A DNA stretch of 64,000 bases from a virus, in the IMG/VR virus record IMGVR_UViG_3300028883_000036, positions 32,001-96,000 of that record; one strand, 5' to 3'. The notes under the pieces were generated by a model. The model worked only from the letters and a program-made list of their open reading frames with translations. It was not told the DNA's origin and ran no database searches. Within the stretch, counting starts at the first letter, position 1. Each line of letters begins with the position of its first letter. The position numbers were made by a program, and so were the translations under genes. Below are positions 1-64,000 of this stretch, piece after piece.

Positions 1-321
1 ATAAATATTGATTTAAATTGTATGATGAATAAATCAATACATATAATAACCCGAATATTAGAATTAATTAATGCTCTAAAAACTAAAAATATCATGATAG
101 TATTGAATGTCATGATAACAAATCCAAGACAAAAAACAACTTCACAATTAATAGAAATAAATAAATCCTTTATTTCAAAATTTTTAAAAAATAAAAGCTT
201 TTTGAATAATGCTGTAGATTGGAATATATATAAAAATAAAATATATTCATATCATGGTACAGGAAAGAAGGGAAAGACAATAATGAGTACATTAATCTTA
301 TGGAAGGGGGGGTGAAAGTAG

Positions 322-462
322 ATGAGTGAACAACAGAAAAAATTATTTATAAAATGTCTAAAAGCTTTTCCTGAAGATGCAACTGAACTTGCTAAAGCAT
401 TTAATGTTTCCAAAAGATCACTTGCAGCTTTCAAAGCTAATATGACAATGGGTAGATACTAA
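322..462 (+). CDS. Small HTH-like protein (46 aa, not in the ORF track)
   Basis: Manual translation MSEQQKKLFIKCLKAFPEDATELAKAFNVSKRSLAAFKANMTMGRY*. G-rich RBS upstream; TELAKAFNVSKRSL looks like an HTH; followed directly by a hairpin. Confidence 0.6.
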   Translation: MSEQQKKLFIKCLKAFPEDATELAKAFNVSKRSLAAFKANMTMGRY

Positions 463-464
463 TT

Positions 465-500
465 GTAAGAAGGAAAACATTTCTTTGTTTTCCTTCTTGC
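465..500. terminator. Stem-loop, probably a terminator between convergent genes
   Basis: AAGAAGGAAAACA / TGTTTTCCTTCTT inverted repeat between the + strand ORF ending at 462 and the - strand operon ending at 547. Confidence 0.7.
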
Positions 501-546
501 TTTCTATTAGTTTTATATATCTACTTTTGGAAATGATTGATGTAAA

Positions 547-1083
547 TTAAAAAAATACTCCTAATTCTTCTTTACTTAATCCATCATCTTTTCTTTCAAT
601 TACTGCTATCGTATCATGAATTGCCCCACCATGAGACATTAAAAGAATATGTTCCTGTTTATATCCTCTTGTCTTACCCATCGTATTCGAATGGTATCCA
701 AAAGATATTGATATATGATTGGGTTTCATTATTTTACCCAATTCATTCTTGATCTGATTGAATGAACTGCTAACAGCCCCATCATACATTTCCATTGATT
801 TTCGATAAGCATATGGTGGGTCTAAAATTATAGTATTAAATTTATCTAATCCCCATAATTCAAGTTTATTACTCCAATGTCTAATAAACTCAAGAGCATC
901 CATATGGTAATCACATGGCATATTTTCTCTTATATCATTTCTTATTTCATTACAATTGAGTTTATATTTTCCTGCAAATAAATTTAAAACTTTACCTTCT
1001 ACATTTTGTTCTACCCATTCTCTTACCCTTTTATTCTTAAAAGTATATCTGTAAAGGGGAGTTTTCATGTATGTAATTTTCAT
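547..1083 (-). CDS. Small amino (N6-adenine/N4-cytosine) methyltransferase
   Basis: Motif I VLNLFAG and motif IV ILDPPY. Confidence 0.7.
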   Translation of the reverse strand: MKITYMKTPLYRYTFKNKRVREWVEQNVEGKVLNLFAGKYKLNCNEIRNDIRENMPCDYHMDALEFIRHWSNKLELWGLDKFNTIILDPPYAYRKSMEMYDGAVSSSFNQIKNELGKIMKPNHISISFGYHSNTMGKTRGYKQEHILLMSHGGAIHDTIAVIERKDDGLSKEELGVFF

Positions 1084-1085
1084 TA

Positions 1086-1283
1086 TTAATCCTCTACATA
1101 AACAATTTCAATTTCATATATAGAAGTATATGGAATAACGTATGTCTTTATAGTTTCATCATCTTTTGTAACTCTAATTCCATATTCCTTCCATTGAATA
1201 TCATCAAATAAAATTTCTTCAGTATATTCAAATAAATTTTTAGTAGAATATGATTTCCATTTAACTTTATATTTTGTTTTCAT
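1086..1283 (-). CDS. Hypothetical protein
   Basis: 65 aa ORF tightly packed in the operon. Confidence 0.6.
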   Translation of the reverse strand: MKTKYKVKWKSYSTKNLFEYTEEILFDDIQWKEYGIRVTKDDETIKTYVIPYTSIYEIEIVYVED

Positions 1284-2101
1284 TAAAATCCTTTACAATT
1301 ATCTCCATCTACAAACATACATCTTGCTTTAGCAAAATCAACTGAATAATCATATAAATGAAGCCCCTTTGAAGCACAAATCATTTCTCCTTGTTTTACA
1401 CCAATTTCATATGCCATATGCTCTTGTAACATACTAATTCCAGCAACATTAGCAGGAAATCCACTCCATAAATCCCAACTTCTAAAATAAGGATAGAAAT
1501 GAAGTTTTCCATCTTGAACTCTTGTATCAATATGTCTTAAACAGGGTGGATCTAAAAGAAGCATATCAGTAGGTTTAGCTACTTGTAAAACCATTTGGTT
1601 AGTTCTTGGATGTTCTCTATATACTTCTATAGCCAAATCTACTTGAGATAGAAATTTATCTTTATCATATACAATATCTTCAAGAACTTTACTACCTGAA
1701 AATTTTCTATATATTTTATTTTTTACTACCATATTATCTGAAATTTCTTTTGATACAGGTTCTTTATTTATTCTTTGTCCATATGTATATGATTCATCTT
1801 CACTTACATCAGCACCTAAAATATACCCTGCATAATTATTTAAATAATCATCTGAAACAGGAGCAGGAATATTCATATGTTCAGGAATTTTAGGTATTCT
1901 TGGAAGTCCTGTAACTTCATCTCTTATCCAAGGCATAGTAATTTGAGCCACTATAAAGTCAAATTCTTTTCTTACACTACCTGCAAATGATCCTTGATCA
2001 ATTTTGAAATCTCTACCATTTTCAATAATATTATATACCAATTGGAACCAACAATCATCCAAGGTTGTAGCTTTTATATTAACAATTTTTTGTTTATTCA
2101 T
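1283..2101 (-). CDS. thyA: Thymidylate synthase (ThyA family)
   Basis: YTYGQR, catalytic PPC and FRSWDLWSGFPAN motifs (Asn at the dUMP-specificity position), then GLHLY. Confidence 0.85.
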   Translation of the reverse strand: MNKQKIVNIKATTLDDCWFQLVYNIIENGRDFKIDQGSFAGSVRKEFDFIVAQITMPWIRDEVTGLPRIPKIPEHMNIPAPVSDDYLNNYAGYILGADVSEDESYTYGQRINKEPVSKEISDNMVVKNKIYRKFSGSKVLEDIVYDKDKFLSQVDLAIEVYREHPRTNQMVLQVAKPTDMLLLDPPCLRHIDTRVQDGKLHFYPYFRSWDLWSGFPANVAGISMLQEHMAYEIGVKQGEMICASKGLHLYDYSVDFAKARCMFVDGDNCKGF

Positions 2102-2102
2102 A

Positions 2103-2936
2103 TTAATCTCCTTGATTTAACATTTCTTTTATATAATCATTTAATTTTCTTTCAGCTTTAAAATCTATTCTATTTTCTGCTATACTTATATCAGCTACAG
2201 AACTATCTGTACCAATTATTCTACTATCTACAAATTTATAATGATCATTAAATTTTCTTTTTGGAAACATAGCTAATAAATCCATAATAGATGTTCCTAT
2301 GCCTGTTCCTATATCCATAGGTGATTTATCTTTTGGCTGAATCTCTATTATTTTCATAATAGCTTTACATACATCCCAAACATGAACAAAATCTCTTATT
2401 TGTTTACCATCTCCATGAATCAATAATGGTTCATCTTGTCTAAATTTAGTAATAAATTGTTTTACACAAGTTTGTTTTTTAGACAAATATTGATCACCAC
2501 CATAAACATTTGCTAGCCTTATAACATAATTCGAACCAAATTCTTGATTATAAGATTCTGCCATTTTCTCAACAGTCCATTTTATAGAGGCATATAGACT
2601 TGATTTAGGGTCTTTAGCAGCTTGAGAGGATGTAAATACAACTGGAATTTTATATTGGGTACATAGCTTGAAAATGTTTTGAGCACTCAATATATTGTCT
2701 CTTACGGCTTTTACAGGGTCATTTTCACATGCCGCTAACCCACTTAATGCAGCTAAATGAACAACAGCATTATATTTACTGACATTTTTTATATCTTGAG
2801 CTAATGGCCCAATACCACATTTAGATGAATTACTGTAATCACAAATATCAAAAATTACATCATTTCTATATCTGTTTACATAATTATATAAATTTGTTCC
2901 AATATAGCCAAATCCACCAGTTATCAATATTTTCAT
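2103..2936 (-). CDS. NAD-dependent nucleotide-sugar epimerase/dehydratase
   Basis: TGGFGYIG, HLAA, YASIK (YxxxK), RLANVYG and RDFVHVWD motifs. Confidence 0.9.
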   Translation of the reverse strand: MKILITGGFGYIGTNLYNYVNRYRNDVIFDICDYSNSSKCGIGPLAQDIKNVSKYNAVVHLAALSGLAACENDPVKAVRDNILSAQNIFKLCTQYKIPVVFTSSQAAKDPKSSLYASIKWTVEKMAESYNQEFGSNYVIRLANVYGGDQYLSKKQTCVKQFITKFRQDEPLLIHGDGKQIRDFVHVWDVCKAIMKIIEIQPKDKSPMDIGTGIGTSIMDLLAMFPKRKFNDHYKFVDSRIIGTDSSVADISIAENRIDFKAERKLNDYIKEMLNQGD

Positions 2937-3271
2937 TAATTTTTCTCCTTATCAGACCATTTAGGTTCATTCCATAAATGAATATGTTCCCTACCTACTG
3001 TTTTATTTTCTTTTGCATCAGGAACTTTATTCCAATCAATTTCTTCAATATCTTCATCTGCTGCTTCAGGATTATGTAAAAATATATATGCTTTATCATG
3101 TCTAATAAAATCATAATGTTCATCTTTAATCCAAATTCCTATTAGTCCTCTTATTAAAGTTTGAGAAGCACCAATATAAACAGGCAGAAGTTTATTATGT
3201 TTGTCTATTATATGAGTAGGATACCATGTTGATTGATAATCTACTTCATCATTTAAAATTAACCATGCCAT
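2936..3271 (-). CDS. Hypothetical protein
   Basis: 111 aa ORF abutting both neighbours. Confidence 0.6.
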   Translation of the reverse strand: MAWLILNDEVDYQSTWYPTHIIDKHNKLLPVYIGASQTLIRGLIGIWIKDEHYDFIRHDKAYIFLHNPEAADEDIEEIDWNKVPDAKENKTVGREHIHLWNEPKWSDKEKN

Positions 3272-4003
3272 TTAACATCTCCCACAACCACCCATAGTAT
3301 AACCTTTCAACCAAGGATAAGATGAAATTATATCATTTACTACTTTTACTTGATTCTGATTCCATCTAATTTTTGCTCTTGTTATTCTTGGTTTTTTCCA
3401 TACTGTTTCTCTAACATAATCTCTCCATTGAGGATCAAATGAAATTTCTAAAAAGTTAGATATTTCTTCAAGAGTATTATGCATTTTAGTAATAACATCT
3501 TCATGTTTTACTGTCAATATGTCTTCTGATTTTTTAAGTTTATCTATGGTTTGATTTAATTTTTTATATTTCTCTATTACAATATTTAATTCTTTTTTTA
3601 TAGTATTTTTTTCATTATTTTTATTCTGATAATTTAATCTTGCCCAAGTAGCAAGATTATCAAATGGATTTCTTACAACTAGTATCCATTTTAGGGGAAC
3701 TCCTACTTGAGATTTAATTATACCCAATCTTTGAGGATTATTACTTAATATTTCTGTAGTTCGATGCCCTGTTTTATCTCCAATTATAGTAATTTCTTGT
3801 TTTGGAACATGTTTTATTTGAGTAGTACTTTTCCAAGTATGAGGTTTTAAACTATATGATTTTATATAATCTAACGATATTTTTTTTTGAGAAAAAATAT
3901 TTAGTTGATTAGATACCATACAATTTGGATTTGCATTTAAAATAGCAGCAACTAAAGTATGTCCTGATCTTGGAAATCCACAAAAACAAAGAAAATATTT
4001 CAT
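3272..4003 (-). CDS. Sulfotransferase family protein
   Basis: 5'-PSB loop GFPRSGHT, 3'-PB motif VVRNPFDNLAT, and HED motif. Confidence 0.8.
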   Translation of the reverse strand: MKYFLCFCGFPRSGHTLVAAILNANPNCMVSNQLNIFSQKKISLDYIKSYSLKPHTWKSTTQIKHVPKQEITIIGDKTGHRTTEILSNNPQRLGIIKSQVGVPLKWILVVRNPFDNLATWARLNYQNKNNEKNTIKKELNIVIEKYKKLNQTIDKLKKSEDILTVKHEDVITKMHNTLEEISNFLEISFDPQWRDYVRETVWKKPRITRAKIRWNQNQVKVVNDIISSYPWLKGYTMGGCGRC

Positions 4004-4296
4004 AACACCTCATCTTTATGATATTGTCTGGACATTGGTTTAAGCATCTCCCACATATATCTTTTTCTTCTATCTAAAATAAATGCTTTTTCTATTCCAT
4101 GATGTATATTAACACCCTGATTTTTTTTATATTTAGCACTTCTTCTAGTCCTAAGAATATAATATTTATGTAATAACCATTCCTTTTTAGCTTTATAATA
4201 CATTGATTTAAAATCTTTTCTTTTATCTAATAAATTAAATAATTTATTTGAAATAAAATCAAATATAAATATGATATCATATTTATCCATAATCAA
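4000..4296 (-). CDS. Hypothetical protein
   Basis: ORF with AGGAG RBS, in operon. Confidence 0.55.
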   Translation of the reverse strand: MIMDKYDIIFIFDFISNKLFNLLDKRKDFKSMYYKAKKEWLLHKYYILRTRRSAKYKKNQGVNIHHGIEKAFILDRRKRYMWEMLKPMSRQYHKDEVL

Positions 4297-4301
4297 TTCT
4301 C

Positions 4302-4409
4302 CTATTTTTTAATATCTCTTATTTTTTCAATAATTATCATATATGAAACAAAAACAGCTATAAATAATCCAAACAAAGTTCCCCCAATAAATACAAGAAA
4401 CCAAAACAT
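4302..4409 (-). CDS. Small single-TM membrane peptide (35 aa, not in the ORF track)
   Basis: Manual translation MFWFLVFIGGTLFGLFIAVFVSYMIIIEKIRDIKK*; fills the gap between two genes. Confidence 0.5.
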   Translation of the reverse strand: MFWFLVFIGGTLFGLFIAVFVSYMIIIEKIRDIKK

Positions 4410-4411
4410 TT

Positions 4412-4843
4412 TTACATTTTTCCTTCTTTGTTTCTTTTACTAGTTTCAGCAATAGATAAAACTTTATATATATTTTGGCTTGCATATGGCAAGAAAAGTT
4501 TAATATATTTATTCATATAAATTAAATAAACATCTTTTCCTGCTTTCAATCCTTCTTCAAGTTCTTCATGGACTCCTGCTCCAATAACACCATCTGTATA
4601 TGTAACACCAACAATAATATCACATGATCTTGCTATTTCTCTGAAGATTTCAAATGGATTTTTATCTCCTGCTTTTTTTCTTTCCATATATAAATCACTT
4701 AACCATTTCTGATTAGGATTCATAATTTCAATATCTTCATCTGCATCTATCATTATACCAATTATAACAATACAATCCATCTCAATATCTTCATTATAAT
4801 GAACCTTGGGATGTGAAAAATATATAGTTTTTATATCATCCAT
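4412..4843 (-). CDS. Nucleoside 2-deoxyribosyltransferase-like / nucleotide N-hydrolase fold protein
   Basis: IYFSHP ... CDIIV ... GAGVHEEL ... GKDVYLI pattern typical of the NDT fold. Confidence 0.5.
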   Translation of the reverse strand: MDDIKTIYFSHPKVHYNEDIEMDCIVIIGIMIDADEDIEIMNPNQKWLSDLYMERKKAGDKNPFEIFREIARSCDIIVGVTYTDGVIGAGVHEELEEGLKAGKDVYLIYMNKYIKLFLPYASQNIYKVLSIAETSKRNKEGKM

Positions 4844-5556
4844 TGAAATTTAGTCTCCTTAAATTCTTTTTTAATTTTCTCTATATTTGGAAGATAAACA
4901 GAAATATCATCCTTATTCTTCTTTTTTGTTTTAGCATACATTTTTATCTGTTTTACTTTAAAAAAATCACATACAGCTATATTTGCATTATTAGACAAAT
5001 ATGTTTTTTCTCCATCTACTTCACCTATAATATCTTCATAAAATAAAGTTAATTTTATATTTCCTTTTAGTTCTTTTTTCCAGTATTCATTAAATCTATG
5101 AGCTTCTTTTACCATATTAAATAATCGTTTTGGTTCTATAATAACAGGATTATGTTTAGTAGTTGCAGCAGTTAATCCTGAAATAATTTGTTTAACAAGA
5201 TTTTTTCTCATCAAATGAATCATTGGAATACTTTTACCTTTTATATATTCCATAAGTCCTTGATGATATGTTATTTGATTGTACATAATCTTAAAAATAG
5301 TATTTTTATTAGGATATGTCTTGTAAATAACATTCTCTATGTATTCTTTTGGTGTATTAAGATCACTTCTAAGATATGGAACAAAACCTGATTTTCTCAT
5401 TCCTGGTTTTCTTGCCATATTAACAAATACTTCATCTATCCCCATTATATCAGGATGAGAATTAATTGCATTTTGTAAAAATGTAGATCCTACTCTTTTA
5501 TTGGATAGCTGGATAGCTCTTATATATTTTTCCATGTTTCTCCTTATTTTTTTCAT
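4831..5556 (-). CDS. Stf0-like sulfotransferase
   Basis: SNKRVGSTFL, NSHPDI, FKIMY, HLMRKNLVKQIIS and YEDI motifs. Confidence 0.8.
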   Translation of the reverse strand: MKKIRRNMEKYIRAIQLSNKRVGSTFLQNAINSHPDIMGIDEVFVNMARKPGMRKSGFVPYLRSDLNTPKEYIENVIYKTYPNKNTIFKIMYNQITYHQGLMEYIKGKSIPMIHLMRKNLVKQIISGLTAATTKHNPVIIEPKRLFNMVKEAHRFNEYWKKELKGNIKLTLFYEDIIGEVDGEKTYLSNNANIAVCDFFKVKQIKMYAKTKKKNKDDISVYLPNIEKIKKEFKETKFQWMI

Positions 5557-6120
5557 TCATATATCAACTTCCTCAACTTTATATATATTATGTAACCAAT
5601 TTACAATCTTTTCCCATGATATGAAATGCTCTTTATGACATAAATAAGAAGGATCAATTATTTTTCTAACATTATCTTTTTGATTTTCATTAATAATCCA
5701 ATTATCAAATGATTTTCTGCTTACTCCTATTATTTTTTTAGTTTTTTGAGATATCAAAAGTACAACATGGGGTTTTTCTTCTCTTATTTTCCACGAACTA
5801 ACAGTAGATACTATTGCAGTATCAAATGGATAATCAGAAGGACAAGTGAAATTAAGATTTCTTGATTTTACCTCAAATAATATTGGTTTTTTATTAAAAA
5901 TTCCAACCAATAAATCTTTTTGATCTTTGAATTTATGTCTATCATTTATATTTCTTCTTTTTATTGAATCCCTTTTAGGACTACATTTAACTGCAAATCC
6001 TTCATTCATTAATAAAAGACCTATATATAATTCATACTGCCTACCTTTATGTAGTTCATTGAAAAATAGTTCATCATTTTCAAACCAATTAACATCTATT
6101 TCTAAGTTGGGTTTCTTCAT
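5557..6120 (-). CDS. PD-(D/E)XK-like nuclease
   Basis: E ... KDLLV ... FEVKSR arrangement. Confidence 0.5.
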   Translation of the reverse strand: MKKPNLEIDVNWFENDELFFNELHKGRQYELYIGLLLMNEGFAVKCSPKRDSIKRRNINDRHKFKDQKDLLVGIFNKKPILFEVKSRNLNFTCPSDYPFDTAIVSTVSSWKIREEKPHVVLLISQKTKKIIGVSRKSFDNWIINENQKDNVRKIIDPSYLCHKEHFISWEKIVNWLHNIYKVEEVDI

Positions 6121-6123
6121 TAA

Positions 6124-6879
6124 TTAGAATTTCCTAAACAATATATCTTTTTTCTTCTTGAACTCTATATCTGTTTCTTCACTTTCAATTTCTTCTGTAT
6201 TTTTTTCTTCATCAGTTTTCTTTAAAAATAATACCCACTCGTTTTTATATCCAGTATCTAAATAGTCATTATAAATTACTTCAAAAGGACCAACTGTATG
6301 TTGAGCATAATCAACAAAGTTATGGAAAAGTTGTGGTGAATCAATATAACTAAAATGCTTTCTTTTATTACCTGGAACTTGATTCAAACAAATCATATAT
6401 TTACTTGTTACTCTTACCATTTCTTCTAACCCTTTTGCATAATCAGGTAAAAGACCATGTAAATGATGAGAAAATACAAAATCAAATGAATTATCATCAA
6501 ATTCCATATCACAAGCATTTCCATATCTTACTGGTCTTCCTTTTTCAATAGCATATTTCACATAAGGTTCAGAATATTCTAATCCAACAGACATAATATT
6601 ACGCATTCTTAGCCATTCAGGAAACTGAGCATCTTTAGTACCTACGTCAAGAATTGCCCAATCAAACAAATCTTTTTCATCTATAAAAGCAGTTTCTATT
6701 GCCCAATTCCATAACCATTTACATCTATCAATACTAGGCCAATCCTGTAAAGGATCACAATCTAAAAATTCTTTTCTATATGTTGTATCATATTCAAGTT
6801 TTTTCTTTATCTGAACACCTATTTTTTCTGTTGGTGCATCATAAAGAGATTTATCTGTTTTCCATCTTTGTTGTGCCAT
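6124..6879 (-). CDS. Class I SAM-dependent methyltransferase
   Basis: ILDVGT, GLEYS and FDDNSFDFVFSHH motifs. Confidence 0.8.
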   Translation of the reverse strand: MAQQRWKTDKSLYDAPTEKIGVQIKKKLEYDTTYRKEFLDCDPLQDWPSIDRCKWLWNWAIETAFIDEKDLFDWAILDVGTKDAQFPEWLRMRNIMSVGLEYSEPYVKYAIEKGRPVRYGNACDMEFDDNSFDFVFSHHLHGLLPDYAKGLEEMVRVTSKYMICLNQVPGNKRKHFSYIDSPQLFHNFVDYAQHTVGPFEVIYNDYLDTGYKNEWVLFLKKTDEEKNTEEIESEETDIEFKKKKDILFRKF

Positions 6880-6882
6880 AAT

Positions 6883-7179
6883 TTAAACTCCTTCTAATTT
6901 TTTAATAGAATTACTTACAACTTCATCTATTTCATCTAAATTAATTTCTTGTAAGTATTTTCCATATCCCATACCTTTAACTGCTCCCATAGTTTTTATA
7001 TCAGAATCTAATTGTCTATGATATAATCCATCTACAATGATATCCAATTCATTATGTATTTCTTTAATTTTATCTATATCTATATCTTTTATAGTAATTG
7101 TTAGAAATGGGCCTACTGATGAGAAATCACCAGTATTGAAAGTGAATTTTTTTCCTAATGTTATATCACATTTTAACAT
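6883..7179 (-). CDS. Hypothetical protein
   Basis: ORF with AAGGAG RBS. Confidence 0.6.
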   Translation of the reverse strand: MLKCDITLGKKFTFNTGDFSSVGPFLTITIKDIDIDKIKEIHNELDIIVDGLYHRQLDSDIKTMGAVKGMGYGKYLQEINLDEIDEVVSNSIKKLEGV

Positions 7180-7188
7180 ATTATCTCC

Positions 7189-7680
7189 TTATATATTCAT
7201 TTCTCTTTTTGAAATGAAACCTTCTCTAATAGGAACATTTATTTCTTCTTTGTCTTTTTTTTCAAGACTCCAACCACAATCATTATTTATTCTTGATTCT
7301 GCTTTTCTATCTACTAAATCAAAATCAAAATCATCTCTACTAATTTTACTAAATACTGCTTTAGCTTGATTCAATTGTGATTCTAATATTTTTATTTGAG
7401 TTCTTTTTCTTGCTATAAAGTTTCTTCTAGCTGCTTCTTTAGATGTGTATGCAAATGAATTAAATGAATGTTTTTTTACCCATTTTTTAGTTCTCTCTTT
7501 ATATTCTATTGGATTAAATGCAAATAAATAATCCCAAATTCTAGATATCCAATATCCCTTTGGGGTTTCTCTTAAAACCTCATATTTTTCAAGATCTATA
7601 TGAACTTGACCACCATGATAATAAGTATCTCTATATCTATAAAGTTCCATAATAAAAAACACTATAACATATTCAGTCAA
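7189..7680 (-). CDS. Hypothetical phage protein (probable start at the internal MELYRY)
   Basis: YEVLRETPKGYWI and FAYTSKEAA motifs seen in small phage proteins. Confidence 0.6.
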   Translation of the reverse strand: MTEYVIVFFIMELYRYRDTYYHGGQVHIDLEKYEVLRETPKGYWISRIWDYLFAFNPIEYKERTKKWVKKHSFNSFAYTSKEAARRNFIARKRTQIKILESQLNQAKAVFSKISRDDFDFDLVDRKAESRINNDCGWSLEKKDKEEINVPIREGFISKREMNI

Positions 7681-7699
7681 AAATGTAATTGATTTTTTT

Positions 7700-8425
7700 T
7701 TATTTTTTTAAATTTTTTACTCTATCTTTTATTTCAGATGGTCCATATTTTTTTGTATATGATTTTATTTTATCGGGTATATTCAAAAAATTGCTTATAT
7801 TTTTAGTATTTATTATTTCAGCATTTACATCATTTGTCATATCTTCATATGATAATTTTATAGAATTAGAAAATAATGATTCAATCTCTTTATCTTTATT
7901 CTTATTATTTATTATTTTTTGATCTATCTGCTTTATTTGATTTTCTCCTAATTCCATCTTTTTCTTACCATCATGTTTATGCATAAATTGATTAGTATAA
8001 GCTGATATGATTTGCTTTTCTCTATCTTCTCTATATAAATGAACAACTTTTATTTTTCTGTCATTTATATAATTAACTACTTGTGGTAATCGTTTAATAT
8101 GAGGATGTAACAATTTAAATCCTACTATACCATCTTCTTCATAAATACCATCAAGATATTCATATATATCTTTTTTGGTTATATTTTTTAAAGGATATTC
8201 TGTTCCTGTAAAGTTATATTTTTTTGAAAGAAAATTATATAAATTTTTAGGTCTATTCTTTTGTCGAAAATCTTCTATTGATTTCTGTGGATGAGTTTTT
8301 ATAATCATATGATTCATTTTATTTGTTAAAATTTCACCATAAACATTAAATCCATCCAAATTATTTAATGCTATACATAACATTGTAGTTCCTGTTCTAG
8401 GTAAACTTACTATTACAAAATTCAT
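7700..8425 (-). CDS. Stf0-like sulfotransferase
   Basis: SLPRTGTTML, GFKLL, HLYREDREKQIIS and SYEDM motifs. Confidence 0.8.
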   Translation of the reverse strand: MNFVIVSLPRTGTTMLCIALNNLDGFNVYGEILTNKMNHMIIKTHPQKSIEDFRQKNRPKNLYNFLSKKYNFTGTEYPLKNITKKDIYEYLDGIYEEDGIVGFKLLHPHIKRLPQVVNYINDRKIKVVHLYREDREKQIISAYTNQFMHKHDGKKKMELGENQIKQIDQKIINNKNKDKEIESLFSNSIKLSYEDMTNDVNAEIINTKNISNFLNIPDKIKSYTKKYGPSEIKDRVKNLKK

Positions 8426-9615
8426 ATTTTAATTTTCCCCTTATAATCTACTTGCTTATTCTGATTCCATACAGAAGTACATATGATTTTAGACATAATA
8501 ACATTTTTTCTGTATTTATAAGCTACTTCTATAACTTCATCCATTAATCTATCATCTAAATATATAGGTGTAAGACCTAAATTGATTAAACTATCATTAT
8601 GAAATTTAAGATCATTCTTAGAGTCTTCATTTCTTGGATTTTCATAATACCTAATTTCTGCTTTTGTTATTTTATTAATCTTTTTAGCAAGATCATTAAT
8701 ATTTAAACATTCTGTAGTTTGATTAAATATTCTTACTCTATCACCACTTTCAGGTGGATTATCAACAGCTAAATTAATACATTCTACACTATTCTGAATA
8801 TGAATAAATGCCCTTGTTTGTCCACCTGATCCATATACTGTTAATGGATGCCCTACCTGACTCTGCATAAGTAGCCTATTCAATACTGTACCATAATCAC
8901 CATCATAATCAAATCTATTAATAAGCATATCATCAAGTTTAGTTTCATATGTTTGTGTACCCCATACAATACCTTGATGTAAATCAGTAATTCTTACATT
9001 ATCATTCTTATTAAAATATAAAAAAGATATAGCATCAGTACATTTTGTCATATGATAAATCGAACCAGGATTAGGTGGATACATAATTTCAATTTCTTTT
9101 TCTTCTCCATCAACATCTACTTTAACAGGTAAATAACCTTCAGGAATTTTCATACCAACATCACTGTATCCATAATAACCAGTAGTGCCTAAATGAACCA
9201 AGTGTATGTCTATTCCAGATTCTACTATAGCACATAAAACATTATTAGTTGCCATTGTATTATTTTGAATTGTATATCTTTTATGATAAGAAGATTTCAT
9301 AGAAAAAGGTGCTGCTCTTTGTTCAGCTAAATGAATAATCGTATGTGGTTTATATTCTTTAATTAATGTAAGAAGTCTATGATAATTATCTGATATATCG
9401 AAATTAAAATAAAGTATTTTTTTACCACTAATGTCTTCCCATGCTTTAATTCTTTTGCCTATAGGTTGTATTGGTGTAAGTGAACCACATTCAAGTTCAA
9501 TATCAGTATTTCTTCTCGCTAAATTATCTACTATAGCTACATCATGTCCATATCCTGACAGTCTCAAAACAGTCGGCCATCCAATAAAACCATCTCCACC
9601 TAATACTAGTATCAT
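8422..9615 (-). CDS. sqdB: UDP-sulfoquinovose synthase
   Basis: SqdB/SQD1/Agl3 signatures: LGGDGFIGWP, HLAEQRAAPFSM, HLGTTGYYG, PGSIYHMTK, DLHQGIVWG, RFDYDGDYGTVLNR, GQTRAFIHI. Confidence 0.92.
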   Translation of the reverse strand: MILVLGGDGFIGWPTVLRLSGYGHDVAIVDNLARRNTDIELECGSLTPIQPIGKRIKAWEDISGKKILYFNFDISDNYHRLLTLIKEYKPHTIIHLAEQRAAPFSMKSSYHKRYTIQNNTMATNNVLCAIVESGIDIHLVHLGTTGYYGYSDVGMKIPEGYLPVKVDVDGEEKEIEIMYPPNPGSIYHMTKCTDAISFLYFNKNDNVRITDLHQGIVWGTQTYETKLDDMLINRFDYDGDYGTVLNRLLMQSQVGHPLTVYGSGGQTRAFIHIQNSVECINLAVDNPPESGDRVRIFNQTTECLNINDLAKKINKITKAEIRYYENPRNEDSKNDLKFHNDSLINLGLTPIYLDDRLMDEVIEVAYKYRKNVIMSKIICTSVWNQNKQVDYKGKIKI

Positions 9616-9642
9616 TATTTCACCTTTTTCAAAGTTTTCTCT

Positions 9643-10191
9643 CTAATTACCATGTTTTTTTATAAATTCATCTATTTTATCACTACTTAACAATAAAACA
9701 TTATCTCTTATTTTATTCTCACTCCAATTCCACCATTTTATTTGCAATAAAGATTTTATTTGATTATCATTGAATCTCTTTTTAATAATTTTTGCTGGAT
9801 TCCCACCAACAATCGTATACGGTAAAACATCTTTTGAAATTAAAGATTTTGCTCCTATAACAGCACCATCATGTATAGTAACACCAGATAATATCATAAC
9901 ATCTCTACCTATCCATACATCATTTCCAATTATAACATCACCTTTAGTTTTCGGATGCCCTTTTATTTTTTTACATTCATTCCATCCTTTAGATTTATTT
10001 TTGAATTTTCTAAATGGAAATGTTGATACCCAATTTACGTTATGTTCTCCATTTAAAATAATCTTACATCCTCTTGCTATAGAACTATAATTACCTACTA
10101 TAACTTTTTTATCAGTATATGACCATGTTAATATTTCAGGATTACCATAACTATTTATACCTTTTTTTATATATTCATCCATATATACCAA
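9643..10191 (-). CDS. CatB/Vat-like hexapeptide O-acetyltransferase
   Basis: STFPF, IIGNDVWIG, GGNPAKIIKKRF and KWWNW motifs. Confidence 0.9.
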   Translation of the reverse strand: MVYMDEYIKKGINSYGNPEILTWSYTDKKVIVGNYSSIARGCKIILNGEHNVNWVSTFPFRKFKNKSKGWNECKKIKGHPKTKGDVIIGNDVWIGRDVMILSGVTIHDGAVIGAKSLISKDVLPYTIVGGNPAKIIKKRFNDNQIKSLLQIKWWNWSENKIRDNVLLLSSDKIDEFIKKHGN

Positions 10192-10703
10192 ACTCCATTA
10201 TACCCTTTTTTTACATTTGGTATTAATTCATCTACCGCTTTTGTTACTTCAATATCTGAATATTTATTTCTACCATAATCATGACCAGATAAAAGACCAC
10301 CTTTTTTAACTTTAGGACTCCAATTTATTATATCTTGCTTTGCATACTCATATGAATGATTAGCATCAATAAAAATAAAATCAAGATATCTATCAGGAAT
10401 AATCTTTAATGCTTCCTCACTCATACTTCTAATAATAGTAATTCTATCTTCAAATTTTTTCATTCTTTTTTTGAAATTTTTGAATATATTTTCATAATCT
10501 GCTTTAATGAAATTATTACTTTGTAAAGATTTTTTATAATCATCATACATAATCCAAGGATCTACACAATATAGCATTTCAATTGAAGGTAAAAGTTCAA
10601 ATATATTATATGTGAAATCACCTTTCCAAACACCTATTTCAGCCCCAATCTTATGATTATTATCTTTCAATAATTCAGCTAAACAATCCCATCTTTTCTT
10701 CAT
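10167..10703 (-). CDS. SAM-dependent methyltransferase (Methyltransf_24-like)
   Basis: AEIGVWKG, VDPW, FIDANHSYE and GGLLSGHDY motifs. Confidence 0.85.
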   Translation of the reverse strand: MKKRWDCLAELLKDNNHKIGAEIGVWKGDFTYNIFELLPSIEMLYCVDPWIMYDDYKKSLQSNNFIKADYENIFKNFKKRMKKFEDRITIIRSMSEEALKIIPDRYLDFIFIDANHSYEYAKQDIINWSPKVKKGGLLSGHDYGRNKYSDIEVTKAVDELIPNVKKGYNGVWYIWMNI

Positions 10704-11482
10704 TTATTAAAATCCTTTTCAAAAAGTTCTATTGTCTTTGTTTTCCCTCTACTATGATTTCCAGACCATATCAAAAGATCATCTTTTAAATGTGAACTTA
10801 CATATTTTTCTTTTATCTCTCCCCATTTTATATTTTGATCTTTTAGTTCATTATATGCATAATAACAAGATGATTGTCCATATCCTCTTGGTTTATTTTT
10901 CAATGGTATTCTATCAATTACTTCTTTCCATTTGTTCATAAACATTTTACTCTTGGAATTTATTGCATATCCTGATAATGTACCAAATATTTTCTTTACA
11001 TCTTTTTTTCTATACAATCTAAATATCAATGATACATCATTATTCTCTATAATATCAAACAACGGATATAAAGGTTTTCTAATATAACTATCAGCATCAA
11101 TATGCATCATATGTTTTTCTCCATGATTATACTCCATTGCTTCCATTATAGAATTTCTATATCTATCTTCAACAGATATAAATTGCTTCCATAAAACATT
11201 TTCTTTAGCACCATGAACTTTATAAAATTCTATTTCTTTCTTTAATTTTTTTAATTTACCAACAGAAAAGCCAGATTTTTTACTCAAATTTGACATATCT
11301 ATATTTTTATTTAACACTATAAGATTTTTATATATTTTTTCTAAATTAGATATATTCCTATCATTTAAATCTCTAGTTGTAGCTATAATTGTATCTTTCT
11401 CTCCATGTATTTTCTTAAAAGATTCAATAAAAAGTTTACCAAATCCATAAAAACCATCTGTAAAATATGTATGAATTAACAT
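10700..11482 (-). CDS. Putative GT-A glycosyltransferase
   Basis: HIDADSYIRK DxD motif within the glycan island. Confidence 0.6.
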   Translation of the reverse strand: MLIHTYFTDGFYGFGKLFIESFKKIHGEKDTIIATTRDLNDRNISNLEKIYKNLIVLNKNIDMSNLSKKSGFSVGKLKKLKKEIEFYKVHGAKENVLWKQFISVEDRYRNSIMEAMEYNHGEKHMMHIDADSYIRKPLYPLFDIIENNDVSLIFRLYRKKDVKKIFGTLSGYAINSKSKMFMNKWKEVIDRIPLKNKPRGYGQSSCYYAYNELKDQNIKWGEIKEKYVSSHLKDDLLIWSGNHSRGKTKTIELFEKDFNK

Positions 11483-12099
11483 GCAAACCTACTTGGATAT
11501 TTTTCAATCATTTTATTACAAAATTTAATATCATTATCACTCATATGATTTTTATAGTCTCCTATAATTCCCTTTCGTTTTTTATCATTTCTCATTTTTT
11601 CAAACGAATTTTTACTTATTGCTTCTTTTATGATATCATAATCAATTAAAAAACTTATATTTTCACATATATTTTTTATTGATCCAAAAGTATCTTTAAG
11701 TAATTCTTCATAACTGATTATTTGAACATTATTATTATCTATATATTCTTCCCACACTTGATAATATTTCAAAAGATATTCTATACCATATATGCTTTTT
11801 ATAAATGTAGAAATATTTTTTGTAGTAGAATAATCAATTTTACTTTTATTACATTTATCTCTAACTTGATAATAAAAACTAATCATTACATCTTTTGGTT
11901 CTCTATATAAAAAAAGTTTATTTAACTTTCTTCTATTTTTAAAAAATTCTTCTGGTAATAAAATTTCATTATCAAATTTTCTTCTTATAGCAGCAGATCC
12001 AACATGTGACATTCTAACATCATCAATACCAATATCTGTAAAAATATTTTTTAACCAATTTCTGCCACATTTAGGATGCTCTATTATTAAAATATTCAT
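11476..12099 (-). CDS. Sulfotransferase domain protein
   Basis: HPKCGRNW, YREPKDVMISFY, SYEEL, NSFEKMR and RKGIIGDYKN motifs. Confidence 0.88.
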   Translation of the reverse strand: MNILIIEHPKCGRNWLKNIFTDIGIDDVRMSHVGSAAIRRKFDNEILLPEEFFKNRRKLNKLFLYREPKDVMISFYYQVRDKCNKSKIDYSTTKNISTFIKSIYGIEYLLKYYQVWEEYIDNNNVQIISYEELLKDTFGSIKNICENISFLIDYDIIKEAISKNSFEKMRNDKKRKGIIGDYKNHMSDNDIKFCNKMIEKYPSRFAC

Positions 12100-12751
12100 A
12101 AAGTTTATTCTCTCTTATTTTCATTCCATATTTAAATTTATCTCTTATACTCTCAAGATTGCTTCTTTCACTTGGATTAGGCTTTAATATATTATTATTG
12201 ATTTTATCAGTTTCTATTTTCATCAAAAAACCTAAATAAATTCCATATTCACAATGTTCTAAAATTCTATTAAAAATTTTATCATCTATATCAATCAATT
12301 TAAGAAGATTTAAAATTTCTTTATAATAAGGTCTTATATCATATTCATTAAATTCCAATGGTTTTTTGGATAATATATATTCTTCAGTCTTATTCATACA
12401 TTCATCTTTTTCTTCTATAGATATTTCTTCAAAATAATCTGGAAAAATAGATTTATCACTATTTCTGTTTTTCTTTATTGCTCTTATTATATTTTGATTA
12501 ACAAATAAAATATCATCCAATAATATATTAGATGCTATATCTAATTTTTTAATATCTTCTTTTTTAATATCATATATAAATCTACATATATAAATTCTAA
12601 GAATAAGAATTCTCAAAACTGGACAAATATGAAGTGCTGTTGTATCACTCCCATAATTTTTCTTCTTTTTAATTAAATCTCTCTCATGAGTTTTAAGAAA
12701 ATGTTCCAACCATTCATCATCAAATTTACTTTTTATTTTTTTTTCATCCAT
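12071..12751 (-). CDS. Hypothetical protein
   Basis: 226 aa ORF overlapping both neighbours. Confidence 0.6.
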   Translation of the reverse strand: MDEKKIKSKFDDEWLEHFLKTHERDLIKKKKNYGSDTTALHICPVLRILILRIYICRFIYDIKKEDIKKLDIASNILLDDILFVNQNIIRAIKKNRNSDKSIFPDYFEEISIEEKDECMNKTEEYILSKKPLEFNEYDIRPYYKEILNLLKLIDIDDKIFNRILEHCEYGIYLGFLMKIETDKINNNILKPNPSERSNLESIRDKFKYGMKIRENKLYEYFNNRAS

Positions 12752-13652
12752 ATGTCTTATTAGCCCTTTTCTTTTTTCTTCTTTTTATTTCATTTTCAAT
12801 TATAAGTTTTGAATTTCTACCTTCAATTTTTGGTACATGTTCAAATGGTATCCAAGGTGCAAGATGCATAATATTAGTTTCTTGACATATCCCTTCTTTT
12901 CCTGGTTTTCCATTTTCTATTCTCCATTCTTCCATTCTTGCATTTTCTCCAATATGTCTTACCCACCTATATTCACCATGCCCCCCATAAAAATATGCCC
13001 CCATATTTTTTCTTAAATATTCAACATCCTTTTTTTTATCAGGAGTTCTTATAGTATTTGTCATTCTTGCAGGAGCAGTTCTTTTATTTTTATTTTTCAT
13101 TGCTTTTAAACAAATAGGTATTGAAAAACTTGATCTCCAAATAGCAGGTATAAAAGACCATGTTGAATACTGACTTAAAGTTATTCCAGAATCTATTTCA
13201 GGAAATTTAAATTCAGTTAATTTTATATTTGATTTATATTTAGGAATTCTATGTTTAGCAAAAACTATAAGATTTATATCATCTACATTTTCCATTAATC
13301 TTAAAATTCTATCTATTTCAATAGGTCTTTCAAAAATCCAATCATCTTGTAAATTAAAAAAGAAAGGTGTTTTTACCAAATTTAAAGTATAACTTGTTGT
13401 TCCTATTAAACCTAGTGGTGGATTATGATAGTGTATATTTTCTGGTTTAAATATATCTTTTTGATTTTCAGCCCATTTTATTACTTTTTCACTTTCTTTA
13501 GGAATTACAAAATCCTCATGTAATATAAATCTATAATCTCCATAAAAATGAGCAAATTTTAAAAAATGGTCTATTGTATATTTTAATTGTTCCAATCTAC
13601 TTGAAGCAATAACCAAAATATCCATTTTTCTTTTTTCTAATGTATATTCCAT
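12744..13652 (-). CDS. GT2-like glycosyltransferase (paralog of 13659..14657)
   Basis: SSR, ILHED, LQDDWIF and RHIG motifs. Confidence 0.7.
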   Translation of the reverse strand: MEYTLEKRKMDILVIASSRLEQLKYTIDHFLKFAHFYGDYRFILHEDFVIPKESEKVIKWAENQKDIFKPENIHYHNPPLGLIGTTSYTLNLVKTPFFFNLQDDWIFERPIEIDRILRLMENVDDINLIVFAKHRIPKYKSNIKLTEFKFPEIDSGITLSQYSTWSFIPAIWRSSFSIPICLKAMKNKNKRTAPARMTNTIRTPDKKKDVEYLRKNMGAYFYGGHGEYRWVRHIGENARMEEWRIENGKPGKEGICQETNIMHLAPWIPFEHVPKIEGRNSKLIIENEIKRRKKKRANKTYG

Positions 13653-13658
13653 ATTTCA

Positions 13659-14657
13659 TTATTTACCCTTTTTCTTATTTTTTCTTTCTATAATGTCTTG
13701 CATTATTTTGATAGAATTTCTTCCTTTAATTTTTGGAATATGTTCAAATGGTATCCATCTTGCCATATTACTTATAGCAGGATTTTCTTGAGGATTATTT
13801 TCAGTTCCAGGTTTACCGTTATTCATTCTCCAATTTTCCATTCTTGCATTTTCTCCAATATGTCTACAATATCTTGGTTCTCCCCATTGACCCCAAAAGA
13901 AAACACCCATATTTTGATATAAAAAATCCATATCATCTTTTTTATCAGCATTTCTTAAATTGAATGTTATTTTAGCAGGAGCAGTTTTTTTCATACAAGT
14001 TCTTTGATTATTTGCTCTCATTGCATCTATAATAACAGGTTTAATAAAATTTGTTCTCCATAATCCAGGCATTAATTCCCATGTATTATTTAATGTCAAA
14101 TATTGAGGAAATTGAGGAAAATAATATTCTCTAAAAAAAACAGTTTTCCTTGCATGTGGAATAGATAATTTATAAAATAATATATTATTTACTTTTGAAA
14201 CATGTTCCATTATATACATAGCTTTATCTAATTCAATTGGTCTTTCAAATACCCAATCATCCTGCATATATAAAACAAAAGGAGATTTTGCACGTTTCAT
14301 TAAATTGACTAATGCTTGTTCCAAACCTACTGGTGGATTGTTGCAAATTATATCTTCTTTTTTAAAATACCCACTATTTTCAGCCCACTTAACTAATTTT
14401 TCACTTTCTTTAGGAATTACAAAATCCTCATGTAATATAAATCTAAAATTTCCATGAAAACAAAGATATGTTTCTAAATAATGCATAGTCAATTTTAATA
14501 GTTCTGGTCTAGAAGATGAAGTAATAATTACATCACAATCTCTTATAGTATTCCAATCAGTAAGTTTTAAATTATCCATTGTTTTTCTATTTGCAGGTTT
14601 TCCTGAAATATTTTTTCTTCTTTCTCTAGGCATCCAATCTTTCATTTTACCCCCCAT
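13659..14657 (-). CDS. GT2-like glycosyltransferase (paralog of 12744..13652)
   Basis: SSSRPELL, ILHED, MQDDWVF and RHIG motifs. Confidence 0.7.
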   Translation of the reverse strand: MGGKMKDWMPRERRKNISGKPANRKTMDNLKLTDWNTIRDCDVIITSSSRPELLKLTMHYLETYLCFHGNFRFILHEDFVIPKESEKLVKWAENSGYFKKEDIICNNPPVGLEQALVNLMKRAKSPFVLYMQDDWVFERPIELDKAMYIMEHVSKVNNILFYKLSIPHARKTVFFREYYFPQFPQYLTLNNTWELMPGLWRTNFIKPVIIDAMRANNQRTCMKKTAPAKITFNLRNADKKDDMDFLYQNMGVFFWGQWGEPRYCRHIGENARMENWRMNNGKPGTENNPQENPAISNMARWIPFEHIPKIKGRNSIKIMQDIIERKNKKKGK

Positions 14658-15247
14658 ATTTCTCTTATTATTTGAAAAGTTTCTGCATATTCATTTCCTA
14701 TTTGTTGACCTCTAAAACAATTTAATTTTAAAGAAGTTTCTATATCTTGTTTTTTTAAATAAGGAACATATCTATTCAAACATTCTACTTTTTCTTCTAT
14801 ATCATCAAATACAATATATCTATTAGGATTAAAATCTGTAATAAGATATGATATATTAAATGGATGTTCAGCTATTAATATAGAAGATTCATTATTTCTT
14901 CTTAATGCAGAAATACAAGCCTTATTTGCTATATAATGATCTTGATGAAAAGATAAGGATGGTATTATTATTTCATCATATCCATTTATTTTATCATCAT
15001 AATAAGAAACTATATCTTTCATTTTAAGAGTATCCATTATAGAATCATATCCCATAAAAGCTATATCATAAGTAAATTTCATTTCCTTTGATAAATCATT
15101 TACTAAATACATTCTATCATCATTATCATTTATTGCTTGATATATTATATGAAGTGATATTTTTTGTTTTTTGGAAAGTAGAAGATATGTCCAAGATGAT
15201 AATATTTCATCATCAGCATGTGGGGATACAATTAAAACTTTTTTCAT
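14642..15247 (-). CDS. PIG-L/LmbE family N-deacetylase
   Basis: VSPHADDE, HQDH and AETF motifs. Confidence 0.85.
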   Translation of the reverse strand: MKKVLIVSPHADDEILSSWTYLLLSKKQKISLHIIYQAINDNDDRMYLVNDLSKEMKFTYDIAFMGYDSIMDTLKMKDIVSYYDDKINGYDEIIIPSLSFHQDHYIANKACISALRRNNESSILIAEHPFNISYLITDFNPNRYIVFDDIEEKVECLNRYVPYLKKQDIETSLKLNCFRGQQIGNEYAETFQIIREIWGVK

Positions 15248-15840
15248 AACAAAATTTTATCTATAACAGATAATGGTTCAGGTTCACTATATTTTTGAAA
15301 AATTACTTTAAATGGATATTTATCTAAATCCATGTAATTTTTTCCACCAGCACCAGCAATATAGATTTCTCCTTTCAATTTTTTTACTATTTCTATAATT
15401 CTATCATCTGGATTTTCAGCATTAATATCTATTTCAGACGCTTTAACAAAAATAGAATTAAATCCTAAAATATTAGCTATAATTTTTGATAATTCACAAT
15501 TTAATTCTAATAATTTTTTATGTTCCTTTTCTAGTACTTTTTTTATACGTTTCCAGTTACTATTATTTTTACATTTATAGTTCTGTTCTATAGTATTTAT
15601 ATGTTTTTTTACCCATTTATTACCATTAATCTCTATATCTAAAATTTTTTGTCCTAATTTATGTCTTACTGGAACAGTCAACCATTTTATTCCTTGATTT
15701 GTTCTTATCTTATTTCTATTCTGCCATCCATTTTTTTCATACTGAACATTATCAAGAAACACAAATATATCAGATTTGTCTATCTTATCGAAATATCCAC
15801 CCCAAGGAAGATATTGTGGTTGATGTATTGAAATTATCAT
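15244..15840 (-). CDS. WbqC-like protein
   Basis: IHQPQYLPWGGYFDKI, LDNVQY, WQNRNKI, WLTVPV and LSVID motifs. Confidence 0.88.
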   Translation of the reverse strand: MIISIHQPQYLPWGGYFDKIDKSDIFVFLDNVQYEKNGWQNRNKIRTNQGIKWLTVPVRHKLGQKILDIEINGNKWVKKHINTIEQNYKCKNNSNWKRIKKVLEKEHKKLLELNCELSKIIANILGFNSIFVKASEIDINAENPDDRIIEIVKKLKGEIYIAGAGGKNYMDLDKYPFKVIFQKYSEPEPLSVIDKILL

Positions 15841-16388
15841 TTTTCTAAAATCGTAAGTCCATTGTTGTTTTTATAATGTTTTTTTATTTTCCATTCAGTA
15901 GAAGAAACAAATTCATTAACTGCTTGCATAAGTCCTGGTTCAGATTTGTCTTCTCCAATATTACCATATGTTTCCGTATCATGTAAAATAATATATTTTT
16001 TTACTTTATTATTAAATAATTCTAATTCTTTTTTTAATTGCTTATATACATGAAAAGTATCAATAAATAAAATATCAGTTTCATCTATATCAATAGTTAA
16101 AACATCAGCTTGTATAAATTTAAAATCAATATTATTTTTATCTGCCCATTCTTTAAAAATAGGTAAATAAATTTTAAGTCTAGGCAAAATTTTTATATCA
16201 TAACAAGTAAATTTCTTAGGACAACTCAATAACCATGCAGTAGTTGATTCACCCCATCTAACACCAAATTCTGTAACAGTTAATCCCTTACCATATTTTA
16301 TAAGAGTAGGTAAATGTTCTCTTATATCTGAATTATTCTTTCCTAAAAATTGATTATATAATTTTTTAATATTCATATCCATACCCAT
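15837..16388 (-). CDS. SAM-dependent methyltransferase (Methyltransf_24-like)
   Basis: EFGVRWGEST, FIDTFH, ILHDT and NNNGLTIL motifs. Confidence 0.8.
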   Translation of the reverse strand: MGMDMNIKKLYNQFLGKNNSDIREHLPTLIKYGKGLTVTEFGVRWGESTTAWLLSCPKKFTCYDIKILPRLKIYLPIFKEWADKNNIDFKFIQADVLTIDIDETDILFIDTFHVYKQLKKELELFNNKVKKYIILHDTETYGNIGEDKSEPGLMQAVNEFVSSTEWKIKKHYKNNNGLTILEK

Positions 16389-16433
16389 ATCCTCTAAAAA
16401 TTTTAGAATTTTTAATTATTCTATTTACTCTAT

Positions 16434-16982
16434 CTATACAACTGTTTTCCCATTTAATTTGATATCTTCTTTCTGGCTTACATGTTTTTTTATAAACCCC
16501 TTCATATTCTTACTACATAAAAGTTCTATATTTTTTTCAATTTTATTCTTGCTCCAATTCCACCATTTTATTTTTAACAATTTATCTATTATATCTTCAT
16601 CAAATCGTTTTTTTATTAATTTTGCTGGATTCCCACCTACTATGGAATATGGTTCAATATCTTTTGTTACTACCGTTTTTGCAGCTATTACAGAACCATC
16701 ACTTATCTTAACTCCACCCATTATTGTTACACCATGCCCTATCCATACATCATTTCCAATTATAACATCACCCATACTTTTAGGATGCCCTTTAGGAAAA
16801 TTATTACAATTCTTCCAAGATTTTTTAAATTCAGAAAATGGGTAAGTAGTTATCCAATTATAATTATGGCCTATATTTACAACTTGTATATCAGCTATTG
16901 AACAAAATTTTCCAATTATTATTTTTCCTGCACCATCTTCATTTATTTTTACAGCATATGAATATTCACCCATTTTAATCAT
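16434..16982 (-). CDS. CatB/Vat-like hexapeptide O-acetyltransferase
   Basis: IGKFCSIA, TTYPF, IIGNDVWIG and GGNPAK motifs; paralog of 9643..10191. Confidence 0.9.
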   Translation of the reverse strand: MIKMGEYSYAVKINEDGAGKIIIGKFCSIADIQVVNIGHNYNWITTYPFSEFKKSWKNCNNFPKGHPKSMGDVIIGNDVWIGHGVTIMGGVKISDGSVIAAKTVVTKDIEPYSIVGGNPAKLIKKRFDEDIIDKLLKIKWWNWSKNKIEKNIELLCSKNMKGFIKKHVSQKEDIKLNGKTVV

Positions 16983-17737
16983 AATATTCTCCTTTTTACT
17001 AATTCATTTAGAAATATTTCTTTAAATGTAGTCTTCATAATAGATTCTTTAATATACATTCCAAATTCTTTTCTTTTTTTGTTATCTCTCCATTCATCTA
17101 TAACATCTAAAAAATTGTCTTGTGTATATTCTATTATATAAGGAGAATGAAATCCATATCCAATAGTTTTTTCTTGAAACATAACCTTACCCTTACAAAA
17201 AATTAATGCCCCCCTTAAAGGTGTATATTTCCATGAATTACTATTTAGTATATTAATATTAAATTTAGTTCTTTTAATTATTTTGTCTCTTTCTTCACCA
17301 AAAATCTTAAAATTATCAATGTTATATTTTTTTAATATATTCTTCCTTCTATTTTTAACATCAGTAACTCCACCACAAAAAAAGAAATTAATATCTTCTT
17401 CTAATTCATCACCAAAATAATCAAAATATTTAGAATATCCTATAGGTAAATATATATTATTATTTTCGAAAAAATCTAAAACTAAATCATATGAATCAGA
17501 CCATACACTTGGTTGTTCTGTTTGAACAAGAATATTATATCCTCTTGATAATTTATCATATGCAAATCTTCCATGAACAATAATATTAATATTATTAGAT
17601 AATGGTAATCTCTTTGTTTTTAATGCTACCCAATGTGTTTCATATTCACATATTTCTGCTATACTATCTTCTATTGATTTTACTAATTCAATAAAAGTTT
17701 TTCTTCCTCCTGTGCATATTATGTTTACTTTTTTCAT
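16979..17737 (-). CDS. Putative GT-B glycosyltransferase
   Basis: QTEQP, FFCGG..RR and FGEERD..IKRTKFNINI pattern of phage GT-B proteins. Confidence 0.55.
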   Translation of the reverse strand: MKKVNIICTGGRKTFIELVKSIEDSIAEICEYETHWVALKTKRLPLSNNINIIVHGRFAYDKLSRGYNILVQTEQPSVWSDSYDLVLDFFENNNIYLPIGYSKYFDYFGDELEEDINFFFCGGVTDVKNRRKNILKKYNIDNFKIFGEERDKIIKRTKFNINILNSNSWKYTPLRGALIFCKGKVMFQEKTIGYGFHSPYIIEYTQDNFLDVIDEWRDNKKRKEFGMYIKESIMKTTFKEIFLNELVKRRIL

Positions 17738-17738
17738 A

Positions 17739-18323
17739 TTAATGATTTTTCTTAAATATTTCTACTGCTTCAATTATTTTATTCATTTTTTTATCTTTTT
17801 CCCATTTACCATGATCCCCTTCAAATGGATATTTTTTCTTATATTCATCTAATTTTTTACATATTCTAAACGCCATATGATAAGCATTTTTTAGTTTACT
17901 CATAAAAGGCTCTAATTCCTCACATTCAAAATATTTTGCTATTTTATATACTTCAGCATAATATTTTACTAATTCATATCTTTTATAATTATTATCTGGT
18001 TCTTTAAAAAAATTATCTTCAATTATAGGTTCATATTTATATTCAGGTAATTTCTTTACTTCTTCTAAAAATTCTTCGATATAATCTTTATCATTTTCAA
18101 AAAATTCTTTCTGATTATTGTATGTAGGATCATCAAGTTTCTTAAAATCTTCAAGTTTACTAGTAGCATATTTTCCAAGAGGATTACATAACTGTAAATT
18201 CAAATATATATTTTTTATAAGTTTTTTTTCATAGTCTGAAAATGTTCTTTTTTCTTCCCATTTTTTAAATTCTTTATATGTATAAACTAATGCAAGACAT
18301 ATATTATTATTTCTATTGTACAT
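17739..18323 (-). CDS. Hypothetical protein
   Basis: 194 aa ORF in operon. Confidence 0.6.
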   Translation of the reverse strand: MYNRNNNICLALVYTYKEFKKWEEKRTFSDYEKKLIKNIYLNLQLCNPLGKYATSKLEDFKKLDDPTYNNQKEFFENDKDYIEEFLEEVKKLPEYKYEPIIEDNFFKEPDNNYKRYELVKYYAEVYKIAKYFECEELEPFMSKLKNAYHMAFRICKKLDEYKKKYPFEGDHGKWEKDKKMNKIIEAVEIFKKNH

Positions 18324-19362
18324 TTAGAACCTCTTTGAATATTTTTCTTTCGCTTTCAGTTACCTTCTTCCAAGTCCAATTTTCTAATATGGTTTTTCTA
18401 GCATTCATACCCATTTCAAAACATTTTTGTTTATCATTTTTAAAATTCTGTATAAAATTTACAAATTTATTTATTTTAGTACCATTATCCTTATGTATAA
18501 TAAATCCATTGTAATTATTTTTTATAAATTCAGGCATATTACCTATATGATTTGATATAATTGGTTTTCCACATGCAGCAGCTTCTAGAGCAGGATTTGG
18601 TGTTCCATCAATTGTAGAAGCAACAATATAAAAATCAGCTTGATTATAAAATTCTCTCATTTTATTAGGAGAAAGAGCATTTGTATAATTTCTATCATTT
18701 ATAATAAGTTTCACACCTGCTTCTCTACATGCTGGTATAATAATATCCTTTAATCCCTTTTCTTTTATAGGTTTACCAACATATGCGGCAACCAATTGTT
18801 CATTATCTCTTTTTGGTTTGCTTGACATTGGATAAAATATATTTTCATCTACTCCTCTAGTAGCACAAAAAGTTTTTCCATTATAGTGTTTTTTTAAATC
18901 TTCTAATGATAATAAATTATTTGCCCCTATTGCTTCACATCCTTTTGAAAATTTATGAAAATTTGTTTTATTTTGAAATATAGGTTTTACAGTAGGAAAT
19001 CCAGTAACAATAGTTATTATTTTCACATTACCCATCAATCTTTTTACATTCTTTTTAACTAACATAGTATGAAAAAGAAGATATATAAGATCATATTTTT
19101 TTATATTCTGTTTTTGAGAATTAACATAGTTTCTAAATTTATTAAAAAGAAAAACTTCCTTATCATTGTTTATTTGTGTAAATTTTTTAACATCATTTAC
19201 TGTAAAAACATCACTTAGTTTTCTTTCAATCATATCAAATCCTTCATTATCTACTAAATCAAAATCAAATTCATTAGATAAATATTTTTTGATATATTGT
19301 CCACGGACCCATCCCCCCCATCCTTTAACATCTGAAACCAATAAAATCTTTTTTTTATTCAT
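18313..19362 (-). CDS. GT4 glycosyltransferase
   Basis: GVDENIF, YVGK..KEKG, DGTPNPALEAAACGKPII and GNMPEFI motifs. Confidence 0.88.
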   Translation of the reverse strand: MNKKKILLVSDVKGWGGWVRGQYIKKYLSNEFDFDLVDNEGFDMIERKLSDVFTVNDVKKFTQINNDKEVFLFNKFRNYVNSQKQNIKKYDLIYLLFHTMLVKKNVKRLMGNVKIITIVTGFPTVKPIFQNKTNFHKFSKGCEAIGANNLLSLEDLKKHYNGKTFCATRGVDENIFYPMSSKPKRDNEQLVAAYVGKPIKEKGLKDIIIPACREAGVKLIINDRNYTNALSPNKMREFYNQADFYIVASTIDGTPNPALEAAACGKPIISNHIGNMPEFIKNNYNGFIIHKDNGTKINKFVNFIQNFKNDKQKCFEMGMNARKTILENWTWKKVTESERKIFKEVLNVQ

Positions 19363-19624
19363 TAATATCCCTATATTTTACCCCGCCATTTACCATAGCT
19401 CTAACTAAAATAGTAGCCATTTTTCTTAAATCATGTAAACAAATTTCAGGAACATCAATATCTTTTTCATTATCATTTTCTTGATAATTTTTTCTAAATT
19501 TATTTAAATATTCTTCTAATAAAATTATTTCTCCCGTAACTGACAATTTTTTTGAATTAGGCCATTTTTTATCTTGATATTCTCTTTCTTCTGCTATTGC
19601 TTCTAATGCATGTTGTATATCCAT
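19355..19624 (-). CDS. MazG-like all-alpha NTP pyrophosphohydrolase-like protein
   Basis: AIAEEREYQDKKW ... LLEE ... LRKMATILVRAM pattern. Confidence 0.45.
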   Translation of the reverse strand: MDIQHALEAIAEEREYQDKKWPNSKKLSVTGEIILLEEYLNKFRKNYQENDNEKDIDVPEICLHDLRKMATILVRAMVNGGVKYRDINE

Positions 19625-19638
19625 TATATCTCCTTTTT

Positions 19639-20571
19639 TTACATTTGATTTAAAATTGTTAAAACATTTTTAATTCTAATTTTACTTGAATGCATTTGTT
19701 GTATATAATTAAATGCATTTTCTCTCATTTTAGAAGTATCTTTATTCTTCCATTCATTCCATAATTTTTTAACTTGATTTGGATTATTATAACTATTGAA
19801 AGGAACATATAAATCATCTGGAATAAAATCATCCATTCCATTGAACTTCCTCATAATCATAAATGCTCCTGTTCCAAGATATTGAAAAGGTCTAACATCC
19901 ATATAACCAGGAATTTCATAACCAACACATAAACCTAAAATACATTTAGCTGAAACACTTAATTCTGGTGTTCTTTTTCTTAAATCTTGTCCTGATTGAG
20001 TCTTAAATATTTTTATAGGCATTATTTTTTGAAGGGATTCTATGAATTCTGCTCTATTATCTGCCCATCCTTGTCTATGAGCACCAGGACTACCAGTAAA
20101 TACAGGTATATTAAAGGCCAAATCAGAAGCAGGAGCAGACATTTTATCATAAGTAATAGATGAGTATGGACAAAAGAAAACAGGTATTTTAAAAGCACTC
20201 TGACAGTTTTTAACCATTGGATATGATCCTACCAAAGCAAGATCAAATACCCCTCTTAAATCTCCCATATATCTATCATGGGTTCTAGCATCTGAGCATG
20301 TATGGATAATTTTTGTATCAATATTATTTTTTATATCTTTAAAAAATTGCAATACTGTATTTACTGGATGAATATGAGAATGAAAACTCAAATGAGTAAA
20401 TATAAAATCAGGATTATAATCTAATATTCTTTTTTTAATGATATTTAATGTATTTGATTTATAATCAATCTCAAGAACATCAACATTATTCAATTTTAAT
20501 CCTTGTTTAAATGTTAAAACAAACCAACTATATCCTAATTTGGTATTACCTAATATAACTGCTTTTTTCAT
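19639..20571 (-). CDS. GT-B glycosyltransferase (CgeB/Glyco_trans_1_2-like)
   Basis: VFTGS, RAEFIE, YMDVRPFQYLGTGAF and C-terminal HSSKIRI motifs. Confidence 0.7.
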   Translation of the reverse strand: MKKAVILGNTKLGYSWFVLTFKQGLKLNNVDVLEIDYKSNTLNIIKKRILDYNPDFIFTHLSFHSHIHPVNTVLQFFKDIKNNIDTKIIHTCSDARTHDRYMGDLRGVFDLALVGSYPMVKNCQSAFKIPVFFCPYSSITYDKMSAPASDLAFNIPVFTGSPGAHRQGWADNRAEFIESLQKIMPIKIFKTQSGQDLRKRTPELSVSAKCILGLCVGYEIPGYMDVRPFQYLGTGAFMIMRKFNGMDDFIPDDLYVPFNSYNNPNQVKKLWNEWKNKDTSKMRENAFNYIQQMHSSKIRIKNVLTILNQM

Positions 20572-20580
20572 ATTATTCTC

Positions 20581-20781
20581 CTAATCATTATACATATACA
20601 AAGAACAATCATCATTATCTCTTGGATCATATTCTTCCCAATCATTTGCATTTATCCATTCTTTAGGAACTCTACTAATAATTGATTCTGTATGATTTTT
20701 CCAAAATTTTACTTTTGGATAAGATGTTCTTCTTACAGCAGATCTAACATGACACCATTCAATAGCTTCATTTAATTTCAT
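20581..20781 (-). CDS. Hypothetical protein
   Basis: 66 aa ORF with AAGG RBS. Confidence 0.55.
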   Translation of the reverse strand: MKLNEAIEWCHVRSAVRRTSYPKVKFWKNHTESIISRVPKEWINANDWEEYDPRDNDDCSLYMYND

Positions 20782-20791
20782 AAAATTTTCC

Positions 20792-22042
20792 TTATTTATT
20801 CATTCCAAATATAGATCTAAACATTTTTCTATAATTTTCAGATTGAATTTTCCAAGTCCATCCTTCTTCTATAGTTTTTCTTGCATTATTTCCCATTCTA
20901 ATTAATTCATTTCTATTCTGTTGAAAATATCTTATTTTATCAACATATGCTCCAATTTTTCTTGGAACAAGAAATCCATTATAACCATCTATAATAAATT
21001 CAGGCATATTACCTATATGATTTGATATAATCGGCCTACCACATGCAGCAGCTTCTAGAGCAGGATTTGGTGTTCCATCTTCAATTGATGCAACTACAAA
21101 ACAGTCCATTTGATTATATATTTGAGGCATTTGATCATGAGGTAATCTATCTTTCCAAGTTCTTAAATTGGTAATACTTTGAACATTAGCAGTTTTAATA
21201 GCAGGTATTATAAATTCTTTTTGTCCTTTTACTGGACATTCTTTTCCAACATGACCAACTACTAATTTACCATCTTCTTTAATAGGAGTAATGGGTTTAA
21301 AAAGTTCTTCATTTACTCCATTTGGTATATAATGAGCTTTTTCAAATCCCATATCTTGTAGCTCTTTTAATAACATTATACTATTTGCATGGTGATGCCC
21401 TGCCATTTTCATTTTTGGAAAAATTACATTTCTTCTTCTATGTGCTGTTATTCCTGTTATTTTTTTTCTTTTAGGAACTCTTGATAAAAAATTAATATAA
21501 GAAAATCCATATGTAAAATAAAGATCATATTTTTTTTGATTAATTTGACTAGTTTTTACACATCCTTCACCTAATACGCATGTTATATCAATATCAAATT
21601 CATCAGATAAATATTTTTTTAAATATTGAGATTTTATCCACCATGCCCATCCTTTAACATCTGAAATAAATAATATTTTAGGTTTTCTATTAGAGTCAAC
21701 TTTTATTGATTCTATTTTATTAAGTTCAGCTTTTTGTTGTTTATTAGGTTTAGCTTTTTGTTGTTTATTACCAACTCCTTTTCCTAATATTTTCTTATCT
21801 TTTAATTTTGGATTAACTTTAAATATTTCATCTAGTTTTTTCTTTATAAGATTTTTTTGATGCATTGCTTTATTAGTTGTTGCTTTTGCCTCTTGATTTT
21901 TTATTTTATTTATTTCTCTTTTTAAAGAACTTAATTTCACCTCATTCATTTTATGGATATTTTTTATATCTTCATCACTATATTTAAAATATTTCTGAAC
22001 ATCTTCTATCAATTGTCTAAGTTCTATATTATTCATAAGCAC
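20792..22042 (-). CDS. GT4 glycosyltransferase with basic N-terminal extension
   Basis: IPNGV, HVGK..VKG and EDGTPNPALEAAACGRPII motifs; paralog of 18313..19362. Confidence 0.88.
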   Translation of the reverse strand: MLMNNIELRQLIEDVQKYFKYSDEDIKNIHKMNEVKLSSLKREINKIKNQEAKATTNKAMHQKNLIKKKLDEIFKVNPKLKDKKILGKGVGNKQQKAKPNKQQKAELNKIESIKVDSNRKPKILFISDVKGWAWWIKSQYLKKYLSDEFDIDITCVLGEGCVKTSQINQKKYDLYFTYGFSYINFLSRVPKRKKITGITAHRRRNVIFPKMKMAGHHHANSIMLLKELQDMGFEKAHYIPNGVNEELFKPITPIKEDGKLVVGHVGKECPVKGQKEFIIPAIKTANVQSITNLRTWKDRLPHDQMPQIYNQMDCFVVASIEDGTPNPALEAAACGRPIISNHIGNMPEFIIDGYNGFLVPRKIGAYVDKIRYFQQNRNELIRMGNNARKTIEEGWTWKIQSENYRKMFRSIFGMNK

Positions 22043-22902
22043 TCTCTTATAATATTAATTGCATAATCTATTGTAAATTCAGGCCATTCTTTTTCTATTT
22101 TATCAAATATTTCTTCTATAACAACATTTTTAACTTTTGACATAGTTGATACAAAATAATCTAATTCTTTTATATCTTTAATTAATAATCCATTAAACAT
22201 AGAATGAAAATATTTATGTTCTATAGGAAGTAAAGGTAAACATCCCATATTCATAGCATATAAATATTCTGGATTCAAGTAACCAATTTTATATGCTTTG
22301 TCTGTATCAAAAGCAACAGTAGTATTACCTTTATCATATATAGGATATCTATTATTTAAAAAAATAAGATTATCTTTTCTATATTCTTCTTTCTTAAAAT
22401 CAGATATAAACATTGTATCATATGCCACTTTTTTATCATGAAATACTCTTGAATAATTTTGTATCCATTTTTCAAATCCTTTGATTTGATATTCTAATTT
22501 ATAATAGGAGTATACTAAATCAAATTTTCTATGTTCATGATCAACTATAATTTTAGTATCATCTATCCATTCAGGAAGATATTTAAATCCAAATCTTTCT
22601 GAATTAATAGCAGGTTCAAATAAAAAAGTATTAAATTTACTACACCAATTTACTTCTTTTTCTGTCAATGAAAATGATCTATCAAATATAACAATAGGTA
22701 TATCTGATTTTATATAAGTCTGTAATAAGGATGCTTGCTTTAACCAAGCACCCTCATGTTCAGATATTTTAGAAACCCAATCAATAAATAAACCATCAAT
22801 ATCTATTGGATTTTTTGGATCAAAATCATCAATTAAAATAAAAGGTAAACCTAACTTTTGTTTAAATTTTGTAGTTAATTTATTTGATAAAATTCCTATC
22901 AT
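22033..22902 (-). CDS. Hypothetical protein, possibly a degenerate GT-B
   Basis: PIVIFD and YAMNMGCLPL resemble GT-B elements; lies at the edge of the glycan island. Confidence 0.45.
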   Translation of the reverse strand: MIGILSNKLTTKFKQKLGLPFILIDDFDPKNPIDIDGLFIDWVSKISEHEGAWLKQASLLQTYIKSDIPIVIFDRSFSLTEKEVNWCSKFNTFLFEPAINSERFGFKYLPEWIDDTKIIVDHEHRKFDLVYSYYKLEYQIKGFEKWIQNYSRVFHDKKVAYDTMFISDFKKEEYRKDNLIFLNNRYPIYDKGNTTVAFDTDKAYKIGYLNPEYLYAMNMGCLPLLPIEHKYFHSMFNGLLIKDIKELDYFVSTMSKVKNVVIEEIFDKIEKEWPEFTIDYAINIIRECL

Positions 22903-22904
22903 AA

Positions 22905-23294
22905 CTAATCCTCTTTTGGTGGAATTATACTTTTCTTTGCTCCTGTTTTTTTAGATTTTACTTTTTTCAGCATTTCTTCATGATCATCTTTGCTAATTAC
23001 AGTTCCTTCTAACATTGCTGTTTTAAGAATTACTGCTTTAACTGGATCACTTAATGCATGACACCCACCATCAAATGATACCTCATCAATTTTAAGTCCT
23101 TTAAATCCTTTAACTTTATTTTTTGCAAATTTAACCAAAGTATTTATAGCTTCTTCACTAGTATAAGCAATAATACCAGCAGTATATGCTTGATCTTTAC
23201 TGCTTCCTTTTACATCCATTTCATATCTGATCTTATAAAGACCAATTCCCTTTTCTGTTTTAAAATTATCATTTCTTTCTACATTTTCAATCAT
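22905..23294 (-). CDS. Hypothetical protein
   Basis: 129 aa ORF in operon. Confidence 0.6.
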   Translation of the reverse strand: MIENVERNDNFKTEKGIGLYKIRYEMDVKGSSKDQAYTAGIIAYTSEEAINTLVKFAKNKVKGFKGLKIDEVSFDGGCHALSDPVKAVILKTAMLEGTVISKDDHEEMLKKVKSKKTGAKKSIIPPKED

Positions 23295-23296
23295 TT

Positions 23297-23572
23297 TTAT
23301 TCTCCTTTATCTTCTTCCATATAATCATATATGGGAATATATTCAACACTTCCATAAGATTTACTAATTATCTCATAGTAAGTTATTGGTTGTCCTATTT
23401 CTTTATTTTGCTTCTGACCAATTAGATTTTTTCCATAAAGAAAATAATCACCTATTTCTAAATTATTCATATCAATTTCTTTATCAATTTCTTTTAATCT
23501 AATAAATATTGTTTTTCTCATATCAAACTCCTGTGCTACCAAATCCACATTCAGATCTATTTGTATTTTCAT
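23297..23572 (-). CDS. Hypothetical protein
   Basis: ORF in operon; true start may be downstream of 23572. Confidence 0.5.
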   Translation of the reverse strand: MKIQIDLNVDLVAQEFDMRKTIFIRLKEIDKEIDMNNLEIGDYFLYGKNLIGQKQNKEIGQPITYYEIISKSYGSVEYIPIYDYMEEDKGE

Positions 23573-24575
23573 TAAAACTATCTACTTCTATTATTTTTAC
23601 ATGAACTACTTGTCTAGGAATAGCTTGTAACATTCTAACTGGTAATTCTGGTTCTGGTTTTGATTTATCTATTTTTATCATTGGAGCTAATATTTCACCA
23701 GAATATCCTCTATCTATAATACCAATACTATTAGATAACATATATCCATATTTTGATATAGAACTTCTAGGAACAATATCAACATACCATCCATATGCAG
23801 GTTTTATTTTTATTCCTGTTCCGAACCAATGAATATCACCATCTTCTTTTATTTTTCTATTAAAAGTTAAATCATATCCACAATCGGATGCTCTTTTTTT
23901 GAATGGAATAACAGCATTTTTATGAGTTTTTACTACTCTAAATTCTATAAATTTTTTATTATTTCCTATACCTTTTAATCCAGGCAAATAAGATGCCCAA
24001 TCCAAATATCTATAAAATTTTCTATCCAAATAAATAGAAGCATTATCATATAATAATGACAAGAAATCTAAAGCATTAATACCATAAAATAGTAACTTAT
24101 CATTTATTTTATGTGATTCAATATTTATTTTACTTTGAATACCATATAATAATTTATCAGATTTATTTGTAATTCCACATTCGGGACTATCTCTACCATC
24201 TGTGGTTCTAATATAACCATCTCCATCCATAACCCCTCTAATAAAATGTATTATAAAATCATCTTCAATTTCTGGAAAATCAACTATTTCTGATTTTTTA
24301 CCACAATTTATTTTTAAATGTCTACATACATCCTTAATCATTTCTTTTGATGAAAGAGATATTCCTACTAAATTATTATCTTTTTTATTAATTGGTAATG
24401 AATCACAAATAATATTTCTTATTTTCTCAATTAATGATATATCTTTTTTATTAATATAAATTTGGATAATAGATTCACATATACTTCCATCTGCTGCTAT
24501 AAATCCTAATATATATGCTTTTTCTTCTGAATCTATATTTTTGAAAAAATTTCTATTAGTTATCATTTTTTTCAA
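23523..24575 (-). CDS. dut: LAGLIDADG endonuclease-dUTPase fusion
   Basis: N-terminal AYILGFIAADG and FIRGVMDGDG. C-terminal dUTPase motifs DCGYDL, PRSSISK, GIIDRGYSGEI, Q and RSECGFGSTG. Confidence 0.85.
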   Translation of the reverse strand: MKKMITNRNFFKNIDSEEKAYILGFIAADGSICESIIQIYINKKDISLIEKIRNIICDSLPINKKDNNLVGISLSSKEMIKDVCRHLKINCGKKSEIVDFPEIEDDFIIHFIRGVMDGDGYIRTTDGRDSPECGITNKSDKLLYGIQSKINIESHKINDKLLFYGINALDFLSLLYDNASIYLDRKFYRYLDWASYLPGLKGIGNNKKFIEFRVVKTHKNAVIPFKKRASDCGYDLTFNRKIKEDGDIHWFGTGIKIKPAYGWYVDIVPRSSISKYGYMLSNSIGIIDRGYSGEILAPMIKIDKSKPEPELPVRMLQAIPRQVVHVKIIEVDSFNENTNRSECGFGSTGV

Positions 24576-25681
24576 TTCTTTCCCTTTATTTTCTTTGGTT
24601 CTTCAACTTCAACTTCAGATTCAATCATTTGTTCTGCTCTTTCAACTTCTTCATTATGTGAAGAATATCCTGTATCTTCTAACCATTTATCAAGCATATC
24701 CAAAAAATCATCACCAAGTTCTTCAATAGCTTTTATTGCATTAATTCTACCTTGACCTAACCTTTCATCTCCCATTTTATACCATGCTCCATTCTGTTGA
24801 ACAATATTAGCTTCAATAGCCAAATCAAGTAATCCTGCATATGATTGAACACCATCATTAAAATCAATTTGAACAGTAGCATTTTGAAAAGGTGGATACC
24901 CCCTATTTTTTACTGTACTCGCTATAATTTCATTCCCAACTATAGCACCCCTTTCTTTTCCTTTTTTATTAGGAAATTCATATAATGCTCTTTTAACCAA
25001 AGTAACAAGAATACTTGGTAGAAGTTTCATTGCCTTACCACCACCAATTTTATCTGGATTATATTGATCATTTGGATTTCCATAATAGTGACCAGTACAA
25101 ATACCAACACAATTTTGATTAATACATATATTCAAATATAATTTCAACATTGCTTTAATATCTTTTTGAAGCAATCCTTGATCTTGTTTTACATTACCAT
25201 CTAATGCATCATTATATGCTTTTAATCTATTAAGACCACCAACAGAATCAAGACCAATTATCAATCCTTCTTCTCCTGTTTCCTTTATTTGAGCTAGTAT
25301 TGGCATTACTTCATCAATCCAAGGAGTATAGATATAAAATATATTATTTACATCAAGACCCCATCTTGCACAAAAATCAGCATCACAACCACCTTCAGTA
25401 TCTATAATAATAGGTTTATATCCTTGCTTCTGAGCATTAACCATACATAATACCATAAATGATGATTTAAAAGTATGTTCTGGTCCAATAATTCCCATTA
25501 AATTTCTAGATTTAATTCCACCCCTTAAATTACCACTTAAAATACGATTCAAATCATAACAAGGAGTCATTACTGAAAATCTATCTGCTGCTATGGTTGA
25601 CTCTGACATTATAGAAGCATGAACACCCTTTACTTTTTTATCAATACTTTTTTTCAAATTATTAAAGAAATCATCCATCAA
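24572..25681 (-). CDS. uvsX: UvsX/RecA-like recombinase
   Basis: LNRILSG, Walker A GPEHTFKS, IDTEG, LDSVG, GGGKA, KNR.PPF and GAWY motifs. Confidence 0.9.
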   Translation of the reverse strand: MMDDFFNNLKKSIDKKVKGVHASIMSESTIAADRFSVMTPCYDLNRILSGNLRGGIKSRNLMGIIGPEHTFKSSFMVLCMVNAQKQGYKPIIIDTEGGCDADFCARWGLDVNNIFYIYTPWIDEVMPILAQIKETGEEGLIIGLDSVGGLNRLKAYNDALDGNVKQDQGLLQKDIKAMLKLYLNICINQNCVGICTGHYYGNPNDQYNPDKIGGGKAMKLLPSILVTLVKRALYEFPNKKGKERGAIVGNEIIASTVKNRGYPPFQNATVQIDFNDGVQSYAGLLDLAIEANIVQQNGAWYKMGDERLGQGRINAIKAIEELGDDFLDMLDKWLEDTGYSSHNEEVERAEQMIESEVEVEEPKKIKGKN

Positions 25682-25832
25682 TTATCTCCTTTATTAATTC
25701 CCATTTTGCTTCGCATCCATCAAGTATACATTTTATGGGCTTAATATCATTCCCAACTTTTATTTCACATTGTATATTATTATTACAATTTTTTTCTTTA
25801 CAAATAAATATTTTATAATCTTGATTATTCAT
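25671..25832 (-). CDS. Small Cys-rich protein (53 aa, not in the ORF track)
   Basis: Manual translation MNNQDYKIFICKEKNCNNNIQCEIKVGNDIKPIKCILDGCEAKWELIKEIIDG*; overlaps both neighbours. Confidence 0.5.
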   Translation of the reverse strand: MNNQDYKIFICKEKNCNNNIQCEIKVGNDIKPIKCILDGCEAKWELIKEIIDG

Positions 25833-26082
25833 TTATTTCCTTCACTGAAATAAAATTTGAAAATGCTACCTTTACAAAAATATAATCTTTATAATCATAA
25901 AATATAAGGATATTGCCATCTATTTTACAATAACGAGATTCAATTACTTCTTCAATTACTTCTTCCCATTGTTTTTCTTTTTCTTTATCATATTTAACTT
26001 CATAATATTTAACTTTAAATTTTTTCATAATCATCTTTGTCATGATACATCTCCTTAATATATTTATAATATTTTTACCCAC
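25825..26082 (-). CDS. Hypothetical protein (likely start at 26043)
   Basis: AAGGAG RBS upstream of MTKMIM. Confidence 0.55.
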   Translation of the reverse strand: MGKNIINILRRCIMTKMIMKKFKVKYYEVKYDKEKEKQWEEVIEEVIESRYCKIDGNILIFYDYKDYIFVKVAFSNFISVKEINE

Positions 26083-26414
26083 TTATTATCTTTCTTACCT
26101 TCTATTTTAAGATTATTAGATTTTATTTGTTCTTCTACCATTTCATCAATAGATTTTCCATTCATTACCTGATAGACCATCATAGAATGCCATAATTTAA
26201 ATTTAGGATGTTTAATCAAACCATCAAATGCTTCCTTGATATTTGCTTTTCTTTCACGATTTGATTGACCAGTAGCCATAGCACCCGATTCTTTATGATG
26301 TATTCTTACACAATTTTGATGTTTATTTCTATATTGCCCACCTGCTCCTTTACCAGAAAAATATTCAATATTTAAATTTTTTTTAGTTACTGAAAATAAT
26401 AATTCTTTTTTCAT
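26064..26414 (-). CDS. GGQ-domain peptide chain release factor-like / peptidyl-tRNA hydrolase
   Basis: SGKGAGGQYRNK, VRIHHKESG and R...N...A motifs of class I release factor domain 3. Confidence 0.85.
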   Translation of the reverse strand: MKKELLFSVTKKNLNIEYFSGKGAGGQYRNKHQNCVRIHHKESGAMATGQSNRERKANIKEAFDGLIKHPKFKLWHSMMVYQVMNGKSIDEMVEEQIKSNNLKIEGKKDNKWVKIL

Positions 26415-26448
26415 TTTTTATTTTTCTCCATATGATAAATTCCAATTA

Positions 26449-29400
26449 TCATATAATTACCCTTGAATATCCATCTTCTTTTATTACTTTATATTGATTA
26501 TCAATTAATTCAGCATCAATTTCTTGTCTATGAGATATAATAAAAACTTTTTTATTAGATTCATTTTGTTTCGTTTTTATAATCTTCATAATTTGATCCA
26601 TACCAATACCATCAATAGAGCTATCTAATAATTCATCTAAAATTAAAATATCTGGAAAAAGACCACTTTGAACTTGTGCAATATCTAATAATGAAAGTTG
26701 TAAAGCAATATCAATACCCCTTCTTTCTCCCCCACTTAATGAATCATATGTTGCATTTCTTATTCCTGGTCCTTTAATCTCAACATCTAACCATTTATCT
26801 ATATTAACATAAAATCCATAATTTACTTCTGATAAATAATAATTTGTTTGTTTATTTAAAAAAGGCATTATTTGTTTTATAGTAAATTGTTTTATATTTT
26901 CATCTTTGAGGATATACTTGATAGAATTCAAATAGTCAACAATATTATTAAGTTTAATTTTATTATCTTTTAATTCTTTTACATTTTCTTTTATTTTAAA
27001 TATTTTTTCATTTTGTTCTTTAATCATTTCTTTCAATGATTTCACATGTCTTTTAACTTCTTCTACTTGTGATTTCTTTATATCAAGTTCTTTTTCTTTA
27101 GCTTTTATTATAGAATGTTCTCTATTTAAATCAGTTAATCTATTATCCAATGCTTTTATTTTATTATTATGTTCTATTTGATTTTTTTTAAATATTTCTA
27201 CAGCATCCATTCGATTTTGAGCTATTAAACTTTTTGATTCAATTAGCTCATCTTTATTTTTTTCAGAATCAACATCTTTGATTTTACTTCTTAAATCATT
27301 CAATGTATCTTTAGTTTTATGAAGCACTTTAATTTTATTTTCATAAGTTTCTGTTTCTTTTTGATATTTTGTTGAATTTTTATCATAATCATCATATTCT
27401 TTTTGAACAACAATAATTCTTTTTTTAATAGATGTTATATCTTTCTTATGATGTTTTATTGGATCTTTAACATCCTGCCCACATGTAGGACATTTACCTT
27501 CAGCTAACAAAGCAAGTCCTTCTTCATTTTTTTTCAAATCAGCTTTAAGATTTGCTAATTCCTTATATAATTTTAATTTTGATAAATTAACATCATTCAA
27601 TGATTTCTTATAACTTTCCAATTTTTTTCCAGCAATATCAATATCATTAATAATATTATCAATATCTCCTGTTTTTTCTATAATATTATCAATACTTTTT
27701 TGAATTTTTTTATTTATTTTTCTTTGTTCTTCTAAATCATCTATGGCTTTTATTTCTTTTTCTATTTGTTTACATCGTGTATCTTCACTTGCTAAATATT
27801 TTTCATGTTTAATTTGAACAATAGAAAAATCCTTTTCCCTTTGTCTGATTTCATTATTAGTGTTTACAATCTTTATATCCAAATCAGGATTATCTTCTTT
27901 GAGTTTATCTATTTTTTCTTGAATCTCATCTACCCCTTCTATGGATTCTTTTTTACTTTTTATTTCAGTATGAAATTTATTTTTTAATACTTTAGATGAT
28001 TCTATATTATCATTTCCTGAATTTATATCAGTATCAATTTTATATTTCTTATTTTCTATTTCCCTAAGTTTTTCATTACATAATTTATTCATATCAGAAT
28101 AAATAATAAGTCCAAACATTCTTTCAAGAAATGCTCTCTTTTCAGGTTTTTTCATATTCATTATATTAGCTGAACTATTAACATTAGAATGAATTAAACT
28201 CATAAACATTTTTACATCCATTCCAAATATATTTTCAAACATAGACTGATAATCTGTTTTATGAGCATCTTGATCTAATAAATCACCATTTTTATATATT
28301 TCAAGTGAATTGGGTTTAAGTTTTCTATTGATTTCATATATATCATCATTTATTTTAAATCTAAATACTACCTGACAATTCTTTTTATTTTTCCAATTTA
28401 CTATTTGATTTTGTTTTATATCTCTTGCAGTTTTACCAAATAAAGCAAATGGTATAGTCTCAAGAAAAGAACTTTTACCTGCTCCATTGGATTTTCCTTT
28501 ATCTTTATCAATTCCAGTTACAAAATTAACACCATTATGTAATGGTATTTCTTGCCATTTACTACCAAATGATAAAAAGTTTTGAAACCCAATATCAATA
28601 CATTCAATTTTAGTTCCTTCAGCAATTTTTATATTAGATTTAGAATCTCCTGCTTCTTTCATTAATTTTTTAAATATATTTTTTAATAATTTAATATCAG
28701 TATTAGTTGAAAATGTTTGAGTTTCAATATATTGATCTACAATCTTTTCTTTACTATCCATTTCAACACATTCATCTTCAGTAACTTCTTCTTCTGATTT
28801 TAAATTAGTAAAATTGACTGAATATAAAAATGGTTTACATTTTAAAATATTATCAACAATTTCTTGATTAGCATTAGTTCCGAAATCTTTAGTAAATATT
28901 ATTTTAACAATATTATCTTTTATTTCATTTTCATTTAATGGTTCAGAATTTGTATATATTTTTACAAATTTAGGAGCATCTTTATATTCTATAAATGTAA
29001 GTTTACCATCTTCAAATATATGATATCCTCTTACTCCACCAGCATCATGAAAAGTTTGCCCATAAGGAGCACCCAAATAAGTTATATTATATTTACTTGA
29101 TGGAGTATGAAAATGCCCACTTAAAACTTTATCAAAATCCTTAAATGTTACTTTATCTAACCCATCTTTGCATTTATATGAATCATTCATATGAAATCCA
29201 TTAATAGCAAAATGACCAAAACAATATTTACTATTTTGAGTACTTGAAGGTATTTCCCCCCAAGGAACTAATAATATATCATCCAATTTAGTTATTTCAT
29301 CAATAATTGATATATTATTATATTCTTTAAATAATTCTAATGTATTAGGTTGAATTTGATTTTTATAGTAGCAATCATGATTTCCTACTATAATATAACT

Positions 29401-29634
29401 GTGAAGATTTTTTGCATGTTGCAGAATTTTTGCAATTCTATGTGCAGTATGTTGTGTTTTTGTATTAAGACTTTTTCTATTATTAAAAAAATCCCCTAAA
29501 TGAATAAGTTGTGTAATATTGTTTTTAATACAATATTTTACAATATGTTTATAAAAATTAAGGACTATATTCAACCAAGCATCTGCATCAGAATATAATC
29601 CTAAATGAGTATCGCTTACAATTAATCTTTTCAC
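26449..29634 (-). CDS. Fused gp47-gp46 (Mre11-Rad50 / SbcD-SbcC) recombination nuclease
   Basis: SDTHLG, LGDFF, GNHD and SGHFH phosphoesterase motifs, then FQNFLSFG, NGAGKSS, CPTC hook, LSGGE, LILDE and IISH in the same frame; GTG start. Confidence 0.9.
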   Translation of the reverse strand: MKRLIVSDTHLGLYSDADAWLNIVLNFYKHIVKYCIKNNITQLIHLGDFFNNRKSLNTKTQHTAHRIAKILQHAKNLHSYIIVGNHDCYYKNQIQPNTLELFKEYNNISIIDEITKLDDILLVPWGEIPSSTQNSKYCFGHFAINGFHMNDSYKCKDGLDKVTFKDFDKVLSGHFHTPSSKYNITYLGAPYGQTFHDAGGVRGYHIFEDGKLTFIEYKDAPKFVKIYTNSEPLNENEIKDNIVKIIFTKDFGTNANQEIVDNILKCKPFLYSVNFTNLKSEEEVTEDECVEMDSKEKIVDQYIETQTFSTNTDIKLLKNIFKKLMKEAGDSKSNIKIAEGTKIECIDIGFQNFLSFGSKWQEIPLHNGVNFVTGIDKDKGKSNGAGKSSFLETIPFALFGKTARDIKQNQIVNWKNKKNCQVVFRFKINDDIYEINRKLKPNSLEIYKNGDLLDQDAHKTDYQSMFENIFGMDVKMFMSLIHSNVNSSANIMNMKKPEKRAFLERMFGLIIYSDMNKLCNEKLREIENKKYKIDTDINSGNDNIESSKVLKNKFHTEIKSKKESIEGVDEIQEKIDKLKEDNPDLDIKIVNTNNEIRQREKDFSIVQIKHEKYLASEDTRCKQIEKEIKAIDDLEEQRKINKKIQKSIDNIIEKTGDIDNIINDIDIAGKKLESYKKSLNDVNLSKLKLYKELANLKADLKKNEEGLALLAEGKCPTCGQDVKDPIKHHKKDITSIKKRIIVVQKEYDDYDKNSTKYQKETETYENKIKVLHKTKDTLNDLRSKIKDVDSEKNKDELIESKSLIAQNRMDAVEIFKKNQIEHNNKIKALDNRLTDLNREHSIIKAKEKELDIKKSQVEEVKRHVKSLKEMIKEQNEKIFKIKENVKELKDNKIKLNNIVDYLNSIKYILKDENIKQFTIKQIMPFLNKQTNYYLSEVNYGFYVNIDKWLDVEIKGPGIRNATYDSLSGGERRGIDIALQLSLLDIAQVQSGLFPDILILDELLDSSIDGIGMDQIMKIIKTKQNESNKKVFIISHRQEIDAELIDNQYKVIKEDGYSRVII

Positions 29635-29649
29635 AAATTACCCCTTTTT

Positions 29650-30093
29650 TTATTTTTTTACTTTTTTCTTCTTTTTCTTATTCCCCCTGATTTGTTGATA
29701 ATCAATTCCACATATTTCAAAAAAAGACCAATCATCTGTAGAGTTTTCATCAGGAGTTATAAAATCTATATTTTTATAACAAATATCTTTTATCTTAGAA
29801 TGTTTCTTTTGTTTAGATATATAATTCAAGAACGAATTATGTATAATTCTACTAAAATATGCAAATGGATTTGGATTATCAATTGTTATATCAAAATTAT
29901 GCATATACTTTAAACATGTGAGTACAGCTTCACATATCATATCTTCTTTCCATGAATATCCAGCAAAACTTCCTCTATCAGAATACTTTTTAGCTAAAAG
30001 CAATAACATTCTACCAAGTTCTTCAGTTTGAATCTCATCTTCTACATATATTTTTATTTCTCTTAATAATTTTTCATTGTTAATATAATTCAT
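29650..30093 (-). CDS. gp55: T4-like late transcription sigma factor gp55
   Basis: YINN..LL, FAGYSWKEDMI, KYMHNFD and NPFAYFSRI motifs. Confidence 0.88.
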   Translation of the reverse strand: MNYINNEKLLREIKIYVEDEIQTEELGRMLLLLAKKYSDRGSFAGYSWKEDMICEAVLTCLKYMHNFDITIDNPNPFAYFSRIIHNSFLNYISKQKKHSKIKDICYKNIDFITPDENSTDDWSFFEICGIDYQQIRGNKKKKKKVKK

Positions 30094-30115
30094 AAATTCT
30101 CACTTTTTTAATTTC

Positions 30116-30145
30116 ATTATAACACACTTTCAATTCAATTGTTAA
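30116..30145 (-). promoter_or_regulatory. Sigma70-type promoter for gp55 and downstream genes
   Basis: Minus strand TTAACA-N18-TATAAT with extended -10 (TGnTATAAT), just upstream of gp55. Confidence 0.55.
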
Positions 30146-30152
30146 CTAATTT

Positions 30153-30455
30153 TTAAGAATATCTTACTGCTCCATGAATATTTGTTGCCCATACATCACT
30201 AAATCTATAATTCACTGAACCTAAACTTCTTGTATCATCTACATCAGGACCATCATCTACATTTCCACATAAAGGTCTTAACCACTTTGAATTATTATGA
30301 AAGAACATTTTATATCCCCCATATTGATCTGTAGCACCATTAATACTTGTAGACGTATTGTAAATTATTCTTCTTTCACTTGAAGCAGCAGCAGCAGGAG
30401 CAGATGCTTGTTCCATGAAATATTTTCCCTTCATTGTAATACCATGATTTTCCAT
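30153..30455 (-). CDS. Small putative virion/fibre-associated protein
   Basis: SLGSVNYRFSDVWATN resembles tail-fibre segments; last gene of the structural run. Confidence 0.5.
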   Translation of the reverse strand: MENHGITMKGKYFMEQASAPAAAASSERRIIYNTSTSINGATDQYGGYKMFFHNNSKWLRPLCGNVDDGPDVDDTRSLGSVNYRFSDVWATNIHGAVRYS

Positions 30456-30793
30456 TATTTTTCCCCCTTATCAGATAATTTTCTTTCCAATTCTCTTTTC
30501 ATATCTGATAAAAATGAATTGGATTCAAATAATTTAATTTTTATAGCTTCAAATTTCTTTTTATTTAATTTTTTTATTTTTTCCTCTATATCATTATTTT
30601 CAAATGTAAACCCAACTTTAGTTTTTCTACCTAATAATATATTTATATCATCCATAATATTAATAACTTCATTTTTAATACCATATTTTTCTTCAATTTT
30701 ATGAACTAGTTCTTCTTTGGAATTTTCAACAATTCCAACATTAAGTTTTCTAAAATCTTCTATATCAGAATCTATGAATGATTTAAATTTCAT
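30455..30793 (-). CDS. Hypothetical protein
   Basis: 112 aa; preceded by a TATAAGTA late-promoter-like box; MKFKSFI start resembles head internal proteins. Confidence 0.55.
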   Translation of the reverse strand: MKFKSFIDSDIEDFRKLNVGIVENSKEELVHKIEEKYGIKNEVINIMDDINILLGRKTKVGFTFENNDIEEKIKKLNKKKFEAIKIKLFESNSFLSDMKRELERKLSDKGEK

Positions 30794-30819
30794 TATATGC
30801 CTAATAATACTTATATTTT

Positions 30820-32955
30820 TTATTCAATTACATCAAAATCTTCTATTGTAGCATTTAAATTATTATTAGCAGAATTATTATTTAAACCCCACACTTGAAT
30901 ATATCGTTGATTAGTAGCTGTCATATCTGCCGCATATTTAATATCTACATCTTTAACTGTAACTCCTTCAAATGATCCTGTTTTTACAGTACCAGTTAAT
31001 CTACCATAAGCAGGTGAACCACCATCATGATCAAAAAATAAACTAACATAATATTTTGTTCCTACAGAATATGCATATGAAGTTGATACCCCACCACCAG
31101 AAGAAGGATAATTTAATCTAATATTAAGATTACTACTTAAAATAGAAACTTCAACACCTGCAAAACCACCACTACCATGATAATTATTATATCCCCCTAT
31201 ATTAGTCGTTACACCAGCTAAAACACAAGCTAAAGTACCATCAACAGAAGATATTGTAAAAGAAAATTTTAATGTAAAATCACCAGTAAAATAACCTGCC
31301 CCTTTATCTAAATAAGCATATCCTTCACCTAAAGCATCAGCATCAGGACCAATAGTTGCTGTAGTAGATGTTAAAGATAATAAATTATTACTATCAACTT
31401 CTGTAAATGTAGTAAAATCAAGTCCAGCAGCAGCACTTGCACTTTCAGAGCTTGAACTTGTAGAGCTTGAAGAACTTTCAGAGCTTGAAGATTTAGAGCT
31501 TGAAGATTTAGAGCTTGAACTTGAACTTCCAGAGCTTGAACTTGAAGATTCAGAGCTTGAACTTGAAGATTTAGAGCTTGAAGAACTTGAGCTTGAAGAA
31601 CTATTTATACCATAAAGTTCAATTTCACCTATTTTAATTCCACTTGTTCCAGGTGTTAAAGTAGCAACATGTTCTATATCATCATATCTTACTTTAAACC
31701 ATGTTCCACTTACAGCAACCCCACAAGTTTGATTAACTGGTATTGATCCTGTTGTTGCAAGAGATACATGAAATCCCCATTGTCCTTCTGCATATTGATG
31801 TAATGTTGGATTAACAACTGTTTTAACAAGAGTCCAATTAGAATTATTATCTGAAGTATAAAATTCAAATGTTCCTGCACTTGGAACCCATGCAGAAGGA
31901 ATTAATGAATCATTTGTATTACCATAAACTTTAACTTTTGTTAGAGCTTGTTGTGAACCTAATTCTATACCATATGAATATTCATCTCTCCAATAAGTTC
32001 CAAAATCAATATATCTATTTTTATCTACTAATTTGCTTTCTTCAGTAGAAAAACTAGCTGAAGTTGGTGTACTATCAGGTTCTAATTTATATCCTTTCCA
32101 TTCAGTAATTGGTTCACCTTTCAAACTACAAGAACTTGAACTACTACTTTTAGAGCTTGAACTTGAACTCAATGAACTTGAAGAAGAACTTGAACTCAAT
32201 GAGCTTGAAGAAGAACTTGAACTCAATGAGCTTGAAGAAGAACTGGATGAACTTGATATACTGATTGAATTACTGCTTGAGCTTGAGCTTGAACTCAATG
32301 AGCTTGAACTCAATGAGCTTGAACTGCTTGATTTTGAAGAAGAACTTTCAGATAAACTTATAGAACTTGAGCTTGAAGAAGAACTACTAGCACATAAATA
32401 ATCACCACTATTTAAAATAAAATTATCAAAATATGCAGTAATATTAGGTTTAACTGTCCAATTTTGTAAATAAATTCTAAATTCTACAGCATCCCTACCA
32501 ATATCATTAGATTCTCCTACTTGGGACCAATTAAGACTTAAATTTTTATAATATCCTTGCCATGTTTTACCAATTCTTGTAATTCTAAATGCACCAGATG
32601 GAGCATTATTAGAAACAGCAGTTTGAGTTAAACTACCATCAATATATGATTGTTCAATATATGTAGTATTAGCACCACTTTGATAAATTCTTAATCTATT
32701 ATCATCATCCCCGATGTATCTTGCTTCAAGAAATACTCCCCATCCACCAATTCCATTATTTGCAGAAGGAGAAATATCCCAATCAACTTGAACATCAAAA
32801 TCTCCACCTGAAATAATAGTTGCTCTATGTTGTAATAAAGAAGTATTTTTAGTAAAATTAACTTTGACAGTCAAATTATCACTACCACTAATAGCAGGAG
32901 TCCCTGCCGCCCCTTCTAATTTTACCCATCTATGTACATTAGGTTGTTGTGCCAT
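30820..32955 (-). CDS. Poly-serine-linked multi-domain virion protein (three beta-rich, lectin/discoidin-like domains)
   Basis: Two long poly-Ser tracts separate beta-rich domains; domain 1 is paralogous to the central domain of 32966..35137. Confidence 0.7.
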   Translation of the reverse strand: MAQQPNVHRWVKLEGAAGTPAISGSDNLTVKVNFTKNTSLLQHRATIISGGDFDVQVDWDISPSANNGIGGWGVFLEARYIGDDDNRLRIYQSGANTTYIEQSYIDGSLTQTAVSNNAPSGAFRITRIGKTWQGYYKNLSLNWSQVGESNDIGRDAVEFRIYLQNWTVKPNITAYFDNFILNSGDYLCASSSSSSSSSISLSESSSSKSSSSSSLSSSSLSSSSSSSSNSISISSSSSSSSSSLSSSSSSSSLSSSSSSSSLSSSSSSKSSSSSSCSLKGEPITEWKGYKLEPDSTPTSASFSTEESKLVDKNRYIDFGTYWRDEYSYGIELGSQQALTKVKVYGNTNDSLIPSAWVPSAGTFEFYTSDNNSNWTLVKTVVNPTLHQYAEGQWGFHVSLATTGSIPVNQTCGVAVSGTWFKVRYDDIEHVATLTPGTSGIKIGEIELYGINSSSSSSSSSSKSSSSSSESSSSSSGSSSSSSKSSSSKSSSSESSSSSTSSSSESASAAAGLDFTTFTEVDSNNLLSLTSTTATIGPDADALGEGYAYLDKGAGYFTGDFTLKFSFTISSVDGTLACVLAGVTTNIGGYNNYHGSGGFAGVEVSILSSNLNIRLNYPSSGGGVSTSYAYSVGTKYYVSLFFDHDGGSPAYGRLTGTVKTGSFEGVTVKDVDIKYAADMTATNQRYIQVWGLNNNSANNNLNATIEDFDVIE

Positions 32956-32965
32956 TTTTTATTCC

Positions 32966-35137
32966 TTATCCACTCTCACTACTTGAACTAACTGAACTAC
33001 TACTTGAACTTATAAAATAATCATTTATTCCAACATAACATGAAAATGATTCGCTTGAACTTTCAGAGCTTGAACTTTCAGAGCTTGAACTTTCAGAGCT
33101 TGAACTTTCAGAGCTTGAACTTTCAGAGCTTGAACTTTCAGAGCTTGAACTTTCAGAGCTTAAACTACTCAAACTGCTTGAACTTATAGAGCTACTACTT
33201 GAACTTATAGAGCTACTACTTGAACTTATAGAGCTACTACTTGAACTTATAGAACTTGAGCTACTACTGCTTGAGCTACTTGAACTTGCTACACATGCCC
33301 AATTTCCAGAAACAAGAGTAAAATTATCAAATTCTCCATATGCATATGGTTTGTTAGTATAATTTTTAACATAAAGACCAAATTCTGTATCAATATTAGA
33401 ACCAATATTAGTTCCACTTGCTATTTGTGACCATGTTCCACCAGTATTTCTATAATATCCTTGCCATTGATTTCCTGTTCTTGCTATTCTAAATCCCCCA
33501 CTTGTTTGAGTAGTACCAACAGCAGTATTTGTTACAACAACACCATTTTTATAAGTTGTTTCTACATAAGTTGTATTATGACCTTGAATATAAATTCTTA
33601 ATCTATTATCATCATTATCTATTTCTCTAGCAACAAGTTCTAATATCCATCCAGCAGCAGACGGAGCAGGATTTTCAAGATATGGATTACTTGCTGATGG
33701 TAGATACCAATCTACTTGAGCATCAAAATCACTTCCTGATACAACATACCATCTAGAAATAACACCACTTATATTATTATCAAAATCTACTGATGCTTTT
33801 AATCTATTTCCACTTATAGTAGGTGAACTCATAACAATACCACTTCCACTTGGATTACTTATAGTATAATCCCATTTATGTACATCTGGATCACTACCAT
33901 CTATACCATCAAAATTATCATTTGGTGATACAAAACATGAACTACTTGAACTCTTTGAACTTGAACTTACAGAGCTACTAGATATAGAATCTGAACTACT
34001 GCTTATAGAACTTGAGCTTGAACTTACAGAACTTGAACTCAATGAACTTGAAGAAGAACTTACAGAGCTTGAAGAAGAAGAACTTTCAGAACTGCTTGAG
34101 CTTGAGCTTGATTCACTTGAGCTTGAAATTGAACTACTTGATTCTGAAGAAGAACTCAAAGAACTTGAACTTTCAGAACTACTTGAAACTGAAGTTGAAG
34201 AACTTGATTCTGAAGAAGAAGAACTTGATTCTGAAGAAGAACTCAATGAACTTGAAGAAGAACTTGAAGAAGAACTTGAACTCAATGAGCTTGAAGAAGA
34301 ACTTGAACTTGAACTCAATGAGCTTGAACTGCTTGAACTGAAAGAAACAGAACTACTTGATTTTGAAGAAGAACTCACAGAAACAGAACTACTTGATTCA
34401 GAAATTGAACTTGAAGAACTTGTAGAACTTGAGCTTGAACTTATACTCAATGAAAATGATTCACTTGAACTAGAAGAACTTTCAGAACTGCTTGAACTTT
34501 CAGAACTGCTTGAGCTTGAGCTTGATTCACTTGAACTTGAAATTGAACTGCTAGATAGAGAACTTGAACTACTGCTTGAACTTGAACTAGAAGAACTTGA
34601 GCTTGAGCTTGAGCTTGAAGATGAAGAAATAAATCTTTCTTCAAGTAAATCTTGTAATTCAATTAAACAACTATTTTTATATTTTCTTTTTGCTCTTGCA
34701 TCAGGACCAGGATCAGTTTGCACAACAATAGTACAATTAATAGGTTCATTTAAAAATACAACAGCATTTCTACTACTACCAAAATAAATTCTTTTAAATT
34801 TAAATTCTTCTCTTGTTTCTGTTTTATATCCTGTTATCTGAACATATATTTGGTCTAAATAATGTGGTACTTCAATCCAATAAGTATCTCCTGATGGTGT
34901 CCAATCAGTTATAGTAAAACTAAAATGTTTATAAAAAACACCATCACCTGAAAATACAGGAAAAGCAGCATCTTTTAATGAATCAAATAAAGTAAATAAT
35001 TGATTATTAGATATTACTTTATTAAATCTATTATTTGAATCATTTAATACAGCAATATCCATTCCATGAGCACAACCGAATATATCACTTGAGCTTGAAC
35101 TAGATGTTGATGATGATGAAGAACTTGAACTTGCCAT
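32966..35137 (-). CDS. Mucin-like poly-serine virion protein
   Basis: N-terminal MASSSS, a central poly-Ser tract of >200 aa, a Cys-bounded beta-sandwich domain and C-terminal (SSSES)n. Confidence 0.7.
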   Translation of the reverse strand: MASSSSSSSSTSSSSSSDIFGCAHGMDIAVLNDSNNRFNKVISNNQLFTLFDSLKDAAFPVFSGDGVFYKHFSFTITDWTPSGDTYWIEVPHYLDQIYVQITGYKTETREEFKFKRIYFGSSRNAVVFLNEPINCTIVVQTDPGPDARAKRKYKNSCLIELQDLLEERFISSSSSSSSSSSSSSSSSSSSSSSLSSSSISSSSESSSSSSSSESSSSSESSSSSSESFSLSISSSSSSTSSSSSISESSSSVSVSSSSKSSSSVSFSSSSSSSLSSSSSSSSSSLSSSSSSSSSSSSLSSSSESSSSSSESSSSTSVSSSSESSSSLSSSSESSSSISSSSESSSSSSSSESSSSSSSVSSSSSSLSSSSVSSSSSSISSSSDSISSSSVSSSSKSSSSSCFVSPNDNFDGIDGSDPDVHKWDYTISNPSGSGIVMSSPTISGNRLKASVDFDNNISGVISRWYVVSGSDFDAQVDWYLPSASNPYLENPAPSAAGWILELVAREIDNDDNRLRIYIQGHNTTYVETTYKNGVVVTNTAVGTTQTSGGFRIARTGNQWQGYYRNTGGTWSQIASGTNIGSNIDTEFGLYVKNYTNKPYAYGEFDNFTLVSGNWACVASSSSSSSSSSSSISSSSSSISSSSSSISSSSSSISSSSLSSLSSESSSSESSSSESSSSESSSSESSSSESSSSESSSESFSCYVGINDYFISSSSSSVSSSSESG
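33052..33160. repeat. 15-bp tandem repeat (GAGCTTGAACTTTCA)n encoding SSSES
   Basis: About seven near-perfect copies, visible directly. Confidence 0.9.
33938..34625. repeat. Low-complexity poly-Ser coding tract (GAACTT/GAGCTT units)
   Basis: Alternating AGY/TCN serine codons on the minus strand. Confidence 0.9.
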
Positions 35138-35154
35138 TTAAATATTCCTTATCT

Positions 35155-35685
35155 TTATGGTGCAACACTTTCACTACTTGAACTTTCACTTGAAGATGAA
35201 GATGAAGATGAAAGTGAAGAAGAACTTATAGAACTTGAACTACTACTACTTGACCCACATCTAATAGTTGACCCAAAATCAAAATCAACGTGAGTATTTA
35301 CTTTCCATCCCATAAAATTACTCATTGCCCTATTTAATCTTACAAGATTTCCAGAAACATTTACTGATTCATATTCACCAAATAAATGATCCCCCCTAAT
35401 AATTCCACTTTTATCATTTTTAGACCAACTAATTATATATTGAGTATCCCATGTATATCCTTGAGTAGAAGATCTAATATTATCTTTTACAAAAAAACTT
35501 AAAATTCCTTCTGAATTTGTTGTTAATGGTTGTGTTAATAAATTTCCATTTTTATTAAATACATATATTTGAGTTAATGGATTATTATATTCATATAACC
35601 AAACAGAAGCAGAAGGAACAGGTATACCATCATCGTCTAATATCTTATACCAAATATGATTTAAAAATCCTCTAACCATATACAC
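35155..35685 (-). CDS. Putative virion protein with C-terminal poly-Ser (paralog family with the next two genes)
   Basis: HIWYKILDDDGIPVPSASVWLY ... TNSEG domain and a poly-Ser tail. Confidence 0.65.
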   Translation of the reverse strand: MYMVRGFLNHIWYKILDDDGIPVPSASVWLYEYNNPLTQIYVFNKNGNLLTQPLTTNSEGILSFFVKDNIRSSTQGYTWDTQYIISWSKNDKSGIIRGDHLFGEYESVNVSGNLVRLNRAMSNFMGWKVNTHVDFDFGSTIRCGSSSSSSSSISSSSLSSSSSSSSESSSSESVAP

Positions 35686-36478
35686 CTACTCTTACTTTAA
35701 TATTATCAACTAACCAAATTCTTATAGTATTAGAAGTAATAGATTTTACAGTATCAGGTATTACAACATAATCATTATTTGCAAGAATACTTACTTTTGC
35801 AACTACAACAATTGGATATGCATTATTCAAACCATGTGTTATATCTGCATAGTATCTACCACCACTTACACTCCAACTTGATACTTCTTCAGAATAAAAT
35901 CTTGCAGCAGAAATATCTATAGATGTAGTAGATGCTGTTTGTGCTATTTGATACATCTGATACCCTAATTTATTACTAATTACTTTATTTACAGTTTCAT
36001 TCAAATTAAATAAATCAACAGGATGTAAATCATGAGGGCTTGCTGAAGGAACTACTGAATCAACATGCATATCCCATTTATATCCTTGTTTATTTGAAAT
36101 AACTTTATCTTTATCTTTATTACTTGGAATGCCTTTTATACTATCTGTTGTATCAATAGGTCGTACAGGAGTAAAAACATAAAAATTATCAATTTCTTCT
36201 TCTATACCATCAATATTATTTTGCCAAACTATTTTAAACTGTTGGTCTACATTATACCCACCTTCTATTTCCCATGTATCACCTACCCAAAACTGAACAA
36301 ATCCATATTTATTTGTTTTTAAATTTTCTGTAGATGATTTAGTTACAGAACCAAATGTAGCATTTAAATAAATATCAGCTTCATTTAATGTACCTGCAAG
36401 ATAAACTCTTACCTCTGCATCCTGTAGAGGATTTCCTTGTCTATCTATCATATATTGCCAATAATCTATTCTTGCCAT
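35672..36478 (-). CDS. Putative virion protein (paralog family)
   Basis: DYWQYMIDRQGNPL ... TNKYGFVQFW, VVPSASPHD and ITHGLNN motifs. Confidence 0.65.
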   Translation of the reverse strand: MARIDYWQYMIDRQGNPLQDAEVRVYLAGTLNEADIYLNATFGSVTKSSTENLKTNKYGFVQFWVGDTWEIEGGYNVDQQFKIVWQNNIDGIEEEIDNFYVFTPVRPIDTTDSIKGIPSNKDKDKVISNKQGYKWDMHVDSVVPSASPHDLHPVDLFNLNETVNKVISNKLGYQMYQIAQTASTTSIDISAARFYSEEVSSWSVSGGRYYADITHGLNNAYPIVVVAKVSILANNDYVVIPDTVKSITSNTIRIWLVDNIKVRVGVYG

Positions 36479-36497
36479 ATTTTACCTAATCCTTCAT

Positions 36498-37376
36498 TTA
36501 AGTAGTACTTGAACTTGAACTTGAAGTTGAACTACTAGAACTTGAACTACCTTGAACATTTACATTAACATTTACTTCATAATCCATAAATATTCTTGTT
36601 GCTGTAGAATTTAAATGTCTTATTCTTTTTGGTACTATTTCTTTTTTATCATTTATTTTTGCAAGTCTAACTATTGTAGTTTTACCAATAATATTAGAAT
36701 GAGATACATCTTTATAAAATATATCACCTGAAGGAGTCCATGTTGTTACTTCTTCTTGATGCTCATTAACCCCACCATATTCTAAAGATTCAGATCCTTC
36801 AGCAGTACACCATGTAATAATATCATAAAGCATTTTATTACTTACAACTTTATTATATTTATTATCATCACATCCACTACTATAATCTACTGGATAAATA
36901 TCATGTGGACTTGCTGATGGAACTACTGCATTAACATGTGACCACCATTTATTTCCATAAAAATCAGATATGAATTTATTTTTATCAGATACATCTGCAC
37001 CTATATTTGTATTTTCCCATGAAAAAGCATTAGGCCAAGGATTTATATTTTGAATAACTCCTGGTGCTATACCTGCTTTATACCATTCTAATCTAAATTC
37101 TTGAGTATATGGATACCCACCATCTTCCCATTCATTAGCTAACCAAAATTCGAAAAACCCATTACTATCTGTTTGAATTTCAGCTACACTACTTGTAGTA
37201 TATGAAGAACCAGTTTCAGTTAAATATATCCTTGCTTCTGTAGTAGGATCATCATTTAAATATAAATTAATATAAACATCAGAAATTGGAACTCCTTCTT
37301 CATTTAAAACATAATGCCAAAAATGAATTCTAGATAAACTAAAATACGATGATGAAGAAGAACTTGAACTTGCCAT
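36498..37376 (-). CDS. Putative virion protein with poly-Ser at both termini (paralog family)
   Basis: MASSSSSSSS start, HFWHYVLNEEG, TDSNGFFEFW, VVPSASPHD and a C-terminal poly-Ser. Confidence 0.65.
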   Translation of the reverse strand: MASSSSSSSSYFSLSRIHFWHYVLNEEGVPISDVYINLYLNDDPTTEARIYLTETGSSYTTSSVAEIQTDSNGFFEFWLANEWEDGGYPYTQEFRLEWYKAGIAPGVIQNINPWPNAFSWENTNIGADVSDKNKFISDFYGNKWWSHVNAVVPSASPHDIYPVDYSSGCDDNKYNKVVSNKMLYDIITWCTAEGSESLEYGGVNEHQEEVTTWTPSGDIFYKDVSHSNIIGKTTIVRLAKINDKKEIVPKRIRHLNSTATRIFMDYEVNVNVNVQGSSSSSSSTSSSSSSTT

Positions 37377-37410
37377 TTAAATATACCTATTTTAATAATT
37401 TATTTTAATT

Positions 37411-38604
37411 CTATCTATTATTTATATTATTTATACATTCTTCAATTGGTTCATCCCAATTTAAAGAATCTTTTTGCCTAAAAATTTCAATTGAATCATA
37501 CCAATCACTTTTATTTCCATCACCAGACCATATGAAATATGGAACTATAGGAACAATTACATATGTTTTCTTACCTATAGCACCAGCTAAATGAGCAATA
37601 CATGTACAACTTGTTATTACAATATCCATCAATGATATTACAGCTAATGTATCTTCTAAGGTTTCAAGTTCAAGATCTTGAACATTGGATGGAGTTTTTG
37701 TTTTTACAGTTTCTTTTTGTAGAGAAAATAATTTTCCTTTTAATCTACTTGATAGCTTTTTAACAGGCAGAGTCCTTCTTTGATCGTGTTCAAATAGTTG
37801 TCCACCTTCCCACCTTAATCCTATGTTAAAGTCTCCAAGATCAAGCTTAGATTTCCATTTTTCCACATATTTAGCACTAGGCTTTATAAATGATTCTCCT
37901 GTAACTTTATTAAGTTTTAATTTTACAGGTAAACTCATGCTTGCAACCCAATAATCATGTATCGGGTACATATCTTTTGTTGTAACAAACGAAACTTCAT
38001 CCATTCTGTTAAATATTAATTTTGTTGTTTCCGTACATTTAACAAAAATTTCTGCTCCCATTTGTTTTAATTGTCTAAAAAATCTTGCAAATATAATTTC
38101 ATCACCAATTCCACCTTCAGTAATAATAAAGAGTTTTTTGCCCTCTATTGATTCACCATTCCATTCAGGAGTTGGAAATTGAATATTTTTTGTACCCCAA
38201 CATCCAATATTTCTTCCATGTTCTAAACACTCCATTCCTTTTAAAAAATTTCCATCTGATAAATTATACCATCCAAGATTAAAAATTGTTCTATTATCTT
38301 TAGGAAGTGTTTGTAAAATTTCAAATGCTTCCTTTTTTTTATTTACCCAAGGAAGATATAAAGCTAATTCTCTTTTTGCATCTTCCCATTCTGTATCAAG
38401 CATTAAACATATATTCATATATTCTATAGCTTTTTCATATAAACTTGTATAATAAGCACATTTAGCAGTATTAAACCTTATTTTTTTATTTAATGGGTCC
38501 ATTGCTAATGTGATTTCTGATTGTTTATATGCAAGATCATATACCTTATTTTGAAAAAATTGATAAGCCAATTGATCTGACATTTGTATAAATTGGTCTT
38601 TCAT
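37411..38604 (-). CDS. TPR-containing GT9-like glycosyltransferase
   Basis: N-terminal TPR-like helices; EGGIGDEIIFARF, SMSLP, DIVITSCTCIAHLAGAIG and WYDSIEIFRQ motifs. Confidence 0.82.
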   Translation of the reverse strand: MKDQFIQMSDQLAYQFFQNKVYDLAYKQSEITLAMDPLNKKIRFNTAKCAYYTSLYEKAIEYMNICLMLDTEWEDAKRELALYLPWVNKKKEAFEILQTLPKDNRTIFNLGWYNLSDGNFLKGMECLEHGRNIGCWGTKNIQFPTPEWNGESIEGKKLFIITEGGIGDEIIFARFFRQLKQMGAEIFVKCTETTKLIFNRMDEVSFVTTKDMYPIHDYWVASMSLPVKLKLNKVTGESFIKPSAKYVEKWKSKLDLGDFNIGLRWEGGQLFEHDQRRTLPVKKLSSRLKGKLFSLQKETVKTKTPSNVQDLELETLEDTLAVISLMDIVITSCTCIAHLAGAIGKKTYVIVPIVPYFIWSGDGNKSDWYDSIEIFRQKDSLNWDEPIEECINNINNR

Positions 38605-38626
38605 AACATTCTCTCTCCTTCACATA

Positions 38627-39268
38627 TTAATTCCAAAATGTTTTATACCATAACTTTGCCCTATCTAATATTTTCTGTTTATTTTGATCATAATTTCCAA
38701 GATGAAAAATTAAATTATATTCTGTTTCAACAGAAAATGGTTCTATATATTTCAAACTATATTTAGCTAAATTTCTACTCATTATATACTCATCTACAAT
38801 TTTTCTTTCTTGTTTTATTTTACAAAGAATATCTTCCATAGATAATTCTATTGGAAATTTCCATAGATCATGAGTATATTTTGTAGTAAATACAGCACAT
38901 CCAGAAATACCAACATTTCTACCATCTCTTTTGAAATATATGTCATTTACATCTAATTGATTGCTTGCATAATAATTATCTTTAAAAGAACAATAAGTTT
39001 CTGGTATATTTTTAAGAAATGGATTATAACAATCAGGATGTATCAATACATCTAAATCTAATAACATATTAAAATCATAATTTTTTCCATCTTCATATAC
39101 CTGAAGCTTTTCTGTTAACAAAGGCCATTCATTAAACTTTCTTTCTTTTATAATATTTAAATCTGATCCAATCTTCTTACAATATCTTTCTATTGTAGGT
39201 AATGTTAAACTTTTTAATTCAGGAAAATAATTTCCTATATCTATAACATGCACACATATTGATTTCAT
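38627..39268 (-). CDS. Putative GT-A glycosyltransferase
   Basis: YCKKIG, EKLQ, LLDLDVLI (DxD) and SG motifs. Confidence 0.65.
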   Translation of the reverse strand: MKSICVHVIDIGNYFPELKSLTLPTIERYCKKIGSDLNIIKERKFNEWPLLTEKLQVYEDGKNYDFNMLLDLDVLIHPDCYNPFLKNIPETYCSFKDNYYASNQLDVNDIYFKRDGRNVGISGCAVFTTKYTHDLWKFPIELSMEDILCKIKQERKIVDEYIMSRNLAKYSLKYIEPFSVETEYNLIFHLGNYDQNKQKILDRAKLWYKTFWN

Positions 39269-39285
39269 ATTTTACCTTTTATTTT

Positions 39286-42200
39286 CTATATTCTAATTCC
39301 AGCACAACCAACACCTGCTTGATTTTGGTCTGTAGACCCTATTTTTAACCAATCTGTTTCCGAACCAACTTGTTCTGGAAGGGAATGTGAAATTATAGTA
39401 CCATCAGCTAATTGACCATAAGAATTATTGCCCCATGACCATAAAGTTCCATCAGTTTTAATAGCAAAAGTACTATTGATACCACTATAAACAGAAGACC
39501 ATGTATCAGTACCAACTTGAGTAGGAGAATTTACAGCACCCCCTGTAAGACCAAGCTGTAAATCAGTATTATTACCCCATGACCATAAAGTTCCATCGGT
39601 TTTAACAGCATGAGATGTTAACTCACTACCAGCTATTTCATCAGACCAATCTGTTAATGCCCCTATTTGAACAGGAGATGATTTAGATACTATAGTACCA
39701 TCACCTAATTGACCTTCTAAATTTCTACCCCATGACCATAAAGTTCCATCGGTTTTAACAGCAATAGTATGATATGTTCCATCTTTAACATTACTCCAAT
39801 TCGTATCACTACCAACTTGAGTAGGAGAACTTCTATGTGTAGTTGCTCCCTGATCACCTAGTCCTAATTGACCATATAAATTACTACCCCATGACCATAA
39901 AGTTCCATCAGTTTTAATAGCATGACATGTGTATTGACATTGTGATATAACTGCCCAATCTGTTAATGCCCCTATTTGAATAGGAGATGATTTAGATACT
40001 ATAGTACCATCACCTAATTGACCATTATTATTATATCCCCATGACCATAAAGTTCCATCGGTTTTAATAGCTAAACATGAACTAATACCATCTGTAGAAC
40101 AATATTCCCAATCTGTTAATGCCCCTACTTGTGTTAATACTGATTTTGATGAAGTTGAACCATTACCAAGACCACCATTAGAACCATACCCACAAGTCCA
40201 AAGTGTTCCATCAAGTTTTATAACAATATTAAGAGCACCCATATCAACTTCTTTCCATGTAGTATCTGAACCAACTTGAGTAGGAGATGATCTTCTATCT
40301 GTATCATTTAAACCAAGTTGACCAAAAGGATTAAATCCCCATGCAAATAATTCACCAACAATAGCTGTACTTGAACTACTTGAACTTGATGTTGATTCAC
40401 TTGAGCTTGAACTTGATATGCTTGAACTTGATACTGAACTACTACTTGATGAACTTGTAGAACTTGAAGATGAAGAATTAAGTGCTTCTATTCTATAATG
40501 AAAAAAACATTGAACCCCTTCAGGTTTATGTAATGTACTACATCTTGAATACATTATTAAATCATCAAGATAATTAAAAAGACCAACTTCAGTTATATCA
40601 ACATCTGAATAATCTTTAGGAACAATAAAATCAACTAAAACTTGTTGACTTCCATATTGCTCTATTGCTTCATATGCTCCACTCGTTACAGGAGATTCTA
40701 AATCATTTTCAACAAATGGATTCCATAATGTACTTGTTCCTGTTCCTACTTTCCAATATCCCAAAACATCAGGACATATTCCTATTCCAAGTATATCACA
40801 ATTATATGGAGAATAAACAACTCTATCTCTTAATACTTGAATTATATGAGCATATCCTCTTTTATTTTCAGCCCAATAAATTTCTAAATTATCTTGATCA
40901 ATAATAACTATTCTATCAGGAGATATTGTTTCATATGTAGTAATGTCATAACATTGAACGATAACCCATGAATTTAACTTATGTTCTATAGACCATTTAG
41001 TAGATGGATCATATTGATTATGAATATAATCAGATCTTCTTACCAATGATCCACCTGAAACAGCAGTATTCCAAGTTGTTTGTATAATATCTTGAGTAGG
41101 AATATCATTTATATAAGGAATAACTCTATAACCATTTGTATCCCAATGCATAGCTATTGGTCCTGGTGCCGCTGATGTACCAATATAACCTGATGGAGTA
41201 TTAGTAGATAAATTATGAGTTATATTCCATATATCTGCTCCTGCACTTACATAATTTTCATTATAAAAACTAATTCCATTAGCCGCTGATCCTGCAATAG
41301 CAGCAACCCCTCTTACTGACTCATTAAAAGTTAATTCTACTGCATTATCACTAAGCATATGTACTGTATCAGGTTGTACTAATTTTGCTCCTACACTTGT
41401 TGGTCCTACAAAAACCCAAGGCTGAACCAAAATATATTTACTGTTTAAATTATGTGTAATTGTCCATTTTTTAGATGCAAATTGTTGAAAATGTGAATCA
41501 GTATTAAAACCACCACTACTTCTTCCCCCCGCTGATATAAATCGTGACCCTGTAAAAAAAGTATTCATAAATCCATTTGAATTTTTCGGATATAATGCTA
41601 CTGAATCACCAATTCTATCAACTTTTGCCAATGGAGCAATTAATTCTTCATAATGAGCATATTTATTAACTGGTTTGACATAATCAAAATTAGTTATTAA
41701 TTCATCTATAATATCTTCACTAATAATTGTATCATTATCAAATATATCACCTAATGGTTCAGTAGATAAATCTACTTGAACCTTATAATGTGGTGTAATA
41801 ACAGGATACCCTGAGTTAGTAATTGTTTGAGTATATGTATTATTAAGAGAAAGACCATATATAGTTCCAGACCATTTTTGATGCCCTGTAATTCTTTTAC
41901 CATTCAAAACAGTTAAAATTGAATATGAATTAACTGAACTTAAAGAAAGAGAAAATGTTTCAAGTAAATCCCCAACTAATCTATTTTCTGTACTATAAAC
42001 TCTTACTCTTAATACTGCATCTGTTCTATCTATAGTAAGATAATATGGAGTATTATATGTATAAACATATGTAGATTTAGTACTATTTTCAATTCCACTT
42101 TTAGATTCACCTAACCTAAAGAAAATATTACTACCTGATGCTTCAAAACTACAATAAATATAATCACCTACATGATCTGATATTTGAGCTACTTCATTAC

Positions 42201-43437
42201 TTAAAGACCAAAAAACCAAATTAGAAGGTTGATTTAAATAAACATTTTCATCCATTTTAATACCAATTGAATGAATAAAATTACCGCTATATATAGGAGT
42301 AGCTGCACTTAAATATATTGTTTGAGTAGTTAATCTTGTAGGATCATATTCAGTAATAGAAATTTGATTTTCTTTAATATCACCAACTGAGCAATTTAAA
42401 TCATCATAATTAAATAGTATATAATTTTCTTCTGTTCCTGTATCCCAAGCAAAAGTTAAACAATTTCCTGATGGTGCTACTCTTGTATGAACAGGATAAT
42501 TATCAGGATTATATCTTGAATAATAATAATCACCAGCACCACCACTAGGTTGAATACCATAAAATTCTAAAAAATGATAATCTTCAAACTCATCAGTTAA
42601 TTTTCCAAATGTATCATCTATATTCTGAACACACCATTCCCCCCATCTTTCATATATATTTAAATGATTACTAGTATTTTTCGAAAATAACTTCCATACT
42701 ATATAAAGAGCATTATATGTTCCTATTCTTTTTAAAAAATATGGTAAATTTTCTACCCATTCTCTCAATGAAAGTTCATCAAGAACTTCTTCTGATATTT
42801 CCACTCCATATGTACTTGCAATATAAGCTAACCATCTTATATCAATTTCTTTTGCATCAAACATAGACCAAAATGTTTTTGTCATATTATACATCTCATG
42901 ATGTACTTGATCCCAATAAACCTTTAACCATTCTTCCATATTAACAGTTTGATTATGTTGTGGAATTCCCTTTAAAGTAAAATCTTTAAGTCCTTCAAAT
43001 TCAATTGAATATGTATTTATTTCATTACTTACAGGCCAAATTTTACCAAAGAATAAAAATGTTTTTTCTTGATTACAATAATTATGATATAAATCATCTT
43101 GTTCTGGTCTTGCTAACCAATAATGAAAAAAAGAATCTTTTCTAAAATACATTTCATTACCGATATCAAAAGCACTAGAAGCAACAGAAAAAGTAGATTC
43201 AAGACCTTCATATGTCATTTTAAATCTATTACCAACTATTTCTTTAATCTTAAATCTATGCCCAACATACCCTCTATCAGAATTATCTTCATAAAGAATA
43301 GTATATACCCCACCTTGACTTACTACAGTACGATTAGGACCAATCAATACACTTTTTTGAGTACCTACTCTTTCTGCAACTAAAATATCAAAATATGACT
43401 TCAATAATTTATAATTAGGATCTGAAAATTTCCCCAT
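39286..43437 (-). CDS. Large baseplate/tail protein with poly-Ser linker and C-terminal RCC1 beta-propeller
   Basis: Wedge-like segment (LAYIA ... LKRIGT), WxIxHNL repeats, DITEVGLF, a poly-Ser linker, then about seven KTDGTLWSWG.N..GQLG repeats; adjacent to gp6. Confidence 0.75.
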   Translation of the reverse strand: MGKFSDPNYKLLKSYFDILVAERVGTQKSVLIGPNRTVVSQGGVYTILYEDNSDRGYVGHRFKIKEIVGNRFKMTYEGLESTFSVASSAFDIGNEMYFRKDSFFHYWLARPEQDDLYHNYCNQEKTFLFFGKIWPVSNEINTYSIEFEGLKDFTLKGIPQHNQTVNMEEWLKVYWDQVHHEMYNMTKTFWSMFDAKEIDIRWLAYIASTYGVEISEEVLDELSLREWVENLPYFLKRIGTYNALYIVWKLFSKNTSNHLNIYERWGEWCVQNIDDTFGKLTDEFEDYHFLEFYGIQPSGGAGDYYYSRYNPDNYPVHTRVAPSGNCLTFAWDTGTEENYILFNYDDLNCSVGDIKENQISITEYDPTRLTTQTIYLSAATPIYSGNFIHSIGIKMDENVYLNQPSNLVFWSLSNEVAQISDHVGDYIYCSFEASGSNIFFRLGESKSGIENSTKSTYVYTYNTPYYLTIDRTDAVLRVRVYSTENRLVGDLLETFSLSLSSVNSYSILTVLNGKRITGHQKWSGTIYGLSLNNTYTQTITNSGYPVITPHYKVQVDLSTEPLGDIFDNDTIISEDIIDELITNFDYVKPVNKYAHYEELIAPLAKVDRIGDSVALYPKNSNGFMNTFFTGSRFISAGGRSSGGFNTDSHFQQFASKKWTITHNLNSKYILVQPWVFVGPTSVGAKLVQPDTVHMLSDNAVELTFNESVRGVAAIAGSAANGISFYNENYVSAGADIWNITHNLSTNTPSGYIGTSAAPGPIAMHWDTNGYRVIPYINDIPTQDIIQTTWNTAVSGGSLVRRSDYIHNQYDPSTKWSIEHKLNSWVIVQCYDITTYETISPDRIVIIDQDNLEIYWAENKRGYAHIIQVLRDRVVYSPYNCDILGIGICPDVLGYWKVGTGTSTLWNPFVENDLESPVTSGAYEAIEQYGSQQVLVDFIVPKDYSDVDITEVGLFNYLDDLIMYSRCSTLHKPEGVQCFFHYRIEALNSSSSSSTSSSSSSSVSSSSISSSSSSESTSSSSSSSTAIVGELFAWGFNPFGQLGLNDTDRRSSPTQVGSDTTWKEVDMGALNIVIKLDGTLWTCGYGSNGGLGNGSTSSKSVLTQVGALTDWEYCSTDGISSCLAIKTDGTLWSWGYNNNGQLGDGTIVSKSSPIQIGALTDWAVISQCQYTCHAIKTDGTLWSWGSNLYGQLGLGDQGATTHRSSPTQVGSDTNWSNVKDGTYHTIAVKTDGTLWSWGRNLEGQLGDGTIVSKSSPVQIGALTDWSDEIAGSELTSHAVKTDGTLWSWGNNTDLQLGLTGGAVNSPTQVGTDTWSSVYSGINSTFAIKTDGTLWSWGNNSYGQLADGTIISHSLPEQVGSETDWLKIGSTDQNQAGVGCAGIRI

Positions 43438-43851
43438 TTAGCTTACCTTTATTTTTTTAATAGCATCATCAAGTTTTTTCTTAATATCATTTCTTCTTTC
43501 TAATAAATCTTTATAATCTTGTTGTAATATAACGTCTTCAGGATATCTTCTCATTTGTCTTTTTAATTCAAATAAATCATTAGTTAATTTATCATACATA
43601 AATTGAAAATATCTAACATCAGATTTATATTGTTGATTTTCTAAAGCACCAGCAACTTTAATTTCCAAATTTTGTACTTCTTTTTCGGCATATACTTCAA
43701 CTTTATCAACTCTTGTATTAGTAGCATAATGAACTTCAAATCCCCATATACCACCAACAATTGCAAATACTGTTGCAACAGCAGATAAAACAACAATTAC
43801 TTTTTTAGTGAAATAACTTGTCCATGTTTTTTTATCTATTTCATCTACCAT
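43438..43851 (-). CDS. Single-TM coiled-coil membrane protein
   Basis: Hydrophobic VIVVLSAVATVFAIVGGIWGF followed by a helical region. Confidence 0.6.
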   Translation of the reverse strand: MVDEIDKKTWTSYFTKKVIVVLSAVATVFAIVGGIWGFEVHYATNTRVDKVEVYAEKEVQNLEIKVAGALENQQYKSDVRYFQFMYDKLTNDLFELKRQMRRYPEDVILQQDYKDLLERRNDIKKKLDDAIKKIKVS

Positions 43852-43863
43852 TATTATCTCCCA

Positions 43864-45576
43864 TTATGTTTCTTCAAATATTTTTACTGTGTTACTTGAT
43901 AAATAAGGAAACTGATTCAATCCTAATTGAATAGGTCTTAACATATTATCTCTATTTGTCCAAGGAGCATTAGACCATTTTGGAAATAATGTTGGATCAT
44001 CAGAATTAACATTATATTCATATATAGTTTTATTAATGTTAATATCTCTTATATTTAAATTTCTTATTCCTTTGATATATTCAAAATTATCATCAGGAGA
44101 TACATTACTTGTATCTATTAAATATTCTGTTATATCATTAAAATCTATTTCACTATTAAACAATTGATTTTCAGCCCTAAAATAATAAATAAGTTTATTC
44201 AAAACATCTGTTTGAATATCAGCAAAATCATATATTCTTTTCTTTCTTACACCAATTTCAAAACTAAAATATATTAAATCAGGAATTTCCATTATTTCAT
44301 ATGCTGATATCATTTTTCTTGGTCTTAAATAAAGAAGTAATTCATTTTCCCATGCAGAAGAATATCCTATTGGAATTAATATAGATTCTGTTTCATTCCA
44401 ATCCGTAGTAATAGTACCCGCTGAAGTTTGAATTGTACTATTATTAAAATCTTCAGGAATAACACTAATATGAACTAAATTATATTCTTGTGGATCTCCT
44501 GAACCAGAAGGAACTAAATCTTGTTCACCATAAGCATTAGCTTTAATAACATCTGATCTTGCTGATAAAAATGAATTATATGCTGTAGCATTTACATCTC
44601 TAAATTGTGATCTCAAAGCTGATTGAGAATTAAATCTAATTTCATCAATAGTTTCAGGAGCAGAAGCACCTATACTTGCTGCACTTAATGACATAGTAAT
44701 TACATTATTATTAACATAAGAAGTAGTTATCCCTCTAGTAAGTTCTATAAATTCATCTGAATTAATTACCCATGTTTCATCTGCATCTTCACCAATACTT
44801 CCATCTGTTCCTAAACTATCTAATGCTATTATAGATATATCATCATCTATTGTGGGAACATTTCTTGATGAATTAAATACTATTTTATTTCTTCTATATC
44901 TATCATATATTGACATATATACATTATCTGAAGATTCAATAACATCTAAATAAAAATCTGAAACTCTTGTCCATTCTGTATCATTTACTGTAACTCTAAT
45001 ACTTGGTAATTCATCTGTTAAATCATCATCATATCCATATTCAGAAGGAAGAATTAACTCATTATCAATTAAATCATCACCTGTATATCCAGTTAAATTA
45101 ACTAATTCTCCTTGTCTTACTGGAACATTTATAACGGTATCTGTACTTGAAGCTGTAACTTGTACTGAAGCTGTAGTAGCAAATAAAATTTGATTTCCAT
45201 CAGTATCTTGTCTTCCTGAATCTAATTGTTTCCAAGGCAACACCCTAAGAACATCTCCTACTTGTGTTCCTGATACAGCTACTTGTAAAGTACATCTAGC
45301 AGATCTTGTTCCTTTTGGTTCATATCCTATTTGTCTTGCCAATCTATTTGCTGCTTCATAAACATCAGCAGTTTCAAGAAAATTATTTTTTGCTATTTTA
45401 TTTATAAAAAATGTATTTAATTCACTTACATAAGCATTTAACTCCATTAAAATAGAAATATTAGATCCTTCAAAATCATAATCTTTAAATACTTCACTAT
45501 TTTGAAGTTCTGTTTTGAATTTTTCTATTAGAGTTAAAAAATCTGTAGAAAGATATTCAGGGGTAAATTCAGCCAT
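43864..45576 (-). CDS. gp6: Baseplate wedge protein gp6-like
   Basis: FKDYDFEGSNISILME, FLETA, ARQIGY and ETIDEIR ... QFR motifs. Confidence 0.88.
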   Translation of the reverse strand: MAEFTPEYLSTDFLTLIEKFKTELQNSEVFKDYDFEGSNISILMELNAYVSELNTFFINKIAKNNFLETADVYEAANRLARQIGYEPKGTRSARCTLQVAVSGTQVGDVLRVLPWKQLDSGRQDTDGNQILFATTASVQVTASSTDTVINVPVRQGELVNLTGYTGDDLIDNELILPSEYGYDDDLTDELPSIRVTVNDTEWTRVSDFYLDVIESSDNVYMSIYDRYRRNKIVFNSSRNVPTIDDDISIIALDSLGTDGSIGEDADETWVINSDEFIELTRGITTSYVNNNVITMSLSAASIGASAPETIDEIRFNSQSALRSQFRDVNATAYNSFLSARSDVIKANAYGEQDLVPSGSGDPQEYNLVHISVIPEDFNNSTIQTSAGTITTDWNETESILIPIGYSSAWENELLLYLRPRKMISAYEIMEIPDLIYFSFEIGVRKKRIYDFADIQTDVLNKLIYYFRAENQLFNSEIDFNDITEYLIDTSNVSPDDNFEYIKGIRNLNIRDININKTIYEYNVNSDDPTLFPKWSNAPWTNRDNMLRPIQLGLNQFPYLSSNTVKIFEET

Positions 45577-45589
45577 TATTCAATTCTCC

Positions 45590-45967
45590 TTATCGTGTTA
45601 ATATAAAACTCACAGTTTCAACTTCATCACTACCTATTATTGTAAAGTTGAGTCTACATCTGTATGCATTTTGATCATACAATGGTTCAATATCAAATCT
45701 TGTAATATCAATTCTATTTTCCCAAATTTTAATAGCATCAATTAAATTTTCCGCTATTTGTCTTGCAGAAATTTCATCAATAGGTTCAAACAAAAGATGT
45801 TTTACATTAGAAGCAAAAGTAGGTAGCATTCTTCTTTCCCCTTGAACAGTCAAAATAATATTAGTTATACTATTAAATATTGCATCCACATCAGTATCTT
45901 TTTCAACATCTCCATCAGACTGTTTTGTAAAACTTCCATCATAATCACTATAAAATACTGTTGCCAT
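45590..45967 (-). CDS. gp25: Baseplate wedge / sheath initiator gp25-like
   Basis: YSD, AIFNSITNIILT..GER.M.PTF, LLFEP and WENRI motifs. Confidence 0.9.
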   Translation of the reverse strand: MATVFYSDYDGSFTKQSDGDVEKDTDVDAIFNSITNIILTVQGERRMLPTFASNVKHLLFEPIDEISARQIAENLIDAIKIWENRIDITRFDIEPLYDQNAYRCRLNFTIIGSDEVETVSFILTR

Positions 45968-46346
45968 TTTTTATCCTCTTTGGGTTTATTTTAATAGAAT
46001 CTATCTTTCTATCTTTATTTATCTTTAATTGTTTGCATTTTTTAGAATTTTCAGTAATTAATATGCATTCTGTTTCTTCTTTTGCTTTTTTATTATATAA
46101 AATGATATGTTTTTTCTTTTTATAATATTCTTTATTATATTTCTTTATTGCATTTTTATTATTCTTCTTCCATTTTTCATTACATTTCTGTTGTATTAAT
46201 TTTCCTTTTTGAGAAGATTTATATTTTTTGGTAATTTTTCTCATACAATCCCTACAATATATATTTTTACCATCAGGATTAGATGTTTTTTTACCAAACT
46301 TCCCAATTTTTCTATTTCTACCACAACATTTACATATCTTCTTCAT
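45948..46346 (-). CDS. Basic Zn-finger protein resembling the N-terminus of HNH-type homing endonucleases
   Basis: CKCC ... F ... DG ... CRDC; no nuclease domain follows. Confidence 0.5.
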   Translation of the reverse strand: MKKICKCCGRNRKIGKFGKKTSNPDGKNIYCRDCMRKITKKYKSSQKGKLIQQKCNEKWKKNNKNAIKKYNKEYYKKKKHIILYNKKAKEETECILITENSKKCKQLKINKDRKIDSIKINPKRIKNGNSIL

Positions 46347-46497
46347 TTTTTTTATGTTTCTTTTTTCTACTATATTTTGATTTATCTTTAAAAAATTGAC
46401 TACCTTTAGCAGTAGGAATTCTTAATGCTTTCTTTTGATCTAAAGTATCTCTTTTTTTCTTTTTAGCTTCAGGTAAATATTTATCTATCAAATTCAT
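46330..46497 (-). CDS. Small basic protein with capsid-targeting-like leader (55 aa, not in the ORF track)
   Basis: Manual translation MNLIDKYLPEAKKKKRDTLDQKKALRIPTAKGSQFFKDKSKYSRKKKHKKNEEDM*; AGGAG upstream; starts 1 nt after the cca stop. Confidence 0.7.
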   Translation of the reverse strand: MNLIDKYLPEAKKKKRDTLDQKKALRIPTAKGSQFFKDKSKYSRKKKHKKNEEDM

Positions 46498-46498
46498 T

Positions 46499-47929
46499 CT
46501 AAACTCCTGTTATCTTTTTGATATATTTTTCAATTTCTTCTTTGTCTTCTATATCATGGTCCATTATCCATTCTGTAGTTTGAGTTATTATCTTTCCAAT
46601 TTTAGGTCCAGGTTTTAATCCTGTCCATTTTATTACATCTTTACCATCCACCAATTTAATCTGTTTATTGAGTTGTTTAGCACCAAACTTTTCTTTAACC
46701 TTAACGGCTTTATCAACAATTTTTTCAAATTCTCCTGCATGACTAAACATATGTCCTCTTGCATATTCATCAGCTTTTCCAACACTAACCAATACATCCC
46801 AATTATTATCAGAAACAAGTTTAGCTATTTTAGAAGGTTTCATATCAAGAATCTTATGAAACTTCATATGATTTCCAACTGCAAATATAAGAGCATCTTT
46901 TTCTTTATTACTCATTCTTAATCTATCAGCTATAGCATTCACTAAATCAATTGATTTCCTAGCATGACCAAGATATTTGGGTAATCCTTTATCATGAGAC
47001 AAAGTTATACCTTTACCTACATCGTGTAAAAGTATAGCCAAATTTTTAATCGGATCAGCAGAATCACTCTTTTTAAGTGCTGCCATGACATGACTATATA
47101 CTGTACCACCTTGCCCCCTTGTTTCTGGATGATGTTGTAAATTTTCTCTATACCATTTCAAATTAACTATTTCAGGTAATATATGTTTAAGAAGTTTTAA
47201 CTTATCCAACATATCAATATATTTTGCAAATTTATCTCCACTCTGAGAAGCAGATTTCATCAATTCATCTTTAATTCTTTCAGGTGCAAGTCCTGTTATA
47301 TTATGAGCTAATTTTTGTGCTGCTTTACTTGTATTTTTATCAACCTCAAAATCAAGTTTAGCTGCAAATCTTGCAAGTCTCATCATCCTCAAATAATCCT
47401 CACCAAACCGCTTGTAAGGATCACCAACAGTTTTTAAAACTTTATCTTTGATATCCCTCTTACCATCAAAATAATCTACAATTTCACCCTTAGAATTGAT
47501 TCCCATTGCATTTATAGTAAAATCTCTCCTTTCAACATCCTCTTTAAACTTTCCTGTTATTGTAACCGATTCTGGTCTTCTACCATCAAAATAAGTTCCA
47601 TCATTTCTAAACTGAGCTATTTCAAAATCATATCCACCTTGTTTCACAACTACAATTCCAAAACTTTTTGATTTACCTATATCATATGTTTTAAACATAG
47701 TAGATAATTCATCCATAGGCATATTAGTTGCTATATCAACATCATGAGGTTTTAAATTACCTAATACAATATCTCTTACACTTCCACCTACTATATAAGC
47801 CTTATATTTCTTCTTATTTATCTTATTTAGTATATCAACAGCTACTTTTAATTCTTTATTTCTTCTTATATAAGATTGCCAATCTTGTAATTTTTCTTTT
47901 GCTTCATTCAAATATCTTGTTAGTCTCAT
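46499..47929 (-). CDS. cca: Class II tRNA nucleotidyltransferase (CCA-adding enzyme) with HD domain
   Basis: VGGSVRD, DVDIAT, EDVERRDFTINAM, RFGEDYLRMMR and ERI..EL; HD domain HHPE ... H ... LLHDVGK. Confidence 0.88.
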   Translation of the reverse strand: MRLTRYLNEAKEKLQDWQSYIRRNKELKVAVDILNKINKKKYKAYIVGGSVRDIVLGNLKPHDVDIATNMPMDELSTMFKTYDIGKSKSFGIVVVKQGGYDFEIAQFRNDGTYFDGRRPESVTITGKFKEDVERRDFTINAMGINSKGEIVDYFDGKRDIKDKVLKTVGDPYKRFGEDYLRMMRLARFAAKLDFEVDKNTSKAAQKLAHNITGLAPERIKDELMKSASQSGDKFAKYIDMLDKLKLLKHILPEIVNLKWYRENLQHHPETRGQGGTVYSHVMAALKKSDSADPIKNLAILLHDVGKGITLSHDKGLPKYLGHARKSIDLVNAIADRLRMSNKEKDALIFAVGNHMKFHKILDMKPSKIAKLVSDNNWDVLVSVGKADEYARGHMFSHAGEFEKIVDKAVKVKEKFGAKQLNKQIKLVDGKDVIKWTGLKPGPKIGKIITQTTEWIMDHDIEDKEEIEKYIKKITGV

Positions 47930-48348
47930 TATATATACCCATATTTTTTTGCATTTTTTATTGATTTATTAGACATAGCAACAGGAATTTTTTTCATACC
48001 TAAATCTCTTAATACAGCATATCTATGTCTTCCATTTCCAAAAGATATTCTACCAATATCATCAATATCAACAGAAGAAACTATAATATTTCCTTCAGGA
48101 GATTCACCTAACCATCTTTTTCTTTCATCTTCTGGTTTTTCTATAATTTCTTTAAACATTTTATATCTACCACCAATAGCATTCCCACTTCCACCTTTAC
48201 CAATATAAAAATTTTTATCCCTTGACCATTCTTTATCAAATTTATTAACAATTACTTTTACAATTTTTCTATCAGTTTCAAATTTAGCCTTTTCAAATTT
48301 TAAAGACTTCAAATCAATTCCTTCATTCAAATATCTTTTAAATTTCAT
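47929..48348 (-). CDS. Stand-alone ParB/Srx-like domain protein
   Basis: NGRHRYAVLRDLGMKKIPV motif; N-terminal MKFKRYLNEG leader. Confidence 0.6.
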   Translation of the reverse strand: MKFKRYLNEGIDLKSLKFEKAKFETDRKIVKVIVNKFDKEWSRDKNFYIGKGGSGNAIGGRYKMFKEIIEKPEDERKRWLGESPEGNIIVSSVDIDDIGRISFGNGRHRYAVLRDLGMKKIPVAMSNKSIKNAKKYGYI

Positions 48349-49061
48349 TAAAAATACCTCTTTGGATTTTTAGTAGAACTACCTGTAGCAGCATTAATAG
48401 TTTCATTTATTTCTTTCTGAACTATTTCTGATTTAGCTTTAAAAGATTTTATATTATCTTTTAATGCAGTATCAAATCCTGTCATTAATATATCTTCATC
48501 AAAACTTCCATCTTCCGCAAGATATAAATCATCTGTAACTGTAGTAACTCTATCTTGTAATAATTGTATTTGATCTGCATATTCTGATGCCTGTTGTGAT
48601 AAAGAAACACATTGTAATTTTTTATTTATTGCAGCAATTAAATCACTAATTTCACTAGTAAGCCCCCAAATTTTTTGTAAAGCTTTCATCAAATCACTTT
48701 CAGGTAATGCCAATATTTCACTAATAGCATCTAATCCATCTTCAATATTATTCAATACATTATTCGCATATTTTTTTATATTAGCCAAAGCAATACTTAA
48801 ACAATCTCCTACAAGATCATTTATAGGTTCAATATCTGATACTGATGCACATAAAACTTCAGAAGTCAAAGCATTTAAAGCAGTATTAATAGTACTAGAT
48901 GGAGATATGCTATTAGGATCAAAACCTGTTCCTTGAGATCTAAAATCATCTACATATGGAGTTATCCCTCTTGCTTGTGCTTCAAGTGTATCTATCTCCC
49001 CTGTACTTGTATCTATAATATTTTGTAAAGGATCTATACTATTATTTTGATTACAAGTCAT
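48348..49061 (-). CDS. Hypothetical helical protein (baseplate-gene neighbour)
   Basis: 237 aa with GGAG RBS, directly downstream of gp5. Confidence 0.6.
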   Translation of the reverse strand: MTCNQNNSIDPLQNIIDTSTGEIDTLEAQARGITPYVDDFRSQGTGFDPNSISPSSTINTALNALTSEVLCASVSDIEPINDLVGDCLSIALANIKKYANNVLNNIEDGLDAISEILALPESDLMKALQKIWGLTSEISDLIAAINKKLQCVSLSQQASEYADQIQLLQDRVTTVTDDLYLAEDGSFDEDILMTGFDTALKDNIKSFKAKSEIVQKEINETINAATGSSTKNPKRYF

Positions 49062-49069
49062 ATCTTCTC

Positions 49070-50338
49070 CTAGCTTGCTTGAGTATTTGTTGTTAATTCA
49101 CTAGAACTCATTTGTTGATTAGGTGGATCAGTAGTTCCCCCACCATCACCATTTTCTTTATGAGTATGAGAATTATACACTGAAGCAGCAGTAGCATTCA
49201 TTATTTTCTTTAATGATCCTTGATTAGCAAGATTTACTGTTCCTGTTAAATTTATTGTAGGAGCAGTAACAGTAGTAGTACCATCTGATGTAATATTAGC
49301 TGCTCCTGTTACAGTAATATTTAATGCACCACCAATATCTTCTGTTTTATTACCACCAATATCTTCTGTTTTATTACCATCAATATCTTCTGTTTTATTA
49401 CCATCAATATCTTCTGTTTTATTACCACCAATATCTTCTGTTTTATTACCACCAATAGTTTGACTCATGTTATTTGTAATTTGTTCTTCTTTGCTACCAT
49501 TTATTTCTATAGTTTCATCTTCAGCTATTCTCTTTTTTGATCCTGCATCTATAGTAAGATTTCTTTGTTGTTTAATATGAATGTTTTTACCTTCAGCAAT
49601 TATTTCATATTTTTCTCCATCATTTTTAACAACCATATTTCCATTATTATCAATTTCAATAAAACTATTAGATGGATGATAAAGATGTAATCTAGTAGAA
49701 CCAGGAGTTGAATCTAATTCAATTGTTATTCCACCATGAGTAGCAATAACATGATTATGAGGATATTGTGAATTATAAGGTGAAATGGGTTCCGACCAAC
49801 TACCACCCAAAGCTGTTGGAACACCTAAATCTCTTTCATTATTTTTTGTTGTTACTAAAGTTTCTTTTGATATTCCTCTTGATAATCTATGAAAATCAGG
49901 TTCACCTAATCTACCATTAACAGGATATTGCCCATCAGGATCTTTAAAGCCATCACTTTTATTTGTTTCTCTATTATTATTTGAATATTGTTCCTTTGAT
50001 TCAGGTATTCCTGGCAAAGAAGCAAAATATCTTGGTTCAGAAGGATTAGAATTTTCAAAAAATACCATTACTTGTGACCCTTGTAATGGAACAGCCCATG
50101 AACCAAATCCACTTATAGATCCTTCATGAATAGGCATACAAGGTTCAGCCCAAGGTAATTCATCTGTTGGTATACCTTCTATATCATTCTTTGTAATCTT
50201 TGGTGTATGTAATCCATGTATTCTTATTCTAACTCTACCTGCTTTTAATGGATCTTTATTATCTTCAACAACACCACGATAAAAACCAGTTAAATTTTCA
50301 ATATTAATTCTTAAATCTTTTGGTGGATTTTTAAGCAT
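49070..50338 (-). CDS. gp5: Baseplate central spike gp5-like (no lysozyme domain)
   Basis: GVVEDNKDPLKAGRVRIRIHGLH, LPWA, YPHNHV, 8-aa beta-helix repeats and an HTH apex motif (YNSHTH). Confidence 0.88.
   Translation of the reverse strand: MLKNPPKDLRINIENLTGFYRGVVEDNKDPLKAGRVRIRIHGLHTPKITKNDIEGIPTDELPWAEPCMPIHEGSISGFGSWAVPLQGSQVMVFFENSNPSEPRYFASLPGIPESKEQYSNNNRETNKSDGFKDPDGQYPVNGRLGEPDFHRLSRGISKETLVTTKNNERDLGVPTALGGSWSEPISPYNSQYPHNHVIATHGGITIELDSTPGSTRLHLYHPSNSFIEIDNNGNMVVKNDGEKYEIIAEGKNIHIKQQRNLTIDAGSKKRIAEDETIEINGSKEEQITNNMSQTIGGNKTEDIGGNKTEDIDGNKTEDIDGNKTEDIGGNKTEDIGGALNITVTGAANITSDGTTTVTAPTINLTGTVNLANQGSLKKIMNATAASVYNSHTHKENGDGGGTTDPPNQQMSSSELTTNTQAS
49330..49456. repeat. 24-bp tandem repeat encoding (G/D)GNKTEDI beta-helix
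   Basis: Five copies of CAATATCTTCTGTTTTATTACCA(C/T). Confidence 0.9.
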
Positions 50339-50346
50339 TATTACTC

Positions 50347-51666
50347 CTATTTACTTAATATTCTTATTTGTTGAATATCTCCTTCTTGACGTATATTTGT
50401 TATTTTTGATTTATATAAAATTTTACTATCAATATTTGTATATGCATTTTTAATTAAAACTAATCTTTGCCTATATGGATATGTACTACCTGGATCAAAT
50501 GAATGAGTGACACTTTTTATTAAATATTTACCTTCAAGCAAATCGTTATAAGCTACATAATCTCCTTTATTTCTAAATGCACTAGGCCAAGCTATCTGTA
50601 TTTGCTGTCCTGCAAATCTTTTTTCATGTCCTTCAACAATTAAATTTACAATAAATTGCATATTATATCTTTTTGACCAATCATTATAAGCTATATTATC
50701 AAGAAGAAAATCATCATTCCCACCAACAATAACATTTGATGATAAAACATCATCCATTTGATTATATAAAGTTTTACTGCCTAGCATAACAGTATTATCA
50801 GCCCCATCTGAATATACATATTCATGATTTAATAATTTCTTTGTATTAAAATCATATCCTTTCCATACTCCACCTCTTAAAACTGAATTTGAATTTCTAT
50901 CAAGCCCACTCATCCACCATTCAAGGATCTTATTTTCAGCAGATACTTCTGCTTTATCAAATGAATATTTTATAGGATCATATGTTTTTCCTAAATCATA
51001 TAACAAGTAATTCATTGTAACAAGATTATGACTAATTCCTTTATCTGTATTATTAAAACATAAATACCCACTTGTTCCTGAATCTTTCCCCTTTGCCCTT
51101 CTCATTAACCATCTCATAGCTGTTTGAGGATTCCAATAGGGAATAATAAAATCTGTTTTATTACTACTTTCTTCTACATTAAAAACTCTACCAGCTTGTT
51201 TAAAAAATACCATATTATTCAATATATCTTTCATTATATCAGAATAATATTTATCACTCCAACTTCTACTATATTTTCTTAAAGAAAAACCAGTATAAAA
51301 TGGATCAACAAAATTCATAGTAATAAGATTATCACTTTCTTCTCTCATACCTGAACCTGTTTGTTGAATCTTACCAACTTTCCATATGTCAAAAATTAAT
51401 TCTCTATTCTTTTGTTTTCCATCTTTCCCAACAGAATATATAATAGCTAACTTTTCATTTCCTGTAAATGGGCCATATTGCATTATATTATATCTATCAT
51501 TTATAGTAATAGTTCCAGTAAGACAGAACTTAAATATATCTTCTATAAAATATAATTTATTAATATCTGCATTGTTTAAAACAATAGGTTGTTTTTCTGT
51601 AATTAACAATACACTAAAAATATTTTTTTTAAGTTCTACCTTTCCTTTATCATAATCTGTTTGCAT
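50347..51666 (-). CDS. Baseplate hub (gp27-like) protein
   Basis: IEDIF ... GTITIND, FIIPYWNP and GKYLIKSVTH; located between gp53 and gp5. Confidence 0.7.
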   Translation of the reverse strand: MQTDYDKGKVELKKNIFSVLLITEKQPIVLNNADINKLYFIEDIFKFCLTGTITINDRYNIMQYGPFTGNEKLAIIYSVGKDGKQKNRELIFDIWKVGKIQQTGSGMREESDNLITMNFVDPFYTGFSLRKYSRSWSDKYYSDIMKDILNNMVFFKQAGRVFNVEESSNKTDFIIPYWNPQTAMRWLMRRAKGKDSGTSGYLCFNNTDKGISHNLVTMNYLLYDLGKTYDPIKYSFDKAEVSAENKILEWWMSGLDRNSNSVLRGGVWKGYDFNTKKLLNHEYVYSDGADNTVMLGSKTLYNQMDDVLSSNVIVGGNDDFLLDNIAYNDWSKRYNMQFIVNLIVEGHEKRFAGQQIQIAWPSAFRNKGDYVAYNDLLEGKYLIKSVTHSFDPGSTYPYRQRLVLIKNAYTNIDSKILYKSKITNIRQEGDIQQIRILSK

Positions 51667-51667
51667 A

Positions 51668-52054
51668 TTATTCTTCCGCTATTTTTTCAAGATCTGTTAT
51701 TAATTGATATACATAATCATCTCTCAAAACATTTAATAAATCACCATCTTCAAGTTCTTCAAATGGATTTGAAATATTATTTAATAGTGCTATAACCCAC
51801 CATAAATAAGGAGTATTATAAAGATTATAAGAAACATTATCCCAATATTCACCATTTGATACTTCATATGTTTCAAAAAATGAAATATCACTAAGAATAT
51901 CTTCATTAACTATATAACTTCTAAAAATATTCATAAATTTAGTTTCTCTATCTTCATCTAATAAAATATTAAATAATCTTAAAAAACTAAATGAATTTCT
52001 TTCAACACCCGTTAATTCAAAAAAACTTTTAGTAGTGTATTCAGTTACAGACAT
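51668..52054 (-). CDS. gp53: Baseplate wedge gp53-like (LysM-like)
   Basis: YEVSNGEYWDNVSYNLYNTPYLWWVIALLNNISNPF. Confidence 0.85.
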   Translation of the reverse strand: MSVTEYTTKSFFELTGVERNSFSFLRLFNILLDEDRETKFMNIFRSYIVNEDILSDISFFETYEVSNGEYWDNVSYNLYNTPYLWWVIALLNNISNPFEELEDGDLLNVLRDDYVYQLITDLEKIAEE

Positions 52055-52063
52055 ATTATCTCC

Positions 52064-52381
52064 TTACCTTAAATCTATAGTTTTACCACAATGAGGACAA
52101 ACAATTCCTTTATTATGCCCTTGTCTTCCTCTACCACCATGAGGATGAGCAGTAGTATAAGCCATCACACCATCTTCAGATTCCATGATACCTTCATCAA
52201 ATTCAAATATAATATTACCTTCAGAATCTCTTATAAGCATCTTATCCATTTTCTTCTTATATATTACTTGATTTTTTTTAGCTGTATCAATTGATTTAAA
52301 AAATACATTATCAATAGTATCTACAGGTTTATAAGTAGCTTTCCTATTTAAATATTTTTCCATTTTTTCTTGTGTATTCAT
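52064..52381 (-). CDS. Hypothetical protein with C-terminal CPHC
   Basis: G-rich RBS; late promoter upstream. Confidence 0.6.
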   Translation of the reverse strand: MNTQEKMEKYLNRKATYKPVDTIDNVFFKSIDTAKKNQVIYKKKMDKMLIRDSEGNIIFEFDEGIMESEDGVMAYTTAHPHGGRGRQGHNKGIVCPHCGKTIDLR

Positions 52382-52430
52382 AATACCCCCCTTTGAACAT
52401 AGATATCCTACATTAATTATATCTAATTAT

Positions 52431-52438
52431 TATTTATA
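52431..52438 (-). promoter_or_regulatory. T4-type late promoter TATAAATA
   Basis: Intergenic consensus upstream of the baseplate operon; gp55 is present in the window. Confidence 0.7.
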
Positions 52439-52459
52439 TATTTTAGGGAGATTTTAAAA

Positions 52460-52510
52460 GAAAAAGAAAAAGAAAAAGAAAAAAGGGGAGATGCTTGGCA
52501 TCCCCCCCTT
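52460..52510 (-). terminator. Rho-independent terminator
   Basis: Minus strand GGGGGGATGC-CAA-GCATCTCCCC followed by a long T-rich run. Confidence 0.85.
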
Positions 52511-52575
52511 AACTAAAAGGAGTCAAAATAAAACTATAATTATAATCTTATCTTAACAAAGGAAAACATAAAAAA

Positions 52576-52731
52576 TTAATTACATTTTGTAGAAAAAATA
52601 TCTTGATTTTCACCTGAAGCAAAAATATCAGATTGACTACCTGTATTCCAAGCTTCTTCTGAAGATTGTTCTATATCTTCAGGATCAATCAAAAAATCAT
52701 CATCTCCAAAAAAATCGTCAAATGGCATCAT
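52576..52731 (-). CDS. Small highly acidic protein (51 aa, not in the ORF track)
   Basis: Manual translation MMPFDDFFGDDDFLIDPEDIEQSSEEAWNTGSQSDIFASGENQDIFSTKCN*; AAGGAG RBS; own promoter and terminator. Confidence 0.7.
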   Translation of the reverse strand: MMPFDDFFGDDDFLIDPEDIEQSSEEAWNTGSQSDIFASGENQDIFSTKCN

Positions 52732-52791
52732 TTTCTCCTTTTTGTTATAGATTATTAATCCAATATAAATAAACCATTAACTTATATTCAA

Positions 52792-52820
52792 ATCATATAT
52801 CATAAAAACGCTAATGTCAA
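52792..52820 (-). promoter_or_regulatory. Near-consensus sigma70 promoter
   Basis: Minus strand TTGACA-N17-TATGAT. Confidence 0.75.
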
Positions 52821-53476
52821 GTATTTTTTATCAATGGTTTAATAAAATCTTTAAAAACTCTCATATATTTTAAATGATAATCATCATTTGATCCTGCCGA
52901 TATATCATTTTTTGTACTATGAGCTATAAAATATGCATTTGGTTCAGGAACACCAATATAACCATTCGCAAAACATTTCAATAAAAATGCATAATCTAAT
53001 AATCTCTTATATTTATTATCAGTTACAAGCTTAACTTTTTCAATCACAGTCGATCTAAATAACGAATTCGAACTTATATAATTACCTTGAATTAACCTAT
53101 TAATATCATAAGGCATTGCTGGAAAACTAGCATTTATATGCCCCTTAAACTGAAATGATGCATAACAATACCCAATATTTGAATTCATATTATTCAATTT
53201 ATCATATAATTTGTCAAGTAAATTCCTACCAGCTTCAATATCACGATCAATCATCATATAGTAAGGTGGTAGCTTACCAAACTTATTTTTAAACCATTTA
53301 ATGCCCTCTATGGCATTTGTGGGTATGTTTTTATTACCTGCACTTGATATCCAATAAAAAGGAGTTTTATTCCTTTTTAATGTTTTTTTGGTATGCTTGC
53401 TTATATTATGATCTGGTAATAATGGAGTAACAACCAAAATTTGAGGATTTTTACATTCTTTAATAATATTAATCAT
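52817..53476 (-). CDS. GT2-like glycosyltransferase
   Basis: ILVVTP, MIDRD (DxD), NYISSNSLFR and KRLLDYAFLL motifs. Confidence 0.7.
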   Translation of the reverse strand: MINIIKECKNPQILVVTPLLPDHNISKHTKKTLKRNKTPFYWISSAGNKNIPTNAIEGIKWFKNKFGKLPPYYMMIDRDIEAGRNLLDKLYDKLNNMNSNIGYCYASFQFKGHINASFPAMPYDINRLIQGNYISSNSLFRSTVIEKVKLVTDNKYKRLLDYAFLLKCFANGYIGVPEPNAYFIAHSTKNDISAGSNDDYHLKYMRVFKDFIKPLIKNT

Positions 53477-53494
53477 AAAAGTACCATATCATAT

Positions 53495-53502
53495 TATTTA
53501 TA
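53495..53502 (-). promoter_or_regulatory. T4-type late promoter TATAAATA, nested in a possible TTTACA-N17-TATGGT sigma70 promoter
   Basis: Intergenic, about 20 nt upstream of the GT2-like gene. Confidence 0.55.
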
Positions 53503-53518
53503 AATTGTAAAGATTTTT

Positions 53519-54499
53519 TTATGGATTAGCATATGGAGAAGATGGTGGTGTAAAATCTACTCCTTGATATGCTGCATAATTTAATATTCTAAGTTCATCA
53601 ATATACATATCTATATTATTACTTCCATCACCATCAAATCCAATTCTTAATGGATCTCCATTATCATATATCGTTCCAGAAAATGCTACAGGTGAATTAT
53701 CTTTTGTTCCATTCCAATAGAAATATAAATTATTTCCATATCTCTCAAAAGCAAAATGTCTCCATGATGCTGCTCCAATATAATATGAACCACCAACATG
53801 AGTCCATGCACCAGCACCAGCAGTAGCTACAGCAAATGTTGGTCTTCCTGCTCCTTGTGTTTGAAGTTTTCCCCAACGATAAGAATTAGCAGTAATACTT
53901 TTACTTATAAAATGAGAATCACCAGGATAATCTACAAGACGCATCCAGCAATCAATAGTAAAATCTTTATCACCAAAAGCAAGTACTGAATGATGAGCAA
54001 CATCAAGCCAAGTATTTGCTGCTACATGACATGAATAACTTCCAAATTTAGACGTTCCAGACCTTACAGCACCATTTAAAGTTACACTATGACTATAATT
54101 TGATGAATCAGTCAATCCTACATCATCCATATGCATTAAAAGAATTATTTGTTCTGTTGCACTCTCACTACTTGAAGAACTTTTACTACTTGAGCTTGAA
54201 GATTCAGAGCTTGAACTTATAGAACTGCTACTTTCAGAGCTTGAACTTATAGAACTGCTACTTTCAGAGCTTGAACTTGAAGATTCAGAGCTTGAACTTA
54301 TAGAACTGCTACTTTCAGAGCTTGAACTTATAGAACTGCTACTTTCAGAGCTTGAACTTATAGAACTACTACTTTCAGAGCTTGAACTTATAGAACTGCT
54401 ACTTTCAGAGCTTGAACTTATAGAACTACTACTTGAACTACTTGAAGATGATCTTATAGTAATATAAAAAGCTAAATTTTGTTGTGATTTAAAACTCAT
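53519..54499 (-). CDS. Poly-Ser stalk plus LamG/ConA-like domain virion protein
   Basis: Short head, ~95 aa of Ser repeats, then LLMHMD, SKFG, DFTIDCW, WRHFAFER and YIDELRI. Confidence 0.78.
   Translation of the reverse strand: MSFKSQQNLAFYITIRSSSSSSSSSSISSSSESSSSISSSSESSSSISSSSESSSSISSSSESSSSISSSSESSSSSSESSSSISSSSESSSSISSSSESSSSSSKSSSSSESATEQIILLMHMDDVGLTDSSNYSHSVTLNGAVRSGTSKFGSYSCHVAANTWLDVAHHSVLAFGDKDFTIDCWMRLVDYPGDSHFISKSITANSYRWGKLQTQGAGRPTFAVATAGAGAWTHVGGSYYIGAASWRHFAFERYGNNLYFYWNGTKDNSPVAFSGTIYDNGDPLRIGFDGDGSNNIDMYIDELRILNYAAYQGVDFTPPSSPYANP
54203..54430. repeat. 30-bp tandem repeat encoding ESSSSISSSS
   Basis: Repeated AGAGCTTGAACTTATAGAACTGCTACTTTC units. Confidence 0.9.
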
Positions 54500-54501
54500 A
54501 T

Positions 54502-54621
54502 TTATCCTGTACTTGTAGAAGAACTAGAAACAGAACTAGAACTAGAACTTAAAGAACTTGAACTGCTTGAGCTACTTGAACTTGATGATCTAAATACTAT
54601 TTCATAATATAAATCTGCCAT
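54502..54621 (-). CDS. Poly-serine micro-protein (39 aa, not in the ORF track)
   Basis: Manual translation MADLYYEIVFR-S12-L-S6-V-S4-TSTG*; AGAGG RBS; fills the gap between neighbours exactly. Confidence 0.7.
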   Translation of the reverse strand: MADLYYEIVFRSSSSSSSSSSSSLSSSSSSVSSSSTSTG

Positions 54622-54628
54622 ATATCCT

Positions 54629-54937
54629 CTAACAAATATCTGTAACTAAAATTTTTGTGCAATGATTTGTGATATCACCATCATTTCTATGTATTTCCCA
54701 ATAAAGATCATATTCAGCAGCACTAGCTGTTATCGTTTGAGTTACTGTTGTCCATATTTGATTTTTATAAACTCTTGCAGCAGAACGTGAAACTAAAACA
54801 TTATCTTTTATAGACCCTTTAATTTGATAATAAGCACCAGAAGGATAAAAAGCTTCTCCTGTACTTCTATTCCATACATTTAATTGTACAGTAGACTTAT
54901 TATTTCTGCTTAATTCTATATATGTTTTGTCTGCCAT
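54629..54937 (-). CDS. Small beta-rich putative virion protein
   Basis: 102 aa with an Ig-like pattern, in the late operon. Confidence 0.55.
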   Translation of the reverse strand: MADKTYIELSRNNKSTVQLNVWNRSTGEAFYPSGAYYQIKGSIKDNVLVSRSAARVYKNQIWTTVTQTITASAAEYDLYWEIHRNDGDITNHCTKILVTDIC

Positions 54938-55440
54938 TATTTTTTCCTTTTAGTTTTTTTCTTTTTTCTAAATGTTATAGCTTTCTTAAATTTACTTAGT
55001 AAAGCTGTTGTTATTTTCTTACTAAAATCTTTCGAAAATGTTGATACAACTACTTTTTCTATATTATCAAATGGTATTTCTTCTAAATTTCTTATATAAT
55101 AATTAGGTTTAAAAAAATATCTTCTTATAGCTGGTTTTAAATATGGATATTTTGATATAACCTTTCTCCATGTAAATTTTATATTTCCTGATCTATCTAA
55201 TTCTTTCATCCATATCTTTAAAAATCTTTTTCTTTGTGCTCTTGGAATATAAGTAAAATTGATACATTGAAATATTCTCCATTGATGCCCTGAATTTTGA
55301 TGAATACCTTCTATAGATGCCATAAAAATTACAGTAGGTTTTGGATCATGTTCCCAAGCTTGATATTTAAATCTATAAAAATGACCTGAACGTAGAGCAA
55401 CACCTTTAAACTTCTTTCTATAAATATGTCTTAAAGCCAT
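54937..55440 (-). CDS. gp2: T4 gp2-like DNA end protector
   Basis: GHFYRFKY ... DPKP, CINFTYIP and KPAIRRY motifs. Confidence 0.65.
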   Translation of the reverse strand: MALRHIYRKKFKGVALRSGHFYRFKYQAWEHDPKPTVIFMASIEGIHQNSGHQWRIFQCINFTYIPRAQRKRFLKIWMKELDRSGNIKFTWRKVISKYPYLKPAIRRYFFKPNYYIRNLEEIPFDNIEKVVVSTFSKDFSKKITTALLSKFKKAITFRKKKKTKRKK

Positions 55441-55710
55441 TTATTTCATCCAATCTATTATTTGATTAACTGTACCTTGCCCACCAATTATATACTTTCC
55501 ATATGTATTAATTAATTTTTTAACTTTCTTTTTATCACCTTTTTTCATTGCCCATGAAACATTAGCAGTTATTTCCCCTTCTTTACCTTTCATTACTTTA
55601 GCAATTTGTTCTAATGCATCAGCAAGACTACTTTTATCATATTTAGAAGAATCAAATTTCATATTAGGAATATATTTGGCTTCACCTATATATTTTTCTA
55701 TTAAATCCAT
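55441..55710 (-). CDS. Putative head internal protein
   Basis: MDLIEKYIGEA leader. Confidence 0.55.
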   Translation of the reverse strand: MDLIEKYIGEAKYIPNMKFDSSKYDKSSLADALEQIAKVMKGKEGEITANVSWAMKKGDKKKVKKLINTYGKYIIGGQGTVNQIIDWMK

Positions 55711-55711
55711 A

Positions 55712-55999
55712 TTATTTTCCTAACCCTTTTATGATTTCTTTAGGTGAAGCATTAAGATATTTTGCTGATTTTAATGATTTATTTATCGCCTTTTTAATAT
55801 CATTAAAAAGAATTCCATAAACTTTATTATAATCTTTTATATCACCAAATGTAGAATATTCCAAAGGAAGTAATTTTTCTAATTGAGAAATAGCAATTCT
55901 CTTTTCACCCATTATCGCTCTTGTCATAGCATCAGCAACACCATTTACATTAGATGATGATTCATTTAATTTCAAATCAATCTTTTCCATTATATTCAT
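55712..55999 (-). CDS. Putative head internal protein (start revised to 55999)
   Basis: AAGGAG RBS before MNIMEKIDLKLNES. Confidence 0.55.
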   Translation of the reverse strand: MNIMEKIDLKLNESSSNVNGVADAMTRAIMGEKRIAISQLEKLLPLEYSTFGDIKDYNKVYGILFNDIKKAINKSLKSAKYLNASPKEIIKGLGK

Positions 56000-56038
56000 A
56001 TCAATTCTCCTTACTAAATTCATTTATTTAATCTAATC

Positions 56039-56314
56039 TTATTGCATTCTTTTATATTCAATTAACATAGTACGAACAGCATCAATATATCTAATAATTG
56101 CTTGACTCATATTTGATTTATCTCTATTATAATCCAAATCGCTTATCATAGATGTTCCACCAACAATATCTTCCATTTTTTCTATTTCTTTACTAATGTT
56201 ACTAGTTATTTTATTAAATTCTTTTGATTTTTTTATAAGATCATTAAAATTACGTTCCAATCCACTTACATTAGCTTCATTTAATTTTAAATCAATCTTT
56301 TCCATTAAATCCAT
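56039..56314 (-). CDS. Putative head internal protein (start revised to 56314)
   Basis: AAGGAG RBS before MDLMEKIDLKLNEA. Confidence 0.55.
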   Translation of the reverse strand: MDLMEKIDLKLNEANVSGLERNFNDLIKKSKEFNKITSNISKEIEKMEDIVGGTSMISDLDYNRDKSNMSQAIIRYIDAVRTMLIEYKRMQ

Positions 56315-56328
56315 ATCAATTCTCCTTA

Positions 56329-56610
56329 TTAAACAAAATTCCAAACTTGTCCTTGACCAGCTTTAAATTCATCTATTTCATCAGAATCTTCAAGTTCCAT
56401 TTCTTTCTTAACTCCTGCAAAATGACCTTCAGCATTAGTACCAGCAAGACTAATATAATCATCACCAAATAATGCTTCTACTCTATCTCCTGGTCTAAAA
56501 TCCCCCCACCAATTTAAAAATTGAATTGGTCTTGTTCCATCAACCATATCCCCTTTTACATATGTTTCAGACACAAACATATCTAATTTTTTTAATAATT
56601 CATCTCCCAT
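56329..56610 (-). CDS. Hypothetical protein (possible internal protein)
   Basis: AGGAG RBS; MGDELLKKLDMFVSE leader. Confidence 0.55.
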   Translation of the reverse strand: MGDELLKKLDMFVSETYVKGDMVDGTRPIQFLNWWGDFRPGDRVEALFGDDYISLAGTNAEGHFAGVKKEMELEDSDEIDEFKAGQGQVWNFV

Positions 56611-56620
56611 TTTTATCTCC

Positions 56621-57049
56621 TTATTTATTTAGCCATTCTTTATGATTATCAGGATCAATATAACCTTTAATTTTCATTACGACTGATGTTAAATAATCCC
56701 ATTTATCCATTTCTGTATTAAAATTAAATTTTCCCCATCCTGCTATACTAATTTTATCTTTTGTTAAATTAATAATATGTTTATCAGAAAATATATTAGG
56801 TATTCTCTTATTCAATTCTTTTTTTATATCTTTTCTATATTCACTCCATCCTTTATCAGTACTCAAATTATATTTACTTAATTTTATACTCTTTAAAGCA
56901 TCACTAACTTTTTTATAATAATCAGTTTCAGATTTTACAGTTTCTTTATATTCTTTCTTTTTATTTCCTTCTAATTTATCATAAATTTGTTTTCTTTTTC
57001 TATTTCTACCAAATATATCTTCACATAAATATTTATCTATTAAATTCAT
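56621..57049 (-). CDS. Putative head internal protein
   Basis: MNLIDKYLCED leader. Confidence 0.55.
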   Translation of the reverse strand: MNLIDKYLCEDIFGRNRKRKQIYDKLEGNKKKEYKETVKSETDYYKKVSDALKSIKLSKYNLSTDKGWSEYRKDIKKELNKRIPNIFSDKHIINLTKDKISIAGWGKFNFNTEMDKWDYLTSVVMKIKGYIDPDNHKEWLNK

Positions 57050-57094
57050 AATCTATTTTCCATTTATTTAATATTACCAAATAACTTTTAAATC

Positions 57095-57544
57095 TCATTT
57101 ATTATTCCTAAATAAATCCTTTTCTGTTAATATTATAAATTCATAACCAAGTTTTTTACAATACATTTTTGCTGCTTTAAATTTTGCTTGATTAGTAAGA
57201 AATGTAGTTTCTCTCATCATCATTGTTTTTTTACTTTTCCCACCTTTTTTTCTTGGCATTCTTAAATCTTTTTCTGGTTTTACTTCTATAATAAACTTCT
57301 TTCTATTTTTAAACATTACATAAAAATCAGGATAATATATTCTATTTTTACCTTTAAGACCATCAAAATAAGGTATTCTATGTCCCTCACTTGACCATTC
57401 TAAAACTTGTTTGTTATAATCAAGCCACTGACATACTTTATATTCCCATGAAGATCTACATACTATTGGATATGTTCCACAATATTTTTCAGTATATTCT
57501 GGTATATATTCACGTTCATTTTTATTTCTTTTGTATTTCTTCAT
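57095..57544 (-). CDS. gp4: T4 gp4-like head completion nuclease (TnsA-like)
   Basis: RSSWE, WSSE, IPY, YYPDF, IEVKP, NQAKF.AA and ILTEKDL motifs. Confidence 0.85.
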   Translation of the reverse strand: MKKYKRNKNEREYIPEYTEKYCGTYPIVCRSSWEYKVCQWLDYNKQVLEWSSEGHRIPYFDGLKGKNRIYYPDFYVMFKNRKKFIIEVKPEKDLRMPRKKGGKSKKTMMMRETTFLTNQAKFKAAKMYCKKLGYEFIILTEKDLFRNNK

Positions 57545-57970
57545 CTACATAAATTTTCTAATTCTCTTTCCTCTTGCAGTTTTACCTTGAGATACTTTTC
57601 TTTTCTTCATTCTATTCCATTGTTTATATTTAGTGGTTCTTCTGAATTTTTTAGCTTTCAATTTTAAAGCTGCTCTATTCCTTCTATATTCCATTCTTCT
57701 TTTTCTTTTATCAGAAGGTTTGATTTTAACTTTTCTTGCTGTTACAGCTTCTTCAACATCATCATCAAAAATATTATCAATGTTATCATCTGCAATTTGA
57801 TCAATTATTTCTGTCAATTCTTCAACTTGATCTTCAGAAAGATTATCAGTATTAAGATTAATAATAAATTCCATCATTTTATTCATCATTGAAACATCTT
57901 CTTCAGGATAGTATTCATCAGAATCTTTATCATTTAGGTAATCTTCAAGTTTTTTCTGAATATCACTCAT
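57545..57970 (-). CDS. Acidic N-terminus / basic C-terminus putative prohead core protein (paralog of 58303..58773)
   Basis: KMMEFIINLNTDNLSEDQVEE and a Lys/Arg-rich tail. Confidence 0.55.
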   Translation of the reverse strand: MSDIQKKLEDYLNDKDSDEYYPEEDVSMMNKMMEFIINLNTDNLSEDQVEELTEIIDQIADDNIDNIFDDDVEEAVTARKVKIKPSDKRKRRMEYRRNRAALKLKAKKFRRTTKYKQWNRMKKRKVSQGKTARGKRIRKFM

Positions 57971-57994
57971 TAGTTTATCTCCTTTTTTTAAATA

Positions 57995-58258
57995 TTAATC
58001 ATCATATCCATATACCTTCCCACCTTTTTTCTTCTTTGTTTCTCCTGATGCATTCCATTTTTTATCTACCTCATTAAAAAAATCATCTTGTTTATTTTTG
58101 GGAAGATCTTTATAGCTTTTTACTTTCCATTTCTTTAACATTTTTTTAAAGAACTCATCATATTCTTTACCACCAACTTTTCTTTTAGCTTCTAATACTC
58201 TATCTAACCTATTTTCTATTTTATCAATTTGTGATTCAATTTTATCTATAATTCTCAT
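57995..58258 (-). CDS. Hypothetical protein (possible internal protein)
   Basis: AGGAG RBS; YDEFFKKMLKKW ... FFNEVDKKW. Confidence 0.55.
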   Translation of the reverse strand: MRIIDKIESQIDKIENRLDRVLEAKRKVGGKEYDEFFKKMLKKWKVKSYKDLPKNKQDDFFNEVDKKWNASGETKKKKGGKVYGYDD

Positions 58259-58302
58259 TATCTATTCTCCTATTATTTTAAAATAGTTACAGAAATTTTC
58301 TT

Positions 58303-58773
58303 TTAGTTATTTCTATCACTTCTCTTTCTTACATGATATTTAACTTTTCTTCTTCCTGTAGATGTTCTTCCTTGACTTTCTAATCTTTCTTTAGTTCTTA
58401 ATCTTTTCCTACCTTCAGAACTTCTTTTTAATCTTTCTTTCCTTTTTTTAATTTGTGTTTTATTTGTACTATACCATTTTTTTGATGCTTGATTTTTAGT
58501 TGAAGTTGACATTCTAGCAAGTTTAGGATTTCCTTCTTCCTGTATATCTTCAACTTCAACTTCAAGTTTTTCTATCATATCTATTACTTCTTCAATTTGA
58601 GAATCAGTTAATTTATCTGGTTCAAGATTAATTATAAAATTTGCCATTTTTGAAAATATTTTTTCATCAAATGAAAAACTAGTATCCACCTTAGTCTTTC
58701 CTTTAGGTAATATATTATTCTCTTGTTCAAGAATATCATCTATCTTATCAAATAAATTCATATCTAACCCCAA
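58303..58773 (-). CDS. Acidic N-terminus / basic C-terminus putative prohead core protein (paralog of 57545..57970)
   Basis: KMANFIINLEPDKLTDSQIEE and a Lys/Arg-rich tail. Confidence 0.55.
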   Translation of the reverse strand: MGLDMNLFDKIDDILEQENNILPKGKTKVDTSFSFDEKIFSKMANFIINLEPDKLTDSQIEEVIDMIEKLEVEVEDIQEEGNPKLARMSTSTKNQASKKWYSTNKTQIKKRKERLKRSSEGRKRLRTKERLESQGRTSTGRRKVKYHVRKRSDRNN

Positions 58774-59477
58774 AAATAATCAAAAAAATCTTCTTCATCG
58801 ACTTTAGCAAGTCTCATAAATGTATCAGCTACATTCATATCAATAACCTTTTTCTTAACTGAAGATTCACATTTATTCATTTTCTGTTTCATATTTTTTA
58901 ACCAAAATGACATTTCTCTAAATGCAGTATCTTCATTTGATTCACTTACCATTTCTAATGCTTCTTTTACAGGACTTTTTTTCTTTTTATCTTTCTTTTT
59001 CTTATCACCTTTTTTAGCAACCTTTAATTCATATTCATCACCATCATCTTCATCTTCTTCAGGTGGTAATTCTTCTTCAGGTGGTGCTTCTTCATCAGTA
59101 GGTGGTGGTCCATTTCCTTGCCCATCTAATACATCTCTTACTCTTGATTCTTGTTTCTCAAATGCAGGTAAAACTTGACCCTTTCTATCAACAGCATTAA
59201 CAATAGCTCTTAATGCCATTATAAATTCAGAATATTCTTTAGACATATCAGCTAAAAGTTGATGAGCTTTTTTAACAAACATTGGATTATCTTCAACAGC
59301 TATAATTTGATCTTCTAAGCTATCAATAAATTCTTCAATTCTATCATCCAATTCATGAAGCTTATTAAGCATTTTTTTATTTTTACCATTTTTTTTAGTA
59401 TCGTCATTCTTTTTTTTAGTATCATTATTTTTTTTCTTAACTGCTTCATTTAAAATTTTTCTAAGATGTTCTCCCAT
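58764..59477 (-). CDS. Hypothetical charged protein (possible core/scaffold-like)
   Basis: MGEHLRKILNEA leader and a Pro/Glu-rich segment. Confidence 0.55.
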   Translation of the reverse strand: MGEHLRKILNEAVKKKNNDTKKKNDDTKKNGKNKKMLNKLHELDDRIEEFIDSLEDQIIAVEDNPMFVKKAHQLLADMSKEYSEFIMALRAIVNAVDRKGQVLPAFEKQESRVRDVLDGQGNGPPPTDEEAPPEEELPPEEDEDDGDEYELKVAKKGDKKKKDKKKKSPVKEALEMVSESNEDTAFREMSFWLKNMKQKMNKCESSVKKKVIDMNVADTFMRLAKVDEEDFFDYFWG

Positions 59478-59479
59478 TA

Positions 59480-59779
59480 TTATCTCCTTTCCATTTCTTC
59501 AGCATCCTTATTAATAGATTCTAAATGCTTTGAAATAGAATCATCCATTTTTTCATATGCTATTGATATTGAATCTCTCATCTTTTTATATTTAGGATTT
59601 ACAACTTTTTTTCCTTGCATCATCAATCCCATAGCTTTCATATAATACTGACTAAATTCATTAAATGCATTTCTCAATGAATATACTCCTTCTCTATACA
59701 TTTGAATTTTCTTATCATCACTTGATTCATAAATTTTATCATCAATTAAATATTTTTCAATTTTCCTCATATTCATCAC
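59480..59779 (-). CDS. Putative head internal protein
   Basis: RKIEKYLIDD leader. Confidence 0.5.
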   Translation of the reverse strand: MMNMRKIEKYLIDDKIYESSDDKKIQMYREGVYSLRNAFNEFSQYYMKAMGLMMQGKKVVNPKYKKMRDSISIAYEKMDDSISKHLESINKDAEEMERR

Positions 59780-59982
59780 ATAATCCCCCCATCAATTAAT
59801 TTCATTACTTGTTCTCTTATATCTTTATCCAATATAGAAAGAATTTTATCTTTATCATTAGATTTTTTAATAATTTCAATTATATCTTCTAAATCTCTAC
59901 CCATATTTAAAGATAAAGAAATAGCATCTTTTTTTTCTTGTATTGATAAATATCCATCAATTTTTTCTAAAAGTAATTTCAT
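59776..59982 (-). CDS. Hypothetical protein
   Basis: Directly downstream of a late promoter. Confidence 0.5.
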   Translation of the reverse strand: MKLLLEKIDGYLSIQEKKDAISLSLNMGRDLEDIIEIIKKSNDKDKILSILDKDIREQVMKLIDGGIM

Positions 59983-59990
59983 ATCACTAA

Positions 59991-59998
59991 TATTTATA
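59991..59998 (-). promoter_or_regulatory. T4-type late promoter TATAAATA
   Basis: At the head of the minus-strand late operon. Confidence 0.65.
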
Positions 59999-60045
59999 TT
60001 TTTTTATCTAATTGAAATCATATTTTGTATTTTTTTCTATTTTTT

Positions 60046-60053
60046 TATAAATA
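60046..60053 (+). promoter_or_regulatory. T4-type late promoter TATAAATA (divergent)
   Basis: Upstream of the plus-strand lysis-like operon. Confidence 0.6.
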
Positions 60054-60145
60054 TATCTTAGAATAAAAAATCATATTTTAATAAAAAATAGAAAAAAAAT
60101 TCTATACATATGATATGATTGTAATAAATAAAATAAGGAGAAAAA

Positions 60146-60541
60146 ATGAGCAACGATCATGATTTATTAATTGAAGTAAAAACAGCATTTGATACTAAAA
60201 TGAGTTCTTTATGTTCAACTATAACTGAATTGAAAGCAGATATAAAAGAATTAAAAAATAAACCATATCCATGTATAGAACAATCAGATAGATGTAACGA
60301 TAAATTTGAAGAAATAAATAAAAAAATGGATAATAGACCTAAATGGAACCAAATAGTAACTATACTTCTTATTTTAGTTGGAATAACATCAGGAGTAATA
60401 GGATTTAATTTTAATCAAGATATAAATAGAGATGAAAAAATTAATATAGTAACAGAAAAAGTTATTAAAAATGAACATGCAATAAAGTATTTAAATACCT
60501 TTAATGGAATAACTGATACTACTAAAAAAATAAAACAATAA
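60146..60541 (+). CDS. Coiled-coil plus single-TM membrane protein (lysis-associated?)
   Basis: AAGGAG RBS; TM segment IVTILLILVGITSGVIGF. Confidence 0.6.
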   Translation: MSNDHDLLIEVKTAFDTKMSSLCSTITELKADIKELKNKPYPCIEQSDRCNDKFEEINKKMDNRPKWNQIVTILLILVGITSGVIGFNFNQDINRDEKINIVTEKVIKNEHAIKYLNTFNGITDTTKKIKQ

Positions 60542-60550
60542 TGGCGAATT

Positions 60551-60979
60551 ATGTTAAAAAAAGTTTATTTGTTTAGAACTACAACCAGTAACCAAGGAAC
60601 AAAAGGTATATTAGCAACAGATGGATTTGATTGTAAAACATTAGAACTTCCTTGGAGAAATAATAAAAGAAACATATCATGTATACCTACTGGTGAATAT
60701 ATAGTTAAAATAAGACAATCTCCGAAATTTGGTAGAATATATTGGATTACTGATGTAAATGGAAGAAGTTGGATACTTATGCATAGTGGAAATGTTGCTG
60801 GTGATATATCAAAAGGATTCAGAACTCATGTAAATGGATGTATATTAGTAGGAAAACAATTTGGTGAATTATATGGACAACAAGCCATACTAAATTCAAG
60901 AATTACTTTAAGAAAATTTATGAATTATATGAAATATGAACCATTCAAATTAAAAATAATTGGTGAACATATAATATAA
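60551..60979 (+). CDS. DUF5675-like (L,D-transpeptidase-fold) putative endolysin
   Basis: TLELPW, SCIPTGEY, SPKFG, ILMHSGN and GCILVG motifs. Confidence 0.75.
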   Translation: MLKKVYLFRTTTSNQGTKGILATDGFDCKTLELPWRNNKRNISCIPTGEYIVKIRQSPKFGRIYWITDVNGRSWILMHSGNVAGDISKGFRTHVNGCILVGKQFGELYGQQAILNSRITLRKFMNYMKYEPFKLKIIGEHII

Positions 60980-60989
60980 GGAGAATATC

Positions 60990-61643
60990 ATGTTAATAGA
61001 AACTATACTTGGCGGTGTGACAGGAATTATAGGTAATGTTGTTGGTGCATTTTTCAAACATAAACAAGCAAAAATAGAACTTGAAACAAAAAAATTAGAA
61101 TTCAGTCATGAAGCTAAAATGGTAGAACTTGAAACCAAAGCAATGATTTTAGAAGCAAAAGCTAATATAAAAATTACTCAAGCACAAGCAGAAGGAGCAA
61201 TTGAATTAGAAGATGCCAAAGCTTATATAGAATCTCAAAAAGAAGGAAACAAATCATTATTTAATAATAAATGGATTGATTCTTTATTAACTGTAGAAAA
61301 TAAATGGGCAAAAATAATTACTATTCCAGTAGCAAGTATAATAGCTATCCTATTTGGGTTTGTTGATTTTTTAAGAGGATTGATTAGACCAGCATTAACA
61401 ATTTATCTATGTGGTATAACTACATGGATTACATGGATGGCATGGAAAATAATGAATTTAGAAGGACTAACCATTACTGCATTACAAGCAACAAATATAT
61501 TTAATGATGTAACAAGCATAGTAACTTATCTTACTATTTCTTGTGTTACTTGGTGGTTCGGTGATAGAAGAATGTCAAAATCTATAATGGAAATAAAAGG
61601 ATTTGATGCAAAAAAACTAGATAATGAAATAAATATAAAATAG
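60990..61643 (+). CDS. Putative holin (3TM/GTA-holin-like)
   Basis: LRGLIRPALT, several TM segments and WWFGDR; follows the putative endolysin. Confidence 0.7.
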   Translation: MLIETILGGVTGIIGNVVGAFFKHKQAKIELETKKLEFSHEAKMVELETKAMILEAKANIKITQAQAEGAIELEDAKAYIESQKEGNKSLFNNKWIDSLLTVENKWAKIITIPVASIIAILFGFVDFLRGLIRPALTIYLCGITTWITWMAWKIMNLEGLTITALQATNIFNDVTSIVTYLTISCVTWWFGDRRMSKSIMEIKGFDAKKLDNEINIK

Positions 61644-61654
61644 AGGAATAAAAT

Positions 61655-62026
61655 ATGAATTTAATAGATAAATACTTAGGAGAAGGATATTCACAAAATA
61701 CACCATCAGAAATAATAACAGCTATACAAAGAAAAGGGAAAAAAATAGCAAATGATCCCTTTGATATTAATAAAGCATATTTTAATTTAGATGGAACTGT
61801 ATATAAAGCAGGAGTTGGTAAAGGTGTTGTCAATATGGGAGACATAAAAAGTTTTATTAAAAAGGTAAAAACTGGAAAATTAAAAGCTAAATTAGTTGAA
61901 GGTAAAACATCATCAACACAAATGCAATGCATGGAATGTGGTCATAAATTCAAAAAGAAATTAGGAAGAAATACATTTGAAGTGAAATGTCCGAAGTGTA
62001 AAGGATATGATACTGAACCAGTATAA
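61655..62026 (+). CDS. Putative internal protein with C-terminal zinc ribbon
   Basis: MNLIDKYLGEG leader; CMECGHKF ... KCPKC. Confidence 0.6.
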   Translation: MNLIDKYLGEGYSQNTPSEIITAIQRKGKKIANDPFDINKAYFNLDGTVYKAGVGKGVVNMGDIKSFIKKVKTGKLKAKLVEGKTSSTQMQCMECGHKFKKKLGRNTFEVKCPKCKGYDTEPV

Positions 62027-62039
62027 TAGGAGATTAAAT

Positions 62040-62234
62040 ATGAATAAAATAGAAAAATACTTAAATGAAGGTAAAAATGATTATATTGTTACTTCTTATG
62101 GAACTATAATCAATATAAAAAATGGATATAAATTTGCTGATGAAAATGAATTAACTGAAATACAAAAAAAATTCGGTAAAATTGCTAAAGAATGTAAAAT
62201 AAAAATAGGAAGAATAGATATCACACCAAAATAG
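62040..62234 (+). CDS. Putative head internal protein (start revised to 62040)
   Basis: AGGAG RBS before MNKIEKYLNEG. Confidence 0.55.
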   Translation: MNKIEKYLNEGKNDYIVTSYGTIINIKNGYKFADENELTEIQKKFGKIAKECKIKIGRIDITPK

Positions 62235-62242
62235 GAGAAACA

Positions 62243-62608
62243 ATGAGATATTTCAGATATTTAACAGAAGAAAATGTTATATCAAAAGCATTAAATCTTC
62301 CAGAACCTAAAGTTGGTGGTGATTATCCCCCTGAAAAGGTTAAAAGATATATAAAAATAATTGAAGATGCTTTAGCAGCAATGGCAAATAAAGAAGAAAG
62401 TGAATCTAATGATGCTATTGTATCTGATTTAAGAGATAAAAAAAGTAAATGGAAAAATGTAAATAAAGAAACAAAACCAACTAAAACTAAATTGGAAGTT
62501 CCCCCTGATCAAGAAGAAGAACCACCACCTGAACAGGAAGAACCACCACAAAAAAAAGAAGAACCAAAAGAAAGTAAAATTGAGAAAATGTTTAGAAAAA
62601 TGCTCTAA
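62243..62608 (+). CDS. Putative head internal protein
   Basis: AGGAG RBS; MRYFRYLTEE leader; Pro/Glu-rich tail. Confidence 0.55.
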   Translation: MRYFRYLTEENVISKALNLPEPKVGGDYPPEKVKRYIKIIEDALAAMANKEESESNDAIVSDLRDKKSKWKNVNKETKPTKTKLEVPPDQEEEPPPEQEEPPQKKEEPKESKIEKMFRKML

Positions 62609-64000
62609 CACCACTCATATCACTATCTATAATTGCTTCTTTTCCTATTGGATTAAGAAGCAATCTTACTTTCTTAACAAAAAATTTATCAATCATTGTT
62701 TCTGAATCAAACTGAACAACATCATCAAATTCTTTGGGCCATTCATGAAAAGTAATTGTTTCTATATTATATGGATTCTTTTTAATATAGATAACTTTTG
62801 CCTTTAGACCTTCATGTATATCCTCATATTTATTTTCTATACCAAGTTCCTTCAATAAAAGTCTATAGCTATAAACCCCCTTAACATGCCAAGGAGTACC
62901 TTTTTTTGGAATACCGCCACCTAAATATTTCCTTATATTATTGATACCTATATTAGCTGCTAAATCTTCAGGAGTAAGTTGATTTAACTCTTTCTTATAC
63001 TTCCTCATAGCTTTCCCAATATCTTCATCATTTTTCTGCTTCATTATCATTTCCATAATAGATTTTAATCTTGGTCTAATAGCTTCAGCAGATTCAGACC
63101 TTACAATTTCAAGACCAGTTACTTTAATATCGTTCTTAGGAACACCTTCTTTATTCAATAACCAATAAGCATATTTCTTTTTCTTCACAAATAAAGCTGT
63201 TTTAGCAATAATCTCTTGTTTAAAAGCAATCTTAAAATCTTTTACTTGAGAATTATAATCTCTTAATTGAGTTTCATTAAATATTCTACTATCAATATAT
63301 TGCTCCATAAGAGCAGATATTTCTTTAATAAGTTCAATCTTTTCATCATCATCTATTTCTTCCCATAATGAACTATTAATATCTTTTATCCATTCACCTA
63401 ATCCAACAAACAATGAATCGGTATCTATATATTTCACAAAATCTTTTCTTTCAGAATTCCCTTCCCAAGTTGCTTGCAAAGAATCAAGTAAATCATTAAA
63501 ATTCCATTGAAATCCTTGATCATGTTCAAGAAGAAAATTACCATTCAATAAATCATTACAAAATGTTTGTCCTGATTTAATAGTATGTCTACCACAAGCT
63601 GTAATAGCTTCTGCTATATGAACATTAAAATATCTTGAATAAGGAACAGATAATATACCAAAAAAAGCATTCATCATAATTTTCAAAGCAAGTTGTAATG
63701 AATCAAGTTCTCTTTCTCTTTCTTTATATTTCTTTTGTTCAAGTCCTTCACATTTATTAGCTTTTAAACCATATTCCTTTCTCTTACCTTTTACTTCTTT
63801 ACGTTTAAAAAATACATTCTTTTCAACCTTGGCAACAACACCTTCTTTATTCGTAATAAATATAGAACCACATGGAGATATTGCAAATAATCCTTTTTTT
63901 AATGCAATATTAAATTTTCTAAGTGAATTTCCCTCAATAGAAATAAGTTTCCATTCTCCTTTTACTTCTTTAACAATTTTAAATTCAGGAAATTCCCTAT
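62592..64000 (-). CDS. gp43: Family B DNA polymerase (gp43-like), C-terminal part; 5' end lies beyond the window
   Basis: QLALKIMMNAFFG (motif B), YIDTDS (motif C), KKKYA and GLEIVRS; the frame stays open upstream of 63686. Confidence 0.92.
   Translation of the reverse strand, partial: REFPEFKIVKEVKGEWKLISIEGNSLRKFNIALKKGLFAISPCGSIFITNKEGVVAKVEKNVFFKRKEVKGKRKEYGLKANKCEGLEQKKYKERERELDSLQLALKIMMNAFFGILSVPYSRYFNVHIAEAITACGRHTIKSGQTFCNDLLNGNFLLEHDQGFQWNFNDLLDSLQATWEGNSERKDFVKYIDTDSLFVGLGEWIKDINSSLWEEIDDDEKIELIKEISALMEQYIDSRIFNETQLRDYNSQVKDFKIAFKQEIIAKTALFVKKKKYAYWLLNKEGVPKNDIKVTGLEIVRSESAEAIRPRLKSIMEMIMKQKNDEDIGKAMRKYKKELNQLTPEDLAANIGINNIRKYLGGGIPKKGTPWHVKGVYSYRLLLKELGIENKYEDIHEGLKAKVIYIKKNPYNIETITFHEWPKEFDDVVQFDSETMIDKFFVKKVRLLLNPIGKEAIIDSDMSGVRAFF

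Follow-up and report, generated by a model that had tools for sequence, protein, structure and literature searches.

Can a phage clothe its own fibres in a sulfated sugar coat? The window analysed here (64,000 nucleotides, part of a 107.6-kb contig from an uncultured, distant T4-like myovirus of marine sediment) raises this question since it combines an island of sugar and sulfate genes with late genes that encode long poly-serine tracts, from which a single mucin- or proteoglycan-like system had been proposed. The observation is confirmed by our analysis and the interpretation is partly supported: we hold it an even question whether three separate things, namely stalked modular fibres, a cassette coupling an RCC1 propeller to glycosyltransferases (GTs), and the sugar island, had been merged into one system. 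The comparison set comprised 26 related phage records (labelled G000 onwards), with L230 a separate locus on a 17-kb contig. Genes are designated by their first coordinate in the window.

Poly-serine tracts in the late genes

All seven late-region genes reported to carry long poly-serine tracts (30820, 32966, 35155, 36498, 39286, 53519 and 54502, on the minus strand) do so, and an eighth lies at the contig end. The tracts are restricted to the minus-strand coding frame and to late genes and are written in a mixture of AGT, TCA, TCT and AGC codons, so that selection for serine acts on the protein; the same features rule out a simple repeat in the DNA and a chance effect. A T4-type baseplate core identified by Pfam (43864–52054, minus strand; gp6-like 43864, gp25 45590, gp5 49070 and gp53-like 51668) frames the fibre genes. 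Clearly non-structural genes, such as that of a CCA-adding enzyme (46499), are found in this clade's baseplate operon as well, and a late-operon position is therefore weak evidence for a virion role.

The layouts of these proteins are modular. Gene 30820 (30820–32955) encodes a fibre or decoration protein of three globular domains (residues 1–189, 278–451 and 506–711) with two poly-serine stalks between them; its N-terminal domain is 43% identical to residues 403–617 of 32966, and homologues with poly-serine are present in G001 and G002. The product of 32966 (32966–35137), which is 43% serine, begins M-A-S8 and continues with a domain (20–170), a 230-residue serine stalk, a second domain (403–617) and a serine-rich tail, its gene start being clean (stop, ribosome-binding site and ATG). 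Gene 35155 (35155–35685) provides an anchor-type N-terminal domain with a terminal poly-serine tail and, together with residues 20–170 of 32966, represents a split copy of a protein like 36498 or its paralogue at 35672–36478. The baseplate-associated protein 36498 (36498–37376) bears poly-serine at both termini, which the paralogue lacks; the counterparts in G001 and G002 exceed it in length and serine content, and its N-terminal domain shows weak similarity (E = 0.004) to that of a collagen-like fibre protein of G005. In 53519 (53519–54499) a 16-residue head is followed by a 97-residue poly-serine stalk and a ConA/LamG lectin-like domain (Pfam Laminin_G_3, E = 1e-14), and the slot is hypervariable, holding poly-serine proteins of 577–2219 residues in relatives and a collagen-like fibre in G005. 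The 39-residue open reading frame 54502 (54502–54621) consists of an 11-residue head and a poly-serine tail, with an RBS-like AGAGGA before its ATG; real gene ends within serine tracts are documented.

Such proteins would be baseplate-distal fibre or decoration proteins in which an anchor domain or short head carries long poly-serine and lectin-like heads (ConA/LamG, RCC1 propeller or beta-rich modules). The tracts would act primarily as long, hydrophilic, flexible stalks, and may also provide recombination joints for the swapping of head modules. Poly-serine looks mainly like a stalk because collagen-like (GSS/GTS)n stalks are found in the fibre proteins of more distant relatives (G005, G014 and G015), one of them in the 53519 slot: in G005 the fibre follows a homologue of 54629, just as 53519 follows 54629 in the window. 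Secreted bacterial CAZymes are known to use polyserine linkers as spacers (PMC2386152, PMC2699552); in Saccharophagus, Teredinibacter, Cellvibrio and Xanthomonas albilineans (PMC2386152, PMC2699552, PMC3542200) these linkers are likewise almost pure serine and connect modules of extracellular proteins that fold on their own and often bind carbohydrate. The phage tracts differ in reaching 97–230 residues, in having E, I, L, K or V at regular intervals, in their place in virion proteins and in forming free N- and C-terminal tails as well. As the terminal tails of 32966, 36498, 35155 and 54502 join nothing, a pure linker role fails to explain them. On the tree of the 52817 family (26 related records) poly-serine is limited to one subclade and the outlier G009, and to judge from these sequences it is a lineage-specific trait.

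The RCC1 propeller and its neighbouring glycosyltransferases

Gene 39286 (39286–43437, minus strand) encodes a large baseplate protein (residues 1–987) joined through a 38-residue poly-serine linker to a seven-bladed RCC1 propeller (1026–1383; Pfam RCC1, WD40_RLD), and its N-terminal part is 58–64% identical in G001–G003, where the RCC1 module is absent. Three GTs had been placed beside the poly-serine genes, all on the minus strand; predicted folds of high confidence back 37411 and 52817 in this role, whereas 38627 is a GT8-like lead only. The 37411 protein (37411–38604; AF2 pLDDT 94) combines a TPR domain (1–133) with a GT9-like GT-B domain. Its top whole-chain Foldseek matches are SPY and OGT, its VIA Z scores are 18.4 to 3tov, 17.9 to WaaF, 17.0 to WaaC and 16.8 to TibC, and Pfam reports no GT41 match. 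Its cassette partner 38627 (38627–39268) is a putative GT-A enzyme (ESM-Atlas TM 0.82 to GT8 clusters); fused GT8+GT9 viral proteins exist, and homologues of 38627 and 37411 stay adjacent in L230 (71% and 64% identity). The GT-A-fold protein 52817 (52817–53476; AF2 pLDDT 93), with Foldseek matches to TarP, WrtF, AvpGT and SpsA, belongs to the clade core: the family is found in 26/26 related records at 38–75% identity, most of them without poly-serine, and in deeper relatives it adjoins 22033 and uvsX, or an SDR.

An RCC1 gene, here 39286, stands beside the TPR-GT9 family in 72 of 80 phage loci (the two genes share a strand in 66 of these; the median gap is 177 nt) and at none of the control loci (0/77 and 0/38, 0/115 in total), while any S/T-rich open reading frame lies within 10 kb at just 5/80 (6%). 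The link is strong: the conserved partner of the 37411 family is the RCC1 head rather than poly-serine. G001 and G002 are without both the RCC1 module and the 37411/38627 cassette. RCC1 proteins also occur without a detectable TPR-GT9 protein in G005, G012, G013, G014 and G022, and the 17-kb contig of L230, the closest 37411 homologue, has no RCC1 gene. Adjacency of this kind could reflect co-mobility and not a relation of enzyme to substrate.

Fibre decoration by soluble cytoplasmic GTs encoded in the fibre operon is plausible, and mechanistic precedents come from two directions. The BAHT enzymes (TibC/TibA, AAH/AIDA-I; PMC4358343) share with 37411 a GT9-type GT-B catalytic fold (the TibC score being tied with those of WaaC and WaaF), a soluble cytoplasmic nature and a gene beside a repeat-rich adhesin-like protein, and they modify serine before export or assembly, as would 37411. 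The N-terminus, however, is TPR in place of the beta-barrel of TibC, and the partner would be a phage RCC1 propeller or poly-serine fibre in place of an autotransporter. The flagellin O-glycosyltransferase FlmG of Caulobacter (PMC7591256), like OGT and SPINDLY, matches 37411 by architecture, with an N-terminal TPR substrate-binding domain and a C-terminal GT-B, and by the proposed cytoplasmic action on Ser/Thr of a protein later assembled outside; the catalytic domain of 37411 is nevertheless nearest GT9, unlike the TPR-GT41 enzymes OGT and SPINDLY. Among phages, the mycobacteriophages Che8, Corndog and Myrna glycosylate their own structural proteins with their own GTs (Freeman et al., 2023, via PMC12363180). 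The targets there are the subunits that build the capsid and tail tube in siphoviruses of Actinobacteria, and neither sulfation nor poly-serine stalks nor RCC1 heads play a part.

The sugar island

The island (2103–22902, every gene on the minus strand) encodes about 29 soluble proteins, annotated with Pfam, NCBIfam and PHROGs, and is flanked by a TS-like gene (1283) on one side and dUTPase and uvsX on the other. Pfam, NCBIfam and PDB searches upheld the SqdB homologue, the SDR epimerase (2103), WbqC (15244, E = 1e-52) and both hexapeptide acetyltransferases (9643 and 16434). Three of the four sulfotransferases originally counted are firm (3272, 7700 and 11476) and 4831 is weak (E = 0.009); two of the three methyltransferases (6124 and 10167) were recovered, the third staying unconfirmed, and the PIG-L deacetylase 14642 is weak (E = 0.007). 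The estimate of about seven GTs reduces to two firm GT4 members (18313 and 20792), the others being leads: GT-B-like for 19639 and 22033 (the latter from the Atlas), and weakly GT-A-like for the paralogues 12744 and 13659; paralogue pairs occur within the island.

Identification of 8422 (8422–9615, minus strand) as a UDP-sulfoquinovose synthase of the SQD1/SqdB family is well supported by a full-length match to Arabidopsis SQD1 (1qrr, E = 1e-85) with LGTTG and Y-H-x-x-K conserved, although the score against the NCBIfam equivalog NF041015 (E = 1e-96, 324 bits) falls under the 575 cut-off. Homologues are 86% identical in G001 and 75% in G002, and SqdB homologues are encoded on 77 IMG/VR contigs. 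In contrast to SQD1/SqdB/Agl3, with which it shares full-length homology and catalytic residues, 8422 is carried by a phage, and no SqdX, SqdC or SqdD partner can be recognised for it. Agl3 illustrates that UDP-sulfoquinovose can supply protein glycans besides sulfolipid. Marine T4-like phages, as seen in cyanophage genomes, carry LPS/polysaccharide gene clusters in hyperplastic regions; these resemble the island as large, variable blocks of nucleotide-sugar and GT genes without export genes, but the island is much larger and includes several sulfotransferases and SqdB.

It is conceivable, if on balance unlikely, that the soluble island enzymes modify lipid-linked LPS, CPS or EPS intermediates of the host, which the host then exports, with poly-serine as bare linkers of the CAZyme type; superinfection, or adsorption of progeny to debris, would thereby be blocked. 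The island lies among early/middle-type genes (uvsX, gp46/47, dUTPase and TS-like) outside the structural block, its gene content varies among relatives like that of a hyperplastic region, WbqC and GT4 are typical of O-antigen clusters, and islands occur without S/T-rich fibres. Against this, the island holds no priming (phospho)glycosyltransferase, flippase, polymerase or ligase and no TM-rich proteins, and the RCC1–GT9 coupling is left unexplained.

Island, serine stalks and sugar acceptors

The original prediction went further, with the island building a sulfated or sulfonated, methylated and acetylated O-glycan displayed densely on poly-serine as an anionic fibre brush. SRRPs and mucins carry O-glycans on their serine-rich tracts, the island is soluble-only, the terminal tails and the 39-residue 54502 cannot be linkers, and a sulfotransferase–GT9 fusion exists (P0024, among the 37411-family homologues). 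The poly-serine relatives with enough coverage (G000–G002) all possess SqdB and GT4, with sulfotransferases in G000 and G001, but they share one clade and thus count as one event. Glycan islands are present in G018 and G022 (sulfotransferase and GT4) and in G008, G010 and G013 (SqdB-like and GT4), whose baseplate modules are covered yet show no poly-serine or S/T-rich fibres. Other observations also count against the proposed chain from island through sulfated glycan to poly-serine acceptor: G001 and G002 carry poly-serine genes without 37411 and 38627, and the nearest such pair in another phage (L230) belongs to a sugar island that lacks poly-serine; the families of 52817 and 22033 extend across the clade; among the 26 records no GT arrived specifically together with poly-serine; and the scarcity of S/T-rich frames at TPR-GT9 loci recurs at viral SqdB loci (5/77, 6%, within 10 kb). 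A specific tie between island and poly-serine is not supported, and we regard the complete scheme as improbable.

A very small chance attaches to glycosylation of hydroxymethylpyrimidine-type phage DNA, as in T-even phages, by clade-core 22033 (GT-B-like) and 52817 (GT-A). This pair lies beside uvsX in deeper relatives, the island borders directly on 1283, a divergent member of the TS family, and has dUTPase on its other side near uvsX, the 22033 Atlas lead includes T4 beta-glucosyltransferase-like clusters, AvpGT, one of the fold matches of 52817, is a nucleoside GT, and L230's island has a Mom-family gene; yet 1283 retains the Cys and dUMP-type Asn of ordinary thymidylate synthases, and sulfotransferases with some 30 sugar genes far exceed the needs of any known DNA modification. 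Slighter still is the prospect that SqdB and GT4 make the sulfolipid SQDG or another sulfoglycolipid in the infected cell, so that phosphorus is spared for the synthesis of phage DNA. In its favour, the SqdB assignment is well supported, GT4 genes accompany SqdB throughout the clade, and SqdX and SQD2 are GT4 members; but the island GT4s are generic with no SqdX-specific match, the neighbours of SqdB are a sulfotransferase gene and an acetyltransferase gene, and the rest of the island is unaccounted for.

To our knowledge, the glycosylated virions of mycobacteriophages are the sole case of a phage glyco-coat to have been demonstrated. For the present phage, sugars coating the serine stalks are possible but unproven; that glycosylation occurs, on which acceptor and with which sugar, we infer from gene content. 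If the three components are indeed separate, the RCC1 head at the C-terminus of 39286, the GT8-like 38627 and the TPR-GT9-like 37411 would form a mobile decoration cassette, in which the TPR domain would dock the fibre protein in the cytoplasm just after its synthesis; before assembly, sugars would be added first by the GT9-like domain and next by the GT8-like enzyme to Ser/Thr residues in the propeller or in the serine stalk beside it. The variable 21-kb island beside uvsX would produce UDP-sulfoquinovose and other modified nucleotide sugars; it also encodes sulfo-, methyl- and acetyltransferases and GT4s, and, because sulfotransferase–GT9 fusions in other phages tie sulfation to the GT9-like family, its output may feed fibre decoration.

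Serine-rich fibre proteins of a distant T4-like phage

The window occupies bases 32001–96000 of a single viral contig of 107,655 bp, which CheckV estimates to be about 51% complete and which has a GC content of about 26%. A fraction of 0.99 of the sampled words was found in one marine-sediment metagenome run, which may be the source of the stretch, as against just 0.13 in a second run; the sequencing runs listed for it include no RNA run. Pfam recognizes a T4-type structural core (gp5 at 49070, a gp6-like protein at 43864, gp25 at 45590 and a gp53-like protein at 51668) and T4-type replication and transcription genes (UvsX at 24572, a fused gp47/gp46 Mre11-Rad50 at 26449 and a gp55-like sigma factor at 29650), and this combined baseplate and replication core identifies a T4-like myovirus of the Straboviridae/Kyanoviridae type. 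As identity to cultured phages is just ~25–30%, and as the clade-core GT-A protein 52817 has no match in 50,697 GenBank phage records, the phage is assigned to a distant, uncultured T4-like lineage. No enrichment is seen for the T4 late-promoter octamer TATAAATA, which occurs 22 times where 29 would be expected.

Several core genes have features of their own. The gp47 (Mre11-type phosphoesterase) and gp46 (Rad50/SMC) parts form one 1061-aa ORF (26449–29634, minus strand), a fusion also present in the related viral records G001 and G002, with two separate genes in G004 and G005. Between it and uvsX, and kept in G001 and G002, lies a 116-aa protein with an RF-1 (peptidyl-tRNA hydrolase, ArfB-like) domain (26064–26414, minus strand). 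In the dUTPase ORF (23523–24575, minus strand) the N-terminal half, ahead of the dUTPase domain, contains a LAGLIDADG_3 domain (Pfam E=2e-9), which points to insertion or fusion of a homing-endonuclease or intein-like element. Within the baseplate operon is a CCA-adding/poly(A) polymerase-family enzyme (46499–47929, minus strand) that is 81–86% identical in relatives and more conserved than the baseplate proteins surrounding it, while a 24-nt tandem repeat inside gp5 (49328–49457; 5.4 copies, 98% identical) probably encodes beta-helix needle repeats.

The long serine tracts that the original prediction had placed in late genes are confirmed: seven genes in the window (30820, 32966, 35155, 36498, 39286, 53519 and 54502) contain them, with an eighth at the contig end. 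The tracts are restricted to the coding frame and to late genes and interleave AGY and TCN codons, which together argue that serine itself was selected and that neither chance nor a simple repeat is the source. Stops at the gene junctions are clean, ATG starts and RBS-like sequences are present, and thus the free N- and C-terminal serine tails, as well as the 39-aa ORF 54502, are genuine and not frameshift artefacts. Cut at its serine tracts, 30820 resolves into three globular modules, for which searches of PHROGs, NCBIfam and PDB sequences returned nothing, and 32966, which is 43% serine, into M-A-S8, a module, a 230-residue stalk, a further module and a Ser-rich tail, the second module being 43% identical to the N-terminal module of 30820. 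In 39286 a baseplate protein of ~990 residues is joined by a 38-residue serine linker to a seven-bladed propeller of RCC1 repeats, and in 53519 a 16-residue head precedes a 97-residue stalk and a ConA/LamG domain; the 36498/35672 paralogue family also has a split copy, made up of 35155 and residues 20–170 of 32966. Polyserine linkers are known from secreted bacterial CAZymes (PMC2386152, PMC2699552), and serine runs between two folded modules occur in 30820, 32966, 39286 and 53519. A linker role accounts for the internal tracts but not for the terminal tails of 35155, 36498, 32966 and 54502, which lie outside that definition. Beyond the window, at 106649–107653 of the record, the contig stops partway through an (S8K)n tract of 94 residues that belongs to another LamG-type protein; the assembly was probably broken by poly-Ser repeats, so that more such genes may lie past the contig end.

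A soluble glycan island with a UDP-sulfoquinovose synthase

Between the gene at 1283 and dUTPase/uvsX, the island (2103–22902) comprises ~29 minus-strand genes. The first of these flanks, 1283–2101 (minus strand), encodes a divergent thymidylate-synthase-family protein whose match is confined to the C-terminal half; the catalytic Cys is retained, as is the dUMP-type Asn, the gene is kept close to uvsX in relatives, and its product would be either a thymidylate synthase or a hydroxymethylase. Searches against Pfam, NCBIfam and the PDB bear out the island as predicted, with sulfotransferases, SqdB, GT4 enzymes, methyl- and acetyltransferases and WbqC, although the proposed inventory was in part too generous. 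Firm assignments are the SDR epimerase 2103, the methyltransferases 6124 and 10167, the hexapeptide acetyltransferases 9643 and 16434 (paralogues of one another) and WbqC at 15244. Three of the four proposed sulfotransferases are firm (3272, 7700 and 11476), whereas the fourth, 4831, is a weak match (E ~0.01), as is the proposed PIG-L deacetylase 14642 (E ~0.01). About seven glycosyltransferases had been counted, of which the paralogous GT4 enzymes 18313 and 20792 stand, while 19639, 22033 and the paralogues 12744/13659 are leads. Many other island ORFs had no match in PHROGs, NCBIfam or PDB sequences.

The best-supported member is 8422, which aligns over its full length with Arabidopsis SQD1 (1qrr; E=1e-85, residues 2–384) and keeps both the catalytic Thr (LGTTG) and the Y-H-x-x-K motif (aligned as S-I-Y-H-M-T-K), so that homology and motifs alike are those of SQD1/SqdB. 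It falls below the equivalog cut-off of NCBIfam NF041015 (324 against 575 bits), but this model may be narrow, since cellular homologues at 58–68% identity are named UDP-sulfoquinovose synthase by JGI. The best matches (58–67% identity) are scattered over many phyla, and SqdB points to no particular cellular donor or host. Homologues at 39–86% identity occur on 77 IMG/VR viral contigs, and phage-borne UDP-sulfoquinovose synthase is thus widespread.

By Pfam and hydrophobicity, the island proteins include no priming phosphoglycosyltransferase, flippase or transporter, or polymerase, and the island is therefore not a Wzx/Wzy- or ABC-dependent polysaccharide locus. Membrane proteins are not apparent among them, none having more than one hydrophobic 19-mer above 1.6 KD and 12071 alone having one. 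APS kinase is absent from the contig, which, being about half complete, leaves much of the genome outside view. Set against a role of the island in the virion, the main rival explanation is that these enzymes remodel glycans of the host envelope, a reading that we consider unlikely; modification of phage DNA and synthesis of sulfolipid are minor rivals.

Glycosyltransferases beside an RCC1 propeller

The original prediction also named three glycosyltransferases, 37411, 38627 and 52817, as neighbours of the poly-Ser genes. Profile libraries assign none of them to a GT family and yield just weak similarity of the 37411 N-terminus to TPR-type models. Predicted folds identify 37411 and 52817 as glycosyltransferases, the latter a GT-A enzyme (pLDDT 93), while 38627 is GT8-like in the ESM Atlas and stays a lead. 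The predicted fold of 37411 (pLDDT 94) consists of four TPR repeats and a GT-B domain. With this architecture the whole chain is nearest SPINDLY and OGT in Foldseek, but the catalytic domain is nearest GT9 enzymes, including the protein heptosyltransferase TibC, and fits GT9 better than GT41, whose Pfam family is absent from 37411 and its listed homologues. In VIA, residues 150–397 gave Z values of 18.4 (3tov), 17.9 (1psw) and 17.0 (2h1f), and 40 homologues share the motifs E-G-G-I-G-D-E and S-C-T-x-x-A-H without variation. Pfam PF01075 does not match 37411 itself; its modelled GT-B fold nearest heptosyltransferases, with N-terminal GxGD and C-terminal nucleotide-sugar-binding motifs, nonetheless places it among the GT9-type enzymes of CAZy. 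The BAHT enzymes TibC and AAH have a beta-barrel N-terminus, whereas that of 37411 is TPR. Nor does the system resemble the GtfA/GtfB (aSec) glycosylation of serine-rich repeat proteins, as no GT matches Pfam DUF1975, secretion genes, SecA2/Y2 included, are absent, and 20792 shows just generic C-terminal GT4 similarity to TIGR02918 (E=6e-4; cut-off 575) in place of a GtfA-type GT4.

Gene order is 39286, 38627, 37411, on the same strand with gaps of 17 and 22 nt. A 37411-family (TPR-GT9) gene directly beside an RCC1-repeat gene on the same strand is a recurrent arrangement: in IMG/VR, each of the top four homologues of 37411 adjoins a protein matching the RCC1 part of 39286, and an RCC1-repeat gene is present in 72 of the 80 TPR-GT9 loci counted, a figure that leaves out the contexts of the 44–74% identical homologues P0002–P0020. 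The RCC1 gene is on the same strand in 66 of these loci and upstream in 62, at a median gap of 177 nt (500 nt or less in 56). It is absent from both control sets, one of 77 viral SqdB loci (1.2 Mb) and one of 38 loci with a 52817-family gene (0.69 Mb). G001 and G002 have neither the RCC1 module of 39286 nor the two glycosyltransferase genes, and head module and enzymes were thus evidently acquired together, downstream of the poly-Ser joint. In one homologue of 37411 (P0024) an N-terminal PAPS-type sulfotransferase is fused to the GT9 domain, which links sulfation to this enzyme family.

The RCC1 blades of the partner proteins retain an (R/K)-S-S-P motif; it may be merely structural and was not used as evidence of an acceptor site. 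In two further related records, proteins of 539–550 aa (G012, 4455–6074; G013, 32685–34337) whose GT8-like N-terminal part is 28–31% identical to 38627 adjoin giant RCC1-repeat proteins, and the GT8-like family is a second GT family travelling with RCC1 genes. In another relative, G022, about eight RCC1-propeller paralogues of ~150–370 aa each stand in tandem (~13300–22000); this record has SqdB, sulfotransferase and GT4 genes but neither a TPR-GT9 homologue nor poly-Ser.

Comparison with relatives and the fate of a proposed viral 'mucin'

Through the 52817 family, 25 related viral records were fetched and scored for poly-Ser, for homologues of the window genes and for Pfam sulfotransferase and GT4 domains; an IUPAC (WSN)12 pattern proved noisy, matching Asp-rich and collagen-like tracts as well, and was replaced by ORF-level poly-Ser counts. 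The 52817 family itself is present in 26/26 records; its neighbours in deeper relatives are 22033 and uvsX, or else an SDR, and poly-Ser is absent from the vicinity. Poly-Ser was found in G000–G003, G006, G023, G024 and G009, which on the 52817 tree form one subclade and one outlier (G009). Two of these, G001 (132 kb) and G002 (45 kb), are syntenic with the window and have both poly-Ser homologues and the island, including SqdB at 86% and 75% identity; the 36498 homologue there directly adjoins the 39286 homologue, and hence 37411 and 38627 are lacking. The co-occurrence of poly-Ser and island in G000–G002 represents one phylogenetic event.

Elsewhere the two come apart. Five records in which the baseplate module is covered and glycan genes are present (G008, G010, G013, G018 and G022) have neither poly-Ser nor an S/T-rich fibre, although G018 and G022 carry sulfotransferase and GT4 genes and G022 an SqdB at 41% identity. 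Outside the window, the 37411/38627 pair has its closest counterpart in L230 (64% and 71% identity), the one locus from a metagenome scan, where it lies in a sugar island with GT4, CmcI methyltransferase, DegT and Mom-family genes and without poly-Ser; in this island (5051–9077) the DegT aminotransferase is split by an intein that carries a LAGLIDADG endonuclease. An S/T-rich ORF lies within 10 kb in 5 of 80 TPR-GT9 loci and in 5 of 77 viral SqdB loci. Fibre proteins of G005, G014 and G015 have collagen-like (GSS/GTS)n stalks, and one of those in G005 follows the 54629 homologue, in the slot held here by 53519, with an N-terminal domain weakly similar to that of 36498. All seven comparative results lead us to regard poly-Ser as a lineage-specific fibre stalk, and they show the island to be a clade-wide variable region that is not specifically tied to it. 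The proposed chain from island through sulfated glycan to poly-Ser acceptor therefore fails the co-occurrence test that the original prediction had itself put forward.

The analysis establishes modular fibres with serine stalks, a conserved RCC1-GT9(-GT8) gene unit and a soluble-only island with a well-supported UDP-sulfoquinovose synthase. From these genes we lean slightly towards the view that some virion protein is glycosylated by the phage's own enzymes; that poly-Ser tracts would be the major acceptors seems improbable. More doubtful still is the original model in its entirety and, equally, a viral 'mucin' in which a phage-made sulfated or sulfoquinovose-containing O-glycan would be placed, in the cytoplasm, on poly-Ser stalks and RCC1 heads of the tail fibres by the TPR-GT9 and GT8 enzymes and extended and altered by the island, so that phage genes alone would make the coat. 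If virion protein is indeed glycosylated, the TPR domain of 37411 would dock newly made fibre protein in the cytoplasm, and the GT9-like domain and then the GT8-like enzyme would put sugars on Ser/Thr of the propeller or adjoining stalk before assembly, with the island perhaps supplying and modifying the sugars. We know of no phages other than mycobacteriophages for which virion glycosylation is established. TibC and AAH act in a comparable way on autotransporters (PMC4358343) and FlmG on flagellins (PMC7591256), and PMC12363180 summarizes work (Freeman et al. 2023) on phage-directed glycosylation of virions in mycobacteriophages Che8, Corndog and Myrna. In those phages glycans dependent on phage GTs are demonstrated on virion proteins, whereas here the case is drawn from gene content and neighbourhood. 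Phage virion glycosylation and polyserine linkers are known, but the literature searched yielded no paper on RCC1-GT9 cassettes, on poly-Ser phage fibres or on phage sqdB.

The comparison warns that a glycosyltransferase island beside low-complexity serine tracts is not always one system. The RCC1-GT9 pairing, for its part, offers a small, directly testable three-gene unit, and the phage UDP-sulfoquinovose synthases would add viruses to the marine organosulfur cycle. If phage enzymes do coat the fibres with sugar and sulfate, receptor binding, host range, particle stability, stickiness to marine polymers and antigenicity would all hinge on a hidden chemistry that is invisible to annotation.

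Follow-up and report, generated by a model that had tools for sequence, protein, structure and literature searches.

A short N-terminal leader, M-[KR]-[LF]-x-x-Y-[LI]-x-E, is shown by sequence comparison to be a lineage-wide tag carried by accessory enzymes and small basic proteins of many unrelated kinds in a group of uncultured T4-like phages, and one of its bearers is an enzyme of the tRNA CCA-adding family. The DNA analysed here (the window) is a stretch of 64,000 nucleotides, positions 32,001 to 96,000 of IMG/VR record IMGVR_UViG_3300028883_000036. The gene at 46499..47929 had been read as a CCA-adding/HD enzyme with a capsid-targeting-like leader, lying inside a baseplate operon, and as a whole this reading is partly supported: the enzyme, the leader and the position stand, and the strand is corrected to minus. 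We put at about even the chances that the enzyme is packaged in the manner of proteins bearing the T4 leader (CTS), cleaved by a gp21-type protease, and delivered for repair of tRNA 3' ends.

The enzyme and its genomic setting

The CCA-adding/HD gene (P0001; 46499..47929, minus strand) begins with ATG and encodes 476 aa, a 54-kDa product; the plus strand across the same interval contains stops throughout. At the family level, by sequence and fold, it is a class II CCA-adding-type tRNA nucleotidyltransferase with an E. coli-Cca-like HD phosphohydrolase region. The protein matches PHROG 2244 (tRNA nucleotidyltransferase, E 4e-74) and Pfam PolyA_pol (PF01743, E 5e-32, 111 bits vs a cut-off of 23), the latter covering the Pol-beta-type nucleotidyltransferase head domain (residues 44-165; 47435..47800, minus strand), and is followed by a neck or RNA-binding region (residues 193-254; 47168..47353, minus strand; PF12627, PolyA_pol_RNAbd, E 7.5e-12). 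The motifs GGSVRD...DVD (GGxVRD/DxD), EDVERRD and HHPE...H...LLHDVGKG are legible in the sequence, and the EDxxRRD templating motif claimed by the original prediction can be read directly as EDVERRD, motif D, at residues 130-136; across 21 homologues of 68-85% identity, D131, R134, R135 and D136 do not vary.

The HD domain that was also predicted is present as a residue pattern, HHPE...H...LLHDVGK...H...D, at residues ~266-388 (46766..47134, minus strand), in which H267, H280, H302, D303, H322, H354 and D387 are invariant in the same homologues. The model for the multifunctional Cca of E. coli (NF008137) aligns to residues 43-374 (E 3e-49), but Pfam HD (PF01966) falls below its cut-off on the window protein (18.2 bits vs 22); the same family scores 29.5 bits on the C-terminal half of a homologue (L020), and precomputed matches to it are present on several close homologues. 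A C-terminal tail resembling tRNA_NucTran2_2 (residues 418-465; 46535..46678, minus strand; PF13735, E 3e-4) is likewise below cut-off. Among solved structures the closest are those of the bacterial CCA-adding enzymes 6ibp and 1miv, with E. coli poly(A) polymerase structures also near. The protein scores under every NCBIfam equivalog cut-off (best a CCA model, NF009814, 254 bits vs 290; the pcnB model gives 158 vs 306), scores that would fit CCA addition as well as A-addition or poly(A) synthesis.

Because all 13 tRNA genes of the phage genome already encode CCA, the enzyme would probably serve in tRNA 3'-end repair or maintenance and not in tRNA maturation, which favours the repair-type enzyme of the original prediction over a late maturase for phage tRNAs. 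E. coli Cca likewise has a repair role in a setting where all tRNA genes encode CCA. With E. coli Cca (NF008137) and the Bacillus-type 1miv and 6ibp the phage protein shares EDxxRRD, the HPE...H...HD..GK signature of the HD region, and head and neck domains of class II; it differs from these enzymes in a 24-residue N-terminal extension, in its tRNA_NucTran2_2-like tail, in its sub-equivalog scores and in lying in a baseplate operon.

The gene was said to lie between gp5 and gp25, and both matches were found, with all of the genes on the minus strand. Upstream are a gp5-like baseplate hub / tail lysozyme (49070..50338; phrog_430, E 1e-82), then orf237 (48348..49061; function unassigned), which separates gp5 from the CCA gene in most relatives, and then orf139 (47929..48348), a small ParB/Srx-like protein with the leader M-K-F-K-R-Y-L-N-E. 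The orf139 stop overlaps the CCA start (TAATG), and the two genes have 16 identical bases within the leader. Searches of orf139 against Pfam and PHROG gave no match; ParB_N clusters occur among its ESM Atlas neighbours, a lead only. Downstream are orf55 (46330..46497), which joins a leader variant, M-N-L-I-D-K-Y-L-P-E, to a very basic 45-residue peptide; orf132 (45948..46346), with a weak endonuclease VII / Lar-like match (phrog_1035, E 2.5e-5), conserved directly upstream of gp25; a gp25-like baseplate wedge subunit (45590..45967; phrog_261, E 1e-37); and a gp6-like baseplate wedge subunit (43864..45576; phrog_219, E 1e-42).

Comparison supports placing the CCA gene within a late-looking baseplate transcription unit, and the gp5-CCA-gp25 order is retained in about 20 distinct related loci. 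Late co-expression is suggested by the gene overlap and by the absence of terminators: a strong terminator-like hairpin (13-bp stem and T run; 52482..52510, minus strand) stands upstream of the unit, and no further minus-strand terminator was found from 52482 down to 43000. Just past the hairpin is a T4 late-promoter core, TATAAATA (52431..52438, minus strand), which is weak evidence, as across the whole genome (27% G+C) there are 48 copies of TATAAATA against 65 expected, no enrichment. A sigma-70 promoter scan found fewer sites than in shuffles. The baseplate position is not essential, because sister clades place the leader-bearing CCA gene elsewhere.

A leader common to many unrelated proteins

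The leader of the CCA enzyme, M-R-L-T-R-Y-L-N-E (residues 1-9; 47903..47929, minus strand), is a predicted targeting and cleavage propeptide with a putative cut after Glu9. In the 21 homologues M1 and E9 never vary and Y6 hardly does; the original prediction had proposed looking for the leader on other phage CCA homologues, and nearly all among the 120 homologues listed carry it. The N-terminal extension is real, as alignments with solved CCA enzymes start no earlier than residue 26-29. A CCA enzyme homologue was found in 486 phage records, with matches that begin at residue 47, and megablast of the CCA region found nothing among cultured phages. The leader is followed by a clade-specific conserved extension, residues 10-24 (A-K-E-K-L-Q-D-W...N; 47858..47902, minus strand), which has no counterpart in canonical enzymes; in the 21 homologues W17 is invariant and E12, Y20 and N24 are almost invariant. 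These residues are predicted to form a helix, with low to moderate confidence, and the AlphaFold model (pLDDT 69.8) shows only a low-confidence N-terminal helix and is silent on the role of the leader. Since residues 10-24 are conserved too, the enzyme itself may need part of the N-terminal extension.

The leader was sought at the N-termini of other genes, with expected counts derived from internal-Met controls. In this genome fragment a loose leader motif occurs at nine N-termini against 0.86 expected (P = 3e-7), and a position-specific leader test gave 7/7 for three ORFs, the runner-up scoring 5. The relative G006 has 30 such N-termini against 2.3 expected (P = 2e-23), or 30 of its 274 genes; a looser scan gave 32, and the share is up to ~12%. 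Five related genomes were tested, with P between 3e-7 and 2e-23 in four and 0.005 in the fifth (G001). Further leader genes of the window encode proteins of 89 aa (M-D-L-I-E-K-Y-I-G-E; 55441..55710, minus strand), 142 aa (M-N-L-I-D-K-Y-L-C-E; 56621..57049, minus strand), 123 aa (M-N-L-I-D-K-Y-L-G-E; 61655..62026, plus strand) and 121 aa (M-R-Y-F-R-Y-L-T-E; 62243..62608, plus strand). A 10-residue variant, M-N-L-I-D-K-Y-L-x-E, occurs beside the 9-residue type, and the basic peptide cargo of the orf55 family bears either one, the 9-residue type being found at two loci (L002 and L007).

The related DNA examined holds 191 distinct leader-bearing ORFs, which fall into 73 unrelated cargo families. 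M1 and E9 are the sole residues common to all of these families; positions 4, 5 and 8 vary freely. The codons for the leader Tyr (6), Glu (9) and Leu (7) are drawn from the background synonymous mix, with all six Leu codons represented, and selection therefore acts on the leader peptide. Tagged cargo in relatives includes RNA_ligase, cREC_REC, AAA_33/KTI12 kinases (PNK-like), NUDIX and ART-PolyVal proteins and a cyclic-phosphate-processing domain, and the leader genes group in variable islands. The commonest tagged family, which has an [FW][YW]RG motif, was considered as an Alt-like ADP-ribosyltransferase and rejected (hhalign against T4 Alt gave a probability of 0.1, and a PDB profile search was empty); nothing in cultured phages or in PHROGs matched the second commonest (L059, 509 aa).

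The tag is also seen where CCA genes have been rearranged. In two fusion proteins of 666 and 1018 aa (L080 and L090), I-L-N-E and L-L-E precede the CCA modules, and the spacing to the conserved D-W is unchanged. At the L020 locus the CCA gene is interrupted by a GIY-YIG endonuclease gene and the HD half has gained a leader of its own, so that both halves are tagged.

Parallels with virion cargo and a proposed packaging model

The capsid-targeting-like form ascribed to the leader was supported by pattern comparison: it is short, common to unrelated proteins, and ends in [LI]-x-E. The T4 CTS, which marks IPI, IPII and IPIII and has a parallel in the N-terminal processing of Alt by gp21, is likewise a leader of ~10 residues on unrelated proteins with the same ending. 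The T4 IPII and IPIII genes both begin M-K-T-Y-Q-E-F-I-A-E, with a spacing equal to that of the 10-residue variant. What the two leaders have in common is the pattern (M, aromatic, aliphatic, x, E; length 9-10) and not the residues, as the lineage has Y-L-x-E after M-[KR]-[LF]. In T4, too, the cargo varies and is concentrated in plastic regions, and the internal proteins are a diverse defence protein set with only the CTS in common (PMC3012670). T4 packages far fewer cargo species than the 73 families sampled here, and the lineage cargo, known from sequence, is mostly enzymes, the CCA/HD and RNA-repair enzymes among them.

The prohead protease of T4, gp21, always cleaves after Glu in motifs of the [LI]-x-E type, for example in Alt at ITE-6 and LTE-619 (PMC5694885), and the Y-L-N-E that ends the CCA leader (residues 6-9) fits this rule. 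The [LI]-x-E motif is short, a point against the packaging reading. Families for gp21, gp23, portal and sheath were sought in the genome of the window, a fragment that is 51% complete, and in G001-G005, also fragments, with no useful match. The head genes lie off this fragment, and the link to the protease therefore rests on relatives, with CCA enzymes 44-70% identical. As in T4, gp21 and gp23 homologues are present there: genes for Peptidase_S77 (gp21) and the Gp23 capsid protein occur in all five of the larger relatives tested (G006-G010). In the closest capsid proteins the equivalent of the T4 gp23 site, F-L-T-E/A (the slash marking the cleavage point), has the form [WY]-L-x-E: N-W-L-Q-E/A in G006 and N-Y-L-M-E/Q in G008. 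G006 also has a leader-bearing 83-aa ORF between gp21 and the scaffold gene. A complex prediction for the G006 gp21 homologue (L116 1345-1968, minus strand) and residues 1-45 of the CCA enzyme from the same relative, made without controls, scored 0.02 and counts neither for nor against cleavage.

A second parallel is with Agrobacterium phage Atu_ph07, in which gp53-gp65, a tandem paralogue array, are homologous to the commonest leader family and have N-termini of the form M-[RK]-W-x-Q-L-[TN]-E. All 13 of these proteins were detected by MS/MS in purified virions (Attai et al. 2018, PMC6102473, Table S5), although that study recognised no leader on them and reported no processing (PMC6102473). 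Atu_ph07 shares T4-core gp21 and gp23 homologues. Its leader differs in having eight residues and no Tyr, and the resemblance extends to one cargo family, at ~30% identity over ~130 residues. Its CCA enzyme, gp18, is without a leader and is absent from the virion list (PMC6102473, Table S5).

These parallels suggest a sequence of events modelled on T4 IPII, IPIII and Alt. The leader would dock the CCA protein into the prohead scaffolding core, and a gp21-type prohead protease would then cleave after Glu9; the mature enzyme would be retained in the head beside the DNA and would pass into the cell at infection. There the nucleotidyltransferase could restore lost C-C-A while the HD region strips blocking groups of the 3'-phosphate type. 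Delivered with the DNA, such repair activity would be on hand before any phage protein synthesis, and the tagged RNA ligase and PNK-like kinases of relatives may act alongside it.

Phage CCA enzymes have previously been interpreted as an RNA-repair counter-defence (Iyer et al. 2021, PMC7824862). Those of jumbo and other phages belong to the same family and have been given the same proposed role in tRNA 3'-end restoration, but they have a canonical N-terminus and have not been proposed as virion cargo. T4 answers the anticodon nuclease PrrC with PseT (polynucleotide kinase/phosphatase) and RNA ligases, which are synthesised after infection and are not known to carry a targeting leader. They too are a phage RNA-repair reply to host tRNA damage, and the present lineage tags both RNA ligase and PNK-like kinases; unlike the T4 enzymes, however, its repair enzymes appear addressed to the virion.

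Alternative readings and implications

The alternative that survives best, which we nevertheless consider unlikely, is that the enzyme is confined to the infected cytoplasm and that the leader has some other protein-level role, for example as a mark for timed degradation, as a site that another phage protease or a chaperone recognises, or as a signal for loading into a different compartment of the particle (tail or baseplate lumen). In its favour are the common phage CCA enzymes, which normally have no leader, the large number of tagged genes in a single genome, and a CCA gene that lies among baseplate and not head genes. The last of these loses force in the sister clades, which keep the leader and not the baseplate position. 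Packaging is favoured instead by the leader end, which matches both the gp21 rule and the maturation site of the capsid protein in the closest relatives, by the virion location of the leader-bearing Atu_ph07 homologues, and by the tagged ORF between the protease and scaffold genes of G006; no rival enzyme that might recognise the leader was observed to accompany it.

That the enzyme is instead a poly(A) or A-adding polymerase, or a processor of phage tRNA-like RNAs, seems to us improbable. Its sub-equivalog scores against both the CCA and pcnB models, and the nearness of the E. coli poly(A) polymerase structures, fit such an enzyme, but true CCA-adding enzymes are the best matches in both sequence and fold, the EDxxRRD motif is accompanied by a Cca-type HD region, and the genome has 13 tRNA genes. 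Very improbable is a nucleotide-level feature (an element for translation initiation or regulation, or a site where recombination shuffles gene cassettes) with a functionless peptide: the 16 bases shared with orf139, a degree of codon bias (Ile at position 7 as ATA, position 3 as CTA), the grouping of leader genes in islands and the role in recombination proposed for the T4 CTS-encoding sequence agree with it, but the background codon frequencies at Tyr, Glu and Leu, with both Leu codon families in use, the free variation at positions 4, 5 and 8 against the invariant M1 and E9, and the hydrophobic-L-x-E junctions before CCA modules deep in long ORFs, where there is no initiation, do not.

The packaging reading, extended from one enzyme to the lineage, leads to a broader proposal that we offer tentatively and hold to be somewhat less probable than not: a large group of uncultured T4-like phages would load an exchangeable enzyme toolkit into the capsid by means of a 9-10-residue tag, and the pre-made activity would neutralise tRNA-targeting defences before phage gene expression. 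The toolkit would include a complete tRNA-repair set, comprising the CCA/HD enzyme, an RNA ligase, a PNK-like kinase and a cyclic-phosphate-processing domain.

The T4 CTS is the textbook case of the delivery of ready-made anti-defence proteins, and is known for a few small proteins. If the tag described here works as in T4, environmental T4-like phages would routinely inject dozens of enzymes, RNA-repair enzymes included. The view of early infection would change, and with it that of tRNA-targeting defences, both anticodon nucleases and toxins by which the CCA end is blocked or trimmed. The leader would then double as a small, natural tag for loading foreign proteins into phage heads, and a simple sequence rule by which virion cargo could be predicted in metagenomes.

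The putative CCA-adding enzyme and its locus

The CCA gene occupies 46499-47929 on the minus strand (476 codons, ATG start); stop codons block the plus strand here. Its start codon shares one base with the stop codon of the gene upstream (TAATG). As originally predicted, the product is a class II nucleotidyltransferase with the EDxxRRD motif: EDVERRD, GGSVRD...DVD and HHPE...H...LLHDVGK are legible in its sequence, and Pfam matches a PolyA_pol head domain (E 5e-32) and RNA-binding region (E 7.5e-12). The PHROGs match is tRNA nucleotidyltransferase (E 4e-74) and the top NCBIfam models are CCA tRNA nucleotidyltransferases, with no NCBIfam model reaching its equivalog cut-off (best score 254, cut-off 290). 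By sequence and by the fold of an AlphaFold model the nearest solved proteins are bacterial CCA-adding enzymes, followed by E. coli poly(A) polymerase. The HD domain claimed for this protein can be read as a motif and the E. coli Cca model alignment runs through it, but the match is borderline (18.2 bits, under the cut-off of 22); a homologue matches clearly (29.5 bits). Alignments with canonical CCA enzymes start only at residue 26, and the proposed N-terminal extension, 24 residues long, is therefore real. Its first nine residues, M-R-L-T-R-Y-L-N-E (family form M-[KR]-[LF]-x-x-Y-[LI]-x-E), are the leader.

The viral contig that contains the window is 107.7 kb long, has 27% G+C and is an estimated 51% complete; identity to the baseplate proteins of cyanophages and other T4-like phages is only ~25%. 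All 13 of its tRNA genes lie outside the window and all 13 encode their own 3' CCA, so the phage tRNAs mature without de novo CCA addition; by analogy with E. coli, the enzyme would act in repair or turnover. One of these tRNAs (positions 23421-23496 of the genome, plus strand, ~8.5 kb before the window) is of the amber-suppressor type with a CTA anticodon; the window ORFs read through normally under table 11.

The gene does lie between gp5 and gp25, with a gp5-like gene upstream, gp25- and gp6-like genes downstream, and orf237 and three small unknown ORFs between. The order gp27-like, gp5, orf237, CCA, variable genes, orf132, gp25, gp6 (upstream to downstream) is kept in ~20 distinct loci with CCA proteins at least 71% identical. 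Because the leader-bearing CCA gene of sister clades is located in other islands of leader genes, the gp5-gp25 gap is a variable insertion site and not a functional requirement. A 13-bp terminator hairpin at 52510-52482 (minus strand) is followed by TATAAATA, and no other terminator was found on that strand beyond it as far as 43000; the CCA gene and the baseplate genes thus most likely share a transcript, a timing that suits a packaged protein.

Other minus-strand ORFs of the window include 39286-43437, which comes immediately after the baseplate genes; its 1383-aa product has RCC1-repeat-type matches at the C-terminus and probably serves as a tail fibre or in receptor binding. A late-region ORF (36498-37376) begins Met-Ala followed by eight serines in a row. 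The 1061-aa product of 26449-29634 has SbcD-like nuclease (1-343) and SbcC-like ATPase (293-1060) matches, gp47 and gp46 equivalents apparently fused in a single protein, and that of 23523-24575 (350 aa) has endonuclease (residues 2-191) and dUTPase (202-350) matches.

A leader common to diverse cargo

When every ORF start in the genome was scored position by position, three matched the leader perfectly, with a clear gap to the remainder: the CCA enzyme, the adjoining 139-aa ORF (orf139) and a 121-aa ORF at 62243. A looser scan found a 10-residue variant, M-N-L-I-D-K-Y-L-x-E, on the downstream 55-aa ORF and others. Measured against internal-Met controls, the leader is enriched in this genome (P = 3e-7) and in its relatives (P = 0.005 in G001, and 7e-8 to 2e-23 in three others). 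As to whether other phage CCA homologues carry it, nearly all of the 120 listed (67-87% identity) do, and it persists to ~53% identity, but more remote homologues from T4-like phages lack it. M1 and E9 are invariant in 21 homologues (68-85% identity).

Across the fetched loci and genomes, 191 distinct leader-bearing ORFs fall into 73 families once the leader is removed, and the 70 aligned representatives have nothing in common except M1 and E9. Their Pfam matches are RNA_ligase, cREC_REC (a cyclic-phosphate-processing receiver domain), AAA_33/KTI12/Zeta-type kinases, Tpt1/KptA (weakly), NUDIX, ART-PolyVal, GNAT, amidoligase, a RimK-Zn protease fusion, a C39-like peptidase, a DnaJ domain and GP88; PHROGs adds RNA ligase and 5'-3' deoxyribonucleotidase. 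Neither database revealed replication or structural core proteins among the 70. Judged by these matches, the leader-bearing proteins resemble accessory or effector enzymes, with RNA repair as a theme; this agrees with the literature, where phage CCA enzymes are read as RNA-repair enzymes (PMC7824862). The tagged orf139 (47929-48348, minus strand) matches nothing in Pfam or PHROG; it has a G-N-G-R-H-R motif, and its ESM Atlas feature/structure neighbours include ParB/Srx N-terminal-domain clusters.

Virion proteins, split genes and fusions

Homologues of the commonest tagged family are present in the cultured T4-core jumbo phage Atu_ph07 (tblastn, 30% identity, E 9e-10) as a tandem array, gp53-gp65 (L147, Atu_ph07 39250-51654), with N-termini M-[RK]-W-x-Q-L-[TN]-E. 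All 13 products were detected by MS/MS in purified virions, with 3-31 unique peptides each (Table S5 of Attai et al. 2018, PMC6102473) and at masses consistent with the lengths of their ORFs; we noticed no mention of the common leader in that paper. The Atu_ph07 CCA enzyme, gp18, has a canonical N-terminus without the leader and is absent from the same virion list. That tagged proteins are in virions whereas untagged gp18 is not agrees with tag-dependent packaging, although it is not proof. The main rival, a cytoplasmic enzyme with a tag serving some other protein-level function, we regard as unlikely, though a serious contender.

In locus L020 (8001-10265) the CCA gene is interrupted by a GIY-YIG homing-endonuclease gene, and the downstream HD half has a perfect leader of its own; split CCA genes also occur in L081, L022 and L092, and in L077-L079, L091, L094, L095 and L103. 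C-terminal fragments from splits at ~residue 116 and ~residue 263 have a common 22-residue start (K-L-G-x-x-E-P-Y-D-x-N-N-P-x-H...K-Y), which may serve in docking or be left over from splicing. The leader of the orf55 family, adjoining the CCA gene, is of 10 residues in some genomes and 9 in others; orf55 itself (46330-46497, minus strand) is a leader plus a very basic 45-residue peptide, small and basic like the T4 internal proteins, with a conserved K-K-A-L-R-I-P-T and a weak DUF7230 match.

In phages less closely related to this one, the CCA module forms the C-terminus of proteins of 666 (L080 5392-7389), 1018 (L090 4429-7482) and 2212 aa (L097 778-7413). The first two have I-L-N-E and L-L-E before the module, of the hydrophobic-L-x-E type and with the spacing to the conserved D-W that the window protein has; such a junction fits a protease site. 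Kept deep inside an ORF, it is not a translation-start feature, and since the Tyr6, Leu7 and Glu9 codons of the leader follow background synonymous frequencies, selection acts on the peptide; a purely nucleotide-level explanation of the shared 5' end is highly improbable.

Resemblance to T4 capsid targeting

In T4, a capsid-targeting sequence is the sole common part of the internal proteins and directs them to the scaffolding core (PMC3012670; PMC5694885), and gp21 cleaves after Glu in short motifs, as at the Alt sites ITE-6 and LTE-619 (PMC5694885). The N-terminus of T4 IPII and IPIII, M-K-T-Y-Q-E-F-I-A-E in the T4 record, has spacing identical to that of the 10-residue variant. The same record has M-A-K-I-N-E-L-L-R-E at the gp24 N-terminus and F-L-T-E-A at the known maturation region of gp23, motifs at which these two proteins are cut.

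Peptidase_S77 and Gp23 are encoded in all five larger relatives tested (CCA 44-70% identical). In the two closest, G006 and G008, the capsid protein has N-W-L-Q-E|A and N-Y-L-M-E|Q at the place aligned with the T4 site. This maturation site has the aromatic-Leu-x-Glu of the leader, and the leader also matches the gp21 cleavage rule, [LI]-x-E. An 83-aa leader-bearing ORF sits between the protease and scaffold genes of G006, an insertion not conserved in G008. The gp21 homologue of G006 (L116 1345-1968, minus strand) begins M-K-L-I-T-E and ends ...W-L-Q-L-T-E-K-N; these leader-like [LI]-x-E motifs may be autoprocessing sites.

We favor, with somewhat better than even confidence, the leader as a head-targeting and processing signal. 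The full chain, in which the leader would target the CCA enzyme to the capsid, cleavage would follow Glu9, and the injected enzyme would repair tRNA ends early, we put at roughly even chances. In that case the leader system of the window would be a variant of T4 capsid targeting, applied to a CCA/HD enzyme.
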